IMG/VR virus record: IMGVR_UViG_3300013104_000001
Span: 124,001 to 188,000 of that record
Length of the DNA: 64,000 nucleotides
Reading direction: 5' to 3' (one strand)
The number at the start of each line of letters is the position of its first letter. Within the stretch, counting starts at the first letter, position 1. The notes below the pieces were generated by a model. The model was given only the letters and a program-made list of their open reading frames with translations. It was not told the origin of the DNA and ran no database searches. Shown here piece after piece: positions 1 to 64,000 of the stretch. Position numbers and translations under genes: made by a program.

Positions 1-1
1 C

Positions 2-1228
2 ACGTGAAACACCTTCCGGTAGTTCAGAGAACTCAGTCATGGTTTCTGCTGCTTTGAGCATTACCTGGATCTGGTAAATGAAATCCTGGGTGTCTGGTGA
101 GATGCGGTCAAACTCAACGTCCTGTGAGCTGATTAATGCATAATCAGGATACAGTTCTTTAAGCTTGATCTGACCATTACGGTTGGTTGGTTTAGCAACA
201 GCATACAGCGCCAGTGACTTAGTCAGCGACGGGAACACTTGCAGTGATGCTTTGATGTGGTCAGCCGGATACCACTTCATGACTTTGGTCGGCATGTCCA
301 GCATCGTTTCAAAGTCGATTACCGGCGAGTTAATGCCAGTCTCGGTGGTTTTGTTAGGAATGCTATAGGACCGCCAGTCTGGTGCAATCACATATTCGAT
401 TGGGTTAAACAGGTCAGGAATCACCAGTGCCCATTCTTCTTCTGTGAACTTTGAGTTAGCCAGAATATCAGCTTTCAGCAGTTCATAGATCGCATCATCG
501 TTATTGCCGTTCTTACCATAACCAACAATGGGGAAGTAACCCAACTGCCAGCGCGACGTGTTTTCTTTATCGTAGATCTTAAACGAGATCTGTCGCACGA
601 AGGTTGGCGGGTTAACACCCATAAGCTTGTTGATGTTGTTTGCTACGTCACCTTTAGTGACACCATCAATAGCTGCTTTTGCTGTTGCGTAGTCTTCATG
701 CAACACGTCGATATTCGACAACGGGACAGGATAGTCCGCAAAGAGTTCATAGCGCGGATAACTAAGCTCAAATGACTCGTCACTCAGCCACACCTTGACA
801 ATATTGTCAGTGGCGTCGGTTCCGATGCTACCAGAAATCCATTCAGGCGCCCAATTTTTACCATCAGTGATCATGTCACCAATAGTCAGGTTAAACCAAC
901 TTGAACTGAAGTCGGCTTTGATCTGTTGCAGTGCAACGGTCTTGTCGTTGGTGAATCGACCATCTACAATACGTGGCAGCATCCAAGCTTGTAGCTTGAG
1001 AATTGCCAACTGGTAGGCGGTCATCTGAGAAGTGCTAATGGGTGCGTTGTTCTCATCTACCGCAGTGAAAGCTAAAAAAGCTGTGCCTGCCTGATCCGTG
1101 TTAGTGTACGTCCCAACTTCCCGTGAGAAAGAGATTGAGAGTTGCGATAATTCGCCAATGGGGTTTGTAACACCTTTCTGGTTGTTATTCAGTGACGGAT
1201 ACACCGAAAACCCTAGAATCGTTTTCAT
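2..1228 (-). CDS. virion structural protein, phiKZ gp157-like (partial, runs off left edge)
   Basis: Missing from the ORF track because its stop lies outside the window. ATG at 1228 (MKTILGFSVYPSLNNNQKGVTNPIGELSQLS...) and the frame reads open to the window edge. Position divergent from RNase H matches the phiKZ-like layout. Confidence 0.7.
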   Translation of the reverse strand, partial: MKTILGFSVYPSLNNNQKGVTNPIGELSQLSISFSREVGTYTNTDQAGTAFLAFTAVDENNAPISTSQMTAYQLAILKLQAWMLPRIVDGRFTNDKTVALQQIKADFSSSWFNLTIGDMITDGKNWAPEWISGSIGTDATDNIVKVWLSDESFELSYPRYELFADYPVPLSNIDVLHEDYATAKAAIDGVTKGDVANNINKLMGVNPPTFVRQISFKIYDKENTSRWQLGYFPIVGYGKNGNNDDAIYELLKADILANSKFTEEEWALVIPDLFNPIEYVIAPDWRSYSIPNKTTETGINSPVIDFETMLDMPTKVMKWYPADHIKASLQVFPSLTKSLALYAVAKPTNRNGQIKLKELYPDYALISSQDVEFDRISPDTQDFIYQIQVMLKAAETMTEFSELPEGVSR

Positions 1229-1306
1229 AGCTCGCCCTTTACATGGGATGGGATTAAATACATAACATTTAACACAGCGATATGAGTGCCTGTAGGGAGA
1301 CCAGAC

Positions 1307-1717
1307 GTGTTATGGTTAAAGCTATTCTTTTGGAGTCTGCCCTTCATTAAGAAACGTTCTAAAACGTTTATGGCCGATGGCGCGACTCGTTACAATGCAT
1401 CGAAAAAAGCACGCGGTTGGTTTTACGCTATTGCGATTGCATTCTTTCTATTCCTTGGGGTTATTACGTGGGGTTATCGTCAGTACGATTTTCTGACAAA
1501 GCAAAACCGCCAGATGACTGTGGAGATATCTCAGCTCAAAGGCCGTATCGATGTTTACCCAACCCTATCTGACACAATTGAGCAAAACCGTCTCCTATTA
1601 TCGCAAAACCGTGATCTTGCTGACGAATTGATTAAAACTCGTCAAAGTAATCGTGAATTGTATTCCGACAACGTAAAACTGCAAGATCAGATCGATAAGT
1701 TGAAACTTAAGAGATAA
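1307..1717 (+). CDS. membrane-anchored coiled-coil protein
   Basis: GTG at 1307 follows AGGGAG. One hydrophobic helix (WFYAIAIAFFLFLGVITWGY) followed by heptad-like coiled coil. Confidence 0.65.
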   Translation: MLWLKLFFWSLPFIKKRSKTFMADGATRYNASKKARGWFYAIAIAFFLFLGVITWGYRQYDFLTKQNRQMTVEISQLKGRIDVYPTLSDTIEQNRLLLSQNRDLADELIKTRQSNRELYSDNVKLQDQIDKLKLKR

Positions 1718-1728
1718 CGCCCGTTTTG

Positions 1729-1757
1729 GTAATTTATTACGTGGTTGATCAATTATA
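1729..1757 (+). promoter_or_regulatory. putative middle promoter (GTA-N6-TAC element)
   Basis: GTAATTTATTAC upstream of RNase H; the same motif recurs at 4542, 34653, 49864, 56609, 57624 and 61526. Confidence 0.45.
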
Positions 1758-1785
1758 AGAGAGATATTGTTTATTCGAGGGCGTT

Positions 1786-3306
1786 ATGGATAAGTTACCT
1801 ACTACTTCGCTGCCAAAGGTATCGATGGTTCTTTATACCGATGGTGGATGTCGTCAGAAGGTCGGCGGATGGGGTATTCACGGATACACCTGGTTGCTGG
1901 AAGATGATGACAAAAAGAAAAAGAAGAAGCCGGCACGTGACGTCCCGTCGACGACTGGCTATATCGTAAAGGATGACCCTAAGCTTGAGCAGCGTGAAGT
2001 GGTTCGCCCATATCAGGTTATCGAAGGCTTTGGTGGCATCTTGCCCGATACGACCAATAACGTTGCTGAACTCCGGGCAACGATTAATGGCATTGACTTA
2101 GCACTACAGCACAACACAGATAAGATCCTCGTTATTTCTGACTCTGAATATGTCGGTAAGAATATCCGGGGTTCGCTCCACCGTTGGCAAGCTAATGGCT
2201 GGAAGAAAGCAGATGGCGGGGAAGTAGCAAACCGTGGTCTATGGGAGACCATGATTGTCAAACTTAACGAACTGAAGTACCGGGGTATCAAGTTTGATAT
2301 CGAATGGCTGAAAGGTCATGCCGGTCATCGTGGTAATCAGTTCGCTGACTATATGGCAACACGCGGTGTGTTTAAAGGCCGTGCTGGGGATGACAAGGAT
2401 TACATCCAAACCCAGGATGCTGCTGAGTACGAAAAGTATAAAACAGAGCGCCCTCGTTTTGTTACCCATTCGCGTTGGTACTTCACGCTTCAAGATGAGA
2501 AGCTGATGAACAAGAATGATCAGGGTTTCTACGAGTATTGTTTCGGACATCCGAGCAAAGGCGATTCTGATCAGGTTTATCTCGGGAAGGCATTGGCCGA
2601 TACTGCGTTCAGCGTTGTTTGGCTGAAGGCTCCTGAGGAGTGTTTGGATTTAGTCTACACCCGCACCAAGGAAATTTCGACCAACGTTTACGGTAACGCA
2701 TTCATTGGTCGATTGGATAACATTTACAACCCATTCATTCATAAAGAGATCATGGACTATGGTGCGTCTTTGTTGCAGCGTGCAAACAGCTACAACAACG
2801 ATATCACTAACTGTACCGATGCTCTTGTGGTACGTGAATGTAATCCGCCTGGGATCTCTTACCGCGCACTGACTAACTTAGGGTATATGTCACGGACTCT
2901 GAGTGGTTATGTTACGGGCGATCTGCCACCTGATGTTCAGGTGATTGATGTCACGGACAGTATCTATCAGACTGTTGCCGGTAAGAAATCTGAAAAGTTG
3001 GCGTTGGTAGATAGCATTACTCAAATCGCCAAGGCCATCAAGGTCAGTGTACCGTGTAAAGATCTCCTCGATAAAGATGTATCCGTGGATGTGACGTGCA
3101 CACTTGGGTTGAGCATGCCTAACCGCAATACATTAAACGGTATTACGGAACTTAACCCGAAGGTATACCTGTACCTGATCAAGGAGTCCGACATTGCGTT
3201 CCGCTATGGATCGATCGTGGAGTGTGATGAAGGGTACTGCATCATGGCTAATGTCTACGCTGACTTACGTACGTTATCAAAGAAGGACCTTGAGCGTTGT
3301 AGTTAG
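1786..3306 (+). CDS. rnhA: ribonuclease HI with long C-terminal extension (phiKZ gp155-like)
   Basis: RNase HI motifs YTDGG, TNNVAEL, ISDSEY, WQANGWK, WLKGHAGHRGNQFAD. Confidence 0.92.
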   Translation: MDKLPTTSLPKVSMVLYTDGGCRQKVGGWGIHGYTWLLEDDDKKKKKKPARDVPSTTGYIVKDDPKLEQREVVRPYQVIEGFGGILPDTTNNVAELRATINGIDLALQHNTDKILVISDSEYVGKNIRGSLHRWQANGWKKADGGEVANRGLWETMIVKLNELKYRGIKFDIEWLKGHAGHRGNQFADYMATRGVFKGRAGDDKDYIQTQDAAEYEKYKTERPRFVTHSRWYFTLQDEKLMNKNDQGFYEYCFGHPSKGDSDQVYLGKALADTAFSVVWLKAPEECLDLVYTRTKEISTNVYGNAFIGRLDNIYNPFIHKEIMDYGASLLQRANSYNNDITNCTDALVVRECNPPGISYRALTNLGYMSRTLSGYVTGDLPPDVQVIDVTDSIYQTVAGKKSEKLALVDSITQIAKAIKVSVPCKDLLDKDVSVDVTCTLGLSMPNRNTLNGITELNPKVYLYLIKESDIAFRYGSIVECDEGYCIMANVYADLRTLSKKDLERCS

Positions 3307-3318
3307 CAGGAGTCTAAT

Positions 3319-3675
3319 GTGACAACATTATTTGCCGGTGCGCCTACAAAGCTCCCTATGATGGACCTATCCGCGCTCATCGACCCTGACCGGGATGTTG
3401 AGTCGCGGATGAAACGGAAACTGTTGTTGACTTTCGTTTGTCACCGCCGTAAACCTCGTGCCAGTGCCGATGAACTTAATCGGCTCTATCATCTTGATGA
3501 GGATTCAGGTGATGTTGAGCAATGTCTCGATTATATTGCTCGTATGGGTCCAGAGTTTGAAGGAGCTTATGAAGGCGTGGACTTTAACGACGTCATGGAT
3601 GTCATGAACCATACGCCACGATGGCTACGTTATGGTTCGACCATTGAGATGTGGTCAGATCTAAAGCAGTTGTAG
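3319..3675 (+). CDS. hypothetical protein
   Basis: GTG start with AGGAG RBS; ends at a hairpin. Confidence 0.7.
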   Translation: MTTLFAGAPTKLPMMDLSALIDPDRDVESRMKRKLLLTFVCHRRKPRASADELNRLYHLDEDSGDVEQCLDYIARMGPEFEGAYEGVDFNDVMDVMNHTPRWLRYGSTIEMWSDLKQL

Positions 3676-3714
3676 GGCATAAGAGGAGGGCGAAAGCCCT
3701 CCTCTATTTATGCT
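3676..3714. terminator. bidirectional hairpin with GCATA/TATGC flanks
   Basis: GGCATA-AGAGGAGGGC-GAAA-GCCCTCCTCT-ATT-TATGCT between convergent genes. Confidence 0.8.
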
Positions 3715-3723
3715 CGTTTTTTT

Positions 3724-4521
3724 TTATTTCAGATCTTTCGCCAACTTTTCAGCTGAGTTCGTAAGTGCAGTACCAGTCGCAATGAATAGTGTATTGCATA
3801 CGCTATACAGATCAATGGCACGTGCCGTATCCAGCATGACTTTCGCCAGCAGATCAACATCGGACTTGGTGACTGTAATATCGCCTGACTCAATTTGCGC
3901 ATAGATAACGTCCGTGAGGTCGGCGACACGTTTAACTGAAGCGTTCATGTCACGCACATTTCCGCGCTTGATTGAGCCTACCAGTTTATTGAAGTCATCG
4001 TACGCCGTGATGAATTCAGTCATGTTAGCGAAGCGAGAAGCAAACGAGGCATTGGTGACGTCTTTACCGCCTAAGCTTTTACCCAGTACCGACTCAACTT
4101 TACCCAGCACCATCTTATCAATGCCTGGTGCATAGGCAACGCTTGCTTTACCGGCAGCGACTTGACCTAACCAGCTTTGCAGCTTATTCAGATGATCAGT
4201 CTCTACGAACAGGCAGAAATTACGTACTGTCTGCAGGTTACCGATCCACTCCTTATAAGAGATGTTCAGACGGGCAGGCTGGAACACTTGCAGATCCATG
4301 AAGTCAGTGTAGTTGTGTGTCTTCACGGCTTTTGCAACCGGTGAGAAATCGGCATACACCATCGCGGAGGAGGTGTCATAGATTTTGTCACTGAAGAACT
4401 TCTTTAAACCATCAGAGAAGCTACGAAAGGTGGCAATAAGGTCTAGGCCTTCTAAGCCTGTACCAGTCGACTCACGCAGTCCACGGTAATCGGCTTCTAG
4501 GTTATCAATGTTGTACGACAT
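3724..4521 (-). CDS. virion head protein (phiKZ gp153-like) with N-terminal G-L-E propeptide motif
   Basis: Reverse-strand gene between RNase H and uvsX, as in phiKZ-like phages; TGLEG at residues 21-25. Confidence 0.65.
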   Translation of the reverse strand: MSYNIDNLEADYRGLRESTGTGLEGLDLIATFRSFSDGLKKFFSDKIYDTSSAMVYADFSPVAKAVKTHNYTDFMDLQVFQPARLNISYKEWIGNLQTVRNFCLFVETDHLNKLQSWLGQVAAGKASVAYAPGIDKMVLGKVESVLGKSLGGKDVTNASFASRFANMTEFITAYDDFNKLVGSIKRGNVRDMNASVKRVADLTDVIYAQIESGDITVTKSDVDLLAKVMLDTARAIDLYSVCNTLFIATGTALTNSAEKLAKDLK

Positions 4522-4541
4522 ATGTACTCCGTGAGGGAAAA

Positions 4542-4571
4542 GTAATCTGTTACATAAGATGACTTATTATG
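4542..4571 (+). promoter_or_regulatory. putative middle promoter for uvsX
   Basis: GTAATCTGTTAC-ATAAGATGAC followed by TATG at 4568. Confidence 0.5.
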
Positions 4572-4603
4572 AAGGTATTATTAATTAAAAAGGACCACAC
4601 ACA

Positions 4604-5995
4604 ATGTCAATCTTGTCATTCGGCGAGTATGTTGAGAAGTCACGCCCTATTCGTCCGTTTCTGAATATTGGCGCTGGCTTTGACATACCAACCGGAAGCT
4701 ACCGTTTAGGTAAGCACGGTGAATCTATTCTTAATGGTGGTCTTGCTCCCTTTATTGCTATCGTGGGTAAAGGCAACACCTTTAAGACAGCGATCGGTTG
4801 TTTTATGCTAACCCGCGTACTGGAGCGCTACAATAACTCTAACGCCCTGCACTACGACACCGAGTGTACTTTCAGTCCTGAGCGTTTAATCAGTCTGACC
4901 AACCGCCTGGGTCCTGACGCAGCGCTGGAGTGGTTAGAGAACGAACGTGTGTATCTGACCGATGACTCTGTCATTAAAGGTAACCAGTGGTTTAAAAACT
5001 CTGTTCAACTTTATGCAGAAGCGAAAGGTAAAGGTAAGACCGGTACCCTGCCGTTTGTTGATAAAGACGGCAATCTGATCAAGCACCCATACCCAACCGT
5101 CAACTTCGGCGACTCCATGTCTGAGATGAAATTCAACGACCTGGAAAAGAACTACGCCAAGATGGAGATCGGCCAGGGTGAAATGCAGACCGAAGCCATG
5201 CGTGTGTCAAACGCCAAACGCATGTTAATCGAGAAGACACAAGGTTACGCCAACGCCGGTGGCCTGTATGTGATCATGACTGCGCACTTGGGCAAAGAAC
5301 TCAACCTTGATGGTAAACCACAAGAGAAGAAAACCACCTTCATGAAACAAGGTGACAAGATCTCTAAGGTACCTTCACAGATTCTGTCTCTGCCAAACAA
5401 CGTCTGGGAAATCTCAACCGGTACACAGCTCATTGATAAGAACACCAAAGAGTGGATGTATCCAAAAGCAGGTCGTGATGATGTGGATACCAACGGTAAC
5501 CCAGATCTGATCACCCTGGTTGCGAAGAACCTGCGCGGTAAGAACGGTCCTTCTGGTGTGCCGTGGGAATTTGTGATGTCTCAGTCTGAAGGCCTGCTGC
5601 CACATCTGACCGAGTTCCATTACATCAAGAACGCCGGTCGTTATGGTCTGGGTGGTAATGACCGTAATTACTATGTTGAGTTATGCCCTGATGTGAAACT
5701 GCAGCGTACGCAGGTCCGTGGTAAGATCGATGAAACACCAGAGCTGCAACGCGCCCTGGAGATCACCATGGAAATGTGTCAGATGCGTTTCCTCTGGCAT
5801 ACCCGCGATCCGAAGTACAACATGACTCCAGAAGAACTGCGTGTTGGCCTGGAGAAGAAAGGGTACAAATGGGAGCAGTTACTTAACACCCGTGGGTTCT
5901 GGACTTATGAAGAAGATAATCATCCATTACCATTCTTAAGCACAATGGACTTACTCCGCATGTATCATGATGAGTACCGCCCATACTGGCTGTAA
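4604..5995 (+). CDS. uvsX: UvsX/RecA-like recombinase (phiKZ gp152-like)
   Basis: P-loop GKGNTFKT, YDTE, GDSMS, IMTAHL, KNLRGKNGPSG; size and synteny fit. Confidence 0.88.
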   Translation: MSILSFGEYVEKSRPIRPFLNIGAGFDIPTGSYRLGKHGESILNGGLAPFIAIVGKGNTFKTAIGCFMLTRVLERYNNSNALHYDTECTFSPERLISLTNRLGPDAALEWLENERVYLTDDSVIKGNQWFKNSVQLYAEAKGKGKTGTLPFVDKDGNLIKHPYPTVNFGDSMSEMKFNDLEKNYAKMEIGQGEMQTEAMRVSNAKRMLIEKTQGYANAGGLYVIMTAHLGKELNLDGKPQEKKTTFMKQGDKISKVPSQILSLPNNVWEISTGTQLIDKNTKEWMYPKAGRDDVDTNGNPDLITLVAKNLRGKNGPSGVPWEFVMSQSEGLLPHLTEFHYIKNAGRYGLGGNDRNYYVELCPDVKLQRTQVRGKIDETPELQRALEITMEMCQMRFLWHTRDPKYNMTPEELRVGLEKKGYKWEQLLNTRGFWTYEEDNHPLPFLSTMDLLRMYHDEYRPYWL

Positions 5996-6009
5996 GTGTA
6001 CCCAAATGC

Positions 6010-6038
6010 AGGAGGGGTTTCCCCTCCTCTTTATACCG
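6010..6038 (+). terminator. hairpin with TATACCG tail
   Basis: AGGAGGGG-TTT-CCCCTCCT-CTT-TATACCG just after uvsX. Confidence 0.7.
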
Positions 6039-6072
6039 TCAGTAGAGGGAACTAAGCGAATAGGAAAGCAGT

Positions 6073-6492
6073 ATGCTTAATAAAGAAATACGCATTGTCG
6101 TAGCGTCTGTACGAGGCTTCGCAGATGTTGAGCGTTTAAAACTGACTATTGACGGTCTCCTCAAGGATATTTACGAGATGAACGAAGGTCTCGATGATGA
6201 GGATGATGAACTGATTACTGACAAGAAGATCGTGTTTATGATCAATGGCGAGGGGAGAACCGCTGCGGATATTCTGCCAGCGCTTGCCATGGAGCGTAAC
6301 ATCGAAGTGGAAGTACTCAAAGTCGATTGGTCAAAAGGTAAGAAAGCCTTTTTTGATAACTGTGCCGTTTTAGGCTCAAAGTCAACACACGCTATTATTT
6401 TCACGGACAGCAAAGATGACGGGATGCAGACACTGATTAAATCATGTCTCGACGCCGGGTCTCGTGTTCGTAGTTATAGCGCCTCTATCTAA
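6073..6492 (+). CDS. degenerate SLOG (YspA/DUF2493-like) domain protein
   Basis: RIVVASVRGF..., NGEGRTAAD, VDWSKGKKAFFDN, THAIIFTDSKDDG are colinear with YspA-like motifs and with the C-terminal half of 7306..8181. Confidence 0.6.
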   Translation: MLNKEIRIVVASVRGFADVERLKLTIDGLLKDIYEMNEGLDDEDDELITDKKIVFMINGEGRTAADILPALAMERNIEVEVLKVDWSKGKKAFFDNCAVLGSKSTHAIIFTDSKDDGMQTLIKSCLDAGSRVRSYSASI

Positions 6493-6501
6493 GGTGTAAT
6501 C

Positions 6502-6945
6502 ATGATAGCCTCTGAAGCCAACGTCGGTATACTTGATATTAATGTCACCCACGTCATATGCACAGTTAATTGCGAAGGGCATATGGGTCGTGGCATCGCC
6601 TTGTATCTACGTAAATGTATTCCGGGGCTATACGATCGTTATAACGAACTTTGCAAACTTAAGCTGTTAACGGTGGATAAACTTTGGATCTACCGTTCGG
6701 CACCAAAACAGATCCTCTGCTTTCCAACGAAAGACAAGACCTGGGAAGACAGTCGTATCGAATGGATCGAGGCTAATCTGATTAAGCTTCGAAACACGTA
6801 TAAAGAGAAAGGCATTCGCTCTGTGGCAATGCCTCCTCTGGGGTGTGGAAACGGTAACTTAAAATGGGATGAGGTGCGAAGCCTCATTTATGCCATCTTG
6901 GGCGATTGTGACCTGGAAGTCCACATTTGTTTAGGTAGAAAGTAA
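6502..6945 (+). CDS. macrodomain ADP-ribosylhydrolase, DarG/Poa1p-like
   Basis: TVNCEGHMGRGIA, LCFPTK, SVAMPPLGCGNGNLKW closely match DarG-type macrodomain motifs. Confidence 0.9.
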   Translation: MIASEANVGILDINVTHVICTVNCEGHMGRGIALYLRKCIPGLYDRYNELCKLKLLTVDKLWIYRSAPKQILCFPTKDKTWEDSRIEWIEANLIKLRNTYKEKGIRSVAMPPLGCGNGNLKWDEVRSLIYAILGDCDLEVHICLGRK

Positions 6946-6959
6946 ATGAGGGAATTATC

Positions 6960-7313
6960 ATGAATACACTGGTTTTCTTGTATGTACTGGGCAGTATTTA
7001 TACAGTCGATGTCAAACCGATGCCTGATTACAAAACCTGTCGTGCCGCACAAGCTGTACTCGAAAAGGCTACGGCTGAGCAGAAATATAACGACGGACCT
7101 AATAAGACCGAGTGTTATATCGTCGATGAGAGTAAAGGCGGGTTTGTTGTCATTAGTGGTCGTGATCTTGAATTGCAGCGTCAGAGTGCCGAACTCGATC
7201 GATTGTCACGTGAGACTACAGTTAAGCTTACTCATCAGGTTGAAGTAAACGATCCTTCTAAGTCGGTCAAGTTACAACAGTTCTTGAAAGACCAGGAGAA
7301 CGCACATGAGTGA
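6960..7313 (+). CDS. hypothetical protein, hydrophobic N-terminus and a Cys pair
   Basis: GAGGG RBS; overlaps the next gene by 8 nt. Confidence 0.7.
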   Translation: MNTLVFLYVLGSIYTVDVKPMPDYKTCRAAQAVLEKATAEQKYNDGPNKTECYIVDESKGGFVVISGRDLELQRQSAELDRLSRETTVKLTHQVEVNDPSKSVKLQQFLKDQENAHE

Positions 7314-8181
7314 TGCTCGCGTAGTACCCGATCCGGCCAAGGACGGGGTTACCCACATCAACATTTATACCAAGGGGATGACTTGGCTTGGACAGCAGTT
7401 ATCCAACATGTCGTACTACAGCTTCGCCCATCCTAAACACGGGGTGTTCGGATCACTGGAGGCGTATTGGTATTGGTTAGCAACTGGTCAGCAGCACGAA
7501 GAACTCCGTAACCTGGCAGGTTTTAAAGCAAAGCTTGTTGGTAAACAGTTTGAACGTGTACCGGTGGATAACTTTGAAGAGCAGTTCAAGTTCGCCATGC
7601 AATTACGTTTAGAACAGAACCCGATCATTGCCAAAGCGCTGTCTGAATCACTGCTGCCGTTTGAGCACTATTTCTACTATAGTGGGAAAGTGGTCGATCA
7701 GTCAGATGCACATCGTTGGCAGCTCGACTTCTATGAACAATGGCGTAAAGATCATCCTGTTGAAGATCCATCGATTGCGCTTCTTATTTCCGGTTCTCGT
7801 AAAGAGAAGAACTACGAAAGCTTTAAGAAGATCGTAATGGATTACTTAGCGCCTTATCGTGAAAAGATTAAGGACAGCTACAAGATCGGGATTATCTCAG
7901 GGTTGGCGTGGGAAGGTCCAGATGACATGGCGATTCGTTTATGCCGTGAGGAAGGCTTCATGCTGATCGGTGTGCCAGCTAAATGGAATGAGCAAGGCAA
8001 GGCAGCGGGGATGATCCGTAATGGCGTGATGGGGCGCTTATGCACTCAGGCGTTGGTCTTCTGGGATGGTGAGTCACCAGGGACAAAAGGCCAGATTGAC
8101 TATTTGAAGAAAAATAATATAGACCATCTGGTTTATATTCACGGGCAACACGATCCCGAGTGGAAATCATCGGAACAATGA
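7306..8181 (+). CDS. NADAR-like domain fused to SLOG (YspA/DUF2493) domain
   Basis: N-half: LSNM..F..HGVFGSLEAYW, AKLVGK, AMQLRLEQNP (NADAR-like). C-half: ISGSR, IISGLA.EGPD, AKWNEQGKAAGMIRN, VFWDGESPGTK (YspA SLOG). Confidence 0.75.
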   Translation: MSDARVVPDPAKDGVTHINIYTKGMTWLGQQLSNMSYYSFAHPKHGVFGSLEAYWYWLATGQQHEELRNLAGFKAKLVGKQFERVPVDNFEEQFKFAMQLRLEQNPIIAKALSESLLPFEHYFYYSGKVVDQSDAHRWQLDFYEQWRKDHPVEDPSIALLISGSRKEKNYESFKKIVMDYLAPYREKIKDSYKIGIISGLAWEGPDDMAIRLCREEGFMLIGVPAKWNEQGKAAGMIRNGVMGRLCTQALVFWDGESPGTKGQIDYLKKNNIDHLVYIHGQHDPEWKSSEQ

Positions 8182-8193
8182 GAGGGAGTCATC

Positions 8194-8478
8194 ATGTCAA
8201 CATTGCAGCTCGCGGTTAATAGCGAATACTTTGATGCCATGAAAGATGGGTCAAAACCGGAAGAGTATCGTTTGGTTAATAACTACTGGACCAAGCGTTT
8301 ACTTAACCGGGATTACGATCGTCTGGTGATTACCAAAGGTTATCCAAATCGCGCCGATACATCACGGCGCATTGAGGTGCCTTATAATGGCTATCAAATA
8401 AAAACCATTACTCATCCTCACTTCGGTGATCAGCCCGTGAATGTTTTCGCCATTAAAGTAAATCTGGAGAAACCATGA
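8194..8478 (+). CDS. ASCH domain protein
   Basis: LQLAVNSEYFDAMKDGSKPEEYR is the ASCH G-x-K-x-x-E-x-R signature; TKGYP. Confidence 0.85.
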   Translation: MSTLQLAVNSEYFDAMKDGSKPEEYRLVNNYWTKRLLNRDYDRLVITKGYPNRADTSRRIEVPYNGYQIKTITHPHFGDQPVNVFAIKVNLEKP

Positions 8479-9149
8479 ACGCAGCACGCCAGCAAGTCCA
8501 GGAGTTCATCCTGACTTCTATTGATGAAATCATGCCCGGTTCTAAAAACCGGGATATTTACGTAGACTTCTTTGCCCGTCAATCCGACGAGGCATTTGAA
8601 GCACTGATGCAGCGCATGGAAGAGGATGAAGAGATCTTTCCGTTCTACCATCCTAATTTCACCGGGAAGGTGATCGATGTGGAGCGTGTGATTGGGTTGA
8701 TTGAGAAACACGGCGATACCATTATGGAACAGCTGTATGACATCGATCCAGAAACCGGTCTACAGTATCTGACACCACTTAAGTATCCGGTGCTGTTATT
8801 GCCACTGCGTATTCAGCAGCAGAAGCTGCAGAAGAAAATGTCAGTGCCAAAAGACAACAATCACATCGATGACCTGACCAACCAGCCAACGACCGAATCC
8901 AAGGGCGCATCACTCTCATACCCAGAAGTACAGATCCTGTATGCAATGGGCGGTGATAAGATCCTGGAAGAGACCATGAAGGTTCGTGGTGGCGATGAGA
9001 AAGCTTTCCGTGATTATAACAATGCCATTATTGCAGACGGCGGCGTGACCATCGGAGCGATCAGTTCAAGTAAAACCAAAGTTAAATCGACTCTGACGGT
9101 ACAGACTATTCTAGAGGCGATGCACTTGAGCAACAACCTGGCTAAATAA
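8475..9149 (+). CDS. virion RNA polymerase beta subunit, C-terminal fragment (phiKZ gp149-like)
   Basis: RIQQQKLQKKMS, IDDLTNQPT.ESKGASLSYPE, ETMKVRGGD correspond to the RpoB C-terminus. Confidence 0.85.
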   Translation: MNAARQQVQEFILTSIDEIMPGSKNRDIYVDFFARQSDEAFEALMQRMEEDEEIFPFYHPNFTGKVIDVERVIGLIEKHGDTIMEQLYDIDPETGLQYLTPLKYPVLLLPLRIQQQKLQKKMSVPKDNNHIDDLTNQPTTESKGASLSYPEVQILYAMGGDKILEETMKVRGGDEKAFRDYNNAIIADGGVTIGAISSSKTKVKSTLTVQTILEAMHLSNNLAK

Positions 9150-9169
9150 GTCAGGTAAAGGAATGCAAG

Positions 9170-9736
9170 ATGAGTAGTCTTATCAGTCAATTTAGTGGTA
9201 AAAATAAAGTCGATCTTAATCCGTTAGAACTTGACTTGCATGTGCAGAGAGTCGTTCATGATTATGTTGGTTCTTACCTACGGAACCGCATCTATCTTGC
9301 ACGCACTGCTAACATCGATATAAAGACTGATGTCAATTACACGACTGTCGTAGAGTTCATCGCTTATGTGAACAACGAATTGAACTTTATCCGCATGTGG
9401 AATAAAGCCTCAATGAAAGATGAGATCTGGCCAAATATCATCAATGATGAAAACATCCTGCAGTTTGTTTTCAAAGGCACGACTCACGTCAGTGTACAAT
9501 CGTTTATTAGCGATGAGCAATTTGGTAAACTGGTGTCGCATATCGCCGGTGCGCTGAGTTGTCTCTCGTTTCCTGATAACGATATTATCGATGATGATTC
9601 TTTTGTTAAGGTTCTGCCACGTAACGATGAACTGACTGATCTTTTTACAAAGAACCAGTGGGCGTTGTTTTTGTATTACTTAACCCGAATCGATATTATC
9701 AGCATGGTAACAGGTGGGGGCACATCTGATGAGTAA
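9170..9736 (+). CDS. hypothetical protein
   Basis: AAGGA RBS; part of the operon. Confidence 0.7.
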   Translation: MSSLISQFSGKNKVDLNPLELDLHVQRVVHDYVGSYLRNRIYLARTANIDIKTDVNYTTVVEFIAYVNNELNFIRMWNKASMKDEIWPNIINDENILQFVFKGTTHVSVQSFISDEQFGKLVSHIAGALSCLSFPDNDIIDDDSFVKVLPRNDELTDLFTKNQWALFLYYLTRIDIISMVTGGGTSDE

Positions 9737-10457
9737 TGGCGATCAAATTAACTGTTATATCCCGCTGGATGCTTTGCTTGATACACGTATCGGTACTATC
9801 GATAAGATCGCCGGTGAAGCAGGGTTAAACTTGGTGGCTGACTGGTATCATACTCGCACGTCGGATAAGTTCAACCGTAAAGGAACTGACCTTACCCAAG
9901 AGCGTTATGATGCGGCGTGGAAGCTTCGTGATGAGGATACCTTAAAACGTACTCGCATGACTTTCGTACCGCAATACCTGTTGCATCTGGTGAGTCGCTA
10001 TAACACCTCACACGGCATGCCAGTCATGGCAGCGAATTACAAGATCACCATCAACCTGTGGCCGTATAAGCTCCCGCCTGAGCGTGTGCAGCAGTTACAA
10101 GAGATCATGCAGACCTTTACGTCAGGGGTTGCAGAGATCGCGGTTGATTACATTGATCCTGCTGATTTGTCGGTTGCGTATTTGAAGGCGACATATTCCC
10201 TCTGCATTATGTACGAGTTCAATGCGTGGTTAAACATGCATAAGGATGAGTTTACGAAAGTGCAGATGCCGGGTACTGTGATTATCGCACCAGAGTTATA
10301 TCTGGCTGACGTACCGGATGAATTGATTGATGCTGCGAAGAAGACGGATGGCTTTGCGGGGGTGAGTTTAGCGCTGTGTGCATTATGCACGGTGGTGTTC
10401 TTAGATGTAAGGTTGTTCTCCTACGTCACCGATACACCACCGGTCATCGATGGTTAG
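9729..10457 (+). CDS. conserved phiKZ-like protein (gp147-like)
   Basis: YIPLDALLDTRIGTI N-terminal motif and synteny; ATG at 9729 overlaps the upstream stop. Confidence 0.65.
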   Translation: MSNGDQINCYIPLDALLDTRIGTIDKIAGEAGLNLVADWYHTRTSDKFNRKGTDLTQERYDAAWKLRDEDTLKRTRMTFVPQYLLHLVSRYNTSHGMPVMAANYKITINLWPYKLPPERVQQLQEIMQTFTSGVAEIAVDYIDPADLSVAYLKATYSLCIMYEFNAWLNMHKDEFTKVQMPGTVIIAPELYLADVPDELIDAAKKTDGFAGVSLALCALCTVVFLDVRLFSYVTDTPPVIDG

Positions 10458-10909
10458 CTTTTCTTCTGTCCAGGGGTCATGATGTCATCGTACTCGATGT
10501 GCTCAACCCCTTGGCGGGTTTCACCATCTTTGTAATCCGCCTGTGGCAGTTGATTCTGATCGATCTGTGGTGCCGCTTGCGGTTGTGAACCAGGCAGGTC
10601 TGTACGCAGTGCCAAACCACCGGCACTCAATACCTGTTTGATTACGTTGCCCACGATAGCAGCCTGTGCTTCATCAGACTCTTGCGCCTTAGTTTCCAGA
10701 TCAAGACGTTGGCGGTTGATGATTGATTTGTCGATATCGGACATTGAAGTTAAAGCGATCTTCAACATCTTTGGATCTTGTCGAGTAGCAGGAATGATGG
10801 CACCGCTTTCGCTATCCTTTTCATCAAGGATATCTTCAACGATACCTAAGCGACGCATTTGCAAACGACGCATCAAGGCCCCATCATCTAATTCAAAGTC
10901 CGTAGCCAT
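10454..10909 (-). CDS. conserved helical protein of unknown function
   Basis: GGAGG RBS; minus-strand TATG at 10941-10944 upstream. Confidence 0.75.
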   Translation of the reverse strand: MATDFELDDGALMRRLQMRRLGIVEDILDEKDSESGAIIPATRQDPKMLKIALTSMSDIDKSIINRQRLDLETKAQESDEAQAAIVGNVIKQVLSAGGLALRTDLPGSQPQAAPQIDQNQLPQADYKDGETRQGVEHIEYDDIMTPGQKKS

Positions 10910-10933
10910 GTGGCCTCCAAAATAAGTTACACC

Positions 10934-10948
10934 TACATTACATAGGTG
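10934..10948 (+). promoter_or_regulatory. putative early (vRNAP) promoter
   Basis: TACATTAC-ATAG-GTG, one mismatch to the phiKZ early consensus TATATTAC. Confidence 0.55.
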
Positions 10949-11506
10949 ATAGTACGTGTATTAAAAGGAATCGTTATGCGCTTTCTGAAAAAGTTAGCAC
11001 TAAAGCGCTGCATGGCGATGTTGAGTGAGGCTAAGGGGGAAACCTTTACCATTCAAGAAAGCCTGCGTGTGTTCGAGGTGTTGGATAAAGTGTTATCTAC
11101 AAACGACATCATAAAATATTTCGATACGCGGGTTACGCTCTCCATACAAATGGAGATGCAGATACCAAATGCGGCATTGATGCTTGACTCGCTTGCCGAA
11201 ATAAATGGATTCATTCAGAAGGATATCGATGCTACATTGCCTGAGTACGGTGTGTTGTTTTCAGCCTTACGAGGGAAACAATTAATTTCGCTTTACGATT
11301 GGTTGTCAGATGGCGATGATCACGTTATAGATGCATTGCAATTTTACCGACTCTTTAACGAAGAATTGAGTCAATTAATTACCGTTATAGTGAACTGTGA
11401 AGATCAGACTACCCAGCAGTATTATCTGCGTAGATTACAGCCGCTCTACAATGAATTACTGGAAACCGTGTACGCTGCATTACACTGTGGGTTGTTGAGT
11501 CTCTAA
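10946..11506 (+). CDS. hypothetical protein
   Basis: Long ORF; true start probably ATG at 10976 after AAGGA. Confidence 0.7.
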   Translation: MIVRVLKGIVMRFLKKLALKRCMAMLSEAKGETFTIQESLRVFEVLDKVLSTNDIIKYFDTRVTLSIQMEMQIPNAALMLDSLAEINGFIQKDIDATLPEYGVLFSALRGKQLISLYDWLSDGDDHVIDALQFYRLFNEELSQLITVIVNCEDQTTQQYYLRRLQPLYNELLETVYAALHCGLLSL

Positions 11507-11516
11507 GGAGATTTAG

Positions 11517-11975
11517 GTGGCAGATAAAAAGAAACCTAAAGACCAATTAACTGATATGTTGACGGATCCTTTAAAACGGTCACGTCAAGCTAACGATCCG
11601 TTAGTTAGGCTTTGGCGACAGTTTATGACTCGTGAGCTTGTTACTCCTTCGAAGTGGAGTGCCTTGATTGCGGACCATATAAACCGTCTGCGTTCTTTTA
11701 AAACGATGGATGTGCAATCGATAGGTACCGAGAGGGGGAACCTAAAGAAGGCGTTCATTGAAAAGTCAACGATGTCGTTTAGTGCACTGAGACGCGGGTT
11801 ACGGTTCCTGGGCTTTGTAAAAGTTACCATAATTGTGATCGCTGAAAGACCGTCAGGTGAGAAAGTCGAAGAGCAAGTGACAATCGAGCTTGTCCCGAAA
11901 CGTATGTTTGGGGATCGTACACCGCCTCAGTTACCGCCCAATGGCACACCAGGAGAGAAACCTCCTGAGCAATAA
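11517..11975 (+). CDS. conserved basic protein of phiKZ-like phages
   Basis: AAGGAG RBS; ERGNLKKA...MSFSALRRGLRFL motif. Confidence 0.7.
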   Translation: MADKKKPKDQLTDMLTDPLKRSRQANDPLVRLWRQFMTRELVTPSKWSALIADHINRLRSFKTMDVQSIGTERGNLKKAFIEKSTMSFSALRRGLRFLGFVKVTIIVIAERPSGEKVEEQVTIELVPKRMFGDRTPPQLPPNGTPGEKPPEQ

Positions 11976-11990
11976 CTGGATACTATAGAA

Positions 11991-12030
11991 GATGGGACTT
12001 CGGTCCCATCCCTATTACTGTTCTTTTTTT
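11991..12030 (+). terminator. hairpin terminator (UUCG loop)
   Basis: GATGGGAC-TTCG-GTCCCATC with a downstream T-run. Confidence 0.7.
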
Positions 12031-12046
12031 TTGTTGAGGATCACTC

Positions 12047-13117
12047 ATGGCCGGCGTAGATATTGGCAGCTCCATCCAGAACTCGATTAAGTCAGCGGGT
12101 GCAATCACGACCAATGCGGTGAACAAGGCGTCGTCTACGTTTGTCGGTGGAATCAAAGAGAACCTGGCGTTAATCGATGACAAAACAAAATCAGCGGTCC
12201 AAACGCTTAACTCGTATAAAGATACGGCGATTGGTTCAGTCGACGGGTTCATCAAGAAGGTCTCTAACGGCGCTCTAAGCATCTCAGAGCTCTCCAGCAT
12301 CATTGATGTACGTAATGGCATCAATATCGACTACATGCGCTTATATCGTCGCCTAGGCGATGCAGCGGGATTCCCAATGGATTCAATTGCTGGCATGACC
12401 AGTGATCTGAAGTTGGAAATTGCAAATGTCCTCGATGCGTATTCGAGTAAGAACTATACCTACCTGTTAAATGCAGCGGGTATCAAGATCAATGTGAACG
12501 ACGCTTCTTACAAAGCAATGCAGTTGATCTCAGGCGTCATCAGTAAGTATTCTGAAAGTGACTCTAAGTTTAACTACATTGTCGATGAAGCCGCACAGAT
12601 CGCTTTCCTAAACGTGATGGTACGTAACGCAGTACAGGTCGGTCTCTATAGCGGGATTGATACACTGCTTAACCAGTACACGATTAAATCAGAAGGCCTT
12701 AAGAACTTGGCCAACTGTGCATCGATCTCTATTCGTACCGGCGATGTCTGGACCACACAGTACATCGTTGATAAAGTCGGCATCGGAACCGTGGTTTCAT
12801 TGAACACCGATTTCCTGACTGATATGTTACGTTTCTTTAAATTCAAGTCAGATGCAACACCGGCGCAGTACCCTGATTATCTGAATACATTAATCTATTC
12901 GCTGAACCTGGCTGATGCAGATTGGGCGTTCAGAAACTTCGGTACCGTACGGGCATTGAACTTGAAGCCTTTTACAATGGCGTCTACTGATGCAATTACT
13001 CTGTTCTCTAACACTGAAACGTATCGACAACATGTAATGATTGCGAAGTCTTATCCGTCAAAAGACAAGATGGATCTGTTAACACAGATGTATCCGCAAT
13101 TGGCCATTGTGCAATAA
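12047..13117 (+). CDS. virion structural protein
   Basis: GAGGA RBS; 356 aa; position next to tail genes. Confidence 0.55.
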   Translation: MAGVDIGSSIQNSIKSAGAITTNAVNKASSTFVGGIKENLALIDDKTKSAVQTLNSYKDTAIGSVDGFIKKVSNGALSISELSSIIDVRNGINIDYMRLYRRLGDAAGFPMDSIAGMTSDLKLEIANVLDAYSSKNYTYLLNAAGIKINVNDASYKAMQLISGVISKYSESDSKFNYIVDEAAQIAFLNVMVRNAVQVGLYSGIDTLLNQYTIKSEGLKNLANCASISIRTGDVWTTQYIVDKVGIGTVVSLNTDFLTDMLRFFKFKSDATPAQYPDYLNTLIYSLNLADADWAFRNFGTVRALNLKPFTMASTDAITLFSNTETYRQHVMIAKSYPSKDKMDLLTQMYPQLAIVQ

Positions 13118-13120
13118 ATC

Positions 13121-13163
13121 GACATAGCTGAGGAAGGAGCGCAATGCTCCTTCCTCTATGCCA
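13121..13163. terminator. bidirectional hairpin with CATA/TATG flanks
   Basis: GACATA...GAGGAAGGAGC-GCAA-TGCTCCTTCCTC-TATGCC between convergent genes. Confidence 0.8.
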
Positions 13164-13169
13164 CTTAAA

Positions 13170-13856
13170 TTATTGTACCAATTCCAAACACGGTCGCCAA
13201 GCTTGGTTACCAGTGGTGGTATAATCGTTACCACCTACTTTAGTAAATGCCTGACCGGCACTTTTTACCGAATAGTACTGAGTTGAACCGATGGTACATA
13301 TCTGGCCCGACAGCGTACCGTATGAGTTATGCCCTAAATCAGCAACGCTGTAATGCGCCCACTTATCACCTTCTTGAGATGCAGGCAGGGTGCCATCATC
13401 CCAAATGTTGTACATAAGACGATTCCACTCCGACCCATGTGACATGACTGGATCGACCCCGCCGTCGTACGCTGCTGGCGATACCTTCTGAACGGTCAGG
13501 TTCCGTACCCGATAAACCTTACCAGCTATAGTAATAGTTTTCTGGCCGTCAACGACTTTTGCGCTATCTATGTTACTACGACTAACTCCTGTTCTAATTG
13601 GTTTCTTAGCAACATATAAAACCTTTCCGTCGATCAGAAACTTTAACCACGGAAAAGTATCGGCGCCAGAGATTGCCGTACCGTAGTTAGCCATCCCTAC
13701 AGCGCTACTCAAAGTAGAGGCTTTAATGAAATCCTGGCTCTGGACCTCTCCATAAAAACCAGTATATCTTGTTGGGTCATTAGGTGTTTCATAATAACCA
13801 ATCAATGCATCGCCCGGTGCAGTCGGTCTACGACCTACCATTAACAATTCTAACAT
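13170..13856 (-). CDS. tail/baseplate-associated protein, phiKZ gp131-family paralog
   Basis: GFYGEV...FI, WLKFLIDGKVLYVAKKPIR, GSEWNRLMY, WRPCLELV; ATG at 13856 has an AGGAGG RBS. Confidence 0.75.
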   Translation of the reverse strand: MLELLMVGRRPTAPGDALIGYYETPNDPTRYTGFYGEVQSQDFIKASTLSSAVGMANYGTAISGADTFPWLKFLIDGKVLYVAKKPIRTGVSRSNIDSAKVVDGQKTITIAGKVYRVRNLTVQKVSPAAYDGGVDPVMSHGSEWNRLMYNIWDDGTLPASQEGDKWAHYSVADLGHNSYGTLSGQICTIGSTQYYSVKSAGQAFTKVGGNDYTTTGNQAWRPCLELVQ

Positions 13857-13906
13857 CAGACCTCCTGACAAGAGTAATTATAGAATCGCGCTAAACTTTA
13901 TTTAAA

Positions 13907-13948
13907 CAGCATAAGGGGAAGGAGCATTGCGCTCCTTCCCCTATGCTG
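13907..13948. terminator. hairpin with CAGCATA/TATGCTG flanks
   Basis: CAGCATAAGGGGAAGGAGCATTGCGCTCCTTCCCCTATGCTG. Confidence 0.8.
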
Positions 13949-13961
13949 GCTTATTTTTTTT

Positions 13962-14669
13962 TTAAGCTTTACCTACCAGCTCTAATACCGGGCGCCAACC
14001 ACTACGGGTTTCTGATGTGCCGTTGTATAACTGATTAATAGCATTGTAATTACCGTAGCTACCACCACGAACAATGCGGTAACTTCCTGGGTTACCAGTG
14101 TAATAAGATATTTCCTGGCAAATCGTTTGCGAGGCGATATTACTGTCTATCCCAATATCCACGGATGAGAGGTTATCCCATTTAATCCCGTCTTCAACTT
14201 CACACAGACTGATTTCGGAGTTGGCTAGCACCGGATACATTAGTCGGTTCCATTCTGAACCGGCAATGGTCTTATTAGGGTCATTATTAATGACGGTGCC
14301 GCTAACCAAACGTAGGTTATAGAGGTAGCCATTAATAGTCACCTGTTTGCTGGTCATTGCTATCCCGCAGTTATTGGGTGATATACTGTTTCTAAAGCAG
14401 GCTTGTGCTACAAACAGAATTTTCCCATCACAAAGAAACTTCAACCACCCTTTATCGGCATTGCCAGCAATGGCCGACCCACCACTAATCCCACTCGTAT
14501 TATAAAGTGCCAGACCGGTAATGAGATCTGTTGCCGCTACCCGCCCAAAATATCCGGCTGTTTGATCAGCATTACGTGAATAGGAGAATAATAAATCTTG
14601 TCCACCAGGACCAAGTTCAGAGGGGATTTCTACTTTCTTTTTACCGCCCACAAATAACATCTCTAACAT
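13962..14669 (-). CDS. tail/baseplate-associated protein, phiKZ gp131-family paralog
   Basis: GYFGRV, WLKFLCDGKILFVA, GSEWNRLMY, GWRPVLELV; clearly paralogous to 13170..13856. Confidence 0.75.
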   Translation of the reverse strand: MLEMLFVGGKKKVEIPSELGPGGQDLLFSYSRNADQTAGYFGRVAATDLITGLALYNTSGISGGSAIAGNADKGWLKFLCDGKILFVAQACFRNSISPNNCGIAMTSKQVTINGYLYNLRLVSGTVINNDPNKTIAGSEWNRLMYPVLANSEISLCEVEDGIKWDNLSSVDIGIDSNIASQTICQEISYYTGNPGSYRIVRGGSYGNYNAINQLYNGTSETRSGWRPVLELVGKA

Positions 14670-14708
14670 TCACTTACCCCACGAGTTCAAGTAGCTATAA
14701 GATCGATC

Positions 14709-14746
14709 GACATAGAGAGAGGGCAAAAGCCCCCTCCCGTATGTTC
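14709..14746 (-). terminator. hairpin with TATGTCG tail on minus strand
   Basis: GACATA-GAGAGAGGGC-AAAA-GCCCCCTCCC-GTATGTTC. Confidence 0.6.
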
Positions 14747-14861
14747 TTTCTTTTTTTTTGTCACCGATGTCTTTCTAACTTAGTCCTGTATTCTTCAACT
14801 GACTTTAACACAATATCTTTAGTGACAACTGGCCAAATAACATCTAAAATATGAGTCCCTT

Positions 14862-16853
14862 CTAGTTACGGTAGGTACCTTCAACAAAGGCCGAGATGAT
14901 GTTGCCTGCCAGTGAAGATGAGAACGTTGCTGCCATCTGCGTTGGTGATACCCACTGTTTAACATCCAGCTGAGTCTTAGCGAGCATACGTGCTAATTTG
15001 TCTGAACGATAAATCTGCTCATTCAAACCTTGGCCAGAAAGGATGGCCAGGTAATCCGAGTAGTTGTTATCATCGGTCATCAATTTAGCTGCTGCACGCG
15101 CTGGGTTAGTTAAATCACCAGGATTCAATGCCGGGTCAATTGGCGCATGAAGCATGGGTGACATATCAGCAATTGAGAAGGTAACATCAATACCCAGTGG
15201 TTGTTTATCTTTAGTCCAACCAACGTTACCAACACCACGTTGAATAGACATCGAGTCAAGCATGCCTAAACGTGTCTGTGAACGACCTTTGGAGAATGCT
15301 TCCACTAAGAACGGGGAAGTATAGGCCTGAGCACCCACAGAACGTGGCAGGATCATGTTTAACAGACAAACCAAGGGAATGATAAGGTTTTGCACACGAC
15401 TCACTGGGTGACCGTATGGAGACCTTAAATTGATGGTGTACGTTTCCCGTGGGAGTGATGCGGTAGACCCTGTCCAGTGTTGAGGGATTTCGATATACCC
15501 TTGACCCAGTAACAAGTTAACAATACCGCCCAGTCCAGTACCGGATGAGTAACCTTGCACAACTTGCATGCCGGCATCAATCAATCCATCAATGGGTGCA
15601 AAGCCTGTCTTACCGCCACCTGCCATGAAACGTGCATCAGCAGCTGCAGTAGACGCACCGTTCAGGATTCCCGCTAACTGGTTCTCGCCAAATGAACTTT
15701 GGAAAGATTCGCCGACCGCGCCATTATGGTTAACCTTGAACCCGATGAAACTGCCACCGTCACGTAATTCCGATTCCATGTGATCCAGCACACTGTTAAA
15801 GAACCCAGATGCCTTTTCTACATCGGTCACAGATTTAGTGTCGCCGTTATCCGCAACCGTTACATTGGTCCCGGTGTCGCCATCGGAATCCATGCTGTAG
15901 TTACCGGCACCTTCCATGCTGCTACCCGATGCATCTTTAACTTGACCTAATCCCGCATTAAAGTACGAGTCCAGGTAGTTAGCAAGTGTTGAGTTAGGGC
16001 TATCGCCTGCAGGGTCAGTCCAGGTACGACCGTGGTTCTGAATCGTGGTGATTGCACTGTCACGGTTATTGACCGTTGCTGATTCAATACGCTGACCTAA
16101 TGCTTTCTGCCAACGAATGTGTTTACGGTTAGCACGGTTAGCAAGATAGAAAAGGTCAACAGAACCATCAGCACGCCAGAGACCAGGCAACATGTTTGCA
16201 AGCAACTTACGCTCATTTGGCGTATAGGCCGAGAAGTCAAAGGTCTGCTCCTTTACAGTAGTGTGTCGTGTGCGGAAAGCAGGCGGGATAATCCCCATGT
16301 TGATCATGATGGCATTCAACATGTTGGTGCATGACTTCCAGTATAATGGCATGGCATTTTTCGAATAATAGAACTTCGATTTAGGAATACCCATAAGCCA
16401 TGTCACGGTAGTGTACGTAACAGAGATTGCTTGGATCGGCCAGTGAATGATCGCCGATGCAGCTTCTGCAAAATGGAACAACCAACCCGGTGCTCGACCA
16501 GTACGTGCCAGGTAGGCAGCATTCGCATCGAACATATTGGCTAAGAAACTGAACAGGCCATTGAACTCTGGAACCCCCATGCGGAAATAAACCACATCGG
16601 CATTATCATCAATGTTTGCACTGTAGTCGGACCCCATGCCACCAAACTGATCATTCCACCAACGTGAGGCACGAATGTCACAAGTCGGTGACCATTGAGG
16701 AGGAGGGTTAATCCAGAAGTTACCACCCGGGGTTGTATCCGTGAATTTATTCCGGGCCTTTTGATATTGCCTGCGGTCTTTCAACCCGTCATCAATATTC
16801 ACACCAGACAACATAAATGCCTGTTGTAAATAATCATGGTCTTTGATATTCAT
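14862..16853 (-). CDS. virion structural tail protein (phiKZ gp182-like)
   Basis: FTDTTPGGNFWINPPPQW, LRSPYG, YTSPFLV; directly follows the gp181-like gene. Confidence 0.75.
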   Translation of the reverse strand: MNIKDHDYLQQAFMLSGVNIDDGLKDRRQYQKARNKFTDTTPGGNFWINPPPQWSPTCDIRASRWWNDQFGGMGSDYSANIDDNADVVYFRMGVPEFNGLFSFLANMFDANAAYLARTGRAPGWLFHFAEAASAIIHWPIQAISVTYTTVTWLMGIPKSKFYYSKNAMPLYWKSCTNMLNAIMINMGIIPPAFRTRHTTVKEQTFDFSAYTPNERKLLANMLPGLWRADGSVDLFYLANRANRKHIRWQKALGQRIESATVNNRDSAITTIQNHGRTWTDPAGDSPNSTLANYLDSYFNAGLGQVKDASGSSMEGAGNYSMDSDGDTGTNVTVADNGDTKSVTDVEKASGFFNSVLDHMESELRDGGSFIGFKVNHNGAVGESFQSSFGENQLAGILNGASTAAADARFMAGGGKTGFAPIDGLIDAGMQVVQGYSSGTGLGGIVNLLLGQGYIEIPQHWTGSTASLPRETYTINLRSPYGHPVSRVQNLIIPLVCLLNMILPRSVGAQAYTSPFLVEAFSKGRSQTRLGMLDSMSIQRGVGNVGWTKDKQPLGIDVTFSIADMSPMLHAPIDPALNPGDLTNPARAAAKLMTDDNNYSDYLAILSGQGLNEQIYRSDKLARMLAKTQLDVKQWVSPTQMAATFSSSLAGNIISAFVEGTYRN

Positions 16854-16875
16854 TCACAAACTCCGAATGATAGTA

Positions 16876-16902
16876 AAAAGGAGGAGAGGGTTTCCCCTCT
16901 CC
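16876..16902 (-). terminator. hairpin between gp181-like and gp182-like genes
   Basis: GGAGAGGG-TTTC-CCCTCTCC with an A-run on the + strand (U-run on minus). Confidence 0.6.
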
Positions 16903-16912
16903 CGATTACTGA

Positions 16913-19900
16913 TTAACCATTGTTGTACCCGCGTCTGAATCCAACCGGTGGTCCGCCGGCACCATTAGCGGGTTGCTGTGGTGCTGTTGGGGTTGCCGCT
17001 GGTTTATTCATGTTATCGACAGAGAGGCTCATGAACTTGGTCATGATATCGATCAGTGTCGTGAACTTCGTATCGATATTCGCGAGGTGATCCTTACTGT
17101 CGGCCAGATGACCTTGTGTCTCCTTCGGCATGACAGGAGGTGCTGGCGCAGGTTGTACTGCTGCAACTTGAGGAGCGTTGCTAACCTGGGCTTGCTGGGG
17201 TTGCATCTGAGGCGGTGTGTTAAGGGTCGGAGTTGGAGTTGGCGTTGGTGTCGCCGCAGCTGACGCCTGATTATCTTGAGCCGATGCAGTGGTGTTAGCC
17301 GCATTCGGTGTAGATGCTCCTGCATTGGTTACCGCTGCTGCACTCGGTCCGCTAGTCGAACGCAGAGCCGGGGCATCATCAGTAGCCGCTGGCGTACTTG
17401 GAGTAGCTGCTGCTGCCGCTGCATTAGCTGCAGACGCACCCGGTGCAGTGAGTTCAGCTGCAGTCTTCGCACCAGACAAGGCTGGCGTTGAAGGACCTGA
17501 CTGAGCTTGCTGACCGGCGAGGGCCGCTGCAGTACCATCCCCAGATGATTCACTCTGTGCTCCAGCAGATGTATCCTTGCCAGAAAGAATGTCATCAAAC
17601 TTCCCACTTCCCACCATGTCCGTATACTGCTTGAAGAGTTGGCCACGTTCAGCCAGACCATGTGTGCCACCATTGATCATCTTCGTAACAGTATTCAGAT
17701 CGCCTTTCTTCGCAGCATCTTCTAATCCCTTACGAGACTTCCAATACCACAATGCCGTTTTCGCTGCCACATCAGAATCGCTAGCAACTTTATCTGGATC
17801 ACTCACCAGATCGATACCCAGGCCTTTCGACGCCGCTGCATAGTTGGCCTTACCTGTCAGCTGCATGAAGCCACGCCCACGGTATTTCCAACCATCACCT
17901 GGTTTATCGTTCCCCATACGACCACCGTAGATCGAGTTCGCAATAGCGACAGGACCTGCAGCAGCCAGCTGTTGTGCAACAGCCATGTTCGGGAAACGGT
18001 TAGGCCAGAGTTTCATCAGAGTCTCTGCTTTGTATCGCAGGTTCTCCTCAAGCTTACTAAACCCACCGGATTCCAAGTGGGTCTGTGCAAGCAGCATGGC
18101 AATCTCTTGCTTGTCCGTAATACCTTGAGCCATGGCGTTACGAATCAGGATGCGTGCTCCCTCTTCGGCACCTGGGCCTAATTTCAACGGACCAACTTTA
18201 CCGGTGTTATCGATACCACCTGCAGCACCGCCTGCTGCACCCAATCCACCTGCGTTACCACCGTAGGCTGTTTCCAGTCGACCGGTCTCAGGGTTATAGG
18301 TTGTCTGCTGACGTTGTGAGGTGTAGACCTGACCATTGGACGTCTTCACTTGGTCATTGACCATATTGCCTGAAGAGTCTTTACGCCATGCCTTTTCTGT
18401 GGTGCCATCTTTACTCTGGGTCACACCACCTTTAACAGGCGCTGCTGAGAACTGGGCTTGCTTAACTGCTGCTTTCAAGTTGTTCAGATGGTTTTGAACA
18501 ATTGAGGCATCGTCATTAAGTTCACCTGTTGACCACGGAGAGGTTTTGATGGTCCAGATACTGATGGCATTAACATCGTCACCAGTGTACTTCTGATTCA
18601 CCATTGCATTAGCGATTGCTAACTGCAGTTCCGGTGGCATCTTCTTCACAGCAAGGGTCGGTCTGGTATCACCAATCTGTGTATACGTCGTACCAGCGAA
18701 CGCAAGGTAAGCAGGCAAGAAGCGACGGACAAACCAAGGTTCCCAGCGTTTGAACTGCCATTGGTTACCTGCACTCAAACCAAAGGTCGGTGCCACGATC
18801 TGGAAGATGTCTGATGCTTTACCATCAAACGTTGCTCCCTTATCAGTGAACTTCACTTTGTTCGCCATCACCAATTCCAACTCAAGGAGTGTTGACACTT
18901 TGTCAATATCCAGAGAAGGAAGGCCGTAGACTTTCATACGCAGTGCAGTAAGGTCATCCATTGCTTGACCAGGCTTAGGTAACAAGCCAGCCAGGAGATC
19001 ACCCACGTTAACTACAGTACGATCACCTGTAAGCCAGGATGTCTCTTTGTGCCCGACGGTGTTCAGGCCTGGGATGTTCTCGTTGTTCGGGTTAATGGCT
19101 TTGATGATATCGCTTGACACATCACGACCCATAGCCCGATCACGTGAACCCGTGGTAAAGACTGACGCAGACTTCGTACCTGTACTTGCTCTCTCAGATT
19201 TCTTACGCAGCTGATCAACCACATCCTGAACTAAGGCTACGGTGATTTTGTAATCAGTTGCATTCAGATCACCAAAGATACGACCAGTGAAACGATACGG
19301 ATGGTCGATGCTTGGATCAAACTGTTGAGCGCGTTTAGCGATCTCATACTTCGCAGTTTCATCCGACGATTTATCCAGATCAATAAATGACTGATTCGGC
19401 AGGACTTGTTTCGCCATCGCTTTATGCGTCAAGTAGACCGGTTTAAAACGTTGGGTTAACCAGCCAGCGAACTGTTCAACTTGATCACGATTATTTGGAT
19501 CATCGACAAACATCGCACCCAGTTTCGCCATCGGTGCTTTCGGATCAAGTGAAGCATAACCTTCATCACTGATCTTCACGTAGGGTTCTAAGGCAGCTTC
19601 GAGTTTAAGGATAGCTTCCACGTGGGAGGAGTCATTATCCGGGATACCATACTGACGCATACGCATCTGCTGGAGTAACCCTGGGTTCTTGAACCAACCA
19701 TACATGGTGCGACCTAATGCACCGCCTGCGGCACTACCAGCAATACCACCAATGACACCGCCAACCAGTGTACCAACCACTGGGATGACAGAACCGATTG
19801 CGGCACCTGCTGCAGCACCACCCAGGATACCACCGATGCCACTACCTGCTGCTTCAGCTACACCTGCACCGTCTCCAGCCTTATATGCATCGTACGCTTC

Positions 19901-22900
19901 TACCGCACTGACACCTGCCGTAATAATAGCAGCGCCTTTGCCGAAGGTCTTAAGCATACCACCAGGACTACGGATTGCACCAACAGTACGACCCAGGATA
20001 CCCGAACCGAGCTTAGTCACACCTTTGGCTGTATTGCGACCAAGGAAGCGAGCTGCCTTACCGAGTATACCACGACGTCCACCTCTCGCAGCGCCTCTAC
20101 CAGCACGACCACGTCCACGACGACGTTCACGTGTACCATCACCGTTCTCATCGCCCAGTGGTAGATCATCCAGGATATCGCTTCCTGCATCTAAGGCTTT
20201 CTTACCTAAGAGGATCTTACCCAACCCGCCAACTAACGTACCGACCCAACCGAGTTTCAAGAAGTTTGCCAGACCACCGAGAATACCGAACTCTTTGATC
20301 CCGCCTACCAGACTACCAACCGATGAGAAGAGACCCGAGACCAAACCAAACAGTGTAGTCGGTTTCTCTTTAGGTTCACCTTTCCCGTCATGTTGTTTCT
20401 TGGCTTCTTCTTGTTCCTTCTTGCGCTGCGCTCGTTTACGCAGGATATCACGCACCGAGTTCTCACGCACACCGTCGCCATCAGTATCTCCATCTGCGTT
20501 ACGTCGTTTATCACGTAACATGTTCCAGAGACCTTTAGTGGCTTTGAACCCGAGATAAGCCGGACCGAGCGTTGCCCACTTCGCAACAGTCAATACTGGC
20601 GAGTTGATGTTTGGCAGATGTTTAAACACAGACTTAGCAAAGGAGCTCAGACGACCCACTTTACTGTCAGACATGCGTTTACCCAAACTACGCAACCAAC
20701 CTTGACGTTCAGTCATCCCTTCACGCAGTACAGCAGGGTCACCTGTGACTTGTGCCAGGGTCGCATCTTTCGTTGCCGTTGTCGCATCACGCACAGACGC
20801 CATAACACCAATTACTTCACGTAAGAGATTGTTATTGTCGACTTGAGCTTGGACGATACTTGCCGCTTCAGAGGTGCGTTGTTCTTCAGCTGGGGTTGGG
20901 GTGTAGTTACGTTGCTCAACATTGGTGTCGGTTTGGCGGAAGACTGAACTGGTTGCCTGGGGTTGTGACTCAGCGACCTGCTCTGCTTCTTTAACCATCG
21001 TACTGACTGCTTGGTCAACCGCTTTCTTACCAAACCGAGATTGCAGTTCGGCAATCGTTGTACGGATCGCATCCTTACCTTGACCTGCTGCTGACATCAG
21101 AGATTGTTTGATCGCTGAAAGATCAGGAGTACCCATCCCGCCAACACGACTGGCTACAGCAGATCCCGCACTTGCAGCAGACTTGACAATGTTGTTAAAC
21201 ATTTCACTGCCGCCACCACTGTCAGAGAATCCACTTAACCGATCGCGGATGCCTTGTCCAGCAGAATTATCCATACGACGAACAATGCGATTAACAGCCA
21301 CTTCACCATAGCGTCCAGCAAGCTGACGGCGAACCACGTCATAAGCTTGCGGACTGTTGGCACGTGCATTCGAAAGTTGCTCACGAATCTCAGCCTCTTC
21401 TTCACGAGTCAGTTTACCACGCAAACCACCCAGACGGTCTGTCACACCACGACGAAGGTTGTCCAGTGCTTCACGCCCCATGCCACCGAGTTCAGCCGCT
21501 GGATCAACTTCACTGCCTTTCTCGTCACCTTCACGATCAGGACGGTAGTTCGGGTTCTCCAGGAACTTCTGCATCATCTCCCAGTACATGTCATGGTTAA
21601 ACACATCCTGGTTATTGACACGCTTGATGATACCCATGTCTTTAAGCTGAGCACGACTACCACTGTTGGCCATGGTATTCAGTGACTCTTCAACATTCGG
21701 CATATACTGGCTTTGCGCCTGCATGATGTTCGACATGTTGTTACGCAGCTGTGCAAGCTCTGGTGCATCGCCAATCTGATACTGACCGAAGGCTTTGGCT
21801 TTACCCGTTGCTTCCCGTGTATCAAAACGTTTATGCAAGAACTCGTTGATCTCACGTACCGCATCTTTATTCGCATCACCCCAGCCACTCGACTTCAAGT
21901 AACTGTTGACGTTGAATCCATCGCCAGCTTCTGCATCACGGGCAAAACGCATCGCTAAGGCTACACGTGCATTTGGTGAGAGTTCTTTATCAGGGTCAAG
22001 TGAATCAACCATGGTCGAGAACGAAGAAGCTGCTGAGGAGAATTCGTTGCGGTTAAAGATAGAAGAACGCAGATCGACGTTAGCACGTTTCTTAGAAGTA
22101 AACCCACCTTGGATATGGTTGAAGTTCACTTCCTGCACAGCCGTGACATCCGCACCCATCTTATTGGCAATGGCAGTGACTTGACTTAATTGGCGAGTCA
22201 GTAAACCAGGGATGACTTCAACGATAGAACGTCGGGTCATTTGGTCAAAGATCGCCGGGGTAGTCAGATCCTTCACACCAGGGTTATTCAGACGCGTACG
22301 GTTACCCATAGAAGCAGGCATCTGGAATAAGGTGTTATTAACAAATGGATTCACGACACGCTTTTGTAAACGAGTGTACCATTTATTGTTCGGATCATTT
22401 GGGTTGTAATCTTCACTGAAGTTATCGCGATTACGTAACCACCCGTTAGCCAGACCAGGTGCAGCATTTGCGTAGTAACTCAGATCGTGGCCCATGCGAT
22501 TGAGCTTAGCGTTCTTAGCAAGAGCAGGGCGAGCAAACGTTGACAGCATCCATGGCATTGCACTGGCCAGACCTGCGCCTGCCATTTGACCGTAGTCACG
22601 TGCACCTAATGAACGACCAGCCATACGCGCTTGCTGAGCACCCATCATTGCCATACGTGCAGCCGCTAATCCACCTGATGCCCGGTGATTGATATCCTGG
22701 CTACGTTGATCGACGACATTATAAATGTTATCAAACAAACGGTTACCGAACTGAGAGAAATTACCACCCAATGCACCTAAGGCACGCTTACGAACAAGTT
22801 CACGCGCTGAGGCACCGTGTGACATTTTCTCAAAGTCAGTTAAGCCGGTGTTCTTCACTAAAGAAGCCATGCCTTCCAGTTGACGTTTATAGAAGCGCTC

Positions 22901-23638
22901 TTGCATCTTACCGATGGACATTTGCAGCTTGTATGAACGGTACTGGAGTTCTAATGACTTACGCTGGTAGTTCGCTGTGAACTGCTCAGTGAAACCAACC
23001 TGGCGCGCTGCCATGCGATGGATTCCCTGAAGGAAGCCAACGGTGTCCACGTCAGTGCGTTGCTGTCTGGTTGCGATAGCGGCGTTCTGTGCCATCGCTT
23101 CCTTATGCAGGGCTGTTGCTAATTGAGATGACTGAACGGTCGCTTGTTCAAGCGCAGTTAACAGATCTTCAGTTGAAGCATCGACATCTAACTGTGGAGC
23201 GTCATCTTTATTAGTGGACGAATACGAATAATCAACCGACTTACTGTTAGCCCATGTTTCGATATTCTTTAAGAGTTTATCTGGAAGCTTGCCGCCATAC
23301 ATCGATAATGCATCAGCGGTCGTCTCTTTCAGGTCTTTTACCGAGTCACGGGTATTAGTTTTAACTTTATCGTATAGGTCATCTTTGAATCTGGCTGCGC
23401 GATCTTTGGCATCAAACGCAGGTGAAAAGGATGTAGGAAGTAATGAGCGGATAATTCGCTGCGGCGAGCCTTTAGCAGTGAACTCTTGTTTGGCACCGGT
23501 CCATAGACCTGCGGCGAATTCACGAATCGCACCGCCTTTGCCTTTTTTCTTCTCACCCGCATTGTCACCGAAGTCGAAATCGAAATCTAGGTCAAGGTCA
23601 CCCAGATCTTCGTATCCGAGATTGACATTATCGGCCAT
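16913..23638 (-). CDS. giant tail (tape-measure-like) protein with GH19 peptidoglycan hydrolase domain (phiKZ gp181-like)
   Basis: 2241 aa, divergent from the vRNAP beta' gene. GH19 motifs AQTHLESGGF..LEENL, GDGWKYRGRGFMQLTGKANY, TKMINGG. Gly-zipper hydrophobic segment. Confidence 0.85.
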   Translation of the reverse strand: MADNVNLGYEDLGDLDLDFDFDFGDNAGEKKKGKGGAIREFAAGLWTGAKQEFTAKGSPQRIIRSLLPTSFSPAFDAKDRAARFKDDLYDKVKTNTRDSVKDLKETTADALSMYGGKLPDKLLKNIETWANSKSVDYSYSSTNKDDAPQLDVDASTEDLLTALEQATVQSSQLATALHKEAMAQNAAIATRQQRTDVDTVGFLQGIHRMAARQVGFTEQFTANYQRKSLELQYRSYKLQMSIGKMQERFYKRQLEGMASLVKNTGLTDFEKMSHGASARELVRKRALGALGGNFSQFGNRLFDNIYNVVDQRSQDINHRASGGLAAARMAMMGAQQARMAGRSLGARDYGQMAGAGLASAMPWMLSTFARPALAKNAKLNRMGHDLSYYANAAPGLANGWLRNRDNFSEDYNPNDPNNKWYTRLQKRVVNPFVNNTLFQMPASMGNRTRLNNPGVKDLTTPAIFDQMTRRSIVEVIPGLLTRQLSQVTAIANKMGADVTAVQEVNFNHIQGGFTSKKRANVDLRSSIFNRNEFSSAASSFSTMVDSLDPDKELSPNARVALAMRFARDAEAGDGFNVNSYLKSSGWGDANKDAVREINEFLHKRFDTREATGKAKAFGQYQIGDAPELAQLRNNMSNIMQAQSQYMPNVEESLNTMANSGSRAQLKDMGIIKRVNNQDVFNHDMYWEMMQKFLENPNYRPDREGDEKGSEVDPAAELGGMGREALDNLRRGVTDRLGGLRGKLTREEEAEIREQLSNARANSPQAYDVVRRQLAGRYGEVAVNRIVRRMDNSAGQGIRDRLSGFSDSGGGSEMFNNIVKSAASAGSAVASRVGGMGTPDLSAIKQSLMSAAGQGKDAIRTTIAELQSRFGKKAVDQAVSTMVKEAEQVAESQPQATSSVFRQTDTNVEQRNYTPTPAEEQRTSEAASIVQAQVDNNNLLREVIGVMASVRDATTATKDATLAQVTGDPAVLREGMTERQGWLRSLGKRMSDSKVGRLSSFAKSVFKHLPNINSPVLTVAKWATLGPAYLGFKATKGLWNMLRDKRRNADGDTDGDGVRENSVRDILRKRAQRKKEQEEAKKQHDGKGEPKEKPTTLFGLVSGLFSSVGSLVGGIKEFGILGGLANFLKLGWVGTLVGGLGKILLGKKALDAGSDILDDLPLGDENGDGTRERRRGRGRAGRGAARGGRRGILGKAARFLGRNTAKGVTKLGSGILGRTVGAIRSPGGMLKTFGKGAAIITAGVSAVEAYDAYKAGDGAGVAEAAGSGIGGILGGAAAGAAIGSVIPVVGTLVGGVIGGIAGSAAGGALGRTMYGWFKNPGLLQQMRMRQYGIPDNDSSHVEAILKLEAALEPYVKISDEGYASLDPKAPMAKLGAMFVDDPNNRDQVEQFAGWLTQRFKPVYLTHKAMAKQVLPNQSFIDLDKSSDETAKYEIAKRAQQFDPSIDHPYRFTGRIFGDLNATDYKITVALVQDVVDQLRKKSERASTGTKSASVFTTGSRDRAMGRDVSSDIIKAINPNNENIPGLNTVGHKETSWLTGDRTVVNVGDLLAGLLPKPGQAMDDLTALRMKVYGLPSLDIDKVSTLLELELVMANKVKFTDKGATFDGKASDIFQIVAPTFGLSAGNQWQFKRWEPWFVRRFLPAYLAFAGTTYTQIGDTRPTLAVKKMPPELQLAIANAMVNQKYTGDDVNAISIWTIKTSPWSTGELNDDASIVQNHLNNLKAAVKQAQFSAAPVKGGVTQSKDGTTEKAWRKDSSGNMVNDQVKTSNGQVYTSQRQQTTYNPETGRLETAYGGNAGGLGAAGGAAGGIDNTGKVGPLKLGPGAEEGARILIRNAMAQGITDKQEIAMLLAQTHLESGGFSKLEENLRYKAETLMKLWPNRFPNMAVAQQLAAAGPVAIANSIYGGRMGNDKPGDGWKYRGRGFMQLTGKANYAAASKGLGIDLVSDPDKVASDSDVAAKTALWYWKSRKGLEDAAKKGDLNTVTKMINGGTHGLAERGQLFKQYTDMVGSGKFDDILSGKDTSAGAQSESSGDGTAAALAGQQAQSGPSTPALSGAKTAAELTAPGASAANAAAAAATPSTPAATDDAPALRSTSGPSAAAVTNAGASTPNAANTTASAQDNQASAAATPTPTPTPTLNTPPQMQPQQAQVSNAPQVAAVQPAPAPPVMPKETQGHLADSKDHLANIDTKFTTLIDIMTKFMSLSVDNMNKPAATPTAPQQPANGAGGPPVGFRRGYNNG

Positions 23639-23679
23639 GTTTTTACCCTATTTAAGTTGCTGCTAAAAGGACACACATC

Positions 23680-25296
23680 ATGCGGTCAGCATTACTACCT
23701 TTTAACATTACCATTACTGACTCCAAGACCGTCCCTTGGAGAATGATGCGGCCTGTGACGTCTCTCGACATTTACGATGGCCTGACCACTGAACTGAATG
23801 ACAATGGTCTTTACTCCATTCCCATTTTTGGACGCGTTGGGTCTGAAGAGCGTGACCAACGTTTTAGCTACATCCACATCAAATGTTCAATCTTTCATCC
23901 TGATGTCTTCCGTGCACTGACTGCGTTAAAGCAGATGTACACAGGCATTCTTTCCGGTAGCATTTATGCCGTTTGGGATGATGAATTAAAGGACTTCATA
24001 AAATCTACGCCACTTGAGGGACAGACTGGTTTTTCTTTCTTTGTCCAGCATTGGAAAAGCATAGAATTTAAGCGCAATGAATCTTCGTCTCGAAATGACA
24101 AGATCGCCCTGGTCGAGAAATATAAAGATGTAGCGATGTATCGCAATATCTTAGTCTCCCCTGCTGGTCTGCGTGAGATCCAGATTGATGACCGTGGCCG
24201 TACTATTGAGAATGAAGTCAACTCGCTTTATCGCAAGTTACTCTCAGCTGCCAACACCATTACTGATGATCCTGCGGCTGCTGATACGTCGTTATACGAC
24301 TCTGTGCGCTGGTCATTGCAGAACCGCTTTAATGAGATCTATAAAAGCTACGCTGACATGCTGGAAGGCAAGCGTGGTATTCTGCAACAGAAGTGGGGAC
24401 GTCGTCGTATCTTCAACGGTACACGAAATGTAATTACCGCAGCACCGGTCGGTACCATGACATTAGGTGCGTTAAACTCACCACACATGAACGATACCCA
24501 AATCGGTCTGTACGAGTTAGCCCGTGGTGCACTACCTTTAACGGTGCATGGTCTGTTGAATGGCTGGTTGAAAAACGTCTTTAATGACGGAACCCGTATT
24601 CAAGTGATCAACCCCAAATCGCTTAAACAAGAAACCATTGAAGTTGATGTCTCGACGGTTGCCAAATGGACAACGCAGGAAGGATTGGAAAAACTCATTG
24701 GTGGCTTTGCCGACACAACCATCCGTAATAAGCCGATCACGATTCAAGGTCGCTATATTGGTTTGGTCTACGCGGATAACAATCACTTCCGTGTCTTTGG
24801 CGATATCGGTGAACTCCCGGCGAACTTTAGCCGTGAGCTCGTTCATCCAATGACTTATACGGAACTTCTGTACCTGTGTCTGTATCAGCGCTGGAATACC
24901 CTTTATATGCTGGTTACCCGTTACCCGATTACCGGTATGGGTTCTGTTTACCAGACTAAAGCTTTCGTGCGCACGACCATTAAGTCCAGTGTGAAGATTG
25001 AACTGGATGGTAACTGGCAGCCGATCCCTGATGCGTATGCTACAGCGTTCCCGGTGCATGATCGTTTCGCTGAGTTCATGGACTCCCTCTCAGTACACCC
25101 TTCTCGCTTAGGCTTGTTAGGTGGTGACTATGACGGTGATACCATGTCGGCAACGATTCTTTTGGGTGATGACGTATTGCGTGAATGTGCGATGTTACTG
25201 GCACAGCGCGAATCGTACATTACTGGGCGTGGTGAGTTCCTCGTCGATGTAACCAACGAAACCCTGGACTTTGTGCTTAAGGCGCTGACTTCTTAA
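23680..25296 (+). CDS. virion RNA polymerase beta' subunit carrying the catalytic centre (phiKZ gp180-like)
   Basis: GLYSIPIFG, LEGKRG, RIFNGTRNVIT, TRYP, GGDYDGD (DxDGD metal-binding motif). Confidence 0.93.
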   Translation: MRSALLPFNITITDSKTVPWRMMRPVTSLDIYDGLTTELNDNGLYSIPIFGRVGSEERDQRFSYIHIKCSIFHPDVFRALTALKQMYTGILSGSIYAVWDDELKDFIKSTPLEGQTGFSFFVQHWKSIEFKRNESSSRNDKIALVEKYKDVAMYRNILVSPAGLREIQIDDRGRTIENEVNSLYRKLLSAANTITDDPAAADTSLYDSVRWSLQNRFNEIYKSYADMLEGKRGILQQKWGRRRIFNGTRNVITAAPVGTMTLGALNSPHMNDTQIGLYELARGALPLTVHGLLNGWLKNVFNDGTRIQVINPKSLKQETIEVDVSTVAKWTTQEGLEKLIGGFADTTIRNKPITIQGRYIGLVYADNNHFRVFGDIGELPANFSRELVHPMTYTELLYLCLYQRWNTLYMLVTRYPITGMGSVYQTKAFVRTTIKSSVKIELDGNWQPIPDAYATAFPVHDRFAEFMDSLSVHPSRLGLLGGDYDGDTMSATILLGDDVLRECAMLLAQRESYITGRGEFLVDVTNETLDFVLKALTS

Positions 25297-25307
25297 TAAG
25301 GTGTCCC

Positions 25308-28300
25308 ATGATTCTTTATAATGCATTCTTTCGTCGTACGGTGGTGCGTAAGAAAGAGCAGATCTTTGGACCACGCTTTCTCCAGCTATCACAGCTGGAG
25401 TTACCCCGTGGGGCATTGCTGCACTACATCCCAAGCGACCTGACGGAATACGGGATTGAAAACAACGACATCTTAATCAACCGTTACTCTGAAGACATCT
25501 ATGTCGATCACGTACCGAAGATTGAGACACCGCTTGGTAACCCACAGCGCAAACCGATTTCGTTGCTGCCAAACATCAAACGTTATCATAACTCCCATCG
25601 CCGCTTTAAGCTGGTCCGTAACATTAATTCAGTGATCCGTAATCCGCTGTACATGATCATTGAAAACTATGCGATGGCACAGCATCAGTTAGTGTATCGT
25701 CCTGCAATGTATTCCAACTATTATCGTTGGTACAACATGCAGTACACCGTGATGCACAACATGACCCGGCTGCAAGAGTCCAGTGATCGTAATCAGTTTG
25801 TTTACTTACCGATCCCGGCATCCTTACCTCAGCTGCAACAGCTTAAGATTTACGAAGAGCGGTTATCAGCAGGTCTGGATAAAGTCGCCAATGGCACTGG
25901 TCTGGAAGACTTTACTGATATCTCACCAGAGACACGTATCGGTTATGCCATGGAAGCGATGCTTGAGTATCAAGACTGCGCTGACCTCTCTGTACCAATG
26001 GCGCCTGATCAAGCGAACGCATTCCAGACCATGGTAATGTGGGCAACGGATCAACAGGTCGATCTGGCAGCCCGTATCCCTAACTACTATCGTGGTAACG
26101 CTGATTCAGTTCTGCGTGTGGGGATGGAAGCATTAGGGGCTTACGCCTCGAAGGTAATGAACTTTACACCACAGTTGTCAATGGCGGTTATGAACCGTCT
26201 GCGTACACCTGCTGATTACTGGTTCATTCACTTCTGGATGTGGATGGGCAACAAACGCGAAGCCTCTCTCTTCTCCATGCTCGACCACAATAAACTCGAT
26301 AAGGTCCATTTGATCATCGGGAACGTGGGTGCGTATTCAATCGTCCGTTTGGATGTGCTGGATAAGTGGCGCACTGAGATCATGGACAAGACGTCCAATC
26401 CAGACACAGCGGTTGAGAACTTCCGTAAGCATTTGCTGAAATTCCTGACCCGTTTATTTGATGTGAAGAACGGTAACGAAACAGTTATTGAACATCTGGA
26501 TGACGAGAGTGCACCCCATGAGGTTGTCGAAGTTGCGGAAGGCGAGACAGAGACGCAAAGTGATGTGGTTTCAACACCATCAAGCACCGATACCTTTGGT
26601 GTGGAAATTCCAACCCTGGAAGACGTCACCGTTGTTTCTTCGCCTAAGCCTGTTAAAGGAGCAAAAGGAAAAGACGTCGGTTCTGCCTTAAATGATGAAC
26701 CGCCTGTTGATGCAACCGATATCTACGAAGCCCGTACGCTGGCTGATGATATCGACGATGATGAGTTCAACCATGATGTTGAATCCCGTCGTGCAGATCA
26801 AGTAGTCTACCAACCTAATGCAACCACCGCGGTTGAAGATGGCGTACTGCTTTATCTGGAGCGGTTAACCGATGCCGGTGTATTGACGGCTGCTGAATAT
26901 AAGCGATTCAAACTGCTGGCCGAAGCGTACAAGACAATCCCTAACCCGGTTGGTCCTGGTACGCTTGCTGATCTGATGGTTATCGATCCATCGAAGGTCA
27001 GTGACCTCGGCGGACTTACCGCACCGGACTCGGTTAGTATTATCGACAAAGGTCTGCTTAAGTCATCCACCAAAGATTTTGATAAGAACTATATCAAACA
27101 TCTTTTGGAAGCAGATGTGTTAAACGCAGTACTTTCAATTCAGAACTCTGGCGTAGCCGTTATCGACTACCAGCGTGAAGAAAAGAAAGATGCGAAGAAC
27201 CACTATGTCGTCTATACCGTGCAGGTTCAACCTGTTGGCGGTAAAGTCACTACGCTGCGTTTTCGTTTACCGAAGATGGCCGACGATGGTTCAACTGTTG
27301 TCAATGGCGTGAAGACCCGTTTACGTAAACAGCGTGTCGACATTCCAATCCGTAAGGTCTCTGCCAGTCGTGTGTCACTGACGAGCTATTACGGTAAGCT
27401 CTTCATGATGCGTTCTGAACTCAGTGCTTACAACTACAGTGAGTGGCTGGGTCGTCGTATCATCGCGCTCTCTATCCAGAAGAACCCTGATGTAACCAAA
27501 CTGGTACTCGGTCGTGCGTTTGATCCTAAGGTGCGTGTTCCTCATTTATACGCCATCCTGTCTCAACGCTTTAAAGGCTTCCAGTACATGGACTACGAAT
27601 TCAACTTTAATCGTCGTGAGATGATCGCCTTCTTTGGTGACGAGTTGGTTTCGAAGTATGCACAGAACCGTCTGGTTGTTTGTGGTATTTGTGAAGAGCA
27701 GTCATTGCTGATGGATGATAACGGCACGCTCTACCTGGCTAAAGATGATACCTTATCTAACCTGGGTGATTTCGAAACCCTGATTGGTCTGGAGACTTCT
27801 AAGGCACCGGTTGAGATCGTGACCCTCGGGATCTTTAAGCGCGCAGTACCAATCGGTCTGATCCTGGCGTACTACTATGGCCTGGGTAATCTGATTGAGC
27901 AGCTTAACCTGCAAGTACGTACCGTTAACCGCGGTGAGCGTTATCAGCTGACCAAAGACGAACGTGTGGTACTCTTTAATGATGAAGCCTTAATCTTTAA
28001 CCGTACTGATCGTTTAGGTGCGATGTTACTGAATGGTTTCAACATGTACGACAAAGAGGTCAGTCGCTTCTCACGTTATGACTTTGATCGTAAGTCAGTT
28101 TATCTCAACGTGTTGTCGTCAGCCGGTATGGGTGTTCGTTGGTTACGTGAATTTGATCTGATGCGTGAAATGTACATCGATCCGATTACCCGTGATGAAC
28201 TCCTGAAGATGAATGCGCCGATCAAGTTTGATCTGTTACTCATCCACGGCGTGAAGATGTTGTTAAACGACCAACACAGTCGTGAGACATCATTCCGTGA

Positions 28301-29891
28301 ACAACGTGTGCGTGGTGCTGAACGTCTGTCGGGTGCGATCTATTTGGAACTGGTACGCGCGATGCGTATTCAGAAAGCCCGTGCGACTTCAGCGAAGGTA
28401 GGATTGGAACTTCATCCAGATGCAGTTTGGTTTGAATTGATGAAGGACACCTCAAGTATTCCAGTTGAGGAATGTAACCCAATCCATAACGTCAAAGACT
28501 CTGAGGTGATTACATACGGTGGTAGTGGTGGACGTACATCACGTTCCATGACCAAACCATCGCGTGAATACATTCCAGATAACATCGGGATGATTTCAGA
28601 GGCATCTGTGGATAACGCCGACGTAGGCTATACCGCTTACCTGTCGATGGACCCATTGATGACTGACTTGCGTGGTAACACACAAGCGGCAACGGACGAT
28701 ACCAACCCAACGCATATCGTGTCGACCTCCGCACTGTTAGCGCCGGCTGCAGATCGCGACTCACCAAACCGTACCAACTTCATCTCAATCCAGCACTCGC
28801 AAGGTATGTATGCGGATGGTTATCAAACCACACCGTACCGTACTGGCGCTGAGCGTGTCATTGCGCATCGTGTAAGTAAGCTCTTTGCTTACGCGGCAGA
28901 AGAAGATGGTGTGATTGCCGAGATCTCTGCTAAACATTTGATTGCCGAATATAAAGGTCGTCGAGTGGGTGTTGAGCTGGGTATCCGTTATGGTAGTGCA
29001 TCGGGTACAGTGTATGTGCATCCGATCATTACAGACATGGCGGTAGGGCAGACGTTTAAGAAAGGGGATGTTCTGGCGTGGAACCGAAATTACTTCGAAC
29101 GTGATTTCATGGAACCGACGCAAGTCTCCTGGAAGGCAGGGGCAATGGTGCGTGTTGCATTGATGGAGGAAGAGTTCACTTTCGAGGACTCCTCAGTTAT
29201 CTCTCAACGCACAGCTTTACGGTTAGGTACCCGCACGGCTAAACCTATTGCGATTACCGTGGACTTCAATCAGGAAGTGCGTAACTTACTCCCGACCGGC
29301 ACAAAAGTTGACTCGGAAACTATTTTATGTACCCTGGAAGATCCAGTGACGGCGAACCTTGGGCAGTTTGACGATGAGTCATTTGACTCACTGCGCATTC
29401 TGGCTAACAAGAACCCGAAAGCAAAAGCAGTTGGTGAGATCGCCCGTATCGAAGTGACCTATCGTGGTAACATTGACGACATGTCAGAATCGTTAGGGGT
29501 CATTGCTAACCGTTCAGATCGGGAACGCGCTAAACTCAATCGTCAATTAGGTAATGATGCCGCGAATACAGGTGAGTGTTTGACACCGGTTCGTGTACAA
29601 GGCACACCGCTGGAACTTAACCAAGCTATCATCGAAGTTTATGTGATCACACCAATGCCAACTCGTTCTGGCGATAAAGGTGTGTTTGCTAACCAGATGA
29701 AGTCTACGTTCGGTTCTATCATGCCTGATGGCATCATGACGAAATCCGGCAAACGCCTGGATGCGAAGTTTAGTAACAAGAGTATCGCTAACCGTATGGT
29801 AACCTCTCCTTACGTCATGGGCGTAACAAACGTCCTCCTCGATACCATCACACGTCGTTCCATTGAGATGTGGAAACGTCTTAAAAGGTAA
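25308..29891 (+). CDS. virion RNA polymerase beta subunit, N-terminal/major part (phiKZ gp178-like)
   Basis: KQRVDIPIRK, LTSYYGK, GSGGR, FEDS, GDKGVFANQMKS; 1527 aa; synteny. Confidence 0.92.
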   Translation: MILYNAFFRRTVVRKKEQIFGPRFLQLSQLELPRGALLHYIPSDLTEYGIENNDILINRYSEDIYVDHVPKIETPLGNPQRKPISLLPNIKRYHNSHRRFKLVRNINSVIRNPLYMIIENYAMAQHQLVYRPAMYSNYYRWYNMQYTVMHNMTRLQESSDRNQFVYLPIPASLPQLQQLKIYEERLSAGLDKVANGTGLEDFTDISPETRIGYAMEAMLEYQDCADLSVPMAPDQANAFQTMVMWATDQQVDLAARIPNYYRGNADSVLRVGMEALGAYASKVMNFTPQLSMAVMNRLRTPADYWFIHFWMWMGNKREASLFSMLDHNKLDKVHLIIGNVGAYSIVRLDVLDKWRTEIMDKTSNPDTAVENFRKHLLKFLTRLFDVKNGNETVIEHLDDESAPHEVVEVAEGETETQSDVVSTPSSTDTFGVEIPTLEDVTVVSSPKPVKGAKGKDVGSALNDEPPVDATDIYEARTLADDIDDDEFNHDVESRRADQVVYQPNATTAVEDGVLLYLERLTDAGVLTAAEYKRFKLLAEAYKTIPNPVGPGTLADLMVIDPSKVSDLGGLTAPDSVSIIDKGLLKSSTKDFDKNYIKHLLEADVLNAVLSIQNSGVAVIDYQREEKKDAKNHYVVYTVQVQPVGGKVTTLRFRLPKMADDGSTVVNGVKTRLRKQRVDIPIRKVSASRVSLTSYYGKLFMMRSELSAYNYSEWLGRRIIALSIQKNPDVTKLVLGRAFDPKVRVPHLYAILSQRFKGFQYMDYEFNFNRREMIAFFGDELVSKYAQNRLVVCGICEEQSLLMDDNGTLYLAKDDTLSNLGDFETLIGLETSKAPVEIVTLGIFKRAVPIGLILAYYYGLGNLIEQLNLQVRTVNRGERYQLTKDERVVLFNDEALIFNRTDRLGAMLLNGFNMYDKEVSRFSRYDFDRKSVYLNVLSSAGMGVRWLREFDLMREMYIDPITRDELLKMNAPIKFDLLLIHGVKMLLNDQHSRETSFREQRVRGAERLSGAIYLELVRAMRIQKARATSAKVGLELHPDAVWFELMKDTSSIPVEECNPIHNVKDSEVITYGGSGGRTSRSMTKPSREYIPDNIGMISEASVDNADVGYTAYLSMDPLMTDLRGNTQAATDDTNPTHIVSTSALLAPAADRDSPNRTNFISIQHSQGMYADGYQTTPYRTGAERVIAHRVSKLFAYAAEEDGVIAEISAKHLIAEYKGRRVGVELGIRYGSASGTVYVHPIITDMAVGQTFKKGDVLAWNRNYFERDFMEPTQVSWKAGAMVRVALMEEEFTFEDSSVISQRTALRLGTRTAKPIAITVDFNQEVRNLLPTGTKVDSETILCTLEDPVTANLGQFDDESFDSLRILANKNPKAKAVGEIARIEVTYRGNIDDMSESLGVIANRSDRERAKLNRQLGNDAANTGECLTPVRVQGTPLELNQAIIEVYVITPMPTRSGDKGVFANQMKSTFGSIMPDGIMTKSGKRLDAKFSNKSIANRMVTSPYVMGVTNVLLDTITRRSIEMWKRLKR

Positions 29892-29893
29892 TA

Positions 29894-30610
29894 ATGATGA
29901 ACAAAGACATTTTAGAAGTCCAGAAGATGCTAATCGGTGGAGGCTTCAATGTCGGGAAGGCTGGAGCAGATGGTCTGTATGGACCGTCTACCCGCGAAGC
30001 CCTTCGTCAATGTATTGCCAAAGCAACAACCGGTGGGGCAGCAAGCCCCACCACTCCTATCATCACTTCAGGTGACGGGTATGACTTAGCCTGGAGTGCG
30101 AAAGTCACTCCAGAGTTCTGTCGTAAGGTTGAGCATATGGCGCAAGCATTGCTGATGCCCGATGACGGTGCGAATAACTTCATGGCCTGCATGGCTTTTG
30201 AATCTGCTGAGACCTTCAGCCCTAGCATCCAAAACCAGGGTGGTGCGCCTTATTATGGCTTGATCCAATTTGGCGATGCGGCTGCTATCGATTTGAAAAC
30301 CACAACTGATGCTCTGCGTAAAATGACAGCGTTTGATCAGCTGGACTACGTGTATGAATTCTTCCGTCCCTATGCCGGTAAGTTGAAGTCACTAAGCGAC
30401 ATCTATATGCGCATTCTGTGGCCGAGAGCAGTTGGCCAGCCAGAGTCGTATGAACTGTGGAACAAAGCAACACGCCCAACAACCTATTTACAAAACCGCG
30501 GTTTGGACATCAATAAAGATGGTTCGATAACCAAAGCCGAGGCTGCGCAAATGGTACAGGCAAAATTGACCCGTGGCATGCAACCACAATTCCGTCGTAA
30601 GTTAACATAA
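29894..30610 (+). CDS. modular endolysin: PG-binding domain plus lysozyme-like/SLT catalytic domain
   Basis: VQKML...GADGLYGPSTREAL (PG_binding_1); MACMAFES, GLIQF; EF-hand-like DINKDGSITKAE. Confidence 0.85.
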   Translation: MMNKDILEVQKMLIGGGFNVGKAGADGLYGPSTREALRQCIAKATTGGAASPTTPIITSGDGYDLAWSAKVTPEFCRKVEHMAQALLMPDDGANNFMACMAFESAETFSPSIQNQGGAPYYGLIQFGDAAAIDLKTTTDALRKMTAFDQLDYVYEFFRPYAGKLKSLSDIYMRILWPRAVGQPESYELWNKATRPTTYLQNRGLDINKDGSITKAEAAQMVQAKLTRGMQPQFRRKLT

Positions 30611-30634
30611 GTTTTTATAAGTAAGGAGAGGTGT

Positions 30635-30835
30635 ATGTCACAGACAGCACTGTATGATAACGCGAACGTTATTGCGAACATCATCAGCGTAGCCGCGGCC
30701 GTTCACAAGAACGTTGCGGGAAATGAATTTGCAGCTTTATCCACGCCGAAAGACCCGGATGCGGTAAACTATCTGCTTGCGGCTAAACTGCAGGCGCGTA
30801 TGGCTGCCATGATTGCGAATGGAGTCAATAAATGA
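30635..30835 (+). CDS. small conserved protein
   Basis: GGAGAGG RBS; ATGA overlap with the next gene. Confidence 0.7.
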   Translation: MSQTALYDNANVIANIISVAAAVHKNVAGNEFAALSTPKDPDAVNYLLAAKLQARMAAMIANGVNK

Positions 30836-32370
30836 TCAGACCATCTGAAGCAGCTGCCGGTACTGATTTAGCGCGACTGCTGACCAGTGCCGGGGTTAAC
30901 CTGGTTTCTGTCAATGGCGGCCCGCTTGATGCACTGCGCATGGCAACCGATATCGTCACCCCGGTTGTCGATGACAATATCGAAAGCACACTGGTTAACC
31001 GCACTAAGTCTGTATCGCTGGGCGGTAATAATGAAGACGGTTCTCCACGTGAGATTCCATCTGAACACGGTTGGGCGAAACAACGTTTAGTCGAAGCACT
31101 GACTGCCGGCGTACAGCAGATCTCTGCTGCGGCGAAGAACGTCGTAATCCCGACGATCAAACTGCTGCATGACCGTGTCGACCAGTATGTCGATGCTAAG
31201 TCAGACCCTGCCAGTTCAATGCCGGACATCAACGTTTACGTTTATGATAAGGTCTGGGATTCACAGGTGGTTGATGGAGTTGTTACTCATTACGCACAGG
31301 TTGGTCTGGTTGGCATGCCGACCGTTGAACTGCCAGCGCTTACTGATGAACAGCTCGCTGAACTGACGCAAACCGGTTCTTCTGAGTTCGCTGATTTCGT
31401 TGGTAAGCAGCTGGGTAAGAATCCTAATCTGGCACGTGCTATTTACCAGATTTGGTTCCAGGGCGCACTGACTTCAAGTCAGGATGAGTTTGTTTATCTG
31501 AGCCGTGTGCTGCAGACGAACAACACTGATCGCAACATCCAGGTGTTTGGTAATGACGCGCTGGATACTCGTCGCGTATACGAGCCGCTGGTGATGGCTT
31601 ACCTGATGGCCGATAACCTGTATAACAACCCAATCACTAACAGTGGTTTGTCAGGCGACCGTTATGCCATGGTTATGTCTGCTTTCCGCGCACACTTCGC
31701 TAAAGTCATTGAGCGCATCTATCGTACACGCATGGGTAACCTTGATCGTAAGATCTTGATCATCAGCATGCCTGTAGCAGATGGCTGGCGTTTAAATGGC
31801 TTGTCAAGCGAAACCCTGCTGCTGAACGGCGATGTTTATCAGTGGTATCTGCAAGGCGGCGGTTCGGTCGAAGGTATCCTGGGTAACGTGCATGGCGAAC
31901 GTTCTGTCAATGCGCGTACTATCCTCGATGCGAAAGATCGTAACGAAGCGGAATACGAGCGTGTTAGTTCGTTAGCCAAATCTCTCGCGATCACCAACAA
32001 GCACACGCTGACCATTCAGGGTATCATGAACGCGGTGGACAACCACATCGTTAATGAGATCTCTGATGCACGCTGGAAGGAGATCTACGAGAAGTACAGC
32101 TACGAGCAGAACAAGAACGATGCCATCACGGATATTCGTTACTATATCTCCACGCTGCAATCCGTACCAACCTACCAGGCAGTTGACGACGTGCTGACCT
32201 ATATCGTGACTAACATGATCTACGGTCCGCTGAACGTCTCTTCCTTCTTGAATGCCATGGCCAACTACCCGGACCAGACTCTGAGCCCGCGTGAAATCGC
32301 ATCGCATGTTGAGATGGATATCGTGATCGACAACTTGCTGCAGATGACCTACTACACCGGCGTTCGCTAA
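30832..32370 (+). CDS. virion head-associated protein (phiKZ gp177/SPN3US gp243-like)
   Basis: Size and position between vRNAP beta and the protease; YLQGGGSVEGILG motif. Confidence 0.6.
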   Translation: MIRPSEAAAGTDLARLLTSAGVNLVSVNGGPLDALRMATDIVTPVVDDNIESTLVNRTKSVSLGGNNEDGSPREIPSEHGWAKQRLVEALTAGVQQISAAAKNVVIPTIKLLHDRVDQYVDAKSDPASSMPDINVYVYDKVWDSQVVDGVVTHYAQVGLVGMPTVELPALTDEQLAELTQTGSSEFADFVGKQLGKNPNLARAIYQIWFQGALTSSQDEFVYLSRVLQTNNTDRNIQVFGNDALDTRRVYEPLVMAYLMADNLYNNPITNSGLSGDRYAMVMSAFRAHFAKVIERIYRTRMGNLDRKILIISMPVADGWRLNGLSSETLLLNGDVYQWYLQGGGSVEGILGNVHGERSVNARTILDAKDRNEAEYERVSSLAKSLAITNKHTLTIQGIMNAVDNHIVNEISDARWKEIYEKYSYEQNKNDAITDIRYYISTLQSVPTYQAVDDVLTYIVTNMIYGPLNVSSFLNAMANYPDQTLSPREIASHVEMDIVIDNLLQMTYYTGVR

Positions 32371-32387
32371 CCTAACAGGATGGAAAC

Positions 32388-33113
32388 ATGGACCTGTCTA
32401 CATTAACACGCAACAAAGACAAGGTCCGTGCCAACCTTGTGGAGTTAGACGATAACTCGGTGGTAGCAAGAGAGGGGTGTAAGATTTACATCCCTGGTCG
32501 TTACGTCAACAAAGGGTTGGCAGGGATCGGTGACTCGATCTGGACCGTGGGTATCTACACCATGGTGACGGACTCTGGTTACTATTGCGCTGCGCTTGGC
32601 CCTGCATTAATCGCGCTGGAACCAACTGATATCCGCCAGGTAAAACTGGATGGTAACCCGTACTATGAATTCTCATTTGCGCCGGGTGCGACAGTTATTA
32701 AGTCAACAGTTGTCGGTAAGAACGATCGTATTATCGGACCGCTCTTTAATGAGTTCATTATTAATGGTAATGTGAACTACGGGTTTAACTTGCTCGATCT
32801 GATTAAGCTGTTCAAGCTTTCACAGAAGTACTGTGGTTTCACCATGGGTACGAACAACCAGATCTTCGAAGCGATTATCAACATCATCGCTCGTGACAGC
32901 AAAGATCTCAACAAGCTGTATCGCTACACAGTGACATCGCTTGAAGATATCTACACTAACCCGCCTACCATTATCGGTCTGCGTAATGCGGCTAAGACGT
33001 CGACGAACACCGTGGCGAAACTGGTGGGTAGTTATTTTGCGGATGGCTTAGTCTCTGCATTGATCAATCCATCAGATCGTGTAGAAGGCGTTGAAGAGAT
33101 TTTAAGGAAATAA
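32388..33113 (+). CDS. phiKZ gp176/SPN3US gp244-like protein, candidate fifth vRNAP subunit
   Basis: CKIYIPGRY, IARD...YR, KLVGSYFADGLVSALINPS; synteny. Confidence 0.65.
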   Translation: MDLSTLTRNKDKVRANLVELDDNSVVAREGCKIYIPGRYVNKGLAGIGDSIWTVGIYTMVTDSGYYCAALGPALIALEPTDIRQVKLDGNPYYEFSFAPGATVIKSTVVGKNDRIIGPLFNEFIINGNVNYGFNLLDLIKLFKLSQKYCGFTMGTNNQIFEAIINIIARDSKDLNKLYRYTVTSLEDIYTNPPTIIGLRNAAKTSTNTVAKLVGSYFADGLVSALINPSDRVEGVEEILRK

Positions 33114-33115
33114 TT

Positions 33116-33814
33116 GTGGATAACACTACGGCGCAAGCTATCGGTAATTTTCTTGATCTTTTTCCCAATAGCATTCGTAATAACGTGGATATCGTGGAAG
33201 CGCCGGAAGGTGGCACCATTGCTTTCCACATCAGTACTAACCCGAAGATCAAAGTATTCGAGCCTCGGGTCTCTCGCCGGACCATGAATAAAGAAGACCG
33301 TAGTGTTCCAAGAGTTTCTGCTGCTGCTACCTTAAACGGTTGTCTCTCTGGATACGCTGCGGCAATCTTTGATTGGGAGACACCTGGTCCGTGGGCTGGC
33401 GGCTGGAAGATCTATGCACTACGTTATGATCTGGCGTTAAAACCGAATAAGAAGATTCTGGCTGATGTCGAGAGCACTGAAGAGATCTGGCTCGTTGGTT
33501 ACGATAAAGAACACCGGGTTTATCCGGCTGTCCCAATGGGTGAGTTCTTTTTTACCTCGATTGCCCGTCAGTCTACTGGCGAAAAGAATCGACCGCGGAA
33601 ACTTGCGGTTACGGCATACATTCGTGTTGGCGAAGGCTACACGCTTCCTTTGAATAAGACTACGTTATTACGCTCAGGATTTTACCAACTCACGTATAAC
33701 GACTACTATCAGGCAATGGATCTTCGGAACCCGCAGGATGTTATCGTTAAACCTATTTCAGAGTCTGTGTATCAAAGCTTTAAAAAGTTAGATGCCGGAT
33801 TGCTGAGTTATTAA
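33116..33814 (+). CDS. putative ADP-ribosyltransferase-fold protein
   Basis: FHIS (H38), FEPR, ED..VPRVSAA.TL.GCL, DVESTEEIW (E123) give an ART-like strand1-His / strand2 / strand5-Glu pattern. Recognised by eye only. Confidence 0.45.
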   Translation: MDNTTAQAIGNFLDLFPNSIRNNVDIVEAPEGGTIAFHISTNPKIKVFEPRVSRRTMNKEDRSVPRVSAAATLNGCLSGYAAAIFDWETPGPWAGGWKIYALRYDLALKPNKKILADVESTEEIWLVGYDKEHRVYPAVPMGEFFFTSIARQSTGEKNRPRKLAVTAYIRVGEGYTLPLNKTTLLRSGFYQLTYNDYYQAMDLRNPQDVIVKPISESVYQSFKKLDAGLLSY

Positions 33815-33830
33815 CTTATTCGGTGAAATC

Positions 33831-34616
33831 ATGCCAGCTAATATTTCCTTTACCTGTCAGGTGCTTCGCGGTACCAACAAAGCAGGTTTGTTAAAGCCGG
33901 ATGCTAACGGGTATTATACCGTTGTACTCGGTGGATTTAATATCCGCAATGAAATGGGTAACTTCTACCCGTTCAACAAATACCTGGAAGAGATCTTTAA
34001 GAACAGCTCAACCTTCATGCGTAAGATCGAGAAGGGGCAGCTGCGCGGAGAGTGTGATCATCCGCAACCGTGGAAAGGCATGACCGAACGTGAATGGTTT
34101 AGCCGTCTGCGTAAGATCGAAACCAGTCGTGTATCACATCACATCCGTAACGTGACGCTGGACTTCAACAACTATCGTAGTCAGCATGGCGAAACCATGG
34201 TGGCGGTATTAGGTGAAGTCAAACCTGCCGGTGGTGAACTCGGTGATAAACTGCGTGCCTCATTAGAGAACCCGGATGAAGACACTGCCTTCTCTGTTCG
34301 TTCTCTGACACTGGACCAACCAATGGTTACCGGTGCATGGCGTAAAGATATCTACGAGTGCGTGACCTGGGACTGGGTAGAAGAACCTGGTGTGCGTAAT
34401 GCCACTAAGTATCATTCGCCTGGGCTAGAGTCATTCGACTCGTATGAGTTCTCTGCACAAACTGTTGGCGATATCCTGCTGTCTGGTAACGCTAACGTGG
34501 GTTATGGTTTAGAAGCTGACGCAACTGACCCACAACCACTGCGTGACCTGATGAAAGATTATCAGGCTGAAGCAGGTAGTAAGATCCTCACTCGCAAGTC
34601 CTTTATGCGTTGGTAA
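33831..34616 (+). CDS. prohead (head maturation) serine protease (phiKZ gp175-like)
   Basis: LRGECDHP, AFSVRS, VTWDWVEEPG; C-terminal GLE motifs (PGLES, YGLEA). Confidence 0.9.
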   Translation: MPANISFTCQVLRGTNKAGLLKPDANGYYTVVLGGFNIRNEMGNFYPFNKYLEEIFKNSSTFMRKIEKGQLRGECDHPQPWKGMTEREWFSRLRKIETSRVSHHIRNVTLDFNNYRSQHGETMVAVLGEVKPAGGELGDKLRASLENPDEDTAFSVRSLTLDQPMVTGAWRKDIYECVTWDWVEEPGVRNATKYHSPGLESFDSYEFSAQTVGDILLSGNANVGYGLEADATDPQPLRDLMKDYQAEAGSKILTRKSFMRW

Positions 34617-34620
34617 TCTA

Positions 34621-34649
34621 AGGGCAGGGGAAACCCTGCCTTTATGCCG
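34621..34649 (+). terminator. hairpin with TATGCCG tail
   Basis: AGGGCAGGG-GAAA-CCCTGCCTT-TATGCCG. Confidence 0.8.
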
Positions 34650-34652
34650 TCT

Positions 34653-34683
34653 GTAAAATCGTACCGACCTTCCTCTTAGTATG
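34653..34683 (+). promoter_or_regulatory. putative middle promoter
   Basis: GTAAAATCGTAC with TATG at 34680. Confidence 0.45.
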
Positions 34684-35262
34684 TACAAAAATCTTAACCG
34701 GGAATTCATCATGATTGACGCCCCTCATGATTTGGTCAAAGCAATCTTTGCCATGAATGACTTAGCGCTCTTTGTTGAACGCTATCAAAACGCCCACAGT
34801 CGCATTGTAACAGCTTTTAGTAATGCAGCTATGTCGTTGGATACTTCTGACAAGAAAGTTCGTGACAATGTGTTAGCGGAGCTTTTAAAGGATATCTCGG
34901 CCATCATTATCGGACAACCTGTCACCAAGCCCTGGCCTTTGGTTGATATGAACCCGTATCACATTGGTCTGGCCTATCGTCAGGAGTTCCTATCCCTTGT
35001 CATCAATGATGATATCGGCATGGAGCACATTAACCTGTTTATCAACAAAGTGTACTTTCCGGCATTGCGTCTTGATGACTTGCAAGACGTGTTAATGAAA
35101 GAAGGGAAGAATGCAGTGTGGACTGAGCGCGTAGTAAATGCGATGGCAGGTCTTTGTCACCAAGCGGCTTGTCTGCGTACGGCTGATGCGCTAGATATTC
35201 CTAAGTCGGAAGATGTAGCCCGTGAGTATGCTAACAACTGGGTGGAGCAGAAAGATGGATAA
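34681..35262 (+). CDS. hypothetical protein (gp174 position)
   Basis: Long ORF following the protease; start could be 34711. Confidence 0.7.
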   Translation: MYKNLNREFIMIDAPHDLVKAIFAMNDLALFVERYQNAHSRIVTAFSNAAMSLDTSDKKVRDNVLAELLKDISAIIIGQPVTKPWPLVDMNPYHIGLAYRQEFLSLVINDDIGMEHINLFINKVYFPALRLDDLQDVLMKEGKNAVWTERVVNAMAGLCHQAACLRTADALDIPKSEDVAREYANNWVEQKDG

Positions 35263-35455
35263 GTCATTAGCAACGCTTGTGAAAATGTTGGCAAACGATT
35301 ATGCGTGTCGTATTGAAAAAGATCGTTTCAATGGCGTGTTACCAAAGACGTTGCACATGCGTTCATTGCGCCAAGCAAGTGATGCCGTCATCGATCTGAC
35401 TAAGGTCACTTTGTCGGCTGCGTCTCTGAAAGACCTCGATTCAAAAAATTCATAA
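35255..35455 (+). CDS. hypothetical protein
   Basis: ATG at 35255 overlaps the upstream stop; GGAG RBS. Confidence 0.6.
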   Translation: MDKSLATLVKMLANDYACRIEKDRFNGVLPKTLHMRSLRQASDAVIDLTKVTLSAASLKDLDSKNS

Positions 35456-35458
35456 ACC

Positions 35459-35473
35459 TATATTACCAATGTG
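35459..35473 (+). promoter_or_regulatory. early (vRNAP) promoter
   Basis: TATATTAC-CAAT-GTG with AT-rich upstream; exact phiKZ early consensus. Confidence 0.75.
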
Positions 35474-35534
35474 CTAAGTATACTCTGTGTAATACCAGTA
35501 CATTTAACTCCAGTAACGAAAAGGAAAGAATCAC

Positions 35535-35978
35535 ATGAGCAAGACTACCGATGTAAACGCAACTACCCGCGCTTTGGCTGACTCTCTGAAATCAGCGATG
35601 ACCAAAGGCACTAACGGCGGTTACACTGCAGCAGAAGGCTGGTACGGCGAGAACCTGCCAGAAGGTCTGACTGTGGAACAGCGTCAACGTTTCGACGAGC
35701 ATGACAGCTCCGTTACCGCAGCAACGGTACTGGCACTCGGCGAACTGGCAATCCCGGATATGAAAGAAAACGCGGATATCACTGAAGCGACTGTTTCTAT
35801 CAATCTGGGTGCAAACCGCATTAACGCCTCTGTACTTCGCGACTACACCAACGGCAAAGAAGCCTATCATGGCCATGCAATTGCAAGCTATGAAGTGAAC
35901 AGCGCTGGCGTGAACCGTGGCGAACTCGGTCTGGCAATGACTGCAGTCCGTAACCTGGCAGATGAACTGCTGGGCTAA
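35535..35978 (+). CDS. hypothetical early protein
   Basis: AAGGA RBS; directly behind the early promoter. Confidence 0.8.
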   Translation: MSKTTDVNATTRALADSLKSAMTKGTNGGYTAAEGWYGENLPEGLTVEQRQRFDEHDSSVTAATVLALGELAIPDMKENADITEATVSINLGANRINASVLRDYTNGKEAYHGHAIASYEVNSAGVNRGELGLAMTAVRNLADELLG

Positions 35979-35991
35979 GTAAAGATGTAAC

Positions 35992-36160
35992 CACGGAAAG
36001 CTTAGACAACTTTCCGTGTCAAACATATCCGGCCATAAGGCCATCCACTAATAAAGTGTGAAAGTCAACTTCACGCATTAGAAGTGCGCCCGAAAGACAT
36101 TCAAAAAATAGACAAAGTAATCAAAGGTGCGGACCGGAAAAACCGTACCTTTCTTTACTG
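35992..36160 (+). ncRNA. candidate structured RNA / leader (four hairpins)
   Basis: CACGGAAAG/CTTTCCGTG, GGCC/GGCC, CTAAT..GTGTGAA/TTCACGC..ATTAG and AAAGGTGCGG/CCGTACCTTT in a 250-nt intergenic gap. Confidence 0.35.
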
Positions 36161-36228
36161 TGTTTAATTCCAAACACGGTACTCACCCTCAGCATTCAGA
36201 AAGAATGCCAAATGAAAGGATAAAGTAC

Positions 36229-37647
36229 ATGAAACTCAATATCGATGCGAACGTAATCAAATCTCCTCTGCAAAGTGAATTTGTGATTGCTGATCGTATT
36301 CAGCTCGAAACGGATAGCCTGTCTATTATGCTTAACGCGATAGACATCAACGTCCCGATCAACAATATCAACACCGGTACGTTCAACGAGTTCCGCTATG
36401 AAGGTCGCCAGAAAGAAGGTAACTGGATGGCGTACTGGGTCGCTGTGAAAGCGAAAGACCTGATCGAACTCTATCCGCATATCCATGCGCATCTACCTGG
36501 GGCGGTACGTAACCAAACGCCTTATGATTTCCAGATGAGCATTGGTTATGGCATCGAGCCCCTCAAGGCATTTGAACGAGACCCTAATCAACCAGCATCC
36601 CGTTACATCGAAGTGAATGCCGTCGAAGCCGGTAGCGAAGAGCTTGCTGTACGTCAGGTGTTATCTGCAGTTGCCGGTCAGTTACTGACAAGCCACCGCG
36701 ATAACGCACACTTCGTAAACATGATTAGTGTGCATATTGCCGAACAGTTAATCCATTTGGGGATGACTCACTTTAAACAAGGTGATCTCAAGTTCAACGG
36801 ATTCCTGCGGACACACAACGGCCTGGTTCAAACAGAACGTATGTGGCGTCTAGGCAATCCTGGTACCGGCAAACTGTCTCTGCGCCAGACGTTGCTCACG
36901 CAACAAACTGGGCCTAATACCCGCACTACTCATTTGGTCAATGCAGATGACCATCAGGTATACGGGATTGATGGTAAGTACGAACAGCCGAACGGTTCCA
37001 TGAACGCAGGTTTTATGCCAGGTTTCAATTCATTCACGGGTGGTAACCAAGGTCATTACAACACGCCTGGCTACGCTCAGCAGTACGGCATGCCAGCAGG
37101 ACCGCTGTCATCAGATGGTCCAAACTATCAGCCGATGAACATGCCAATGCAATTCGGTATGGAACCAGGTATGAATCCGATGCAACAGCTGGCAAACAGT
37201 GCGCCAAATCAGTCCGTGACTATGCCTGGTGTTAAACCACTGATGGAACACACACCTGAAGAGTTACGCAAGTTGATGCCTTCGATGTACGGCAATGTAT
37301 CAGACAAAGTTGAAACTGCGCCAGTGCCAGCTATCAACAATCGCACTCTGACTGAAAGTGATCTGGGGCCACGTAACGAAGACACGCCAATCGTCGGTAA
37401 GGTGGTAAGCATCGAAGTAGCTCCGGTGCTGATTACCGAAGACACTGCATCAGTGGTTACCGATGGTAGTCACAATGCATACGGCGTATATCGTCGCGAG
37501 AAACAAGATGATACGACCCTTGCAGTACATATCGGTGATTTCCTTAGCGCCGATCTGGCTGTGAAGTATGCTATCAAAATGGGTAAGTTCTTTAACGTGT
37601 ATGTTGACGACTACGTTAGCGCTCCTCCTGTAGAAGCTAACGAGTAA
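36229..37647 (+). CDS. hypothetical protein with central G/M/P/Q/N low-complexity region
   Basis: ATG at 36229 after AAGGA; ends before tandem terminators. Confidence 0.75.
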   Translation: MKLNIDANVIKSPLQSEFVIADRIQLETDSLSIMLNAIDINVPINNINTGTFNEFRYEGRQKEGNWMAYWVAVKAKDLIELYPHIHAHLPGAVRNQTPYDFQMSIGYGIEPLKAFERDPNQPASRYIEVNAVEAGSEELAVRQVLSAVAGQLLTSHRDNAHFVNMISVHIAEQLIHLGMTHFKQGDLKFNGFLRTHNGLVQTERMWRLGNPGTGKLSLRQTLLTQQTGPNTRTTHLVNADDHQVYGIDGKYEQPNGSMNAGFMPGFNSFTGGNQGHYNTPGYAQQYGMPAGPLSSDGPNYQPMNMPMQFGMEPGMNPMQQLANSAPNQSVTMPGVKPLMEHTPEELRKLMPSMYGNVSDKVETAPVPAINNRTLTESDLGPRNEDTPIVGKVVSIEVAPVLITEDTASVVTDGSHNAYGVYRREKQDDTTLAVHIGDFLSADLAVKYAIKMGKFFNVYVDDYVSAPPVEANE

Positions 37648-37668
37648 TTAGTTTCCTGACAATAATAA

Positions 37669-37736
37669 GGGGGTCGGCATGACTGACCCCCAGTTTTAAC
37701 ATTCGCCATGAAGGGGCCTGGAGCCCCTTTTTTTTT
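37669..37736 (+). terminator. tandem hairpins, second with canonical U-tract
   Basis: GGGGGTCGG-CATGA-CTGACCCCC and AAGGGGC-CTGGA-GCCCCTT-T7. Confidence 0.75.
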
Positions 37737-37841
37737 ACCCCAATATAAAAGAGATGACAGGCGATGACCTGTTGTCCTTTACCCAACTCTTTTTTTTTAT
37801 TCAAAGATTATACACAGCTCATTTATAGTGAGGTTTCTATC

Positions 37842-38237
37842 ATGAACATTTGGACCATGCAAATCGCTAGATGGAAACTCGCTAAAGATCGCGGTATCGT
37901 ATTTATCGACACCACCATTAAGTCCGCTAAAGAGTATGCTTTCCTGGCCCCTACTTGGGATATGGTCATGGGACATAAACAAGGTAGCATCAGTGATAAC
38001 GGATACACTGAACTTTACTATGAGTTGTTAAGATCCCGTTACAAAGCGGATAAACAACCCTTTCTAAAGCTTTTGTCAGATTTTAAAGATTGTGATATTG
38101 CCATCGCTTGCTATTGCACAGCGGGACAATTCTGCCACCGTCATTTGCTTGTAAACATTTTGCAGGCAATCGCAGTTAAAGAAAAGATACCTTTCGATTA
38201 TAAAGGTGAGCTTATTTTAGGAGAGCACGTAACATGA
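37842..38237 (+). CDS. DUF488-like protein
   Basis: DTTIKS, LAPTWDMV, YTELYYELL, IACYCTAGQFCHRHLL; ATG at 37842 after GAGG. Confidence 0.7.
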   Translation: MNIWTMQIARWKLAKDRGIVFIDTTIKSAKEYAFLAPTWDMVMGHKQGSISDNGYTELYYELLRSRYKADKQPFLKLLSDFKDCDIAIACYCTAGQFCHRHLLVNILQAIAVKEKIPFDYKGELILGEHVT

Positions 38238-38632
38238 ATTCTGTACCATTGAGTTACGCCCCGGTACAAGGAGCGACTGAGGTCCCTTCCATGGAGATCC
38301 TTAACCCACCAAAAGGTGCACGAGGTGTCCGTGGTCAAATGGTACTGCGTATCTTTCATCGTGTGAATAACATGATCATTCACACTGAAGAGATGATGGT
38401 GCCGGTTTACAACATGCGCCCTTGTGATATTAACATGTTTCTTTTCATGGACCCAACTATGCAGTATGGTTCCTCGCCGTTGGCGTCAGGTGCTTATACT
38501 GTCGATGGAAAGATTTATATGGACATTGAAGTTAATTTGGAGAAGATGCCCATTTCGTCGCAAGATGTTAGTCGTTATTGTTTGGCTCTGTTTCAAAATC
38601 GTTTTCGTATTTCGCAGATGGAATCAAATTAA
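38234..38632 (+). CDS. hypothetical protein
   Basis: AGGAG RBS; ATGA overlap with the upstream gene. Confidence 0.7.
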   Translation: MNSVPLSYAPVQGATEVPSMEILNPPKGARGVRGQMVLRIFHRVNNMIIHTEEMMVPVYNMRPCDINMFLFMDPTMQYGSSPLASGAYTVDGKIYMDIEVNLEKMPISSQDVSRYCLALFQNRFRISQMESN

Positions 38633-38641
38633 TTTCAAGAC

Positions 38642-38656
38642 TATATCACTTGCGTG
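38642..38656 (+). promoter_or_regulatory. putative early promoter
   Basis: TATATCAC-TTGC-GTG. Confidence 0.6.
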
Positions 38657-38679
38657 AGCAATAATAAGATAAAAAGGTT

Positions 38680-39114
38680 TTGACTATGCGTATCCTAGCT
38701 TGGCTGAATAACCAGATTGATTGGTTCCTCGCCAACAATACAGCCCAAATCCTGTCTGCAATATTTGCGCTATTGATTATCTGCATGCTGGGTTGGGAAG
38801 CACGTACTGTTCGTCAAACCACCAAGTTCGAAAATAGCTTACGTCTACTTATTGGTAAGTATAACTTGTACGAACCGAAAGATGTCATGGCATTGAATGA
38901 ACGTGCTAACGACATGTTTGAACTCTATGTGGAAAGTTTACATGAATGCGGGATTCCTGTGTATGACAGGCAAGCAGAAATGGAACACTTTATAACGGGG
39001 TTCTTTCACGGATATGTTATTGGACGACGGGTGATAGAAAGAGTGCATCCAGATCCTAATGTAGTGAAAGTATTTGAACGGCGTTTTTACAACTATCTTG
39101 ACAACATCAGATAA
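38680..39114 (+). CDS. membrane protein, single N-terminal TM helix
   Basis: ILSAIFALLIICMLGW hydrophobic stretch. Confidence 0.7.
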   Translation: MTMRILAWLNNQIDWFLANNTAQILSAIFALLIICMLGWEARTVRQTTKFENSLRLLIGKYNLYEPKDVMALNERANDMFELYVESLHECGIPVYDRQAEMEHFITGFFHGYVIGRRVIERVHPDPNVVKVFERRFYNYLDNIR

Positions 39115-39116
39115 AC

Positions 39117-39165
39117 CGGCATAAAGGAGAGACCCCCGCGAGGGAGTCTCTCCTGTCTTATGCTG
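39117..39165. terminator. bidirectional hairpin with CGGCATA/TATGCTG flanks
   Basis: AGGAGAGAC-CCC-CGCGA-GGG-AGTCTCTCCT between convergent genes. Confidence 0.8.
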
Positions 39166-39178
39166 ATTTTTTTTTTGA

Positions 39179-40048
39179 TCAGTTAGTGACCTGGTTATTA
39201 CGAGCGTCTTCAACATCCTGCGCGTAACCATGCTTGATCGCCTGCACATCAGCGGTGATTTGCTTCATGCGGTCTGGCAGATCTTGCGTGTACGGGTTAG
39301 CGTTCAGCGGAGCAGTATCTTTAAGGATACGAGCAGCCAGCTGATCAACGGCCAGGTTCATGATGAACGTACCGGTGAACTCGATGCTGTGCACCCAGTC
39401 AGCTGCACCCTGAGACTTGTCGAAACGAGACTCGCGAGTACCAGAAGACTTAGGACGCATGTTAACACCCAGATAGGCGTTAATGACTTCCAGACCAGTC
39501 GGGTCAGATTCAACGTACAGGCAGACCATTGAGATCATGTCTGGCAGTAAATCTGTCGGCGGGTTAGGGTAGGTCATGATCAACGGACGTTTAACATCCG
39601 GGTCCATGATGAACAGACGGATCCACCACTCGAACAGAGTACCGTGTGGGAAGCCGTACTTTTCACCGATCTCATGAACCGGTACAGGTTGCTGTTGGGT
39701 AACGTTACCTGGGTCGTGCTGTTCAGCACCGGCACCGCCGGCAGGCTGAGTGAAGTCATCAACCGTCAACGCGCGCTGGAAACCCGTAATAGTACGGGTG
39801 TGTTTTTCCATCACGGTTTTGATGTGACCATGCCACAGTTCAGGATGATCCAGATAACGGATAGCACCAGGTGTTTCGAGAACGAAACAGCGCAGTTGCT
39901 GCTGGCGGAAGCCGGCGTTGTCAACGTAACGTGCGAGGTTGGCGTTGAAGCCAAAGTAACCGCCCGTGAGGGCGTTTACCATGGTTGCGTTCGTGAACGC
40001 TGCCGGACCTACCCCAGGCTGGGCGGTACTGTCAGTAAAACGTGGCAT
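39179..40048 (-). CDS. tail tube protein (phiKZ gp30-like)
   Basis: 289 aa directly downstream of the sheath gene; EKYG.P, WIRLFIMDPDVKRP, NMRPKSSG. Confidence 0.85.
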   Translation of the reverse strand: MPRFTDSTAQPGVGPAAFTNATMVNALTGGYFGFNANLARYVDNAGFRQQQLRCFVLETPGAIRYLDHPELWHGHIKTVMEKHTRTITGFQRALTVDDFTQPAGGAGAEQHDPGNVTQQQPVPVHEIGEKYGFPHGTLFEWWIRLFIMDPDVKRPLIMTYPNPPTDLLPDMISMVCLYVESDPTGLEVINAYLGVNMRPKSSGTRESRFDKSQGAADWVHSIEFTGTFIMNLAVDQLAARILKDTAPLNANPYTQDLPDRMKQITADVQAIKHGYAQDVEDARNNQVTN

Positions 40049-40049
40049 A

Positions 40050-42137
40050 TTACACTAAGTCCTCTTGGTTACGTGAGACGACCGTGAAGCTGCCGACGTA
40101 CATGCCTTTATTAAAGGCTGCACTCACCTCACAGGAGTAGCGGACGCGTGAATTCTGGTCTGCGATAGTACGGAACGAGTTCACGCTGATAACAACGCGG
40201 TTGTCGTAACGGTCCTTACACAGGTTTTCCAGAATACGGTTCAGCTCGCTCAGAGTCTGCGCGGTGGTACGGCGAGTGTCCACACCTAACATGCGATACG
40301 CCTGCTGGCACATTTTCTCAATGTCCACACAGATCGCCAGCGAGATTTCGTCACGCAGCACGGATGCTTCGGTATCGTACACGGTCTGCACATGCAGAAC
40401 ATACGCTTGCTTACGGTTATAAGTTTGCGCATAGTTCAGGCCCAGGCCCCACTCGGTATTACGAACTTCGTTTGGTTCCCAAAGTGAATCCAGGTTTTTC
40501 AACAACTGCACTTTGTTGTTTTCAGCTGCGTCGTACGCAAACGAGTTCTTCAACACGCCATCAGCAGCACCCGCATAACGAGAACGCTTATAAGCATGAT
40601 CCAGCAGATGCGGGTAGAAGTCATCGCCATCATCTGACGCTAACTGACCAGACTGCATGAAGAACACTGCACGACAGGTTGAGGTGCCGTACAGGGATGA
40701 CTCTGGGTAGAGCATCGCGTAAGCACGCAGAGACGCCGCCATAGAACGTTGTTCCAGACTTGACAGGCGAGCACCACCGGCAATGAAGGTACCAACGTAG
40801 CAGACGATGTCTTTACGTTTACCCAGCAGAGAGATCATCGACTTCTTGGTTTCGATACTGTAGCCAGCATCCCAGTAAGCCGATACCGGATAACGTGCAT
40901 CATCCAGCATCTCGATGTCTTCCAGCGCACCGTAGTTGTCGAACTGCTCTTTACACAGCGCGTCGTATACGGAAGTCGGGGTAATCGCTTTGCCGTTGGC
41001 ATCAGTACCAGACAGCGTACCATCAGAACCACCTTCAGCATAATAGATCGCTGTGTCGTTCAGGTTGATGCCGCCTTCAGCAGCGCCTTGCAGACGGAAG
41101 GTGTAGTAAGGACTGCCGTAGAAGTCCACACCGCCGATGAAGTTGATCTGATGCTCGGCATTTTCACCTTGCAGCAGGCCAGTGTTCACAGGTTGCTCTG
41201 CCGCGTAGATCTGCTTCAGAATTGCATCCAGGTTAGACTGATACACATACAGCCCGTCCATTGGACCCGGCATTGGGGATGTGCCGTCATCACCGCTGTT
41301 CGCGTAATCACGCAGACGGATCGCCAAACCATACTTCGTGTCAGTCGCTTTATCAACGACGTCCTTACGGAAGGCAAAGTTGATATTAGACGCACGGTCC
41401 AGTGTCAACTTAGTCACCGCAGTGGTTTGTGCATTTGGACGTTCGAAGAAACGCAGACGATAGAGCTGGCTCAGCTGATCAACGGCAACATTGCTGTTCA
41501 GTGGGTCAGTGCTCTTAGTCGTTGGTGCCCACAGAGACAGGCCAACGTTATTACCGTATGCACCTGGAGTAGAAACTTCCAGATCCAGAATCGGGTAATA
41601 ATCAGACTGAACGCCAGTACTTGACATCAGCTGACCTTTGCGCTTCTCAGAAGTGCCGAACGGTTTTGCAGAGTCACGGTTAACCACCAGACGACCGACC
41701 AGACCAGTTGTAGTCGTGTCTTCGAAAGTTGGATTACCATCTGCATCTTTGACCACAGCGCCATCTTCATCGCGCGCATAGTCTTTAAACGTGTCAGCGA
41801 CGAGTTCAATCCCCAGAGTGAACATCGCTGGCTTAATCGCATCAGCCGGCAATACGCGCTGAACGATAAGGGTATTTGCCGCCTGGCTAAAAATGTTCGC
41901 AAAGGCAGAGCCCATTGTGAAGAACTTAGACAGGTGGTTAAAGGTTGATGAACCATACAGCGTGGCCAGCAGCGTCGGGTCGATCAATTGGGGCTTGAGA
42001 TCACCGCGCTCTGCCAGTAAGTAGATATGCGGAAGGTGCTGGGGGAACACCTCCGGCACAGCTACCGGTGCTTTTACGGAATCATCCCTGATACCATTCA
42101 GGATAAACCGTGGTGCACCGTTGGAGATATTTGACAT
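40050..42137 (-). CDS. tail sheath protein (phiKZ gp29-like)
   Basis: NGAPRFILNGIRDDS, PQHLPH, WDAGY, YPESSLYGT; ATG at 42137 after AAGGAG. Confidence 0.9.
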   Translation of the reverse strand: MSNISNGAPRFILNGIRDDSVKAPVAVPEVFPQHLPHIYLLAERGDLKPQLIDPTLLATLYGSSTFNHLSKFFTMGSAFANIFSQAANTLIVQRVLPADAIKPAMFTLGIELVADTFKDYARDEDGAVVKDADGNPTFEDTTTTGLVGRLVVNRDSAKPFGTSEKRKGQLMSSTGVQSDYYPILDLEVSTPGAYGNNVGLSLWAPTTKSTDPLNSNVAVDQLSQLYRLRFFERPNAQTTAVTKLTLDRASNINFAFRKDVVDKATDTKYGLAIRLRDYANSGDDGTSPMPGPMDGLYVYQSNLDAILKQIYAAEQPVNTGLLQGENAEHQINFIGGVDFYGSPYYTFRLQGAAEGGINLNDTAIYYAEGGSDGTLSGTDANGKAITPTSVYDALCKEQFDNYGALEDIEMLDDARYPVSAYWDAGYSIETKKSMISLLGKRKDIVCYVGTFIAGGARLSSLEQRSMAASLRAYAMLYPESSLYGTSTCRAVFFMQSGQLASDDGDDFYPHLLDHAYKRSRYAGAADGVLKNSFAYDAAENNKVQLLKNLDSLWEPNEVRNTEWGLGLNYAQTYNRKQAYVLHVQTVYDTEASVLRDEISLAICVDIEKMCQQAYRMLGVDTRRTTAQTLSELNRILENLCKDRYDNRVVISVNSFRTIADQNSRVRYSCEVSAAFNKGMYVGSFTVVSRNQEDLV

Positions 42138-42338
42138 TACTGTCTCCTTCACTATCGATAGTTTGTTTGTTTGTCACTTGCGGGAAACTTAGTTTGCCTT
42201 AATTAAGGTCTACCACGTACATCCTGTTTACCCGGGAGTAGAAAGTAAATGGTATGGTTCACTATTAGCTTTAACCCTATCAGTGCCATAGAATAAAGTG
42301 TTATTCTTAACATAAACGCCTATAGAGGGTTTTTATCG

Positions 42339-43301
42339 ATGTTTAAGTCCCCTTACAATACCACGACCGCACGTTGGATGCCGGGGTTGGATGGTATTAG
42401 AAAAGAATTGCGGTTGGCGAAAATTGAACGGCGTTTGACTCCTGCATCCACAGCGATTCCGGTTAGTGACCCTCTTGGCGCTGCTCCATCAAGTAGTGAT
42501 CGACTGTGGTATGTCGTCAGTGGTTTGCCAGGCGTAGAACGCATTCCTCCTTTTATGCACCCTGTGATGTTTACCGATACCTTAGGGCGGGAAAACATGG
42601 CAGTGGATCTAAGAGCAGCTGTTGGTCTCAATCCGACCGGTCAAGGCTTGGTTATCCGTAACCGAAATGGTCAGCTCGATGCCGAGCAATTAATCGTACG
42701 TATGAAAGCGACCTGGCATTGGGAATCCGAACCACGTGGCCCAAGCGACATGCTTAACATGAGTCCAATTCCAATGCGTATCTTTGCACGTTGGTTAACG
42801 GAATCTGTTGCGCGTCGTATTGGTCTGGATTACGACGCAGTGCCACGTTACCTGGTGTACGCTTCCTGGTTCTACTTCTGTCAGTTCTTTGAAGCATCTC
42901 AGATGAGCGATGACCTGCGTATGCTCGCCATTCAAAAGATTTCCACTCAAGGCAAACTTGCCCGTAATATCGTGGCGGATGTTTTGATAGATGTCGACTA
43001 TATTGGCAGCATCACAGAATTCTGCGATAAAGCACAATCCGTGGTTGGCGCTGATCAATTAAGTCTGGTTGATGTGAAGACCATTATTACCTTAGCGGGT
43101 TCTGCATGGTTTGGTCAGAATGCCAAAGAAGCCGGCGGCGTTGCATTGGAGTATCCGCCAATGTTCCTGTCGATGCTCTATGGTTCGCTCGGTAACCGTG
43201 CTTATCGTAATACTGCCATTGGTACTATTGCCGATCGCAAAGATTACAAACAGGATTCAGCTATTTTCCTGCGAGCCTTCTTAGGAACGATTAACGATTA
43301 A
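42339..43301 (+). CDS. virion structural protein (phiKZ gp28-like)
   Basis: MFKSPYNTT, IPPFMHP, WFG, ALEYPP motifs; synteny. Confidence 0.75.
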   Translation: MFKSPYNTTTARWMPGLDGIRKELRLAKIERRLTPASTAIPVSDPLGAAPSSSDRLWYVVSGLPGVERIPPFMHPVMFTDTLGRENMAVDLRAAVGLNPTGQGLVIRNRNGQLDAEQLIVRMKATWHWESEPRGPSDMLNMSPIPMRIFARWLTESVARRIGLDYDAVPRYLVYASWFYFCQFFEASQMSDDLRMLAIQKISTQGKLARNIVADVLIDVDYIGSITEFCDKAQSVVGADQLSLVDVKTIITLAGSAWFGQNAKEAGGVALEYPPMFLSMLYGSLGNRAYRNTAIGTIADRKDYKQDSAIFLRAFLGTIND

Positions 43302-43306
43302 GCGGG

Positions 43307-45868
43307 GTGTGTATGACAAGTCCGTTAGTGGAACATGCGATTGAATACGCATGGGCCAACCCACAAGCGGATAGACAACACGTTCTACGTCTGGCAAGGG
43401 TGTCACGTGATGTCGGTGCTATGAACTACACCAGAGTCATGCGCATCGATATCCCCTTGCCAACACGAGAAGAAGTCTATCACGTTTTTCAGATCGGACA
43501 GAACCACCCTTGGGAGTGGAACTTTGGGACACGTTATGTCACCCCGATCCCGTATGAGACTTGGATACCATTAACTGAACTCAATGAGAAACAGTTGCTG
43601 GTCACCAACGCTTATATGGACAATGGTGTGCAGTTTCCTAATGCCGGCGTATTTGTACGCATGCGTTATGATCATAACATCATTGTGGCTGTAAAACAAT
43701 TTGCCAATATGACCGTGCCGCGTAACGTACAATGTTATCTGCGCGTGTACTCGAATGCACAATTCGAAGACGGTGATCTGTGGGGGCTTGCCATTGAGAA
43801 CTTCGGTGGCATGTGTGTTAACCCAACCCAAGTCCTTGAATGGCAGAACCGTTATCTCACATTAAAGAACAGCGGGAAAGGTTTAGCACAAGCATTCTTA
43901 AACGGTGTGCTGGTTGATGACTTTCCACCAGGTAGTTACCGGGCCCGCGATTGGATTGATGTTCGCTACGATGCATCAGTGCGTAAAGTCGTTGACTTCA
44001 AAGTGGAAGATTTACTTTCCTTTATGTCGACCAAAGACAAGAAGCGCAAATACATCGTTCACCCTCCGCGTGGCAGCGATGATTTTGATGTCATCTATCA
44101 TGATGACCTCGACTTCTGGTTAATTGGCCCCGATGGTAAAGGTGTGTACTTTCACCGTAACCAGCCAGATGCAGTACGTCAGTTAACTCATCGTGATTAC
44201 AGCGTGGCAGTCGCTTACGTTGCTAACGCCGTGATTAACTTCCCAGCCTGGTTGAACGTTGATCAACTGACCTTGCGGGTAGTGATGCGTCGTGGTGGCC
44301 GTGAGAACACATTGGTTCATGAGGCACATCGTCTGAAAGAGATGTATAAGCTTCCTGACAATCTGATTCTGCAAGCCTTCCAGGGAATCGATTCTACGCT
44401 GCCTGAATGGTCTGCTGACGGATTAGAACAATCCTGGTACAATACGCTGCTTGGCACGCCGTATCCTTTCCTGGATACCCCTGTGGTGCGTGATGCGTAC
44501 GGTTATAATGCATTAACGAAAGTGATGGCAGATACACCGGTTCTTACAACCACGTCAGGTCTGGGACAGATTGCACCACTGGCACCTTCTCTTCGTGAGA
44601 ATGCAACGGTCTACGAATATGATGCGGATGGCAAATATCTGGGTTACCAATACTGGATTGCCGGTAGTCGTTATATTGCCCGTAGTCCTAATTGCGCGCT
44701 GATCGAACCTCGCAGTGGTCAGGTATCGAAAACCCTTGACTATGTCTTTGGTAATGCGATGGTCCCCTTGAAAAAGGAATATGGCTATCGCTTGTATCAG
44801 GCTAAGTGGGTTGAAGGTGTGGTTGATGAAACCACCTGGATCGATGTGACCAACGACAGCAGTGTTGCAAAGGTTGATAACGGCGTAGTCTCCTGGTTAC
44901 ACAACCCAGTACGACGTGTGGGCTTGGTGTTGTTTAACAGCAAGTTCTTAGGGTATGACTTCACGCTGAACTACGCGGACAAGTCTCTGACGTTTGCAAT
45001 TACCCATACCTGGAGCTCAGGTGGATTGCTCTCGCCGTTCCCGTTAGGCCAGATTGAAGTTATCATGAATGATTACTCGCTCATCCCAGGGCTTGATTAC
45101 TTCATGGACTTCCCTCGGATTGTTGTGGTGAATAAAGACTACATCAACCAAGGCGGTGCACAACGTTTCACTGTGCGCTGTACTGGCTTTGCGCAATCTG
45201 ACATGTCACTGCAACCTGTCAACGATGCTGGCTGGCTGATCTTTAATCAGATCTCTGCCAACGATGTGTACAACTTACGTGATGATCGTACAGTGCGGTG
45301 TATCCTGCGCGGTAAGGTTGTTCGTAAAGAAGATCTGGTCTTCACTGAAGATCTGATGGCGCGTACACTGACAGCGTCTAGCAACGGCGACCCGTATCAC
45401 ATCACAAACGTCATGGCTTCAGTGCGTGAAGTCAATGATTACGACAGCTATCCGCTGCGTGATGCTTCCATTGATTTGGACAAGCGTCTATCAGCATATC
45501 TGACTGCACATCGCCCGCAACCTGATTTAGGTAGCCCTGCGGTGATTGATGACAAGTACACCTTGTACTCACCTTTCCTGTGTAAGATCATCAACGACAT
45601 TCGTTTGAAAGTCTTGGTCGTCGGAACAGGTTGGCAGTCTGATCAGAATCTGGATAAAATAGTCACCCCGTATAAATGGTGGTTGAATTACGATCCCTCT
45701 ATCAAAGACGATATGGATTGGACTTATGTGCAAGTACATCCGCACAATGAGGAAACCGCTATCCAGGTGACTGCTGTCGAATACGCATTCCTGAACCGTA
45801 TCATTGCTCTTTACCTGAGTAACCGCGTTCAATTGTCTGGGCATCTCACGATCAAGCAGGATACCTAA
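43307..45868 (+). CDS. virion structural/baseplate protein (phiKZ gp27-like)
   Basis: WANPQADRQH, RQLTHRDYS, AYGYNA, LYSPF; synteny. Confidence 0.75.
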   Translation: MCMTSPLVEHAIEYAWANPQADRQHVLRLARVSRDVGAMNYTRVMRIDIPLPTREEVYHVFQIGQNHPWEWNFGTRYVTPIPYETWIPLTELNEKQLLVTNAYMDNGVQFPNAGVFVRMRYDHNIIVAVKQFANMTVPRNVQCYLRVYSNAQFEDGDLWGLAIENFGGMCVNPTQVLEWQNRYLTLKNSGKGLAQAFLNGVLVDDFPPGSYRARDWIDVRYDASVRKVVDFKVEDLLSFMSTKDKKRKYIVHPPRGSDDFDVIYHDDLDFWLIGPDGKGVYFHRNQPDAVRQLTHRDYSVAVAYVANAVINFPAWLNVDQLTLRVVMRRGGRENTLVHEAHRLKEMYKLPDNLILQAFQGIDSTLPEWSADGLEQSWYNTLLGTPYPFLDTPVVRDAYGYNALTKVMADTPVLTTTSGLGQIAPLAPSLRENATVYEYDADGKYLGYQYWIAGSRYIARSPNCALIEPRSGQVSKTLDYVFGNAMVPLKKEYGYRLYQAKWVEGVVDETTWIDVTNDSSVAKVDNGVVSWLHNPVRRVGLVLFNSKFLGYDFTLNYADKSLTFAITHTWSSGGLLSPFPLGQIEVIMNDYSLIPGLDYFMDFPRIVVVNKDYINQGGAQRFTVRCTGFAQSDMSLQPVNDAGWLIFNQISANDVYNLRDDRTVRCILRGKVVRKEDLVFTEDLMARTLTASSNGDPYHITNVMASVREVNDYDSYPLRDASIDLDKRLSAYLTAHRPQPDLGSPAVIDDKYTLYSPFLCKIINDIRLKVLVVGTGWQSDQNLDKIVTPYKWWLNYDPSIKDDMDWTYVQVHPHNEETAIQVTAVEYAFLNRIIALYLSNRVQLSGHLTIKQDT

Positions 45869-45870
45869 TA

Positions 45871-47595
45871 ATGAGTGATCCTTTATCAAACCTTTTCGCC
45901 AGTAAGCAGACGGTTGCCGTGGTGGCCAAACCAACCATTCGTGACGAGAAAGATGAATGGCGCATTTGGAACCGCGAGGTCATTTACGTCCCTGGCGTTC
46001 CGGTAACGGAAAAGACCAACTACATCGTCCCCAAGTTCAATGATCTTGTTTGGGATAAGTCACAAGGTTGGTTCTATGTATCACATGTCGACCTGGAAGG
46101 GGACCTGACCTCTACGCTGGAAGCATGGCAGCCGGCTATGACTGAAGGCGGTGATCAGGATGATCTGGTTGTGCTGGGTAACATCTCCCGTCTGACCAGC
46201 GAGTTCATTATCTGTGCAATCGACTATTCACAGATGCCACCGACTATGATCGTTGACGATCGTATCCAGATCAATGGTTCCATGGCGAAATATGCCAAGG
46301 TGTTCCTGGGTGTGGATATCGGTACAGCCGGTCAGGTCGTAAGCTGTGTGTTTGATAGTTCAGGTAACGTAGTCAGTGAGAACATTCCGCTCGAACTGAT
46401 TGCACTGCCAGGTCTGTTAAACAAAACCATTCGTCGTCCTATGGTCTGTAATGTGAGCGGTCACTTGGATGATGGCGAGATCGTGTCACTGGTTGTTTAC
46501 GATGACAAGGGTGGTTGGATTCCGCCGGTGTACCGCATGACCGTACAGAACTCTGCCTTTGTTCGTCAAGCTGAGTCTGGTCAGAAGTACATCAAAGGCA
46601 TTCAGTTGCTTTCGCCATTTACTTCAAGCAGCGATCCATTGCTGTTAGAAATCCCGGTGAACGTCAACAGCCTGGCATCGATCGAATTGCGTGGTCGGGT
46701 ATGGTACAGTGATAACTCTTATAAAGACGTTACCATTGATGGCACGAAGATGGTACTGAACGGTGCGAAGGAATATATCCCAACCATCGTCGGTCAACGT
46801 GCTAATGTCACCCTGACCTATTTCTTGTCTTCTGATGAGAAAGCAATCGATGCGAATGGCGGTGAACTTACCCATAAAGACGAAACCTACGACATCACCA
46901 CGGTCGAAGCGATCGGTGCTTATTCACCGAAGCTGTATGGTTATCCGCTCTGGGATGTGAGCCTTGGTGCGTTTACCAAAATGTCATGGTGGCTTTATAA
47001 CCTCGATCGTCAGATCGCGTATGAAGTTACTGATAAAGTTGACATGGCGGTGAACTCCCCTGCATTCGACCCAGCGTTGTTTGGTACTGTCCAGCATCTG
47101 AAAGCCGCAGTGACTTTATCGCAGGTTGATAGTCGCTTTAAAGCTTATCGTCATGTGCAGGCCATCGATGTCACGCTGTATCAACCGGCAACGTTAAATG
47201 GCACAGCATGGACAGTTGGTTTTGACCCAGGTCAGAATCCTGTTTACGGTCCAGGGCTGAAATGTACCATCAAGTCCATGGCTGCAAATGCGCGTACCCT
47301 GCGTGTTGATTCTGGTCTGGCGACATACGCTGATTGGTTAGAGCAACTGTATTACAACATTCGTCCGCTGCGTGCGGTTAACTCAGAAACGAAAGCGCCT
47401 GAGCCAACCCACTTCATTCTCTACATTGACAGTACGCACGAATACCGTTTCCCGATTGCCAATTGGAACCAAGACCTCACAGTTGATATTAACGTGAGCA
47501 ATGGCCAGTCGGTCTGGGTGAAATGGATTAAAGCAGATGCAGGTAATACTGAACTGCAGCTGGGTGTATCTTCACTGGTAGCGAAAACAGCTTAA
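45871..47595 (+). CDS. virion structural/baseplate protein (phiKZ gp26-like)
   Basis: 574 aa directly upstream of the terminase; beta-rich composition. Confidence 0.75.
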   Translation: MSDPLSNLFASKQTVAVVAKPTIRDEKDEWRIWNREVIYVPGVPVTEKTNYIVPKFNDLVWDKSQGWFYVSHVDLEGDLTSTLEAWQPAMTEGGDQDDLVVLGNISRLTSEFIICAIDYSQMPPTMIVDDRIQINGSMAKYAKVFLGVDIGTAGQVVSCVFDSSGNVVSENIPLELIALPGLLNKTIRRPMVCNVSGHLDDGEIVSLVVYDDKGGWIPPVYRMTVQNSAFVRQAESGQKYIKGIQLLSPFTSSSDPLLLEIPVNVNSLASIELRGRVWYSDNSYKDVTIDGTKMVLNGAKEYIPTIVGQRANVTLTYFLSSDEKAIDANGGELTHKDETYDITTVEAIGAYSPKLYGYPLWDVSLGAFTKMSWWLYNLDRQIAYEVTDKVDMAVNSPAFDPALFGTVQHLKAAVTLSQVDSRFKAYRHVQAIDVTLYQPATLNGTAWTVGFDPGQNPVYGPGLKCTIKSMAANARTLRVDSGLATYADWLEQLYYNIRPLRAVNSETKAPEPTHFILYIDSTHEYRFPIANWNQDLTVDINVSNGQSVWVKWIKADAGNTELQLGVSSLVAKTA

Positions 47596-47605
47596 TCGTA
47601 ATAAC

Positions 47606-47649
47606 CTGGGTTGGTGGGGTGACCTGCTAACCCAGTTACTTTTATGCGG
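47606..47649 (+). terminator. hairpin with TATGCGG tail
   Basis: CTGGGTTGGTGGG-GTGA-CCTGCTAACCCAG...TTTTATGCGG. Confidence 0.65.
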
Positions 47650-47659
47650 AACAAAAAAT

Positions 47660-49855
47660 ATGATCCTTTATTCAAACGACTGGATTAAATACCAAACGCA
47701 ACCACACGTGCATTACGAGACACCGAATAAGTCTTTTACTGAAATGGCCGCGAAGTATTACGGTATGAATGTGAAGAACTGTTTATTCCATCTCTCGTTA
47801 TTCAACCGTTCGTTGATTGGTGTCGATCCCCATTCTCCCAATTTGACTACTGAGCAGAAGACAGCAATTGCGGCAGAGTGTGCGATTAACTTTTGGTATT
47901 TTATTCGTGAGGTCATCCGCATTCCTGTAAAAGGTGTGGAAGGTGGTATCTCGTATATCGCTAACCGCGGAAACCTGGCGCTATCATGGCTCTACCTTTG
48001 CCACATCGATACCTTTCTGATACAACCACGTCAGACCGGTAAGTCGGTATCTACTGACTGTTTGATGTTGTGGCTCATTTACTTTGGTTCATCGAATAAC
48101 TCCTATTCACTGATTACCAAGGGTGACCTTCGTGCGGAGAACATTAAGCGTATCAAAGGGATGCGTGATATGTTACCGGGCTATCTTGTTCACCGTGATA
48201 AGAAAGACCCAGACAACTCCGAGTGGATCGGTTATCTGAACCTGAAGAACGTTTATAAAGCAGCGATCGCTCAGGGTAACGAAACCGCAGCAAACAACTT
48301 AGGTCGTGGTATTACCACGGCAACCATCCACATCGATGAAGGCCCGTTCCTTTCATTCATTGACGTCACGGTTCCGGCAGCACTGAACGCCACAACCAAC
48401 GCCCGTCGATATGCTGAGATGAACGGCACACCTCACGGCAACATCTTTACAACAACGGCTGGACGACGAGATTCACGTGAAGGTAAATACTTCTACGGCA
48501 TCTTGCAGAAAGCGGCTGTGTGGTCAGAGATCTATTTGGATTGCGTTGACTTCAAAGAACTCTCTGAACTTATCATGAACAACAGCGGTTCGGCGGCACC
48601 GGCTGTCAACATTACCATGTCACATCGTCAGCTAGGGTATACTGATGAATGGCTGCGTAAAGTTATCGCACAGAACCAGAACACCAAAGATTCAGCGGAA
48701 CGTGACTATTTAAACCGTTGGACCTCTGGTAACTTGACATCACCTCTTTCCATCGCACTGAACGAAAAGGTCACATCGTCAATGCGTGAAGTCGTCTGGG
48801 AAGAAGTCACCAAACAGAAATATATCATTCGCTGGTATATCTCAAAACGTGACATTGAAGAGAACCGAGGCAAGACCCATTATGTGATTGGGATGGATAC
48901 CTCGGATGCAACCACCACCGGGGATGGTATCACAGTTGTTATTCGTGATATCCGAGACATGGGTGTGGTCGGTGTCATGAACTTCCGTAACACTAACTTA
49001 GTACCTGTCTCCCAGATGGTTGCTGAGCTTTTGATTACTCACACTAACTCAACTCTGGTTATCGAACGTAACCGTGCTCAGAACTTAATCGATCACTTAT
49101 TGATTGAACTTCCTAAGCGTGGTATCGATCCATTCAAACGCATCTACAATACTCTGACAAACGATCAGACCGTTCGTCGTACAGAGTACCAGGAGATGGC
49201 GTCAACACCACTGGGCCAACGTACGCAGGAGTTCTATGACTCCAAACGTACTTGCTTTGGTTTCTGGACAGGTGCTCAAACTCGTTCGTTACTGTACGGT
49301 ACTGTGTTACAAGAATCGGCTAAGCAAACAGGCTGGCTTGTTCGTGATGCGGAACTGATTAGTCAGATTACTGGACTGGTTGCTAAGAACTCGCGTGTAG
49401 ACCACAAATCAAACTCACACGATGACTTGGTTGTTGCCTGGCTGCTCACGTATTGGTTTATCACCGATGCACGTCACCACGATTGCTACGGTATTAACGT
49501 TGGACAGGTAATGTCCGTCAAAGAGCGTACTCAAGTCTTCTCCGTGCAAGAAGAGGCATGGATCGAACAGCAAGAGCGCTATCGTGCCGAGTTGAGCGAC
49601 ATTATGGATCAACTCAAATCAACCACGAACCCAATGCTCCTCACCCGCCTTGAGAAGAAACTGGTGTTTGTGAAATCGAAGATTGTAGCAACGGATGAAG
49701 CTGCAGTCACTGTAGACCAACTATTACAAGAGGCGAAAGAGGCGAGATCATTGCGTGCACGAACTGATCGTGTTAACAGTTCTCCACTCCGTCGCCAAAT
49801 GGGCTACAAGCCACCTAGCGCACGACGTACGTTTGCTGGGGCCGGTTTCTTCTAA
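47660..49855 (+). CDS. terL: terminase large subunit (phiKZ gp25-like)
   Basis: Walker A QPRQTGKS, Walker B IHIDE, TTTAG coupling motif, nuclease IGMDTS and HDDLVVAW. Confidence 0.93.
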   Translation: MILYSNDWIKYQTQPHVHYETPNKSFTEMAAKYYGMNVKNCLFHLSLFNRSLIGVDPHSPNLTTEQKTAIAAECAINFWYFIREVIRIPVKGVEGGISYIANRGNLALSWLYLCHIDTFLIQPRQTGKSVSTDCLMLWLIYFGSSNNSYSLITKGDLRAENIKRIKGMRDMLPGYLVHRDKKDPDNSEWIGYLNLKNVYKAAIAQGNETAANNLGRGITTATIHIDEGPFLSFIDVTVPAALNATTNARRYAEMNGTPHGNIFTTTAGRRDSREGKYFYGILQKAAVWSEIYLDCVDFKELSELIMNNSGSAAPAVNITMSHRQLGYTDEWLRKVIAQNQNTKDSAERDYLNRWTSGNLTSPLSIALNEKVTSSMREVVWEEVTKQKYIIRWYISKRDIEENRGKTHYVIGMDTSDATTTGDGITVVIRDIRDMGVVGVMNFRNTNLVPVSQMVAELLITHTNSTLVIERNRAQNLIDHLLIELPKRGIDPFKRIYNTLTNDQTVRRTEYQEMASTPLGQRTQEFYDSKRTCFGFWTGAQTRSLLYGTVLQESAKQTGWLVRDAELISQITGLVAKNSRVDHKSNSHDDLVVAWLLTYWFITDARHHDCYGINVGQVMSVKERTQVFSVQEEAWIEQQERYRAELSDIMDQLKSTTNPMLLTRLEKKLVFVKSKIVATDEAAVTVDQLLQEAKEARSLRARTDRVNSSPLRRQMGYKPPSARRTFAGAGFF

Positions 49856-49900
49856 GCCCGCTTGTACATTGTGACATAAGTCACCAGATATATAAGGGCT

Positions 49901-50224
49901 ATGTCACAATTCAATTGCGAGGTACCTATGGTGGACCCGAAAGACTTAAATGTACTGGTAGGGTTGATCAGGCAACTGGAACTCTCGCCGTTGCCTTACA
50001 ATCCCACCCATGTTCTGCAAGAAGGGATGGCTGAACTGAGCGATCGCATCATCGCCAAGATCCGTCGTCATGTCACTGATCAATACGGCTACACCAATCT
50101 ACAGTTTGTGCAAGCGATGCAAACCAGCGGATTCAGTGTATTGCCATTACGACAAGATCTGGTTTCTTGTCATCTGTACGGTTTACCTACCACTAAAGGG
50201 ATGGTCCAAATCCGTCCTCATTAA
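49901..50224 (+). CDS. hypothetical protein
   Basis: ORF behind the GTA-N6-GAC element at 49864 and before a hairpin. Confidence 0.7.
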   Translation: MSQFNCEVPMVDPKDLNVLVGLIRQLELSPLPYNPTHVLQEGMAELSDRIIAKIRRHVTDQYGYTNLQFVQAMQTSGFSVLPLRQDLVSCHLYGLPTTKGMVQIRPH

Positions 50225-50242
50225 GGGTAGTTAAAATTTGAA

Positions 50243-50284
50243 CAGCATAAGGAGAGGAGCGTAATGCTCCTCTCCTCTATGCCG
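50243..50284. terminator. bidirectional hairpin with CAGCATA/TATGCCG flanks
   Basis: AGGAGAGGAGC-GTAA-TGCTCCTCTCCT between convergent genes. Confidence 0.8.
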
Positions 50285-50299
50285 ATCTAATCGGATTTA

Positions 50300-50716
50300 T
50301 TACGCGTCAGGGTTCTGCGGTTGCAGCTCGACGTCTGGCGTTGTTACCGGTTTGTCGATCACAACAGAACCGTCAGTTGGCGGCGCTTCTGGATCGGCTT
50401 TACCAAAGTTTGGATCAACCGGCTCCGGTTCTTCCGGGCCCTTCTCCATGATCAGGGTCAGACCTTCGATGCCGTTAGACAGTCTGGTGATCAAACCGTC
50501 AATGCCTTCGATGCCTGAACCGATTTTGAAGTAATCAGGGTATTTGGCGGCCAGACCTGACTCAATCAGATTACCAGCTGGGTAGTCCATTGATTCTAAG
50601 CCTGAGTTAACATAGCCAGCTTTGTAAGCTTGCAGTCTGTTAAGGTCGGCCGTAAGCTCTTCAATACCTGCGGCGATATCGATGGGCTGACCAGACTTGG
50701 TAGTAAGGATAGTCAT
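50300..50716 (-). CDS. putative internal head protein, mostly G-x-E propeptide plus acidic Pro-rich tail
   Basis: AGIE, SGLE, SGIE, NGIE; N-terminus aligns with 50784..51746. Confidence 0.6.
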   Translation of the reverse strand: MTILTTKSGQPIDIAAGIEELTADLNRLQAYKAGYVNSGLESMDYPAGNLIESGLAAKYPDYFKIGSGIEGIDGLITRLSNGIEGLTLIMEKGPEEPEPVDPNFGKADPEAPPTDGSVVIDKPVTTPDVELQPQNPDA

Positions 50717-50783
50717 GTTTTCTAAACCTCTTCAGTTATAAAAAGGACAGGCCAAAGCCCACCACATATATATTTAGCAGTTT

Positions 50784-51746
50784 TTACTTAATAGATGCTA
50801 AGATAGCCTGCTCTACACCTTTGGCAACATCGAGCAGTATCTTCGCTGCGGCTTCTGCAATTTCTGTAACCTGCCAGGTCAAGAACTCCCAGAACGCGCG
50901 GTGATACAGTGCGTCAGCTAACCCTTTGGTCGCAATGTCTTCAAAATCAAAATCACCGAGACCATAATTAATACGTGCAGTTTCAGCAATCTCTTCAAGC
51001 TCACTTGCTGAGTCAAAAAGACTTAGAATCAGCGCGCCTGCTTTAGGAAGGTTTTCTTTACTGATTGCAAAGATACGATCGTTATCGTCTTGCAGTTTAT
51101 ATTCGGGCAACTTACCGTTAATCGCCTTACTTGGTAATTCAGGGGCTGCTTTGATCAGTTCGCCGGTTACGCTATCGGCATCTTCTTCTGATGCGTTCTT
51201 AGCTTTCTTACCAAACGGTTCGACTTTCTTCCAGTAGTCCTTCGTTTGCTTCTCGCTGTCGACCACGGCCGAGTGATAGAACTTAACCAGATCGCCGACT
51301 TTCTTAACGATCTCATCAAAGTCTTTAACACCGCCAATCAACTTAACAACCGCAGCAACTGAAACACTGCCTTTTGCACTGGTCTGTGCTTCAGCCCATG
51401 CTGAGTTTGCATAGGTCTTCTTCACCTCTGCAAGAATCGGCGCCGTCTGTTTGGTGATGATTGGTTTAGCTTTCCCACGCGCAAGCTTCTTGATTCCGGC
51501 AATACCTTTTTTCAAAGTATCGATCAGAGAGCCTATGCCTTCAAGACCAGAGTCGATCTTAAAGTGATTGCTGTATTTGGATGCCAGGCCAAATGCAACC
51601 AACGATCCTGTCGGGTCATCCAGTGATTCGACACCAACACTTAAGCGTCCCTGATAGAATTTCTCTAACATGGCCAGATCACGCTCAATACTCTCAAGGC
51701 CCGCATGCAGACCATACGTGCTAATAAACGCCTCAGTAATAATCAT
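50784..51746 (-). CDS. putative internal head (ejection) protein
   Basis: AGLE, VGVE, SGLE in the first 70 aa, followed by a helical domain. Confidence 0.65.
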   Translation of the reverse strand: MIITEAFISTYGLHAGLESIERDLAMLEKFYQGRLSVGVESLDDPTGSLVAFGLASKYSNHFKIDSGLEGIGSLIDTLKKGIAGIKKLARGKAKPIITKQTAPILAEVKKTYANSAWAEAQTSAKGSVSVAAVVKLIGGVKDFDEIVKKVGDLVKFYHSAVVDSEKQTKDYWKKVEPFGKKAKNASEEDADSVTGELIKAAPELPSKAINGKLPEYKLQDDNDRIFAISKENLPKAGALILSLFDSASELEEIAETARINYGLGDFDFEDIATKGLADALYHRAFWEFLTWQVTEIAEAAAKILLDVAKGVEQAILASIK

Positions 51747-51755
51747 GGTTATCTC

Positions 51756-53108
51756 TTACGAAGTATAATGTTGCATGGACAGCGCACGGATAATAACGTA
51801 AAGGAATACACCCACACGGACCGTTGCTACCGTAGCAGGGGCTTTGATACCCGTTGCCATTTTGACGATCTCATCACCGGCTTCACGCATCTTCAATACA
51901 GAGGCGTTAGAGGTACGGCTTGAGCGATATGCCCCACGCATCTTAGACACCACATCCGGGAAGTCATTCAGACGCAGGTTCTTCTGACTGATGTATTCAA
52001 AGAGATGCTGAATGGTTTCTTCAAGCAGATCATCGATCACACCGGACTTATCGTAACGGTAGTTCTGCGAGATGAACTTGAGTGCATCGATCAATGGCTT
52101 TTCAGGAATGGTGTTGTTGGAACGAACGACCATGTCAACGAGCTCTGGTCTGAACCAATCCGATTCAACCCCGACGATATTCTTGACATAGCGCACATAT
52201 TTAGTGACAGTCTTTTCGACATCACGGATATGTTTAACACCATCCAACTCAACCGTGTTCTTCCCTTCAACAACCATCGCTTCTTTTAACTTCACAGTAT
52301 GGAAGACGTTGTTGATTGAGTTGATCACATCACGCAAACGGTCCTGTACATCCCCGACCATATAAACGATGGCTTTGTCATCAACCATTCGCACATAGGT
52401 CTCGTAGTGAATACCGGTGCCTTTGGTAATGATCGATTTAGCACGCGCATCGATCAGTGCACCCCACGAACCGTATACCTTCAAGTCAAACTTCTTAGAG
52501 AGTTGCTTGTAGGTTTCCATTGCCACTGACTTGTTGGCAGGATAAGGGTAATCGTGGTTGAGAATCGACGACAGGTTTTTGTAGTGGAAGATACGCACCA
52601 CATTCATCTTCGACTCTTCGATCTCAGCCGGCGTTAACCCCACTGACTCGTTATGAAAAAGATGAAGGAGGTAAGGCATACATTGGTTAAAGGTATTACC
52701 GGTTACATGGAACTTCGGATTAATAAACTGGGTGCCATGCAGATCATAAGTCAGATCAACCTCATCGCAGTCCATAATGGTATCGAACCATTCATTACTG
52801 TCGGTGACGGTAAACTTGATCGGATAGACACCAATCAGGTTGGAACCAAAGAAGTCAATGTGATCCTGGTTCTTAGTGCGGAACCGACTGGCGTATTTTG
52901 CAATCGCTAATGCGGTAGCTTTATCAGCAACCAGGTTCGGACAGTTCTTCTTAAAGGCATCTTTGATCGACATGCCATTGCCCGGTCCAAAGCCCATGGC
53001 TTCCAGACCAGCAGAGACTTTAAGGTAACCCAGACTGTAATCAATCGGGTCACGGGTAGGATCAGGACTCTTGAGCGGGAAGAATCCAGTAAGGGCGCTG
53101 GCTAACAT
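51756..53108 (-). CDS. conserved phiKZ-like virion protein (gp32-like)
   Basis: HIDFFGSNLIGV, YPYPAN...TYKQLSKKFDLKVYGSW; AGLE near the N-terminus. Confidence 0.6.
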   Translation of the reverse strand: MLASALTGFFPLKSPDPTRDPIDYSLGYLKVSAGLEAMGFGPGNGMSIKDAFKKNCPNLVADKATALAIAKYASRFRTKNQDHIDFFGSNLIGVYPIKFTVTDSNEWFDTIMDCDEVDLTYDLHGTQFINPKFHVTGNTFNQCMPYLLHLFHNESVGLTPAEIEESKMNVVRIFHYKNLSSILNHDYPYPANKSVAMETYKQLSKKFDLKVYGSWGALIDARAKSIITKGTGIHYETYVRMVDDKAIVYMVGDVQDRLRDVINSINNVFHTVKLKEAMVVEGKNTVELDGVKHIRDVEKTVTKYVRYVKNIVGVESDWFRPELVDMVVRSNNTIPEKPLIDALKFISQNYRYDKSGVIDDLLEETIQHLFEYISQKNLRLNDFPDVVSKMRGAYRSSRTSNASVLKMREAGDEIVKMATGIKAPATVATVRVGVFLYVIIRALSMQHYTS

Positions 53109-53139
53109 AGTGGTTCCTTAATGGAGATATTATCAAACC

Positions 53140-53154
53140 TATATTATCCATGTG
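53140..53154 (+). promoter_or_regulatory. putative early promoter opening the accessory region
   Basis: AACC-TATATTAT-CCAT-GTG. Confidence 0.65.
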
Positions 53155-53178
53155 TATTAGAACAATAAGCTAATAGGA

Positions 53179-53406
53179 GTGTCTATGCGTAATAAGCCTG
53201 TTATCATAAAAGGACTCTATTACGAATCCATTGCACAGGCTGCACGGCAGTTACCGCGTGGAACATATCGCTGGCGACCTTATGAAGTCAGCTTGCGGGT
53301 ACACTCGTCTAATTATCCTGATTGGCGTCTTGCCACGGATGAAGAAATAAATCACGCTGCTGAGAAGAAACAAGCTTGGCGGGCATCAAGAAATAAACCA
53401 ATCTAA
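53179..53406 (+). CDS. small NUMOD1-like DNA-binding protein
   Basis: KPVIIKGLYYESIAQAARQL resembles the homing-endonuclease-associated HTH; no nuclease motif. Confidence 0.55.
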   Translation: MSMRNKPVIIKGLYYESIAQAARQLPRGTYRWRPYEVSLRVHSSNYPDWRLATDEEINHAAEKKQAWRASRNKPI

Positions 53407-53427
53407 CTTAACCTTCTGTAAGGACTC

Positions 53428-54303
53428 ATGATGAAAGTTATCAATGTATTTGAGTTTTCTGAAATGTTGCAGAACACTCCAGGGATCAGTAAATCCACTT
53501 TCTATATTCACCCGGCAAATATCCTGACCGGTGATAACGCGCTAACGTTGTTCTTTCACATGGATGATGCAGGCGATGTCTATGTGGTTGAAGATCAACT
53601 GGGTAAATCACCGAAGCTGGTTAAGATCGATAGCCCAGAGCTTAACACCATTCTGTTCTTCAAACAGGGTTCGTCTACATGGGGGGAAGGTTACTTCCAT
53701 GCTGCCGTTATGCGCTATAGCGCAGTAGAAACGCTTCAGGCGGTTCAAGAGCGTTATAACTCGCTACCGATCACCGAATTCGTAAAAGACTCTCTGCATG
53801 CTTTACAGCGCGCTGACTGGGTGGTTGTACCACAGTTAGCGGTAAGTGGTGAAGCGGTATCACGTGATATGCTGGAAGTGGTACTTTCCAGACCTGGTAA
53901 TATCAACCTCAGTGTGATCAAGTTCTGTCACGAGGATGAGACCTATAATGTCGTCGGCAAAGGCTTTCGCGAAGAGGTGATGCTGGAGTTAATCCGCTAT
54001 GATGAGAAACTGCACAATGCATACTTCTCAGGGATCGTTGCGGGTAAACCAATCTACCAGCGCGTGAAGCTTGAAGAAGTTTCCTTTCGCGGCGACTATG
54101 ATTTCATGCAGTGGGTGAAGACACACAACTTCGACAATGGCGATGCTGGCCATGGCCTGTGGTGGGTTCGCCACATGGGTGTATCACTGCATGTTGAGAG
54201 CAACAGTCTTACCATCAAAAACCCGCACTTGTCTGTGCGCGGTATCGTTAAGAACATTCCCGATAGTTACGACACTATTAACAACCGCACTGTTATTCTT
54301 TAA
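53428..54303 (+). CDS. hypothetical protein
   Basis: AAGGA RBS, 291 aa. Confidence 0.75.
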   Translation: MMKVINVFEFSEMLQNTPGISKSTFYIHPANILTGDNALTLFFHMDDAGDVYVVEDQLGKSPKLVKIDSPELNTILFFKQGSSTWGEGYFHAAVMRYSAVETLQAVQERYNSLPITEFVKDSLHALQRADWVVVPQLAVSGEAVSRDMLEVVLSRPGNINLSVIKFCHEDETYNVVGKGFREEVMLELIRYDEKLHNAYFSGIVAGKPIYQRVKLEEVSFRGDYDFMQWVKTHNFDNGDAGHGLWWVRHMGVSLHVESNSLTIKNPHLSVRGIVKNIPDSYDTINNRTVIL

Positions 54304-54309
54304 GGATCA

Positions 54310-55026
54310 TTGATCATGGCTAAGATTATTCATAAACGTCCGTTTGCATCCGGCCCGGCTAACATGGGCTACATCATCTCTGAACTGATCGGTGGCGGTC
54401 ACCTGCCACTGCGTTACTTCAACAAAGAAACCAAGAAGTGGCTTGAACCGGTTGGCTCTTGTGAAACGGGTAAACCGCTTGGCATGCTGTCGCTGGTATT
54501 GGACATGTCAGATATCCCACAGGACTACTGGACCAATGCATTTGTTCTTGATGTGCAAATGCGTATTAAAGAACTCTGGCCTGATCTGGTGCTGGAGATT
54601 CGTGATGACCCGGCCATTGGTGGCTCGTACGCTTTCCTGCGTAACCGTAAATCGATGGCTACTGTCGGTACTAACGTGGTGCAGGAATACGAAGAAGGCT
54701 GTGGGCCTACGTACTACGATGGCCCTGATCACCAACCACGTCGTAGCACCTACGATACGGATGTCTCCAAACTGGTCGTGCGGACTTACCGCGGTAACGG
54801 TCACACCCTGTTCCTGGTTGACAAAGAGGGACGTCGTATTACGGGTGAAGCACTCAAAGCCAATACACTTAAAGGTGAAGTCCCTGTAGAAGAGTTCGCC
54901 TGGATTGTGGAAAGCCTGGACCATCATCCTTCGCAGCATGGCGTGTTGTTCAGCGACTATCTGGAAGCGGCAGCATTAACCGGACATAAACCAGGCTATA
55001 ACGAAGCTGGCGAAGTCACCATTTAA
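54310..55026 (+). CDS. hypothetical protein
   Basis: AAGGA RBS, 238 aa. Confidence 0.75.
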   Translation: MIMAKIIHKRPFASGPANMGYIISELIGGGHLPLRYFNKETKKWLEPVGSCETGKPLGMLSLVLDMSDIPQDYWTNAFVLDVQMRIKELWPDLVLEIRDDPAIGGSYAFLRNRKSMATVGTNVVQEYEEGCGPTYYDGPDHQPRRSTYDTDVSKLVVRTYRGNGHTLFLVDKEGRRITGEALKANTLKGEVPVEEFAWIVESLDHHPSQHGVLFSDYLEAAALTGHKPGYNEAGEVTI

Positions 55027-55060
55027 CCAATCCAATTTAACCTAACTGTAGAGGCAGCAA

Positions 55061-55537
55061 ATGAAATTCGAAACTAACGCCAAAGATGAGCTGATCCCTT
55101 TCCTGGAATCTATCAACGTAACCGAAACCCATACACCTGGAAAAGGCACTGCGTTGTTTGATTCCACACCTGGCGCGATCATCTATCTTTACCTGCGTCA
55201 AGGTCTGGATGTCAATGAGATCAGCACAGGTGTTGCTATTGCCTGCGAACAGGCTAAGCGCGCTGTGATCTCCTGGTTGCGTAACTCCAACCTGAACATC
55301 TGGATGTTTCCAGACATCCAGCAAGATGGCGGAAGTAATGTAATCAAAGTTGTCGCTGACTTTGACTGGCCTGGTAGCGGTATGAACTGGCTGGGTGATG
55401 AAACCATTCACATTAGCAAATGCCTGAACGCCATCGTTGAACGCGGTAATCACATCAATATGGCAAACAGAGCATCACGTTCCACTATCGGTACCGCTAT
55501 GCCGCAGCGCGTATTCAACTCACGTTCACCATTGTAA
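55061..55537 (+). CDS. hypothetical protein
   Basis: GAGG RBS, 158 aa. Confidence 0.7.
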   Translation: MKFETNAKDELIPFLESINVTETHTPGKGTALFDSTPGAIIYLYLRQGLDVNEISTGVAIACEQAKRAVISWLRNSNLNIWMFPDIQQDGGSNVIKVVADFDWPGSGMNWLGDETIHISKCLNAIVERGNHINMANRASRSTIGTAMPQRVFNSRSPL

Positions 55538-55547
55538 GGAGACAATC

Positions 55548-56516
55548 ATGGATAAGAAATTACCAGGTCAAGATAAGCCAGAAGGCGTTACTACCAAACT
55601 GACAGACGCTTTTGGTAGTAAAGGTGTAGCGGTGCAGGTAACCCCTGAAAACGAACTGCCGCAGGATGCAGAAGGGAACATTGCTGATTTGCTGCGTGTC
55701 GGTAATGATAGTCTGAACCCTCACAGCCCAGGTATGGGTGGCGGTGCTCGAGGTATGATGTTTGGTGAGGTACCGCCACGATCCAACGCTAACCCGCTCG
55801 GTATCGAATCAATGGAAGAGCTCGATTCGCTGAAAGGTACGCTTAATCAGGTATTGTCAGATGATCAGAAAAATGCACTCGGCATGCTGGGTGAACTGAT
55901 TGATGGAAAATTCGACAACGAATATCCTGATGTCGTATACCTGACTATCGCGGTACCGGTAGATGCGGGTAAGACAATGGGGCGTAAAGCTATGCTGGAG
56001 AAACTTCTGGCAGAAACTCCACCGGGTGGCATTAGCGGTCATTGGAATCACCCTGTTCAAGCTGCGCGACTGACAGACCATCATGTGTGTATTGCTATCG
56101 ATGATGAAGGAGATGGGTCATTGACGAAACTGCTGTTCCGTGAATACCCTACTTCTATCGGAACCGATGACGCTGCAAAAGAACAACAGTTGCGGTATTT
56201 GCTGGATACTCACCCCGTGCGCCCTAGCGACAGTGTGCTTAACGCAAATGTGTACTACAGCAAGAACTTCTCGCCGTTGTCACTTGCTACCATCCGTGCG
56301 CCATTACCTATATCGGGTAATAAGTTCGTACGGTATGGTACGTACTGCGAACGTCTGGCGACACTAGAGACCGAGCTCGTTGAAATTGACGGTGTTAAAA
56401 TGGAACGGTTACTGGCGATGACATTGTTTAGTCTCGCTGGTGATAAGTCCAACATTACCCTGTACAGTCTTGATGACGGTCCTGAACTGTTTATTTTAGT
56501 CAAGGTAAACAACTAA
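55548..56516 (+). CDS. hypothetical acidic protein
   Basis: ATG at 55548 after AAGGAG; the upstream TTG start would overlap the previous gene. Confidence 0.75.
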   Translation: MDKKLPGQDKPEGVTTKLTDAFGSKGVAVQVTPENELPQDAEGNIADLLRVGNDSLNPHSPGMGGGARGMMFGEVPPRSNANPLGIESMEELDSLKGTLNQVLSDDQKNALGMLGELIDGKFDNEYPDVVYLTIAVPVDAGKTMGRKAMLEKLLAETPPGGISGHWNHPVQAARLTDHHVCIAIDDEGDGSLTKLLFREYPTSIGTDDAAKEQQLRYLLDTHPVRPSDSVLNANVYYSKNFSPLSLATIRAPLPISGNKFVRYGTYCERLATLETELVEIDGVKMERLLAMTLFSLAGDKSNITLYSLDDGPELFILVKVNN

Positions 56517-56522
56517 CTAATT

Positions 56523-56548
56523 GGCGGGGGTAAAACCCCGCCTTTTAT
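56523..56548 (+). terminator. intrinsic terminator
   Basis: GGCGGGG-GTAAAA-CCCCGCC-TTTTATT. Confidence 0.8.
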
Positions 56549-56549
56549 T

Positions 56550-56830
56550 CTGATTTATTTTTTGGTTTTAAATCAAATATACTATTACGTCAAATATGTA
56601 AAAACTATGTAATTGTCGACATAAGTGACTTAATAGTACTGAATGAACTTATTATCTAAAAAAAAAATATATTAATATATTAGTAATAAGCGTAAGAGTA
56701 AATTTTCGTAGGAAATTTATGAATTACGTTGGATAAAAGGAGAAATCAGACTGGGGTCTGATTTCTCCTAAATTGAATGTAAATGAATGAGTTGTTCATG
56801 TATTTTAGACGGCGCGCGGAAGCTGCGCGG
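56550..56830. other. very AT-rich non-coding region with palindromes
   Basis: A-run leading into the perfect palindrome AATATATTAATATATT (56666-56681); 14-bp hairpin at 56738-56769. Confidence 0.6.
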
Positions 56831-56932
56831 ACTCCGTCCTTGCCCTCTATGTGAATGTTATGGATGAATCCATCCAACCTTCCCGGACTCCTTTATAGTC
56901 TCAGAAGGATACCATCTCTCATTATAGAGGTC

Positions 56933-57583
56933 ATGACCATGTACGAACGCATCAATCTGATTACACTGAACGAACTCTCTGTCTATTCTGAAGTTCAGCG
57001 TGCGACAGACAACCGAACAATTAAATCAACTTCAGTCTCTGTGTACTGGGGTGATAAGCTCTTAGCGAAGACGCCTAAGATGACCAGTGCTATGGATTAC
57101 GCCTACATCGGTGTGTTGTTGTGGAATCCGAAGTTCATGGCATGGATGACAGCTGAGATCCGTAAGAACATTATCGACACGTTTCGTAGTGCGGACTTCA
57201 TCCTAGGGATCAAGCTTAACCCAGGTCGTGTCTTGACCGATGGAATCACCTACCCGTACTTGGGTAAAGAAACCCACTCTTGCGTATCAATCCAGTTGAA
57301 ATGTCAGTTACTGGGATACGAACACAACAAAGTGGATATGACTGGTCAACTACGTATGACCACAGAGATCTTGTCTGGTGATCATGTGGTGTCCGATACA
57401 CGTGTCTATGGTCCGATGGAGACACCAGTGTTACCCGAACTGGATGCGTTGTTAGCGGTTGCCTATAAAGAGATCCCTGAGGATGAGGTCAGACTAACCA
57501 TCCGTGATCCTGACACAGGGCTTCCGCGTCATGACGTGCCAATCAACCCTGAGACAAAGTTACCTCTCTACGGTAACCGTTAA
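56933..57583 (+). CDS. hypothetical protein
   Basis: ATG at 56933/56939 after GAGG. Confidence 0.7.
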   Translation: MTMYERINLITLNELSVYSEVQRATDNRTIKSTSVSVYWGDKLLAKTPKMTSAMDYAYIGVLLWNPKFMAWMTAEIRKNIIDTFRSADFILGIKLNPGRVLTDGITYPYLGKETHSCVSIQLKCQLLGYEHNKVDMTGQLRMTTEILSGDHVVSDTRVYGPMETPVLPELDALLAVAYKEIPEDEVRLTIRDPDTGLPRHDVPINPETKLPLYGNR

Positions 57584-57592
57584 CTAGCCACT

Positions 57593-57619
57593 GGGAGGCT
57601 TCGGCCTCCCTTTATGCCG
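57593..57619 (+). terminator. hairpin (UUCG) with TATGCCG tail
   Basis: GGGAGGC-TTCG-GCCTCCC-TT-TATGCCG. Confidence 0.8.
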
Positions 57620-57741
57620 GTCTGTATTTTAAAACTAAGTTGACTAAGCTTATGAAAGAAATAAAATCTTTCACCCGAGCTAAGGGTAACGTAGAGGTTT
57701 TAGATATATGCCGATTAAATTAATAAGAGAGAAAACAATCA

Positions 57742-58485
57742 ATGGATAAAATCGCTTATATTCAAGAAGATGTCCGAGGGTACGTTTATTGGGAATCTAA
57801 TCTGCTACGTCAGTATCTTGAGCATCGTCATCCTGATGTCATTATTATCTCGTTATCTCGTGACGAACTCTTTCGAACACAGGACCAGGGTATCACCCCA
57901 TTTGCGGTATCGGGTAATTTCGATTTCGTTGATCGTCTCTTAGCTATGTCCAATAATCCACATCCTACCTTACTGCCTGACTACCCTGAAGAGCTCCAAG
58001 GGTACCTGCATCGCAAGGTAGAGTCCGGTACGTTAAGGGATCTGACGTTAGAACGCTGTCCGGTGTTTGTTAAACCTAAATACCAGAAACTCTTTACTGG
58101 GTTTGTTTGTGATGATCCTTTTGATTATCGGTTTAAATCTCATCGGGTCAATAACAACGAACCGTTATGGTTTAGTGAAGTGGTGAACTGGGTGTCTGAA
58201 TGGCGTGTGTATGTAGTCAATGGTAAAATTGGTTACATGTCTCATTACAACGGATTACGGGCTGCTAAACCTCGACTGAAACGTGTGGAGGAGATGATCT
58301 CTAAACTATCTGCACAGAACTACGTAATGGATATTGGTGTCTTAAGCAATGGCCGAGCTGCATTGATCGAAGTCAATGATGGCGTTGCGGTGGGCGCGTA
58401 TGAGGGTTGCCATGCAAACGTGTATGGCGAACTGTTGGTTAACCGGTGGCAGGAAATAATGAAGGAGCGAGACAGCTATGTCTAA
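57742..58485 (+). CDS. ATP-grasp protein, R2K clade (DUF4343-like)
   Basis: DYPEELQGYLHR, PVFVKP..QKLFTGFV, SEVV...SEWRVYVVNG, YVMDIG, LIEVND. Confidence 0.85.
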   Translation: MDKIAYIQEDVRGYVYWESNLLRQYLEHRHPDVIIISLSRDELFRTQDQGITPFAVSGNFDFVDRLLAMSNNPHPTLLPDYPEELQGYLHRKVESGTLRDLTLERCPVFVKPKYQKLFTGFVCDDPFDYRFKSHRVNNNEPLWFSEVVNWVSEWRVYVVNGKIGYMSHYNGLRAAKPRLKRVEEMISKLSAQNYVMDIGVLSNGRAALIEVNDGVAVGAYEGCHANVYGELLVNRWQEIMKERDSYV

Positions 58486-58885
58486 ATACGAAAAGAATCA
58501 TTTATTCAATTTGTTCCAAGAAGAGCGTGTTAAAAATACGTTCCATATGTTCGACGCTGTCTACAAGCATATCGACAACGTCATCGCCTCGAAGGGCACG
58601 GGATTGATTGTCAGTAAAATGCCTAACTCCTGGCGCAGTAACTGGGTGCTTAATGAACATTGCCATGGCACGGTCACGTTGTATGAAACTGGACTATTAC
58701 TTAACTATACCTGTATTGGTCAGGAAGGTAAACCTCTTGAGTATTTCAACGAGGAGAGTGTTGTGCGTTATCACGACCTGGATAAACTTGTCCCAATTGG
58801 CGGGATGGTTATCAAGAGCAATATGTTCATGGATCTGATGGGCAGATATGAACTGCAAGTTATACTGGGGTTTGATGATGAGTGA
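58478..58885 (+). CDS. hypothetical protein, tandem paralog 1
   Basis: Overlaps the ATP-grasp stop; aligns with the next gene. Confidence 0.75.
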   Translation: MSKYEKNHLFNLFQEERVKNTFHMFDAVYKHIDNVIASKGTGLIVSKMPNSWRSNWVLNEHCHGTVTLYETGLLLNYTCIGQEGKPLEYFNEESVVRYHDLDKLVPIGGMVIKSNMFMDLMGRYELQVILGFDDE

Positions 58886-59279
58886 GCTTAGCAAAGACGA
58901 TCTGAATAAACATTTTAAAGCAGCGGGATTAAAAGACGCGATTCCTTTTTATCATGCCGTCTGTGAACTGATCAGGCGGGCACTGGCCAATGACCCTACA
59001 TTGCATGCTGTCAGAAAGACGGAGCAGCTGTGGACATTTGATTACAAGTACAGTGCGCTTTATAAAGCTGAGATCAGTCTGTTCTTAAACGGCGCTAAGA
59101 TCCGCTACAGCACCACTCGACGCATTGAAGGCAGTCACTTCAACGAGCAGGCTATTCGTCAGCAACACAAACTCAACAAACTCTTCCCGATCAATGGCAT
59201 GAACATCAAAAGCATCACCTACGGCGACGGTGCGGGCGGGTTTGAATTCTCTGTATTCCTTGAGGTACCTAATGAATGA
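58878..59279 (+). CDS. hypothetical protein, tandem paralog 2
   Basis: FNEQAIRQQHKLNKLFPINGMNIKS versus FNEESVVRYHDLDKLVPIGGMVIKS in paralog 1. Confidence 0.75.
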   Translation: MSELSKDDLNKHFKAAGLKDAIPFYHAVCELIRRALANDPTLHAVRKTEQLWTFDYKYSALYKAEISLFLNGAKIRYSTTRRIEGSHFNEQAIRQQHKLNKLFPINGMNIKSITYGDGAGGFEFSVFLEVPNE

Positions 59280-59664
59280 ACTGCTTAAACCCGAAGATGT
59301 CCGGGCGATCTTTCCTAATCGTGACCCAATCGATACCACGGCCTTGATTGCTAAGGCCAGGGAGATGTTTGACTTGGTCCGCACTCAACAAGACAGTCAT
59401 CGCTTGGTATGGTATCCCGATCACGTCACAACGATGGCGCTGTGTGGTCAGTATACGTTACAGCTCGATGTCTACTATAGTGGCGATGTTGAACTTAGCA
59501 TTAATACTGAAGTGGACAAACCGCAGCTTGGGGAAGAGGCAGGTAAGCAACTACTCTTCACTGATCGTATTCTTCCTCTTACTGGCTATACCGGGCAATT
59601 AGAATACTGGGGACCTACCCCTGGCATTGGTGAAATTATCTTGATGACTTACCGCTACGCTTAG
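59272..59664 (+). CDS. hypothetical protein, possible distant paralog 3
   Basis: ATG at 59272 after GAGG, overlapping the upstream stop. Confidence 0.7.
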   Translation: MNELLKPEDVRAIFPNRDPIDTTALIAKAREMFDLVRTQQDSHRLVWYPDHVTTMALCGQYTLQLDVYYSGDVELSINTEVDKPQLGEEAGKQLLFTDRILPLTGYTGQLEYWGPTPGIGEIILMTYRYA

Positions 59665-59753
59665 TGCCACGCGGGTTGTGAGGGTATATATCTATGGGAT
59701 GACTCCGTTCTGAGTCATGCCCCATACCTGCACACGGCTGAGAAAAACACATC

Positions 59754-60089
59754 ATGATAATGCTACCCAATGTTAGGCTTAACAGTGAGGATGAGCAGTA
59801 CCGGATCTATCTGGAAAACAACTTCGACTATCAAAGCCCTAAGTTGCATTTAGATCATGAAAAAGGACGCAATGAATACCTGATCGGGGATTTGATGCTG
59901 TCTTGTTTTGGCGATCATTTTTATCTGGCGATTAAGAGCAGTCGGCGCAAGACCGTGATTGCATCAGCAAAAGTTTTAGATAACGGTTCTGTCGGCATTT
60001 ATCTAAACCAATGCTTTGCAAACATGCGTAACAAAGCCGTGTTGATTGAAGACTTGCGTAACAGAGTCCGATACCACCTCTACTGTTAA
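59754..60089 (+). CDS. hypothetical protein
   Basis: 111 aa; C-half resembles 61201..61476. Confidence 0.65.
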   Translation: MIMLPNVRLNSEDEQYRIYLENNFDYQSPKLHLDHEKGRNEYLIGDLMLSCFGDHFYLAIKSSRRKTVIASAKVLDNGSVGIYLNQCFANMRNKAVLIEDLRNRVRYHLYC

Positions 60090-60120
60090 TATCTTAACCT
60101 ATCTTATGATTAGATAGATT

Positions 60121-60172
60121 CCTTCGCCTACTAACCTCCTCACGGGGTAAGTAGGTTGAAGGGTCTATGCCG
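60121..60172 (+). terminator. long imperfect hairpin with TATGCCG tail
   Basis: CCTTC-GCCTACT...AGTAGGT-TGAAGG-GTC-TATGCCG. Confidence 0.65.
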
Positions 60173-60202
60173 ACTTGTTTGTAATCAAATAAATTTTATG
60201 TC

Positions 60203-60217
60203 TATATTACGAATGTG
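60203..60217 (+). promoter_or_regulatory. early (vRNAP) promoter
   Basis: TATATTAC-GAAT-GTG with AT-rich upstream. Confidence 0.75.
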
Positions 60218-60274
60218 TAATTGTTGGCCAACAATATATGGCATCATTTTTATGAACCTTAATTAATCGGAGTA

Positions 60275-60799
60275 TTGTGTATGATGCTAGAAGAAACTAT
60301 CCAAGTTAGACCTGTGGCAAAATCACGTGAAGAAACCATGGATCTGCTGGAAGACCTCAACGATCTGAATGAGTGGTTAAGTGAGCACGGCAATCCTGGC
60401 TGTAAACGTCCAGCGCGTTATCCTGCGTTTGCCGTCATGAACGGTAACCGTGCTGCGACTTACGGGTTAATTCAATTCAACAACGACCTGGTACCCGACA
60501 TTCAGATCTGGCGGTTAGTGGCCAACTATCTGCATCGTCGCGCTGTAGACCCTGCTAAGAACCTGCGCATCATCATGAAGGCTGTTGTCATGAATGAACA
60601 CGCTAATCCCAAAGCAGGCAACAAAGTGATGGAGCCTAATCTGGACGTCACTGATTACCTGGTTGATTTGGCATCAGATAAACCAGTGTATGCTTTTAAT
60701 CCATCAGTTCTGGTCAACGCGGTACCGGGCGTCGGCAAGTATGCTAACTTGAAAGTCTGGAACTGGCGTATTGGTTTGGAGATCGCCCCCGTACGGTGA
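60275..60799 (+). CDS. hypothetical protein
   Basis: GGAG RBS; start probably ATG at 60281/60284. Confidence 0.7.
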   Translation: MCMMLEETIQVRPVAKSREETMDLLEDLNDLNEWLSEHGNPGCKRPARYPAFAVMNGNRAATYGLIQFNNDLVPDIQIWRLVANYLHRRAVDPAKNLRIIMKAVVMNEHANPKAGNKVMEPNLDVTDYLVDLASDKPVYAFNPSVLVNAVPGVGKYANLKVWNWRIGLEIAPVR

Positions 60800-60811
60800 T
60801 AAGGTATTACA

Positions 60812-61186
60812 ATGGATCAACTCACTATTACTGATCTCACCGCAGATCAGTTTGCTTCACTTGCAGAAAGTACTTCGCACCGTATTGCGTTAAACTACCC
60901 AACGAAGTGGTTATGTGACAAAGAAGAGGATACGTCATATAGCCACTTGGTTATTTCAACGCGCTACATCGATAAAGAGAACCCATCGGCACGACTTCCC
61001 TTTGCAACCCGGATTCCCATTGAGGAAGGTATTATCCAACGTGTTAATCTACTCTGGTCGCAGGATACGAAGTCCTGTCTTTTAGAAACCCACATCGCGG
61101 GTTGTATCAAATATCAGCATCTTGAGTTACCTGCCCGCAGTAAATACAAGATGGTCTCATTAACTGTACGATTAGATAAGCTTTAA
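60812..61186 (+). CDS. hypothetical protein
   Basis: AAGG RBS. Confidence 0.7.
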   Translation: MDQLTITDLTADQFASLAESTSHRIALNYPTKWLCDKEEDTSYSHLVISTRYIDKENPSARLPFATRIPIEEGIIQRVNLLWSQDTKSCLLETHIAGCIKYQHLELPARSKYKMVSLTVRLDKL

Positions 61187-61200
61187 TAAGGAGCACTTGC

Positions 61201-61476
61201 ATGAAACTTACTTTATGCCAAGCTAATGGATATTCGCTCATCCACGCTGGATACCACAGTCACACCCCGGTCAACAACGTCACCTTGCTGGAAGGCGAAG
61301 TACGCTGGGAATCTAACCGTATGTTCATCGGCGATAAAGAGATCGCTCAAGTGAAATCTAACGGCCATGTGCATCTGAACGCAACCGTGATCCGATCTAA
61401 CCTCGGGTACATCACAACCATCCGCAATCAGATCCGCTTTATGTTCCGCACCAGAAAGCCGGCTACACTGCATTAA
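61201..61476 (+). CDS. hypothetical protein
   Basis: AAGGAG RBS. Confidence 0.7.
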   Translation: MKLTLCQANGYSLIHAGYHSHTPVNNVTLLEGEVRWESNRMFIGDKEIAQVKSNGHVHLNATVIRSNLGYITTIRNQIRFMFRTRKPATLH

Positions 61477-61477
61477 C

Positions 61478-61511
61478 GAGGAGGAGGGATTACCCTCCTC
61501 CTCCTATGCTG
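61478..61511 (+). terminator. hairpin with TATGCTG tail
   Basis: GAGGAGGAGGG-ATTA-CCCTCCTCCTC-C-TATGCTG. Confidence 0.8.
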
Positions 61512-61551
61512 TTCTTTTATTTTTTGTATTTAAATACAGAAGTCCACATGG

Positions 61552-61804
61552 TATGTGAGTCGACCCAGACCACAATAGTAACAATAATCCAAATAAGCTT
61601 ACGAGACTTTGGCGGGGGATGCGGATATAACGGTGCGCACCCCCGTTCTTTTTTGGATAGTTACCCGAATCGGCTGGGCAGATCTAACAGATCCATTCGT
61701 TGCCACGGATGTCCTGCGGTGGTCTGCCAACCTGGCACCCCCCTTCCACCTGGGATCGGTCTTGATCTGTCCGGCCACCTAACTTTTATCAAGAGGGTGT
61801 TACG
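61552..61804 (+). ncRNA. candidate structured 5' leader / ncRNA
   Basis: Long-range pairing CAGACCAC (61566-73) / GTGGTCTG (61719-26) encloses several hairpins; anti-SD-like CACCC before the GAGGGTG RBS. Confidence 0.4.
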
Positions 61805-62137
61805 ATGAGCGACAACAACGAAGATATCAAGGTTACCAAACAACTGAGCGTCTCTGCTGCCGAACATGGCATCAAAGTACAGATCGATACACTGGCGCTG
61901 CGTGATGACGAGCAGTATAGCGATCCTACTAAGTATCAGGTGATCTCAACCGCTGTTGCCGAAACAGATGGCGAGCCCTTTACTGAAGGTCAGTTCAACG
62001 ATTTCCGTCGTTTCAATGACGAAGGCCATCTGCTGTTTGCTTTCTTCCCTGCCAGTGGCATCCTTGAGATCGCTCACGGTTATGAAGAGACCATCGATCT
62101 GACTGTGGTACTTACCCTGCGCGAGCGTCAGCAGTAA
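61805..62137 (+). CDS. hypothetical acidic protein
   Basis: GAGGG RBS; paralogous to the N-half of 62262..62825. Confidence 0.7.
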   Translation: MSDNNEDIKVTKQLSVSAAEHGIKVQIDTLALRDDEQYSDPTKYQVISTAVAETDGEPFTEGQFNDFRRFNDEGHLLFAFFPASGILEIAHGYEETIDLTVVLTLRERQQ

Positions 62138-62259
62138 TGCCGTGCGCTGGTTTAGATGATCGCAACGTCCGCTTTGAAAGGGCCGTTGCTAAACGTGAGA
62201 AGCGTGAAAGGAAGAAAGCTGAATCCTGGGCGCGCCTCGTCGCTCAAAGCAGGAAGTAA
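62137..62259 (+). CDS. 40-aa basic peptide
   Basis: TAATG coupling to the upstream gene; MPCAGLDDRNVRFERAVAKREKRERKKAESWARLVAQSRK fills the gap to the next gene; below the ORF-track cutoff. Confidence 0.55.
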   Translation: MPCAGLDDRNVRFERAVAKREKRERKKAESWARLVAQSRK

Positions 62260-62261
62260 TC

Positions 62262-62825
62262 ATGATTGTTGAGACTACAGTCAAAACAGATTCGTCTAAA
62301 CAACTGCGGTACCCTTTGATCACATTAGCGCTTACTGCGATTACCGAAGAGCAGCGTCAGCAGTATCCTGCTGTGACTTCTAAAGTAGTGCCTGTAATTG
62401 ACGGCGTGCAAAAGAAATTCCAGCCATCTCGGTTTGGCAACAAAAATGTTTTATCACTTTACGAAGATGATAAAATGCTCTTTGCGTATAATACCGAAAC
62501 TGGCATTATTCGTTTCAGTCCTGATTGTCAGAAAAAGGTGATCTTTGAGGTTACCTTGTATCTGTCTAAGCGGGCTAATGTACCAATGACTGAAGAAGAA
62601 CTCGTCAAGGGCGGTGCATACACGCACTATAAAGGCGGATGCTATAAGGTTGTTGGGTTTACGAACCTACATGCAAAAGACAACCCGCAGTTCATCCCGC
62701 AGGTCGTGTATCATTCGATCAGCCCTAATGATCCCGATAACTGGTACTCACGCCCTATGGCGGAGTTCCTGGAAAAGTTCAGGCCGATGACGCCTGAAGA
62801 TGTACTGACCTCAACAGGTCAATAA
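62262..62825 (+). CDS. protein with C-terminal DUF1653 domain
   Basis: GGAYTHYKGGCYKVV...VVYHSI...WYSRPMAEFLEKF. Confidence 0.75.
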   Translation: MIVETTVKTDSSKQLRYPLITLALTAITEEQRQQYPAVTSKVVPVIDGVQKKFQPSRFGNKNVLSLYEDDKMLFAYNTETGIIRFSPDCQKKVIFEVTLYLSKRANVPMTEEELVKGGAYTHYKGGCYKVVGFTNLHAKDNPQFIPQVVYHSISPNDPDNWYSRPMAEFLEKFRPMTPEDVLTSTGQ

Positions 62826-62892
62826 CGGGTATACGTACCCACGGTGTTACGACACCACCCAAACTACTACTATCTACTACTAAGGAAATATC

Positions 62893-63996
62893 ATGACTGT
62901 AATTGTTAAGCTTACCTCCGGCGAAAACAAAGCCGATCAAAATGTCAGCAAAGGGTTTGAACTGATCCCTATCGCTGCAGGTATGCGTGTTGTATTTAGC
63001 CGTGATGAAGAAGGCGATGGCTGGTTGAATGTCCATGGTGATAACGGGCATGGCGAACAGCATGTGATGATGGCTATTCCTGTACTGGGTAATGCCTACG
63101 TCATGGACTCTGGTAAGACCATCGCCAGTTTCTCATCGGCAAACATCCCCGATCCTAAACCAATCGACCCGCTTGATTACTATCGTGGTCAAAGTGACAT
63201 CCAGGAACCAAAGGATGAAGACGGTTTTGTCATTCGTGGTGACGGCGCGGTGCACTTACATGGTGATGTTAAAGTCACGGGCAGTTCCGCTAACCAATCA
63301 CAGGTTGACGAATCATACCCGGATGATATCACCGACCCGCAGGACGAGCGTCTGAAGAAAGCCGATAGTTCGCGCGTAAATGAGACGTATAAGACTATCT
63401 GCATGATTCTCGCTGGCGAACCTTCAATACCGGACAATCGCGAAGAACACATGTTTGTGATGGGTTTAGCTGCTGCCATTGAAAGCTTCCGTGCTATGAA
63501 GACAAAACATCGTCCAACCATTGGATTGTCTTATATCGGTAGCGTAGTGTGTCCTCGTGATAAGCTCGACAAGCTACGTAATCATTTCCGTCTGGTCGAC
63601 TCACCGGTGTCGTTAGACATCAGATCAAATGATGATAATTACATCACCGAATATTCTATCCAGACTTACTACAACCGCAACGATGTAGATGAAGCGGAGA
63701 TGTTGCTGTTGCGTAATCTGCGCAGTAAGCAGACTGGTCTGGTGAAGAACGTGATCGACAAGATCATCAAGTATTTCAAAGCCGGCGTGTCAGTCGTGCC
63801 ATTGGAACCTGCAACGTTGATCACCAATACTCAACGTGAGCAGATCAAACGCGAGCTTTACAAAGTGCTGGGTCGTCATTTCAGCTTTATTCTGGCTGAT
63901 GAAAAGGACACTGGTGAAAACCCAAACTCTGACGAGGTGTTTGGTCCTGAATCGGCGCTGTACACGCATGTGGTAATCAGATTTGACCGCGGTTAG
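62893..63996 (+). CDS. hypothetical multidomain protein
   Basis: AAGGA RBS; N-terminal domain ending GNAYVMDSGKTIASF, then an acidic linker. Confidence 0.75.
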   Translation: MTVIVKLTSGENKADQNVSKGFELIPIAAGMRVVFSRDEEGDGWLNVHGDNGHGEQHVMMAIPVLGNAYVMDSGKTIASFSSANIPDPKPIDPLDYYRGQSDIQEPKDEDGFVIRGDGAVHLHGDVKVTGSSANQSQVDESYPDDITDPQDERLKKADSSRVNETYKTICMILAGEPSIPDNREEHMFVMGLAAAIESFRAMKTKHRPTIGLSYIGSVVCPRDKLDKLRNHFRLVDSPVSLDIRSNDDNYITEYSIQTYYNRNDVDEAEMLLLRNLRSKQTGLVKNVIDKIIKYFKAGVSVVPLEPATLITNTQREQIKRELYKVLGRHFSFILADEKDTGENPNSDEVFGPESALYTHVVIRFDRG

Positions 63997-64000
63997 TATT

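What the first reader, a model, noticed from the sequence alone, without database searches (positions are those of the whole stretch)
3676..61511. Strand-aware hairpin + TATGCYG signal in place of U-tract terminators
Seen: purine/pyrimidine-rich stems at gene ends are followed within about 0-8 nt by a TATGCYG-like motif rather than directly by a U-run (34621, 47606, 57593, 60121, 61478; variant TATACCG at 6010). At all four hairpins between convergent genes (3676, 13121, 39117, 50243) the motif is on both strands. At plus-strand tandem junctions it is only on the downstream side; 13907 and 14709 are tandem sites with both flanks. Established: TATG is the phiKZ late-promoter core. Inference: a phage-RNAP-specific termination or RNA-processing signal, or terminator-promoter fusions.
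Basis: partly seen in the sequence, partly recalled or inferred. Interest (0 to 1): 0.62.

Follow-up and report, generated by a model that had tools for sequence, protein, structure and literature searches.

The report
phiKZ-type hairpin-plus-TATGCYG transcription terminators
The hairpin followed by TATGCYG at gene ends is real and far from chance, and it is this jumbo phage's version of a conserved terminator already mapped in phages phiKZ and 201phi2-1, where transcripts end inside the motif.

Summary
The window is part of a 287-kb jumbo phage related to the Erwinia Agricanvirus phages. Genome-wide, 71 of 125 hairpin sides facing the end of a gene carry TATGCYG with at most one mismatch. Only 3 of 89 sides facing the other way do (p about 3e-18). 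The motif starts 0-3 nt after the stem.

The hairpins start a median 14 nt after a stop codon, and 39% of the units face a convergent gene. At junctions shared with phages AH06 and RAY the stems change by compensating substitutions, while the flank stays fixed, variants included.

This is the terminator motif published for phiKZ (hairpin + YTTATKYYGT) and for 201phi2-1. All eight published 201phi2-1 transcript end sites fall inside the motif, seven of them at Y6 of TATGYY|G, 8-9 nt after the stem. Those eight terminators also worked in uninfected host cells.

The best reading is an intrinsic terminator in which UUAUGCY replaces the U-tract. It is probably not specific to the phage RNA polymerase, and nothing here supports a fused promoter. 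Canonical U-tract terminators also occur (13 hairpin sides). A survey found the flank in eight chimalliviruses but not in EL, PCH45 or SPN3US. It is a new member of a known kind. No RNA data exist for this phage.

The parts
3675..3725 (.). Two-way terminator between convergent genes 3319-3675(+) and 3724-4521(-). Hairpin 3682-3705. The + flank is TATGCTC at 3709-3715, followed by a run of nine T. The - flank is TATGCCC at 3681-3675.
   Evidence: the junction is conserved in AH06 and RAY
6010..6038 (+). Terminator after the RecA/UvsX-like gene (4604-5995). Hairpin 6010-6028, flank TATACCG at 6032-6038. The same variant holds a mapped transcript end site in 201phi2-1 (230,027).
   Evidence: AH06 and RAY keep the variant flank while the stem covaries. 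201phi2-1 site:
13120..13163 (.). Two-way terminator between 12047-13117(+) and 13170-13871(-). Hairpin 13130-13156. The + flank is TATGCCA at 13157-13163 and the - flank is TATGTCG at 13126-13120.
13907..13948 (.). Unit between two minus-strand paralogous genes, with exact TATGCTG on both strands (13942-13948 on +, 13913-13907 on -). Hairpin 13914-13942. A run of ten T follows on the + side.
   Evidence: Its stem is nearly the same as the one at 13130, and the two genes are absent from AH06 and RAY
14708..14738 (-). Terminator after minus-strand gene 14862-16853. Hairpin 14715-14738, - flank TATGTCG at 14714-14708. The + side has only TATGTTC (two mismatches) and then a T-run.
34621..34649 (+). 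Terminator after the head maturation protease gene (33831-34616). Hairpin 34621-34642, flank TATGCCG at 34643-34649.
   Evidence: orthologous units in AH06 and RAY have different stems
39117..39165 (.). Two-way terminator between 38680-39114(+) and the tail tube/sheath genes (39179-42152, -). Inner hairpin 39125-39154. The two motif copies (GGCATAA and TTATGCT) pair and extend the stem. Exact TATGCTG on + (39159-39165) followed by ten T; exact TATGCCG on - (39123-39117).
   Evidence: 22 pairs, 4 of them compensatory
47598..47649 (+). Terminator just upstream of the terminase gene (47660-49855). Long hairpin 47598-47639, flank TATGCGG at 47643-47649.
   Evidence: 14 pairs, 5 compensatory; flank unchanged in three phages
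50243..50284 (.). Two-way terminator between 49901-50224(+) and 50300-50716(-). Hairpin 50250-50276. Exact TATGCCG on + (50278-50284) and exact TATGCTG on - (50249-50243).
56523..56552 (+). Intermediate form. Hairpin 56523-56542, then TTTTATTCTG (TATTCTG, one mismatch) and a T-rich tail.
57593..57619 (+). Terminator after 56855-57583. Hairpin 57593-57610 with a UUCG loop, flank TATGCCG at 57613-57619.
60117..60172 (+). Terminator after 59754-60089. Long imperfect hairpin 60117-60165, flank TATGCCG at 60166-60172.
61478..61511 (+). Terminator after 61201-61476. Hairpin 61478-61503, flank TATGCTG at 61505-61511, then a T-rich stretch.
16882..16903 (-). Ordinary hairpin plus U-tract terminator (CCUUUUU) after the 2241-aa gene. 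It shows that the canonical class exists alongside the TATGCYG class.
37710..37730 (+). Ordinary hairpin plus U-tract terminator (UUUUUU).

Best explanation
These are intrinsic (hairpin-dependent) transcription terminators of the conserved phiKZ type.

Anatomy. A 9-11 bp GC-rich stem, usually closed by a tetraloop (UUCG and GAAA are the commonest), is followed directly by the fixed tail (C)YU-UAUGCY|G.

Proposed steps:
1. The polymerase transcribes the tail. The 8-9 nt RNA:DNA hybrid behind it then starts with weak U/A pairs (UUAU) and ends at a pyrimidine, with G as the next nucleotide to add.
2. The hairpin forms and strips the RNA out of the hybrid.
3. The transcript ends at Y6 of TATGCY|G.

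UUAUGCY therefore does the job of the U-tract. The pyrimidine-then-G junction resembles a general pause site of multisubunit RNA polymerases.

Between convergent genes one palindromic hairpin carries the tail on both strands and stops transcription from both sides. There the two motif copies pair and lengthen the stem, which is often followed by a true U-run.

What is shown and what is inferred:
- Shown in this genome: the anatomy, the strand-awareness, the coupling to stop codons, and conservation of the flank with covariation of the stems.
- Shown in a relative (201phi2-1, from published coordinates laid on its sequence): the 3' ends lie at Y6, and the terminators work with host polymerase.
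- Inferred: that the same holds in this phage, and the pause mechanism.
For: - Strand-aware enrichment: 71 of 125 sense sides against 3 of 89 antisense sides.
- Geometry: gap of 0-3 nt, stems of 9-11 bp, median folding energy -19.8 kcal/mol, hairpin start a median 14 nt after the stop codon, 29 of 74 units facing a convergent gene.
- Flank consensus C-Y-T-T-TATGCCG-N-Y-T.
- Six of six junctions examined in AH06 and RAY keep a unit. The stems change by compensating substitutions (5 of 14, 4 of 22 and 2 of 10 pairs) while the flank, variants included, does not change.
- The published phiKZ motif is BCCYCCCCHWWDGGGRRGGBYTTATKYYGT, found at 61 terminators (PMC10914365). Its flank pattern finds 20 sites in this genome, 17 of them directly after a hairpin.
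- The published 201phi2-1 transcript end sites 183876, 132419, 84756, 229201, 179552, 230027 and 289834 fall on Y6 of TATGYY|G, and 189851 falls on position 5.
- Those eight terminators worked in uninfected P. chlororaphis.
- The same flank follows hairpins in phiKZ, 201phi2-1, Eowyn, RP31 and Proteus phage 10, at 3-10 per 43-50 kb where about 0.1 is expected by chance.
Against: - No transcript ends are available for this phage. No public RNA run holds it.
- Long-read 3' ends cannot tell termination from cleavage, and their precision is about 2 nt.
- The tail has only 3-4 U, so how the RNA is released is not explained by textbook rules.
- The near-invariance of A2, G4, C5 and G7 suggests sequence-specific reading beyond a weak hybrid.
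- In this phage the 5' arm of the stem is purine-rich (78%), the opposite of the published phiKZ consensus.
- The position 10 nt upstream of the inferred RNA end is C here, not the G of the E. coli pause consensus.
Confidence: 0.8

Rival explanations
1. Terminator-promoter fusion. Besides ending the upstream transcript, the TATG after the hairpin acts as a late-promoter start site (G4 = +1) for the non-virion RNA polymerase. Each junction would then restart transcription for the next gene.
For: - TATG with G as +1 is necessary for phiKZ late transcription (PMC4666361).
- The beta-like subunit GP123 binds non-template TATG (PMC12809450).
- This phage's GP123 homologue keeps 7 of the 14 pocket residues, plus one conservative Ser-to-Thr change.
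- 45 of 74 units are followed by a co-directional gene.
Against: - 29 of 74 units point into a convergent gene.
- Spacing to the next start codon is loose (14-790 nt, median 81; three further units overlap my called start) and some leaders would be 14-20 nt long. Spacing to the stop codon is tight.
- A separate promoter-like motif follows several units.
- P119L in phiKZ and the region upstream of the capsid gene here use TATGTA without a hairpin.
- The conserved C5-Y6-G7 is not part of the promoter consensus.
- In the literature read here, the late promoters are described as having no conserved sequence upstream of TATG.
Confidence: 0.12
2. RNA-processing or stability element. Long transcripts are cut just 3' of the hairpin at UAUGCY|G by a host or phage endonuclease, and the hairpin then protects the new 3' end.
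For: - A fixed single-stranded sequence next to a stem is typical of nuclease recognition sites.
- Published 3' ends cannot separate cleavage from termination.
- A reporter drop in a terminator trap is also expected after cleavage.
Against: - The 3' end lies 8-9 nt from the stem, the classic distance for intrinsic termination.
- The elements work in uninfected cells of a different host than this phage's, and the flank is shared by phages of Pseudomonas, Ralstonia, Klebsiella, Proteus and Erwinia. A cutting enzyme would therefore have to be universal.
- ARNold classed the phiKZ sites as intrinsic terminators.
Confidence: 0.07
3. Polymerase-read termination signal. The tail is recognised as sequence by the phage polymerase, for example by non-template TATG entering the promoter pocket of the beta-like subunit. 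That would cause a pause that lets a hairpin terminate without a U-tract.
For: - T1, A2, T3 and G4 are nearly invariant at a fixed distance from the stem in distant genera.
- A structure shows a TATG pocket in the phiKZ enzyme, and it is partly conserved in this phage.
- The three sampled chimalliviruses that lack the flank use U-rich tails instead.
Against: - The 201phi2-1 elements work with host polymerase.
- Units follow replication genes (6010, after the RecA/UvsX-like gene) as well as structural genes (34621, 39117). This phage's temporal gene classes are unknown, so this says little about which polymerase reads them.
- At the moment of release TATG lies 2-5 nt behind the RNA 3' end, not at -3 to +1 as in the promoter complex.
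- Conservation runs on through C5, Y6 and G7.
Confidence: 0.15
4. DNA-level element (cruciform, recombination, nicking or packaging signal), or a chance or compositional artefact.
For: Inverted repeats could extrude as cruciforms. Near-identical stems at 13130, 13914 and 50250 point to duplication.
Against: - The orientation follows the direction of gene transcription, not the absolute strand.
- The elements sit just after stop codons.
- The stems covary, as expected for RNA structure.
- Permuted-motif controls rule out chance.
Confidence: 0.01

Closest known systems
Conserved phiKZ intrinsic terminator motif (Putzeys et al. 2024, Microlife; PMC10914365): BCCYCCCCHWWDGGGRRGGBYTTATKYYGT at 61 terminators mapped by ONT-cappable-seq
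   Same: A GC-rich stem-loop is followed directly by YTTATGYYGT. It lies after gene ends, with two-way copies between convergent genes. The host phage is a nucleus-forming jumbo phage with two multisubunit RNA polymerases. I confirmed the motif in phiKZ sequence.
   Different: Here the 5' arm is purine-rich and the 3' arm pyrimidine-rich, the reverse of phiKZ. Position 5 is almost always C (TATGCYG against TATGYYG). In phiKZ many tandem junctions carry the motif on both strands, whereas here none of 81 plus-strand tandem junctions does. No transcript ends have been mapped for this phage.
201phi2-1 terminator motif A and the A/B combination (PMC11512511)
   Same: Same hairpin plus TTTATGYYG. 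Published transcript end sites fall on Y6, and the variant TATACCG is also used. The A/B combination with a lengthened stem matches the two-way units here, where GCATA and TATGC pair.
   Different: Stem polarity differs as for phiKZ. The 201phi2-1 elements have been tested in vivo; those here have not.
Canonical Rho-independent terminator (hairpin plus 7-9 nt U-tract)
   Same: Same hairpin geometry and the same 8-9 nt distance from stem to RNA end. Works without phage factors in the relative. Thirteen true examples coexist in this genome.
   Different: The tail is a fixed mixed sequence (UUAUGCY) with only 3-4 U. A, G, C and the following G are conserved.
phiKZ late promoter (TATG, with G as +1; Yakunina 2015; GP123 pocket, IUCrJ 2026)
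   Same: Shares the four letters TATG on the non-template strand.
   Different: The promoter needs no hairpin and has no conserved CYG. The units here are tied to stop codons and often face convergent genes.
Elemental pause consensus of bacterial RNA polymerase (G-10 Y-1 G+1).
   Same: The inferred RNA end is a pyrimidine followed by G. In 201phi2-1 the position 10 nt upstream is also G.
   Different: In this phage that position is C. The pause idea is an inference, not a test.

Membership tests
phiKZ-type conserved terminator motif | A GC-rich stem-loop is followed directly by YTTATKYYGT | tested here: met
   74 units have a gap of 0-3 nt and the flank consensus CYTT-TATGCCG-N-Y-T. The published flank pattern finds 20 sites, 17 of them directly after a hairpin.
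phiKZ-type conserved terminator motif | Lies downstream of genes, in the sense orientation, mostly in intergenic DNA | tested here: met
   71 of 125 sense sides against 3 of 89 antisense sides. The hairpin starts a median 14 nt after the stop codon.
phiKZ-type conserved terminator motif | Two-way copies between convergent genes | tested here: met
   10 of 19 convergent hairpins carry the motif on both strands and 6 on one strand. Window examples: 3676, 13121, 39117, 50243.
phiKZ-type conserved terminator motif | Transcript 3' ends accumulate at the motif | not testable with these tools
   No RNA run holds this phage. In 201phi2-1, 8 of 8 published transcript end sites lie in the motif.
phiKZ-type conserved terminator motif | Stem polarity as in the published consensus (C-rich 5' arm, G-rich 3' arm) | tested here: not met
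   The 5' arm is 78% purine in 74 units. Eowyn and RP31 share this reversed polarity. I treat this as lineage variation, not a defining feature.
phiKZ-type conserved terminator motif | The host genome is a chimallivirus-type jumbo phage with virion and non-virion multisubunit RNA polymerases | tested here: met
   77-78% nucleotide identity to Agricanvirus phages, with polymerase subunit genes in the window. A GP123 homologue lies at genome 10312-12000.
Canonical Rho-independent terminator | A U-tract directly after the hairpin | tested here: not met
   The tail is UUAUGCY. Only 13 of 125 sense sides have at least 5 U among the first 8 nt.
phiKZ late promoter | TATG placed to drive a downstream gene, with the transcript starting at G | tested here: inconclusive
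   TATG is present, but 29 of 74 units face convergent genes and the spacing to the next start is loose. Transcription start sites cannot be tested here.

The most novel reading that the evidence does not exclude
The fixed tail TATGCY|G is not just a weak stand-in for a U-tract. It is a sequence-specific pause and release signal read by the phage's own multisubunit RNA polymerase, possibly through the same non-template TATG pocket that marks late promoters. One four-letter word would then mark both the starts and the ends of transcripts in a large part of the Chimalliviridae. Lineages that lack it (EL, PCH45, SPN3US) would fall back on U-tracts.
Probability: 0.15. Interest if true: 0.65.

Novelty: new member of a known kind. 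Interest (0 to 1): 0.33.

Why it matters
It gives a simple rule for annotating transcript ends in this phage group: the RNA is predicted to end at Y6 of hairpin-TATGCY|G. An earlier MEME scan of the Agricanvirus phages found only motifs of little or no significance and did not follow them up (PMC6690015).

The element is shared by at least six named genera, plus the unclassified Proteus phage 10, infecting Erwinia, Klebsiella, Proteus, Ralstonia and Pseudomonas. It is missing from three other sampled lineages, which sets up a comparative test of how a multisubunit polymerase can terminate with only 3-4 U.

These compact two-way terminators may also be useful parts for synthetic biology in enterobacteria.

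Tried and rejected
- RNA evidence. The run search found four holders of the stretch, none on record as RNA (their kind is not recorded). This is no test of expression.
- Supplementary tables of the phiKZ and 201phi2-1 transcriptome papers are not held, and Ceyssens 2014 is not held. I therefore could not compare start and end site lists. I used the eight end-site coordinates printed in the 201phi2-1 text instead.
- Aligning all intergenic hairpins blindly on the stem end gave a blurred profile, because stems often run into the motif. I replaced it with a per-side motif search.
- A loose rule (48-nt fold of -12 kcal/mol or lower) has about 10% background and picks up many weak folds in coding DNA. 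I used it only as a control.
- An exact-pattern scan of IMG/VR gave mostly chance single hits. Only a few contigs carry several true units (L048/L103, L113, L073).
- I first explained the hairpin-less TATGCCG at window 57707 as part of a 23-codon ORF. I dropped that because the second copy of the repeat has no open frame.
- The GP123 pocket comparison (7 of 14 residues identical plus one Ser-to-Thr change, at 25% overall identity) is too weak to settle whether this phage's polymerase reads TATG.
I redid the step with coordinates only.

Full report
**What the window is.** The 64-kb window is bases 124001-188000 of a 287,406-bp genome. The genome is 77-78% identical in DNA to the Erwinia jumbo phages of the genus Agricanvirus: AH06, RAY, Ea35-70 and others. 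The window holds genes for virion RNA polymerase subunits, the head protease, the tail sheath and tube, the terminase and a RecA/UvsX-like protein. I made my own approximate gene calls for the whole genome, 330 genes covering 90% of it. Stop codons in these calls are reliable. Start codons are less so.

- Across the genome there are 119 exact TATGCYG sites. Of these, 56 are intergenic, although only 9.5% of the genome is intergenic, and about 50 of the 56 sit right after a strong hairpin.
- Starting from hairpins instead of the motif, I took 107 intergenic hairpin loci. Sides that lie downstream of a gene end carry the motif with at most one mismatch in 71 of 125 cases. Sides facing the other way do so in 3 of 89 (Fisher p 3e-18).
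- At plus-strand tandem junctions the motif is on the downstream side only in 41 cases, on the other side only in 2, and on both in none.
- Of 19 hairpins between convergent genes, 10 carry it on both strands and 6 on one.
- Forty permuted control motifs gave a mean of 8.4 hairpin-adjacent hits, against 54 for the real motif.

**Anatomy of the 74 units.**
- TATG starts 0-3 nt after the stem in 71 units.
- Stems are mostly 9-11 bp. Loops are mostly tetraloops (UUCG 11 times, GAAA 9 times). The median folding energy is -19.8 kcal/mol.
- The 5' arm is 78% purine.
- The flank consensus extends to C-Y-T-T-TATGCCG-N-Y-T, followed by A/T-rich sequence.
- The hairpin begins a median 14 nt after the upstream stop codon (interquartile range 6-30).
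- The next co-directional start codon lies 14-790 nt away (median 81); three further units overlap my called start.
- 29 of 74 units face a convergent gene.
- Only 21 of 74 have a T-run within 23 nt after the motif.
- An ordinary U-tract directly after the hairpin occurs on 13 sense sides, so the two classes coexist at roughly 5:1.

**Conservation.** Six junctions of the window could be compared with AH06 and RAY, and all six keep a unit.
- The stems differ by compensating changes: 5 of 14 pairs at 47606, 4 of 22 at 39117 and 2 of 10 at 6010.
- The flank is unchanged, including the odd variants TATACCG (6010) and TATGCGG (47606).
- Both the fold and the flank sequence are therefore under selection.

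**What is already known.**
- An ONT-cappable-seq study of phiKZ reported that 61 predicted intrinsic terminators share a stem-loop followed by a TTAT region, with consensus BCCYCCCCHWWDGGGRRGGBYTTATKYYGT (PMC10914365).
- The 201phi2-1 study found the same motif ('motif A', n = 59). Combinations of motifs gave longer stems and stronger termination, and eight terminators worked in uninfected P. chlororaphis (PMC11512511).
- The flank here, YTTATGCYGT, fits that consensus. The published flank pattern finds 20 sites in this genome, 17 of them after a hairpin, and 9 sites (6 after a hairpin) in 50 kb of phiKZ.

**Where transcripts end in the relative.** I laid the eight transcript end-site coordinates printed in the 201phi2-1 paper on its GenBank record. 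Seven fall on the sixth letter of TATGYY|G: 183876, 132419, 84756, 229201, 179552, 289834, and 230027, whose motif is TATAC[C]G. The eighth, 189851, falls on the fifth letter. The transcript therefore ends 8-9 nt after the stem, which is the standard distance for intrinsic termination. TATG is part of the RNA tail, and the conserved G7 is the next nucleotide that is not added.

**Mechanism.** The best reading is an intrinsic terminator in which UUAUGCY takes the place of the U-tract.
- The first part of the hybrid (UUAU) is weak.
- The stop at a pyrimidine before G resembles the general pause preference of multisubunit polymerases. This rests on my own knowledge and was not tested.
- Between convergent genes one palindrome serves both directions. 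The two motif copies pair and lengthen the stem, and a U-run often follows on one side (3676, 39117), matching the 'A/B' class of 201phi2-1.
- The anatomy and conservation are shown here. The 3' ends and the factor-independence are shown only in a relative. Transfer to this phage, and the pause idea, are inference.

**The promoter idea.** TATG, with G as +1, is indeed the phiKZ late-promoter core, and the beta-like subunit GP123 binds it on the non-template strand. Several results argue against a promoter role for the hairpin-linked copies:
- 39% of units face convergent genes.
- Units are tied to stop codons, not start codons.
- A separate promoter-like motif, CCTACATTAC-N4-5-GTGATA, occurs at 18 intergenic sites, all on the + strand. 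It is conserved in AH06 and RAY at window 10933, and it often lies 15-25 nt after a unit.
- The phiKZ promoter P119L has no hairpin and reads TATGTAGAC.
- Upstream of the major capsid gene here there are two TATGTA sites without a hairpin, and the hairpin plus TTATGCCG comes after its stop codon.

An extra promoter role at some tandem junctions is not excluded. This phage's GP123 homologue keeps 7 of the 14 pocket residues, plus one Ser-to-Thr change.

**Distribution.** I surveyed 34-64 kb around the virion polymerase beta gene in eleven phages and counted hairpin sides with the flank.

| Phage | Hairpin sides with TATGYYG |
|---|---|
| This phage | 10 |
| AH06 | 8 |
| RAY | 9 |
| Proteus phage 10 | 3 |
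| Klebsiella phage Eowyn | 7 |
| phiKZ | 10 |
| 201phi2-1 | 5 |
| Ralstonia phage RP31 | 7 |
| Pseudomonas phage EL | 0 |
| Serratia phage PCH45 | 0 |
| Salmonella phage SPN3US | 0 |

About 0.1 per locus is expected by chance. The three phages with no such sides have U-rich tails instead. Stem polarity is purine-first in this phage and, from the listed examples, in Eowyn and RP31. It is pyrimidine-first in phiKZ and 201phi2-1. These are samples, not whole genomes.

**Verdict.** 'Phage-polymerase-specific' is not supported, and 'promoter fusion' is disfavoured. This is a new member of a known kind, not reported for this clade in the papers I could search; an earlier MEME scan of the Agricanvirus phages found only motifs of little or no significance and did not follow them up. 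What remains open, and moderately interesting, is how a tail with so few U and such strict sequence releases the RNA. It is also open whether the shared TATG links termination to promoter recognition.

**Limits.** There is no RNA data for this phage and no supplementary tables. Gene starts are approximate. End-site precision in the cited work is about 2 nt.

Noticed in passing
window 10933-10955 (+); genome-wide 18 intergenic + strand sites (e.g. genome 9236, 41901, 82835, 103137, 192853): A promoter-like motif, CCTACATTAC-N4-5-GTGATA, lies upstream of genes and often 15-25 nt after a hairpin-TATGCCG unit. It is conserved in AH06 and RAY at the orthologous junction. It loosely resembles the phiKZ middle-promoter element AAanTTACc.
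   Followed up: partly
window 13170-13871 (-) and 13962-14669 (-): Two paralogous genes of about 235 aa match the middle of virion structural protein families (phrog_1062, phrog_16120). Both are absent from AH06 and RAY. They are bracketed by three two-way units, and the stems at 13130 and 13914 are nearly identical, so a gene-plus-terminator module seems to have been inserted and duplicated.
   Followed up: partly
window 57677-57730 and genome 75440-75500: A two-copy repeat, CCCGAGCTAAGGGTAACGT...TATGCYG...TAAATTAA, lies about 95 nt after a terminator unit in both places and has no hairpin. Only one copy sits in an open frame (window 57652-57723, 23 codons). Its function is unknown. It could be a promoter with a TATG start.
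   Followed up: partly
window 42152-42339: The 190-nt divergent region between the tail sheath gene and the structural operon is almost identical in AH06 and RAY. It has no hairpin unit but carries TATGG on both strands, so it may hold late promoters.
   Followed up: no
genome-wide; window 3716-3725, 13954-13963, 39167-39176: T-runs of 9-10 nt lie 2-6 nt after the motif on one side of several two-way units. At minus-strand junctions 13907 and 14709 the T-run is on the + strand, against the direction of the flanking genes.
   Followed up: partly
L004 (SPN3US), L125 (PCH45), L124 (EL): These chimalliviruses have no hairpin-TATGYYG units in 34-50 kb. In SPN3US and PCH45 the hairpins are followed by U-rich tails such as YTTTATTT; EL has only three U-rich tails. 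The terminator tail type differs between lineages of the family.
   Followed up: partly
L048/L103 (IMGVR_UViG_3300026393_000009, 50 kb), L113, L073 (231-kb contig): Uncultivated viral contigs carry two to four clear hairpin-TTATGCCG units within about 10 kb. They are probably further jumbo phages of this kind.
   Followed up: no
genome 10312-12000 (outside the window): This is the homologue of the phiKZ non-virion polymerase beta-like subunit GP123 (25% identity). Of the 14 residues lining the TATG pocket, 7 are identical (S144, F151, K158, K190, H331, S334, Q466) and one is a conservative change (S402T).
   Followed up: partly

What the first reader, a model, noticed from the sequence alone, without database searches (positions are those of the whole stretch)
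6073..8478. Compact ADP-ribose counter-defence operon: SLOG, DarG-like macrodomain, X, NADAR-like/SLOG fusion, ASCH
Seen: five tightly packed genes between uvsX and the vRNAP beta-C gene. The macrodomain keeps the DarG-type TVN-x-x-G-x-MG-x-GIA, FPTK and PPLGCGNG motifs. Established: DarG macrodomains remove thymidine-linked ADP-ribose placed by DarT2; NADAR enzymes remove guanine-linked ADP-ribose placed by DarT1; SLOG domains bind nucleotide ligands, including the gcADPR signal in Thoeris ThsA; ASCH domains bind or process modified nucleosides/RNA. Inference: one operon could erase both chemistries of DNA ADP-ribosylation and sense or sequester ADPR-derived signals, acting as a multi-arm anti-DarTG/anti-NAD-signalling system. 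The individual domains are known in jumbo phages; the combination and its placement beside the recombinase are what stand out.
Basis: partly seen in the sequence, partly recalled or inferred. Interest (0 to 1): 0.8.

Follow-up and report, generated by a model that had tools for sequence, protein, structure and literature searches.

The report
Phage ADP-ribose removal gene cluster
A nucleus-forming jumbo phage carries, next to its recombinase gene, a known-type enzyme that strips ADP-ribose marks from thymine in DNA and a second, unannotated enzyme predicted to do the same for guanine; together they probably undo a bacterial DNA-marking defence (DarTG), a plausible and testable extension of recently published work rather than a new kind of system.

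Summary
Five tightly packed + strand genes lie at 6073-8478 between a UvsX-like recombinase and a virion RNA polymerase beta subunit, and all four domain calls check out.

- **ORF2** is a standalone DarG2-type macrodomain with both catalytic residues. It belongs to the chimallivirus AdfM family, shown in 2026 to remove DarT2 marks inside the phage nucleus.
- **ORF4** is a fusion of two domains. The N-domain has no Pfam match but is a remote homologue of T4 gp30.3/AdfN, the anti-DarT1 NADAR. The C-domain is a YAcAr/DprA-like SLOG.
- **ORF4's RAY orthologue** (gp153, labelled "DprA") localises to the phage nucleus.
- **ORF1** is a SLOG paralogue with degenerate motifs.

Sister phages fuse macro, NADAR-like and SLOG into one protein at this same slot. 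Two near-identical Chaseviridae phages carry either the macro or the NADAR-like gene in one slot.

ORF3 (orphan) and ORF5 (ASCH fold, about 75% identical to lambdoid prophage genes) are lineage-specific insertions, not core parts.

The dual anti-DarT reading is plausible. The signal-sponge reading has no specific support. Macro/NADAR/SLOG combinations in jumbo phages were already catalogued computationally. Verdict: new member of a known kind, moderate interest.

The parts
4604..5995 (+). Upstream flank: UvsX-like recombinase (463 aa)
   Evidence: phrog_97 UvsX-like recombinase, 1.2e-54. 90% aa identity to AH06 'RecA-like DNA recombinase'. RAY orthologue gp150 is nuclear.
6010..6028 (+). GC-rich hairpin (8-bp stem AGGAGGGG / CCCCTCCT, loop TTT) followed by CTTTAT. 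Terminator-like element between uvsX and ORF1.
   Evidence: Read directly from the sequence and folded. Stem positions differ on both arms between window, AH06/RAY and SA002 while pairing is kept. Not picked up by the simple terminator scan because the T-run is short.
6073..6492 (+). ORF1: divergent SLOG paralogue (139 aa) with degenerate signature motifs; probably non-catalytic
   Evidence: Pfam YAcAr 1.3e-3, sub-threshold. phrog_289 2e-9. Matches an HMM built from the ORF4-family SLOG domain at E 1.1e-7 over residues 6-127. GSR becomes SVR, and KAAGMIRN becomes KKAFFDNC. dN/dS 0.09. Present at the same slot in AH06, RAY, SA002, L010, L011 and L013.
6502..6945 (+). ORF2: standalone DarG2-type macrodomain (147 aa), AdfM family
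   Evidence: Pfam Macro 4.5e-11. NCBIfam antitoxin_DarG 4e-39, covering only model positions 8-145 of 338. PADLOC DarG 4.4e-42. PDB M. tuberculosis and T. aquaticus DarG macrodomains 2.6e-23 and 6.6e-21, against TARG1 about 3e-6. phiKZ gp104 (AdfM) 30.5% identity, E 1e-12. N23 and K77 align with AdfM N23/K78 and TaqDarG N22/K80.
6960..7313 (+). ORF3 ('X'): lineage-restricted orphan (117 aa) with a hydrophobic N-terminus and two conserved Cys, inserted at the macro / NADAR-like domain boundary
   Evidence: No Pfam, PHROG, NCBIfam or PADLOC family. Only 3 relatives in the 5.8 billion protein set, plus AH06 gp159 at 36%. dN/dS 0.11 against L013. Atlas uninformative, model pLDDT 0.53. Absent in RAY and in the fused forms.
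7306..7740 (+). ORF4 N-domain (residues 1-145): gp30.3/AdfN-like NADAR domain, an unannotated subfamily (phrog_652)
   Evidence: No Pfam NADAR hit. phrog_652 5e-32. Foldseek match to PnNADAR 8bau: prob 1.00, E 1.1e-2, TM 0.47. hhalign of the family profile against T4 gp30.3: E 1.1e-5, prob 82%, end to end, score 36.5 against at most 13.3 for 11 controls. phmmer with T4 gp30.3 hits family members at 8e-6 to 1e-3. E52 is invariant (T4 E36 / PnNADAR E43). H121 is at least 90% conserved (the last-strand His of phage NADARs). K76 and K80 align with PnNADAR K75 and R79. There is no equivalent of K50/K43.
7759..8181 (+). ORF4 C-domain (residues about 152-291): YAcAr/DprA-like SLOG Rossmannoid domain with intact signature motifs
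   Evidence: Pfam YAcAr 8.6e-4, sub-threshold. phrog_289 2.2e-19. 30 of 150 family representatives hit YAcAr, down to 1e-12. Foldseek PDB: ShosA 3.9e-4, DprA 6.3e-4, ThsA SLOG 5.5e-3. BFVD: many 'YspA cpYpsA-related SLOG' proteins at 1e-9 to 1e-6. Invariant G163, R165, G199, A201, G204, D206, K232, A234, G235, R238, N239, S257, G259. RAY orthologue gp153 is nuclear.
8194..8478 (+). ORF5: small ASCH-fold protein (94 aa), a lineage-specific insertion related to lambdoid prophage genes
   Evidence: phrog_625 5.7e-42. 70-76% identical to enterobacterial 'ASCH domain-containing protein', which sits in the Gam-RecT-YqaJ-Dam-TraR-[ASCH]-xis-int region of E. coli prophages. 17 of 37 homologues weakly match Pfam ASCH. 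AF2 model pLDDT 87. Ranks 1-9 and 11-20 of the Foldseek PDB list are ASCH proteins or small archaeal/bacterial structural-genomics proteins, led by 3iuw at 1.5e-2, prob 0.99. Absent in RAY.
8475..9149 (+). Downstream flank: virion RNA polymerase beta subunit fragment (224 aa); its start overlaps the ORF5 stop by 4 nt
   Evidence: phrog_3233 RNA polymerase beta subunit, 1e-93. RAY annotation 'putative vRNAP beta subunit 2'.

Best explanation
The conserved core of this block is three genes: ORF1, ORF2 and ORF4. I read it as a DNA de-ADP-ribosylation module that works inside the phage nucleus of an Agricanvirus-like chimallivirus.

- **ORF2** is an orphan DarG2-type macrodomain (AdfM family). It hydrolyses ADP-ribose from thymidine in single-stranded DNA and so reverses DarT2.
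- **The ORF4 N-domain** is a gp30.3/AdfN-type NADAR-like glycohydrolase. It is predicted to cleave the N-glycosidic ADP-ribose-guanine bond made by DarT1-type enzymes, or a related base-ADPr linkage.
- **The ORF4 C-domain** is a YAcAr/DprA-like SLOG. It is predicted to hold the enzyme on single-stranded DNA or on the ADP-ribose moiety.
- **ORF1** is a SLOG paralogue with degenerate motifs, probably a non-catalytic partner of ORF4.
- **ORF3 and ORF5** are later insertions and are probably functionally independent.

What is shown elsewhere for homologues: AdfM activity and nuclear import, AdfN activity, and nuclear localisation of RAY gp153. What is inferred here: orthology or homology of the window's genes to those proteins, activity of the NADAR-like domain, the role of both SLOG domains, and cooperation between the parts.
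For: **ORF2**
- DarG hits at 4e-39 and 4.4e-42, and PDB DarG macrodomains at 2.6e-23.
- Catalytic N23 and K77 are conserved and align with phiKZ AdfM.
- The AdfM family removes DarT2 marks and is imported into the phage nucleus (PMC13309987).

**ORF4 N-domain**
- NADAR fold match to 8bau.
- Significant profile-to-sequence homology with T4 AdfN, with clean controls.
- The Glu, the last-strand His and the two pyrophosphate-facing basic residues are conserved.
- T4 AdfN is a DNA ADP-ribosylglycohydrolase that counters DarTG1 (PMC11825919).

**Localisation and linkage**
- RAY gp153, 73% identical to ORF4, co-localises with phage DNA in the nucleus (PMC10299810).
- Macro + NADAR-like + SLOG occur as one 421-431 aa polypeptide at the same uvsX / vRNAP-beta slot in related jumbo phages. 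SA002 fuses macro + NADAR-like.
- ST32 and DE15, 93-97% identical in the flanks, carry either the NADAR-like gene or the DarG-like macro gene in one slot upstream of SSB.
- DarTG occurs in some Erwinia amylovora genomes (PMC13480210).
Against: - No activity was measured for any protein of this window.
- The NADAR-like family has no Pfam NADAR hit.
- It lacks a conserved equivalent of the phosphate-coordinating Lys, which is essential in E. coli C7 NADAR and contributes in T4 AdfN.
- Its links to solved NADARs are weak: hmmsearch E 0.34 and Foldseek E 1.1e-2.
- T4 AdfN is specific to its own phage context, so activity cannot simply be transferred.
- ORF2 is only 30% identical to phiKZ AdfM.
- The SLOG role is open: ssDNA binding, ADPr binding or catalysis.
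- Iyer and colleagues favoured soluble ADPr derivatives as substrates for phage Macro/NADAR/SLOG sets.
Confidence: 0.6

Rival explanations
1. The module processes soluble NAD-derived molecules rather than DNA adducts. These would be cyclic ADPR isomers, ADPr-1''-phosphate or other signals and toxins of host immunity. Macro, NADAR-like and SLOG would each cut a different bond, or the SLOG domains would act as sensors or sponges. This is the Iyer/Burroughs/Aravind model and the first reader's second arm.
For: The published computational proposal covers exactly this domain set in phages (PMC9503650, PMC7824862). The SLOG model also matches the gcADPR-binding SLOG of ThsA (8btp 5.5e-3, 6lhx 1.4e-2). 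The NADAR-like family is often fused to DUF4326, a predicted phosphatase-like domain (34 of 150).
Against: The macrodomain is specifically DarG2-like (E 1e-23 against 1e-6 for TARG1), and its family is shown to act on DNA. The RAY orthologue of ORF4 and AdfM are concentrated in the nucleus with DNA, whereas the known signal-dependent effectors act in the cytoplasm. DprA, which binds ssDNA, matches the SLOG at least as well as ThsA does. No sponge or anti-Thoeris family was hit.
Confidence: 0.2
2. ORF4 (and ORF1) are DprA-like recombination mediators that load or assist the neighbouring UvsX recombinase on single-stranded DNA, as annotated for RAY gp153 and AH06 gp160. The macrodomain would be an unrelated neighbour.
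For: DprA is among the best structural matches of the C-domain (3uqz 6.3e-4, 4ljk 2.2e-3). The gene lies one slot downstream of uvsX in all relatives. RAY gp153 is nuclear, like UvsX gp150. Iyer et al. suggested DprA/Smf copies as extra ssDNA binders in jumbo phages.
Against: ORF4 itself has no Pfam DNA_processg_A hit; the weak hit is to YAcAr. The N-terminal half is NADAR-like, not the SAM domain of DprA. The same protein is fused to a DarG-like macrodomain in sister phages and to DUF4326 elsewhere, which a pure recombination mediator does not explain. A conserved hairpin separates it from uvsX.
Confidence: 0.1
3. The block acts on RNA: it would reverse RNA ADP-ribosylation or process modified RNA, with the ASCH protein as the RNA-binding or RNA-processing partner.
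For: ASCH proteins include RNA-binding and ac4C-processing members, with YqfB and ZmASCH among the fold matches. RNA ADP-ribosylation reversal by macrodomains and NADAR-type enzymes is reported in the literature list. The cluster is contiguous with an RNA polymerase subunit gene.
Against: ASCH is absent from RAY-type phages that keep the core. It is shared at about 75% identity with prophages that have no macro/NADAR neighbours. The DarG2-type macrodomains characterised so far act on DNA thymidine.
Confidence: 0.05

Closest known systems
AdfM (phiKZ gp104), the chimallivirus anti-DarT factor macro (Morgan et al., Cell Rep 2026, PMC13309987)
   Same: Standalone DarG2-like macrodomain of about 150 aa encoded by a nucleus-forming jumbo phage. 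Catalytic Asn and Lys conserved (N23; K77 here, K78 in phiKZ). Detectable sequence homology (E 1e-12). No DarT-binding domain.
   Different: Only 30.5% identity to phiKZ gp104. ORF2 is closer to bacterial DarG macrodomains (E 1e-23). Here it is embedded in a SLOG / NADAR-like block, and fused to it in sister phages, whereas phiKZ gp104 has no such neighbours. Activity and localisation were not measured for this protein.
AdfN (T4 gp30.3), the phage NADAR DNA ADP-ribosylglycohydrolase that counters DarTG1 (PMC11825919, PMC11125620)
   Same: Same fold family by profile comparison (hhalign E 1.1e-5). LSNF motif. Catalytic Glu (T4 E36 = E52). The last-strand His that is typical of phage NADARs (H121).
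   Different: Not recognised by Pfam NADAR or Phage_30_3 models. A four-residue insertion follows the Glu, and there is no equivalent of K43. Fused to a SLOG domain. Family partners include DUF4326 and Macro. Encoded in a nucleus-forming phage, with a nuclear orthologue.
Macro / NADAR / SLOG (YAcAr) / DUF4326 fusions and neighbourhoods in phages and giant viruses (Iyer, Burroughs, Anantharaman, Aravind; PMC7824862, PMC9503650)
   Same: The same set of domains, found both as fusions and as adjacent genes, enriched in jumbo phages, and predicted to counter NAD/ADPr-based immunity.
   Different: Those papers predicted soluble ADPr derivatives as the substrates. The evidence assembled here (DarG2-type macro, AdfN-type NADAR, nuclear localisation, cassette swap) points to DNA adducts instead.
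Bacterial DarG antitoxins (DarG2 macrodomain type; DarG1 NADAR type)
   Same: Same catalytic domains as the two antitoxin classes.
   Different: No DarT toxin gene, no DarT-binding C-terminal domain, and phage-encoded. These are orphan antitoxin-like enzymes rather than TA components.
DprA/Smf recombination mediator
   Same: SLOG Rossmannoid fold of the C-domain. Neighbour of a RecA-family recombinase. Associated with DNA in the cell.
   Different: Lacks the DprA domain architecture. Belongs to the YAcAr branch. The N-terminal half is NADAR-like.

Membership tests
DarG type II antitoxin (NCBIfam NF048014) | Macrodomain with the catalytic Asn and Lys (T. aquaticus N22, K80) | tested here: met
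   ORF2 N23 and K77 align with these residues. DarG HMMs score 4e-39 and 4.4e-42.
DarG type II antitoxin (NCBIfam NF048014) | C-terminal DarT-binding domain, with a full-length score above the curated cut-off | tested here: not met
   ORF2 is 147 aa and covers model positions 8-145 of 338. It scores 134.8 bits against a cut-off of 250.
DarG type II antitoxin (NCBIfam NF048014) | Adjacent DarT toxin gene | tested here: not met
   None of the five ORFs hits a DarT model in PADLOC. The flanking genes are UvsX and the vRNAP beta subunit.
AdfM (chimallivirus anti-DarT factor macro) | Standalone DarG2-like macrodomain encoded by a chimallivirus and homologous to phiKZ gp104 | tested here: met
   The window is Agricanvirus-like. 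tblastn to the phiKZ gp104 locus gives 30.5% identity, E 1e-12. The alignment shows shared invariant residues.
AdfM (chimallivirus anti-DarT factor macro) | Import into the phage nucleus and removal of DarT2 thymidine-ADPr | not testable with these tools
   Shown for phiKZ, PhiPA3 and Asesino proteins only.
NADAR superfamily, phage gp30.3/AdfN branch | Match to the curated family models (Pfam PF08719 NADAR or PF08010 Phage_30_3) | tested here: not met
   No hit at E up to 1 for ORF4 or its close homologues. Only 1 of 150 family representatives hits Phage_30_3, at 5e-7.
NADAR superfamily, phage gp30.3/AdfN branch | YbiA-like fold and detectable homology to a characterised member | tested here: met
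   Foldseek 8bau: prob 1.00, E 1.1e-2, TM 0.47. hhalign against T4 gp30.3: E 1.1e-5, prob 82%, with controls at most 13.3 against 36.5. phmmer with T4 gp30.3 finds family members at 8e-6. hmmsearch finds 8bau only at E 0.34.
NADAR superfamily, phage gp30.3/AdfN branch | Distal-ribose Glu (PnNADAR E43 / T4 E36) and the last-strand catalytic residue (His in phage NADARs) | tested here: met
   E52 is invariant in 150 representatives. H121 is at least 90% conserved and aligns with the T4 His.
NADAR superfamily, phage gp30.3/AdfN branch | Phosphate-coordinating Lys seven residues after the Glu (PnNADAR K50, E. coli C7 K95, T4 K43) | tested here: not met
   Position +7 is Ala59 and is variable across the family. 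The hhalign-equivalent position is Gln63, also variable. K76 and K80 do align with PnNADAR K75 and R79.
NADAR superfamily, phage gp30.3/AdfN branch | Hydrolysis of guanine-linked ADP-ribose on DNA | not testable with these tools
   This needs an enzyme assay.
SLOG superfamily, YAcAr (PF10686) family: ORF4 C-domain | Rossmannoid SLOG fold with the family's Gly-rich and polar motifs | tested here: met
   Pfam YAcAr scores 19.5 bits, below the 28.2 cut-off, but 30 of 150 relatives hit it, down to 1e-12. Foldseek matches DprA, ShosA and ThsA and many BFVD YspA/cpYpsA SLOG proteins. Motif residues are invariant.
SLOG superfamily, YAcAr (PF10686) family: ORF1 | Homology to SLOG, plus retention of the signature motifs | tested here: inconclusive
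   Homology is met: E 1.1e-7 to the ORF4-type SLOG HMM, and Pfam YAcAr 1.3e-3. Most signature residues are replaced, so ligand binding or catalysis is doubtful. No structure model was made.
ASCH domain (PF04266): ORF5 | ASCH/PUA-like beta-barrel fold and a family model match | tested here: inconclusive
   ORF5 itself has no Pfam hit. 17 of 37 homologues match weakly, best 1.7e-3. The AF2 model has pLDDT 87. Ranks 1-9 and 11-20 of the Foldseek PDB list are ASCH proteins or small archaeal/bacterial structural-genomics proteins, but the best E-value is only 1.5e-2 and TM is about 0.5. NCBI names its close homologues ASCH.
DprA/Smf recombination mediator | DNA_processg_A model match and DprA domain architecture | tested here: not met
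   ORF4 has no PF02481 hit. Its N-terminal half is NADAR-like. Only 9 of 150 family representatives touch PF02481 weakly.

The most novel reading that the evidence does not exclude
The ORF4 N-domain family (phrog_652) has at least 1,863 clusters at 50% identity and occurs in 562 sequenced phages, where the records sampled label it hypothetical. It may be a distinct NADAR branch that has replaced the canonical phosphate-binding Lys. Fused to a DprA-like SLOG, it would work as a single-stranded-DNA-targeted base-ADPr glycohydrolase inside the phage nucleus. Its specificity might go beyond DarT1 guanine marks, to other bases or other ARTs. Together with AdfM and a degenerate SLOG partner it would form a dedicated viral 'DNA ADP-ribose repair' complex. 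Under this reading RAY gp153 has been mislabelled as DprA.
Probability: 0.25. Interest if true: 0.65.

Novelty: new member of a known kind. Interest (0 to 1): 0.45.

Why it matters
The phage nucleus was thought to shield chimallivirus DNA from DNA-targeting immunity. The 2026 AdfM work showed that the shield leaks for DarT2.

If the neighbouring, and elsewhere fused, NADAR-like/SLOG protein is the matching anti-DarT1 enzyme, these phages carry a complete two-chemistry eraser for DNA ADP-ribosylation in one block.

That would have three consequences:
- It would re-annotate a widespread 'hypothetical' or 'DprA-like' phage family.
- It would give a function to viral SLOG domains.
- It would predict host-range effects on DarTG-carrying Erwinia, Pantoea and enterobacterial strains, which matters for phage biocontrol of fire blight.

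All of this can be tested directly with standard toxin-rescue and oligonucleotide assays.

Tried and rejected
- **Direct sequence routes to NADAR failed or were weak.** Pfam gave no hit. PDB phmmer and a shallow profile gave nothing. A deeper profile found 8bau only at E 0.34. The link rests on hhalign, phmmer to T4 gp30.3 and Foldseek.
- **Synteny with phiKZ is rejected.** gp101 is not UvsX-like, and no SLOG or NADAR-like genes flank gp104.
- **ASCH by sequence against PDB gave nothing**. Only the fold search supports it.
- **ORF3 stayed unexplained.** Family libraries, the 5.8 billion protein search and the Atlas gave no lead. The weak Spi-inhibitor Pfam hit (5.7e-3, below cut-off) was dismissed.
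- **The sigma-70 promoter scan was uninformative.** It found 10 sites against 9.9 expected, and this promoter type is not relevant for phage-RNAP-driven transcription.
- **No RNA evidence.** No RNA run holds this metagenomic phage.
- **No other copies.** No other macro, NADAR-like, SLOG or ASCH copy was found in the 64 kb window.
- **Anti-Thoeris sponge reading.** I considered it and found nothing that favours ThsA-like ligand binding over DprA-like DNA binding.

Full report
**What is there**

The window is a piece of an Agricanvirus-like nucleus-forming jumbo phage (Chimalliviridae). It is 79.6% identical at the nucleotide level to Erwinia phage AH06 and about 82% over partial matches to the RAY/Ea35-70 group. 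It was assembled from a rhizosphere metagenome.

Five + strand ORFs lie at exactly the reported coordinates:

| ORF | Coordinates | Length |
|---|---|---|
| ORF1 | 6073-6492 | 139 aa |
| ORF2 | 6502-6945 | 147 aa |
| ORF3 | 6960-7313 | 117 aa |
| ORF4 | 7306-8181 | 291 aa |
| ORF5 | 8194-8478 | 94 aa |

Spacers or overlaps are +9, +14, -8 and +12 nt. Each ORF has a purine-rich ribosome-binding site. All five are under purifying selection against a related metagenomic phage, L013 (dN/dS 0.03-0.11; against AH06).

Upstream is a UvsX-like recombinase and downstream a virion RNA polymerase beta fragment.

Two caveats apply:
- Tight packing continues past 8478 through the vRNAP gene to about 10457, so the five genes are not a self-contained transcription unit at the 3' side.
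- A GC-rich hairpin at 6010-6028, kept through changes on both arms in AH06, RAY and SA002, separates the block from uvsX.

**ORF2**

ORF2 is a DarG2-type macrodomain. The evidence:
- Pfam Macro 4.5e-11.
- NCBIfam antitoxin_DarG 4e-39, but only over the macrodomain part of the model and below its cut-off.
- PADLOC DarG 4.4e-42.
- Best solved relatives are the M. tuberculosis and T. aquaticus DarG macrodomains (2.6e-23, 6.6e-21), well ahead of TARG1 at about 3e-6.

The quoted motifs are real. N23 and K77 align with T. aquaticus DarG N22/K80 and phiKZ gp104 N23/K78.

Morgan et al. 2026 (PMC13309987) named phiKZ gp104 AdfM. They showed that it removes DarT2 thymidine-ADPr, rescues DarT2 toxicity and is imported into the phage nucleus, and that such proteins occur in about half of chimalliviruses. 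ORF2 matches the phiKZ gene at 30.5% identity, E 1e-12.

ORF2 is therefore a member of a family that is already characterised. It is not a DarG antitoxin proper, because it has no DarT-binding domain and no DarT neighbour.

**ORF4**

The AlphaFold model (pLDDT 86) has two domains.

*C-domain.* It matches ShosA, DprA and the ThsA SLOG among solved structures, and many 'YspA cpYpsA-related SLOG' viral proteins in BFVD. Pfam YAcAr is sub-threshold for ORF4 itself, but it is significant in 30 of 150 family representatives. The family's motif residues are invariant.

*N-domain (residues 1-145).* It has no Pfam or PDB sequence hit. It belongs to phrog_652, a large family:
- 1,863 clusters at 50% identity.
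- 562 phage genomes, labelled hypothetical in the records sampled.

Three lines tie this domain to NADAR:
- Foldseek matches the Phytophthora NADAR-ADPr structure 8bau (prob 1.00, E 1.1e-2).
- A profile of the family aligns end to end with T4 gp30.3 (hhalign E 1.1e-5, prob 82%). A reversed control and ten shuffled controls score at most 13.3, against 36.5 for the real sequence.
- T4 gp30.3 itself finds family members by phmmer at 8e-6 to 1e-3.

T4 gp30.3 is AdfN, the NADAR DNA ADP-ribosylglycohydrolase that defeats DarTG1 (PMC11825919).

Residue by residue:
- The distal-ribose Glu is invariant (E52 = T4 E36 = PnNADAR E43).
- The last-strand catalytic residue is His (H121, at least 90% conserved), which is the hallmark of phage NADARs (PMC11125620; PMC11543638).
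- K76 and K80 align with the pyrophosphate-facing K75 and R79 of PnNADAR.
- The Lys seven residues after the Glu has no conserved equivalent. That Lys is essential in E. coli C7 NADAR and contributes in AdfN.

'NADAR-like' is therefore the right description. The fold and most of the active site are present, but one defining residue is missing, so hydrolase activity is an inference.

**ORF1**

ORF1 is a SLOG paralogue. It matches an HMM built from the ORF4-type SLOG at E 1.1e-7 over nearly its whole length, phrog_289 at 2e-9, and Pfam YAcAr weakly.

Most signature residues are replaced: GSR becomes SVR, and KAAGMIRN becomes KKAFFDNC. Even so, it is conserved at this slot in every relative examined, with dN/dS 0.09. 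I read it as a non-catalytic partner. This is inference.

**ORF3 and ORF5 are add-ons**

RAY-type phages have ORF1, macro and NADAR-like/SLOG only.

ORF3 is an orphan with three relatives in 5.8 billion proteins, plus AH06 gp159. It lies exactly where macro and NADAR-like domains are joined in the fused proteins. It is a real gene (dN/dS 0.11), but nothing explains it.

ORF5 has an ASCH fold. Its AF2 model has pLDDT 87, and ranks 1-9 and 11-20 of the Foldseek list are ASCH proteins or small archaeal/bacterial structural-genomics proteins, though with weak E-values. Its homologues show weak Pfam ASCH/DUF3850 signals.

ORF5 is 70-76% identical to 'ASCH domain-containing proteins' of Escherichia, Klebsiella, Citrobacter and Salmonella. 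Those genes sit in the early-left region of lambdoid prophages, between Dam/TraR-like genes and xis-int. That is far closer than the core genes are to any enterobacterial element, so ORF5 looks recently acquired. It has no ADPr-linked context elsewhere.

**Evidence that the core parts work together**

- In related metagenomic jumbo phages, the slot between the ORF1 homologue and vRNAP beta holds one 421-431 aa protein: macro + NADAR-like + SLOG.
- Salmonella phage SA002 has macro + NADAR-like fused. The next gene carries a macro C-terminal remnant + NADAR-like + SLOG.
- Across the N-domain family, the partners are DUF4326 (34 of 150), YAcAr SLOG (30), DprA-like (9) and Macro (3).
- E. coli phages ST32 and DE15 (Chaseviridae) are 93-97% identical in their flanks. 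In one early slot just upstream of the SSB gene, ST32 carries the NADAR-like gene and DE15 carries a DarG-like macrodomain gene. This is the pattern expected of interchangeable counter-defence cassettes.
- Prichard et al. 2023 (PMC10299810) found RAY gp153, the 73%-identical orthologue of ORF4 annotated as DprA, with phage DNA in the nucleus.
- DarTG is present in some Erwinia amylovora genomes.

**Most likely mechanism**

The core is a nuclear DNA de-ADP-ribosylation module.
- ORF2 reverses DarT2 thymidine marks. This is shown for family members.
- The NADAR-like domain reverses DarT1-type guanine marks or a related base adduct. This is inferred from homology to AdfN.
- The SLOG domain tethers the enzyme to single-stranded DNA or binds the ADPr moiety. 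This is inferred from the DprA and ThsA structural matches.
- ORF1 is a degenerate partner.

I put this at about 0.6.

**Rivals**

| Rival | Weight | For | Against |
|---|---|---|---|
| A DprA-like recombination mediator for UvsX | 0.1 | Structural match; position; nuclear | Fusions to macro, NADAR and DUF4326; missing DprA architecture |
| An RNA-directed function with ASCH | 0.05 | ASCH RNA-related members; vRNAP neighbour | ASCH is not a conserved member |

**Comparison with what is known, and novelty**

The macrodomain is a member of the published AdfM family. Macro/NADAR/SLOG(/DUF4326) fusions and neighbourhoods in jumbo phages were catalogued by Iyer et al. in 2021 and 2022.

I found three things unstated in the papers read:
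- The widespread phrog_652 domain, and with it RAY gp153 'DprA', is an AdfN-like NADAR.
- In Agricanvirus-type chimalliviruses AdfM is physically coupled, and in relatives fused, to that domain.
- Macro and NADAR-like genes swap at one locus in Chaseviridae.

This makes the finding a new member of a known kind that carries a concrete, testable hypothesis: a two-chemistry anti-DarT block. It is not a new system. I score interest at 0.45.

Noticed in passing
L014:2204-2968 (Escherichia phage ST32) versus L015:2405-2932 (Escherichia phage DE15): Two Carltongylesvirus phages are 93-97% identical in their flanks. In the same early slot upstream of the SSB gene, one carries the NADAR-like gene (ST32 gp18) and the other a DarG-like macrodomain gene (DE15). 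This is a cassette swap.
   Followed up: partly
L005:5001-6877 (Salmonella phage SA002): Macro + NADAR-like are fused in one gene. The next gene begins with a strong match to the macro C-terminus (HMM positions 95-146, E 3e-23), followed by a second NADAR-like domain and the SLOG. This is either a tandem partial duplication or an assembly artefact.
   Followed up: partly
window 6010-6028: A terminator-like hairpin lies directly after the uvsX stop codon. Its stem is kept through changes on both arms in AH06, RAY and SA002. It is followed by a conserved stretch (TTATACCGTCAGTAGAGGGAA) that could hold a phage promoter.
   Followed up: partly
L006-L009:5001-5327 (E. coli prophages at the icd locus): Close homologues of ORF5 (ASCH-like, about 70% identity) sit in lambdoid prophages between Dam/TraR-like genes and DUF4222-xis-int, downstream of Gam-RecT-YqaJ. 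So this small gene lies near recombination genes in both settings.
   Followed up: no
window 8475-10457: The vRNAP beta fragment and two conserved genes of unknown function (phrog_10888, phrog_3328) follow with overlaps or short gaps on the same strand, up to a convergent gene at 10454-10909. The transcription unit probably extends well beyond the five ORFs.
   Followed up: no
RAY gp153 / AH06 gp160 (L002:5379-6260, L001:5695-6573): Public annotations call the ORF4 orthologues 'DprA-like' or 'DNA processing protein A', and call ORF1 'DNA binding protein'. The N-terminal NADAR-like half is not annotated anywhere in the records sampled.
   Followed up: yes
alignment A3 /: DUF4326 is the commonest fusion partner of the NADAR-like domain (34 of 150 representatives), more common than SLOG or Macro. 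Its function is unknown; Iyer et al. predict a phosphatase-like role.
   Followed up: no

What the first reader, a model, noticed from the sequence alone, without database searches (positions are those of the whole stretch)
7306..8181. Divergent NADAR-like domain fused to an intact YspA SLOG
Seen: the N-half has the front NADAR motifs (LSN, S-x-E-x-Y/W, AK-x-x-G, L-E-Q-N-P) but lacks the usual D-x-x-WG...N-x-LG end, carrying LPFEHYFYYSG instead. The C-half is a canonical GSR / SG / RN / FWDG-S-GT SLOG. Inference: a new NADAR subfamily with changed substrate, possibly regulated by a SLOG ligand or passing released ADPR to it.
Basis: partly seen in the sequence, partly recalled or inferred. Interest (0 to 1): 0.65.

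Follow-up and report, generated by a model that had tools for sequence, protein, structure and literature searches.

The report
Phage NADAR–SLOG ADP-ribose hydrolase gene
This jumbo-phage gene encodes a histidine-type "phage NADAR" ADP-ribose-removing domain fused to a YspA/DprA-like SLOG domain, an already described domain combination that most likely helps the phage strip ADP-ribose marks that bacterial DarT-type defences put on its DNA; public records mislabel it as DprA or hypothetical.

Summary
The refutation test fails: the N-half (residues 9-150) adopts the NADAR/YbiA fold (pLDDT 97; only NADAR structures match, Z 9.3-10.7). The C-half is a SLOG fold (YpsA Z 12.0, DprA 11.7). The "new subfamily" reading is overstated. 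The missing D-x-x-WG/N-x-LG end with a near-invariant His (H121) is the published signature of phage (T4 gp30.3/AdfN-type) NADARs, and T4 AdfN lacks that end too. SLOG fusions to NADAR, Macro and DUF4326 in jumbo phages were described in 2021-2022. What is less well known: this N-domain family is large (1,475 clusters), almost invisible to Pfam, and lacks the canonical Lys seven residues after the catalytic Glu. The ortholog, Erwinia phage RAY gp153 (73% identical), localises to the phage nucleus and was read as "DprA". The gene lies next to an AdfM-like (DarG2-type) macrodomain gene, and relatives fuse the two. Best guess: a nuclear de-ADP-ribosylase for ADP-ribosylated DNA bases, with the SLOG domain binding ssDNA or a nucleotide. 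It is a new member of a known kind, of moderate-to-low interest.

The parts
7306..8181 (+). Whole gene: 291-aa two-domain protein (P0001), ortholog of Erwinia phage RAY gp153
   Evidence: 73% identity over the full length to RAY gp153; phrog_11222 E=2.8e-157
7330..7755 (+). N-terminal NADAR-fold domain (residues 9-150), His-type (phage/gp30.3-like)
   Evidence: AF2 pLDDT 97.1. Foldseek PDB top 3 are YbiA 2B3W, 8BAU and 8BAT, then noise. VIA Z 10.7/9.5/9.3. hhalign to a YbiA-type profile 94.3%, E=1e-7; to T4 AdfN 86.5%, E=4.6e-6. Atlas and BFVD named neighbours are all NADAR.
7459..7461 (+). Codon of E52, predicted catalytic Glu (equivalent to Pn E43 / E. coli C7 E88 / T4 AdfN E36)
   Evidence: 111/111 conserved; aligned to the NADAR Glu by HMM and hhalign
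7666..7668 (+). Codon of H121, last-strand His that replaces the YbiA Glu125 (signature of phage NADARs)
   Evidence: 110/111 conserved; lies at the start of strand 122-125; aligned to the T4 gp30.3 'KH' His; literature
7342..7362 (+). Family-specific N-terminal motif D13-G14-x2-H17-x-N19
   Evidence: D13 110/111, G14 110/111, H17 102/111, N19 111/111; the I-N-x-Y strand aligns with YbiA
7768..8145 (+). C-terminal SLOG domain (residues ~155-280), YspA/YAcAr type, DprA-like Rossmannoid
   Evidence: VIA: YpsA 2NX2 Z 12.0, DprA 3UQZ Z 11.7, ShosA, ThsA SLOG Z 9.3. Pfam YAcAr 19.5 bits, E=8.6e-4, below the cut-off; 36/90 relatives match at E<=1e-3. Motifs invariant.
6502..6945 (+). Neighbouring gene: DarG2-type macrodomain (AdfM-like), fused to the NADAR-SLOG protein in related phages
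   Evidence: Pfam Macro E=4.5e-11; NCBIfam DarG E=4e-39; 72% identical to the N-terminal domain of the 429-aa triple fusion P0007; 86% to RAY gp152 and ~30% to PhiKZ-group macro proteins; AdfM literature
6073..6492 (+). Upstream gene: small, degenerate SLOG-like protein (RAY gp151 equivalent)
   Evidence: Pfam YAcAr E=1.3e-3, phrog_289 E=2e-9; weak similarity to the C-half
7294..7298 (+). Shine-Dalgarno AGGAG, 7 nt before the ATG

Best explanation
The gene encodes a two-domain enzyme of a nucleus-forming jumbo phage. Residues 9-150 are a His-type NADAR domain, in the same superfamily, and with the same last-strand His, as T4 gp30.3/AdfN. Residues ~155-280 are a YspA/YAcAr-type SLOG domain that closely resembles the Rossmannoid ssDNA-binding core of DprA. 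Proposed mechanism: the NADAR domain hydrolyses the N-glycosidic bond between ADP-ribose and a nucleobase (most likely guanine N2, the DarT1/pierisin-type mark) on phage single-stranded DNA inside the phage nucleus. E52 and H121 would flank the distal ribose. The SLOG domain would hold the enzyme on ssDNA or bind the ADP-ribose/nucleotide moiety. Together with the adjacent AdfM-like macrodomain, which removes thymine-linked ADP-ribose, it would form a compact anti-DarT module. Shown here: the two folds, the conserved residues, the recurrence of the fusion, the Macro fusion in relatives, synteny, and that these are the genome's only such domains. Taken from the literature: nuclear localisation of the RAY ortholog, and the activities of AdfN and AdfM. 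Inferred: catalytic activity, substrate, and the role of the SLOG domain.
For: NADAR fold. Remote but specific sequence homology: the family profile hits only 8BAU and 2B3W in the PDB; hhalign 94.3% to YbiA-type NADARs and 86.5% to T4 AdfN, with E52 on E36 and H121 on the T4 His; 12/111 relatives match Pfam Phage_30_3, and true NADARs carry both PF08010 and PF08719. E52 is 111/111 and H121 110/111 conserved. All tested NADAR families, including the His-type T4 enzyme, remove G-ADPr from DNA (PMC11125620; PMC11825919; PMC12945103). SLOG fold with DprA at Z 11.7. The ortholog RAY gp153 (73% identity) co-localises with DNA in the phage nucleus (PMC10299810). The neighbouring macro gene is DarG2/AdfM-like; AdfM is nuclear and counters DarTG2 (PMC13309987). 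Macro+NADAR+SLOG form one polypeptide in related jumbo phages. The complete 287-kb genome has only this one NADAR-like, one Macro and one YAcAr domain, all within about 2 kb.
Against: No activity data exist for any member of this N-domain family. The Lys at Glu+7 (Pn K50 / C7 K95 / T4 K43), needed for full activity in tested NADARs, is not conserved (position 59: S38/A30/K16/G9). The D130/W133 pyrophosphate contacts of 8BAU are absent, so the ligand pose and substrate may differ. Pfam NADAR and Phage_30_3 do not match this protein itself. The frequent fusion to DUF4326 (a predicted phosphatase-like domain; 29/90) and the view of Iyer et al. favour soluble ADPr derivatives. The SLOG domain has no demonstrated ssDNA binding. 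It is unknown whether the host carries a DarT1-type system.
Confidence: 0.5

Rival explanations
1. Soluble-signal scavenger (the Iyer/Burroughs/Aravind model). The NADAR and SLOG domains, with the Macro neighbour, degrade or sequester low-molecular-weight ADP-ribose derivatives made by host immunity, such as cADPR isomers from TIR/Thoeris systems, ADPr-1''P or ADPr>P. The SLOG domain would act as a sensor or as a second N-glycosidase.
For: Published prediction for phage Macro/NADAR/SLOG/DUF4326 fusions (PMC9503650, PMC7824862). The SLOG half resembles the cADPR-binding ThsA SLOG (7UXS Z 9.3). Fusion to DUF4326 in 29/90 longer relatives suggests multi-step small-molecule processing. Loss of the canonical Lys and of the D..W pyrophosphate contacts is compatible with a different ligand.
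Against: The RAY ortholog sits with DNA inside the phage nucleus, whereas such signals act in the cytoplasm. The fused or adjacent macro is of the DarG2 type, which acts on DNA. Every NADAR family tested so far acts on base-linked ADPr in nucleic acids.
Confidence: 0.25
2. DprA-like recombination mediator (the current annotation in RAY and AH06). The SLOG half would load the phage UvsX/RecA-like recombinase on ssDNA, and the N-half would be a non-catalytic accessory domain.
For: DprA is a strong structural match to the C-half (Z 11.7). 8/90 relatives touch Pfam DNA_processg_A. The gene lies about 1.3 kb downstream of the UvsX-like gene. The RAY ortholog is nuclear.
Against: This protein has no Pfam DprA match; YAcAr is the best family. 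The N-half keeps an invariant catalytic Glu and His in a NADAR fold across 1,475 clusters, which argues for an enzyme. The partners it fuses with are ADP-ribose enzymes (Macro, DUF4326), not recombination proteins.
Confidence: 0.08
3. One reading: a new NADAR subfamily with a new substrate (another base, RNA or a metabolite), allosterically controlled by a ligand of the SLOG domain or channelling released ADP-ribose to it.
For: The family has its own invariant D13-G14/H17/N19 motif and lacks the Glu+7 Lys. It is not recognised by Pfam NADAR. NADARs differ in base range (G only versus G and C; PMC12945103).
Against: The His-type last strand and the missing D-x-x-WG are shared with T4 AdfN, a guanine-ADPr DNA hydrolase. 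The architecture is already described. There is no evidence for allostery or channelling.
Confidence: 0.12

Closest known systems
T4 gp30.3 / AdfN (anti-DarT factor NADAR; Pfam Phage_30_3 PF08010), the 'phage NADAR' clade
   Same: NADAR fold; catalytic Glu (E52 vs E36); His in the last strand in place of the YbiA Glu; no D-x-x-WG/N-x-LG end; a C-terminal helix after the hairpin; phage-encoded.
   Different: No detectable pairwise similarity (BLASTP E=11), only profile-level similarity. Lacks the T4 K43 equivalent. Has the YbiA-like N-terminal I-N-x-Y strand plus a D-G..H motif that T4 lacks. Fused to a SLOG domain. Belongs to a nucleus-forming jumbo phage.
YbiA / canonical NADAR (PF08719; PDB 2B3W, 8BAU, 8BAT)
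   Same: Same fold over 136-141 aligned residues (Z 9.3-10.7). Shared motifs: (I)N-x-Y-S strand, LSNF, S-x-E, A-K/R-x-x-G, K-x-x-Q-N/H-P.
   Different: Pfam model not matched. Glu125 replaced by His. D130/W133/N143-x-L-G end absent. Lys at Glu+7 absent.
Phage NADAR-YspA(YAcAr) SLOG, Macro-NADAR-SLOG and DUF4326-NADAR-SLOG fusion proteins described by Iyer, Burroughs, Anantharaman and Aravind (2021, 2022)
   Same: Same domain architecture and the same kind of host (jumbo and medium myoviruses). An ESM Atlas cluster of 106 mostly viral 273-aa proteins carries PF08719+PF10686.
   Different: Here Pfam does not recognise the NADAR half and the Macro domain is a separate neighbouring gene. No member of either set has been characterised biochemically.
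Erwinia phage RAY gp153 ('putative DprA-like protein')
   Same: Ortholog: 73% identity over the full length, same gene cluster; structural TM 0.99.
   Different: RAY lacks the two small inserted ORFs (window 6960-7313 and 8194-8478) that AH06 shares with the window. The published interpretation (recombination/DprA) overlooks the NADAR half.
DprA (PF02481) and YpsA (PDB 2NX2) SLOG proteins
   Same: The C-half has the same Rossmannoid SLOG fold and the G-S-R, S-G-x-A..G-x-D, R-N and S-x-G-T motifs.
   Different: No SAM or winged-helix domains of DprA; no Pfam DprA match; no known ligand.

Membership tests
NADAR superfamily | [quoted passage not shown] | tested here: met
   AF2 model pLDDT 97.1, with strands 17-19/40-42/46-48, core helices 51-59, 65-69, 72-79, 90-104, 106-114 (plus a short helix 27-32), hairpin 122-125/128-131 and helix 137-149. 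Only NADAR structures match: 8BAU Z 10.7 (138 aligned), 2B3W Z 9.5, 8BAT Z 9.3. Foldseek top 3 are NADARs with prob 0.98-1.0.
NADAR superfamily | Match to Pfam PF08719 above the gathering score (35.1 bits) | tested here: not met
   No hit at E<=1 for the protein or anywhere in the genome; only 2/111 relatives reach E=0.025. Profile-profile comparison does connect them: hhalign 94.3%, E=1e-7.
NADAR superfamily | Conserved catalytic Glu after the first sheet (Pn E43 / C7 E88 / T4 E36) | tested here: met
   E52 is 111/111 conserved and aligns to that Glu in the HMM and hhalign alignments.
NADAR superfamily | Conserved Lys seven residues after the Glu (Pn K50 / C7 K95 / T4 K43) | tested here: not met
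   Position 59 is Ala here; across the family it is S38/A30/K16/G9.
Phage NADAR (gp30.3/AdfN-type) clade | His in the last strand in place of the YbiA Glu / DarG1 Asp | tested here: met
   H121 is 110/111 conserved and lies at the start of strand 122-125. hhalign places it on the His of T4 'KVLKHS'. The definition comes from PMC11543638, PMC11125620 and PMC12945103. The equivalence rests on alignment, not on a superposition I could inspect.
Phage NADAR (gp30.3/AdfN-type) clade | Match to Pfam PF08010 Phage_30_3 | tested here: not met
   No hit for this protein. 12/111 relatives match (best E=2.9e-7), and an Atlas sister cluster has 16% PF08010.
AdfN (functional class: anti-DarTG1 factor) | Removes guanine-linked ADP-ribose from DNA and rescues the phage from DarTG1 | not testable with these tools
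   Needs enzyme and plaque assays.
YspA/YAcAr SLOG family (PF10686) | Pfam match above the gathering score (28.2 bits) | tested here: inconclusive
   This protein scores 19.5 bits, E=8.6e-4, and 21 bits in the genome scan. Close relatives pass (P0005 35.6, P0009 30.5, P0011 42.2 bits), and 36/90 relatives match at E<=1e-3.
SLOG superfamily | Rossmannoid three-layer fold with a Gly-rich loop after strand 1 and a conserved late S/G-x-G-T loop | tested here: met
   YpsA Z 12.0, DprA 11.7, TM1055 10.7, ShosA 10.2, LOG 8.8, ThsA SLOG 9.3. G163-S-R165 and S257-x-G259-T260 are invariant.
DprA (PF02481) | Pfam match and the DprA domain set (SAM, Rossmann, winged helix) | tested here: not met
   No PF02481 hit for this protein. 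The protein ends about 10 residues after the SLOG core, and the N-half is NADAR.

The most novel reading that the evidence does not exclude
Chimalliviruses carry a two-enzyme de-ADP-ribosylation module that works inside the phage nucleus. An AdfM macrodomain would act on thymine-ADPr. This His-type NADAR, tethered to ssDNA by a DprA-like SLOG domain, would act on guanine-ADPr (or another base-ADPr). The large, Pfam-invisible phrog_652 family, found in hundreds of Ackermannviridae, GAP32-like and other phages, would then be an unrecognised and very common class of anti-DarT1-type counter-defence enzymes that works without the canonical NADAR Lys.
Probability: 0.3. Interest if true: 0.6.

Novelty: new member of a known kind. 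Interest (0 to 1): 0.35.

Why it matters
It corrects an annotation. A protein recorded as "DprA-like/recombination" (RAY gp153) or "hypothetical/DUF2493" is half NADAR. It also links a large unannotated phage family (phrog_652; 1,475 clusters at 50% identity) to the NADAR superfamily, with fold-level evidence. It offers a concrete candidate for how nucleus-forming phages could handle guanine ADP-ribosylation of their DNA, next to the recently described AdfM (thymine). Finally, it is a natural test of whether a SLOG/DprA-like domain serves as a DNA-targeting or a ligand-sensing module. It does not reveal a new kind of system.

Tried and rejected
1) The word-index protein search with the N-half alone found nothing. 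This was a sensitivity limit, not absence: the exhaustive search found 1,475 clusters.
2) phmmer of the whole protein against PDB sequences gave only noise (LasR, E>1).
3) NCBIfam gave no hit for the protein.
4) BLASTP of the N-half against T4 gp30.3 showed no similarity (E=11); only profiles connect them.
5) Complex prediction of the protein with the neighbouring macrodomain gave no verdict (score 0.00, controls not run). It is evidence neither for nor against binding.
6) The promoter/terminator scan of 4400-10600 found nothing beyond chance.
7) The supplements of PMC9503650 are not held, so I could not check whether RAY gp153 is listed there as NADAR. The founding papers (de Souza & Aravind 2012; Burroughs et al. 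2015) are not held either.
8) A literature search for YAcAr/DUF2493/YspA returned mostly unrelated caiman papers.
10) The N-domain tree is weakly resolved (13 of 158 branches well supported), so the number of independent SLOG fusions cannot be fixed. Parsimony gives 14 changes, and well-supported branches force at least 2.
11) Rejected: that the N-half is a novel fold, or that the motif resemblance is due to chance.
Full report
WHAT IS THERE. The window is part of a complete 287,406-bp phage genome with direct terminal repeats (window = bases 124,001-188,000). It is related at about 77% nucleotide identity to the Erwinia jumbo phages AH06, RAY, Simmy50 and Deimos-Minion (genus Agricanvirus). 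RAY is a nucleus-forming phage (chimallivirus). ORF 7306-8181 (+) is real. It has an ATG start, an AGGAG Shine-Dalgarno at 7294-7298, and a start that overlaps the stop of the preceding ORF (ATGAGTGA). It encodes 291 aa. It sits in a same-strand run of genes: a UvsX-like recombinase (4604-5995), a small SLOG-like protein (6073-6492), a macrodomain protein (6502-6945), a 117-aa ORF (6960-7313), this gene, a 94-aa ORF (8194-8478), and a virion RNA polymerase beta fragment (8475-9149).

CHECK OF THE OBSERVATION. In 111 diverse N-domain relatives E52 is invariant, and N34, A75, K76, G79, L117, P118, H121 and Y122 are conserved at 90% or more. In 43 SLOG relatives G163, R165, G199, D206, W227, R238, N239, S257 and G259 are conserved at 95% or more. 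A profile of 37 YbiA-type NADARs confirms that canonical NADARs have an invariant D130...W133...N143-x-L145-G146 end, which this protein lacks.

IS THE N-HALF NADAR? By simple sequence tools it is not. Pfam NADAR (PF08719) and Phage_30_3 (PF08010) do not match at E<=1, NCBIfam gives nothing, and PHROGs places it in phrog_652, "unknown function". The exhaustive HMMER search shows that the N-half is an independent module of about 140 aa with 1,475 clusters (at 50% identity) at E<=1e-3 and 895 at E<=1e-10. A profile of 111 of these finds only two PDB sequences at E<=10, and both are NADARs (8BAU at 0.013, YbiA 2B3W at 0.06). Profile-profile comparison with YbiA-type NADARs gives 94.3% probability, E=1e-7, over 102 columns, ending just before the canonical E125/D130/W133 segment. 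Twelve of the 111 relatives match Pfam Phage_30_3 (best 2.9e-7), and bona fide NADARs carry both PF08010 and PF08719. Local HMM searches are reciprocal but weak.

The fold test is decisive. AlphaFold2 models of the whole protein (pLDDT 93.9) and of the N-domain alone (pLDDT 97.1, pTM 0.90) were searched against solved structures. In a search of 48,161 PDB representatives that does not rely on Foldseek, the only matches to residues 9-154 in the top 50 are 8BAU (Z 10.7, 138 residues aligned), 2B3W (Z 9.5) and 8BAT (Z 9.3). With Foldseek on the N-domain alone, the top three are the same NADARs (prob 0.98-1.00, TM 0.54-0.63), followed by a roughly 40-fold jump in E-value to noise. In the ESM Atlas and in BFVD, every named neighbour beyond the protein's own unnamed family is a NADAR.

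IS IT A NEW SUBFAMILY? Mostly not. [quoted passage not shown] T4 gp30.3 is AdfN, a DNA guanine de-ADP-ribosylase that neutralises DarTG1 (PMC11825919). Its sequence reads ...KVLKHSIASGL... and also has no D-x-x-WG or N-x-LG. The family profile aligns to T4 AdfN (86.5%, E=4.6e-6), with E52 on the catalytic E36 and H121 on the T4 His. H121 is conserved in 110/111 sequences and lies at the start of strand 122-125. So "LPFEHYFYYSG instead of D-x-x-WG" is the known His-type signature.

There are real differences from T4 AdfN, though. There is no pairwise similarity. A YbiA-like N-terminal I-N-x-Y strand is preceded by a family-specific D13-G14-x2-H17-x-N19 motif. The Lys seven residues after the Glu (K50/K95/K43, required for full activity in tested enzymes) is not conserved (S38/A30/K16/G9). 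The family is best described as a large, poorly annotated branch of the His-type phage NADARs.

THE C-HALF AND THE FUSION. Residues 154-291 match YpsA (Z 12.0), DprA (11.7), TM1055, ShosA, LOG proteins and the ThsA SLOG domain. Pfam YAcAr/YspA is the best family but falls below its cut-off for this protein (19.5 vs 28.2 bits), while close relatives pass. The fusion is recurrent. Forty-two of 161 representative N-domain proteins carry this SLOG domain, 41 of them in the order N-domain then SLOG. Among 90 relatives of at least 200 aa, 36 have YAcAr, 29 DUF4326 and 9 Macro. In the phage collection, 22 records hold the full-length fusion among 633 with either half. On a weakly resolved tree of the N-domains the SLOG label is strongly clustered (14 changes vs 37 for shuffled labels; well-supported branches force at least 2). 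This architecture is not new. Iyer et al. described YAcAr SLOG domains fused to Macro, NADAR and DUF4326 in jumbo phages (PMC7824862, PMC9503650), and an Atlas cluster of 106 mostly viral 273-aa proteins is auto-named "NADAR/YspA SLOG".

CONTEXT THAT BEARS ON FUNCTION.
(i) The adjacent macrodomain (6502-6945) matches the DarG antitoxin model (E=4e-39). It is 86% identical to RAY gp152 and matches the PhiKZ-group macro proteins. That family was recently named AdfM: it is nuclear, removes DarT2 thymine-ADPr and protects against DarTG2 (PMC13309987).
(ii) In related jumbo phages the macro domain (72% identical) is fused in frame to the NADAR-SLOG protein (P0004-P0009, 421-431 aa).
(iii) The ortholog RAY gp153 (73% identical) was GFP-tagged and co-localises with phage DNA in the nucleus, where it was interpreted as DprA (PMC10299810).
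(iv) The genome contains no other NADAR-like, Macro, DUF4326 or YAcAr domain.

MOST LIKELY MECHANISM. The protein is a nuclear de-ADP-ribosylase for base-linked ADP-ribose on phage ssDNA. The substrate is most likely guanine-ADPr, the activity shared by all NADAR families tested, including the His-type. The SLOG/DprA-like domain would provide ssDNA or ADPr-nucleotide binding, and the enzyme would work beside AdfM. The folds, conserved residues, fusions and synteny are shown here. Localisation and the activities of the relatives come from the literature. Activity, substrate and the SLOG role are inferred. I put about 0.5 on this.

The main rival (about 0.25) is the published prediction that such modules degrade soluble ADPr-derived immune signals. 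The DUF4326 fusions, the similarity to the ThsA SLOG domain and the altered pyrophosphate-binding residues favour it. Nuclear localisation and the DNA-specific macro partner argue against it. A pure DprA-like recombination role (about 0.08) does not fit the conserved catalytic residues or the fusion partners. A test of whether the macro and NADAR-SLOG proteins bind gave no verdict and is not used as evidence.

VERDICT. This is a new member (an unannotated branch) of a known kind of protein and a known architecture. Its value lies in correcting the annotation and in providing a testable candidate for anti-DarT1-type counter-defence in nucleus-forming phages.

Noticed in passing
window 6502-6945 (+): A 147-aa DarG2-type macrodomain protein (NCBIfam DarG E=4e-39; 86% identical to RAY gp152), very likely an AdfM ortholog (anti-DarTG2). 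Older records annotate it as 'putative phosphatase'.
   Followed up: partly
window 6073-6492 (+): A 139-aa protein with a weak YAcAr/phrog_289 match. It looks like a second, degenerate SLOG domain that lacks the GSR and RN motifs, just upstream of the macro gene. It is equivalent to RAY gp151, and AH06 calls it 'DNA binding protein'. Function unknown.
   Followed up: partly
window 6960-7313 (+) and 8194-8478 (+): Two small ORFs (117 aa with a hydrophobic N-terminus and no family; 94 aa in phrog_625) flank the NADAR-SLOG gene here and in AH06 (genes 159 and 161), but are absent from RAY. The first splits the macro and NADAR-SLOG genes, which are adjacent in RAY and fused in other phages.
   Followed up: partly
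P0011, P0012 and 29 of 90 longer relatives: DUF4326 (a predicted rhodanese-phosphatase-like domain) is the commonest N-terminal partner of this NADAR-like domain, often together with the SLOG domain. This phage has no DUF4326 anywhere.
   Followed up: partly
window 4604-5995 (+) and 8475-9149 (+): A UvsX-like recombinase (RAY gp150, nuclear) and a virion RNA polymerase beta-subunit fragment bracket the ADP-ribose gene cluster. The order is conserved in RAY and AH06.
   Followed up: no
phage collection, (e.g. Vibrio phage ICP1 MW794176 86627-87016; Klebsiella phage KP8): The SLOG half alone matches proteins annotated 'accessory helicase helB', 'GTP-binding domain' or 'DprA' in many unrelated phages, so YAcAr-type SLOG domains appear to be inconsistently named across phage records.
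   Followed up: no
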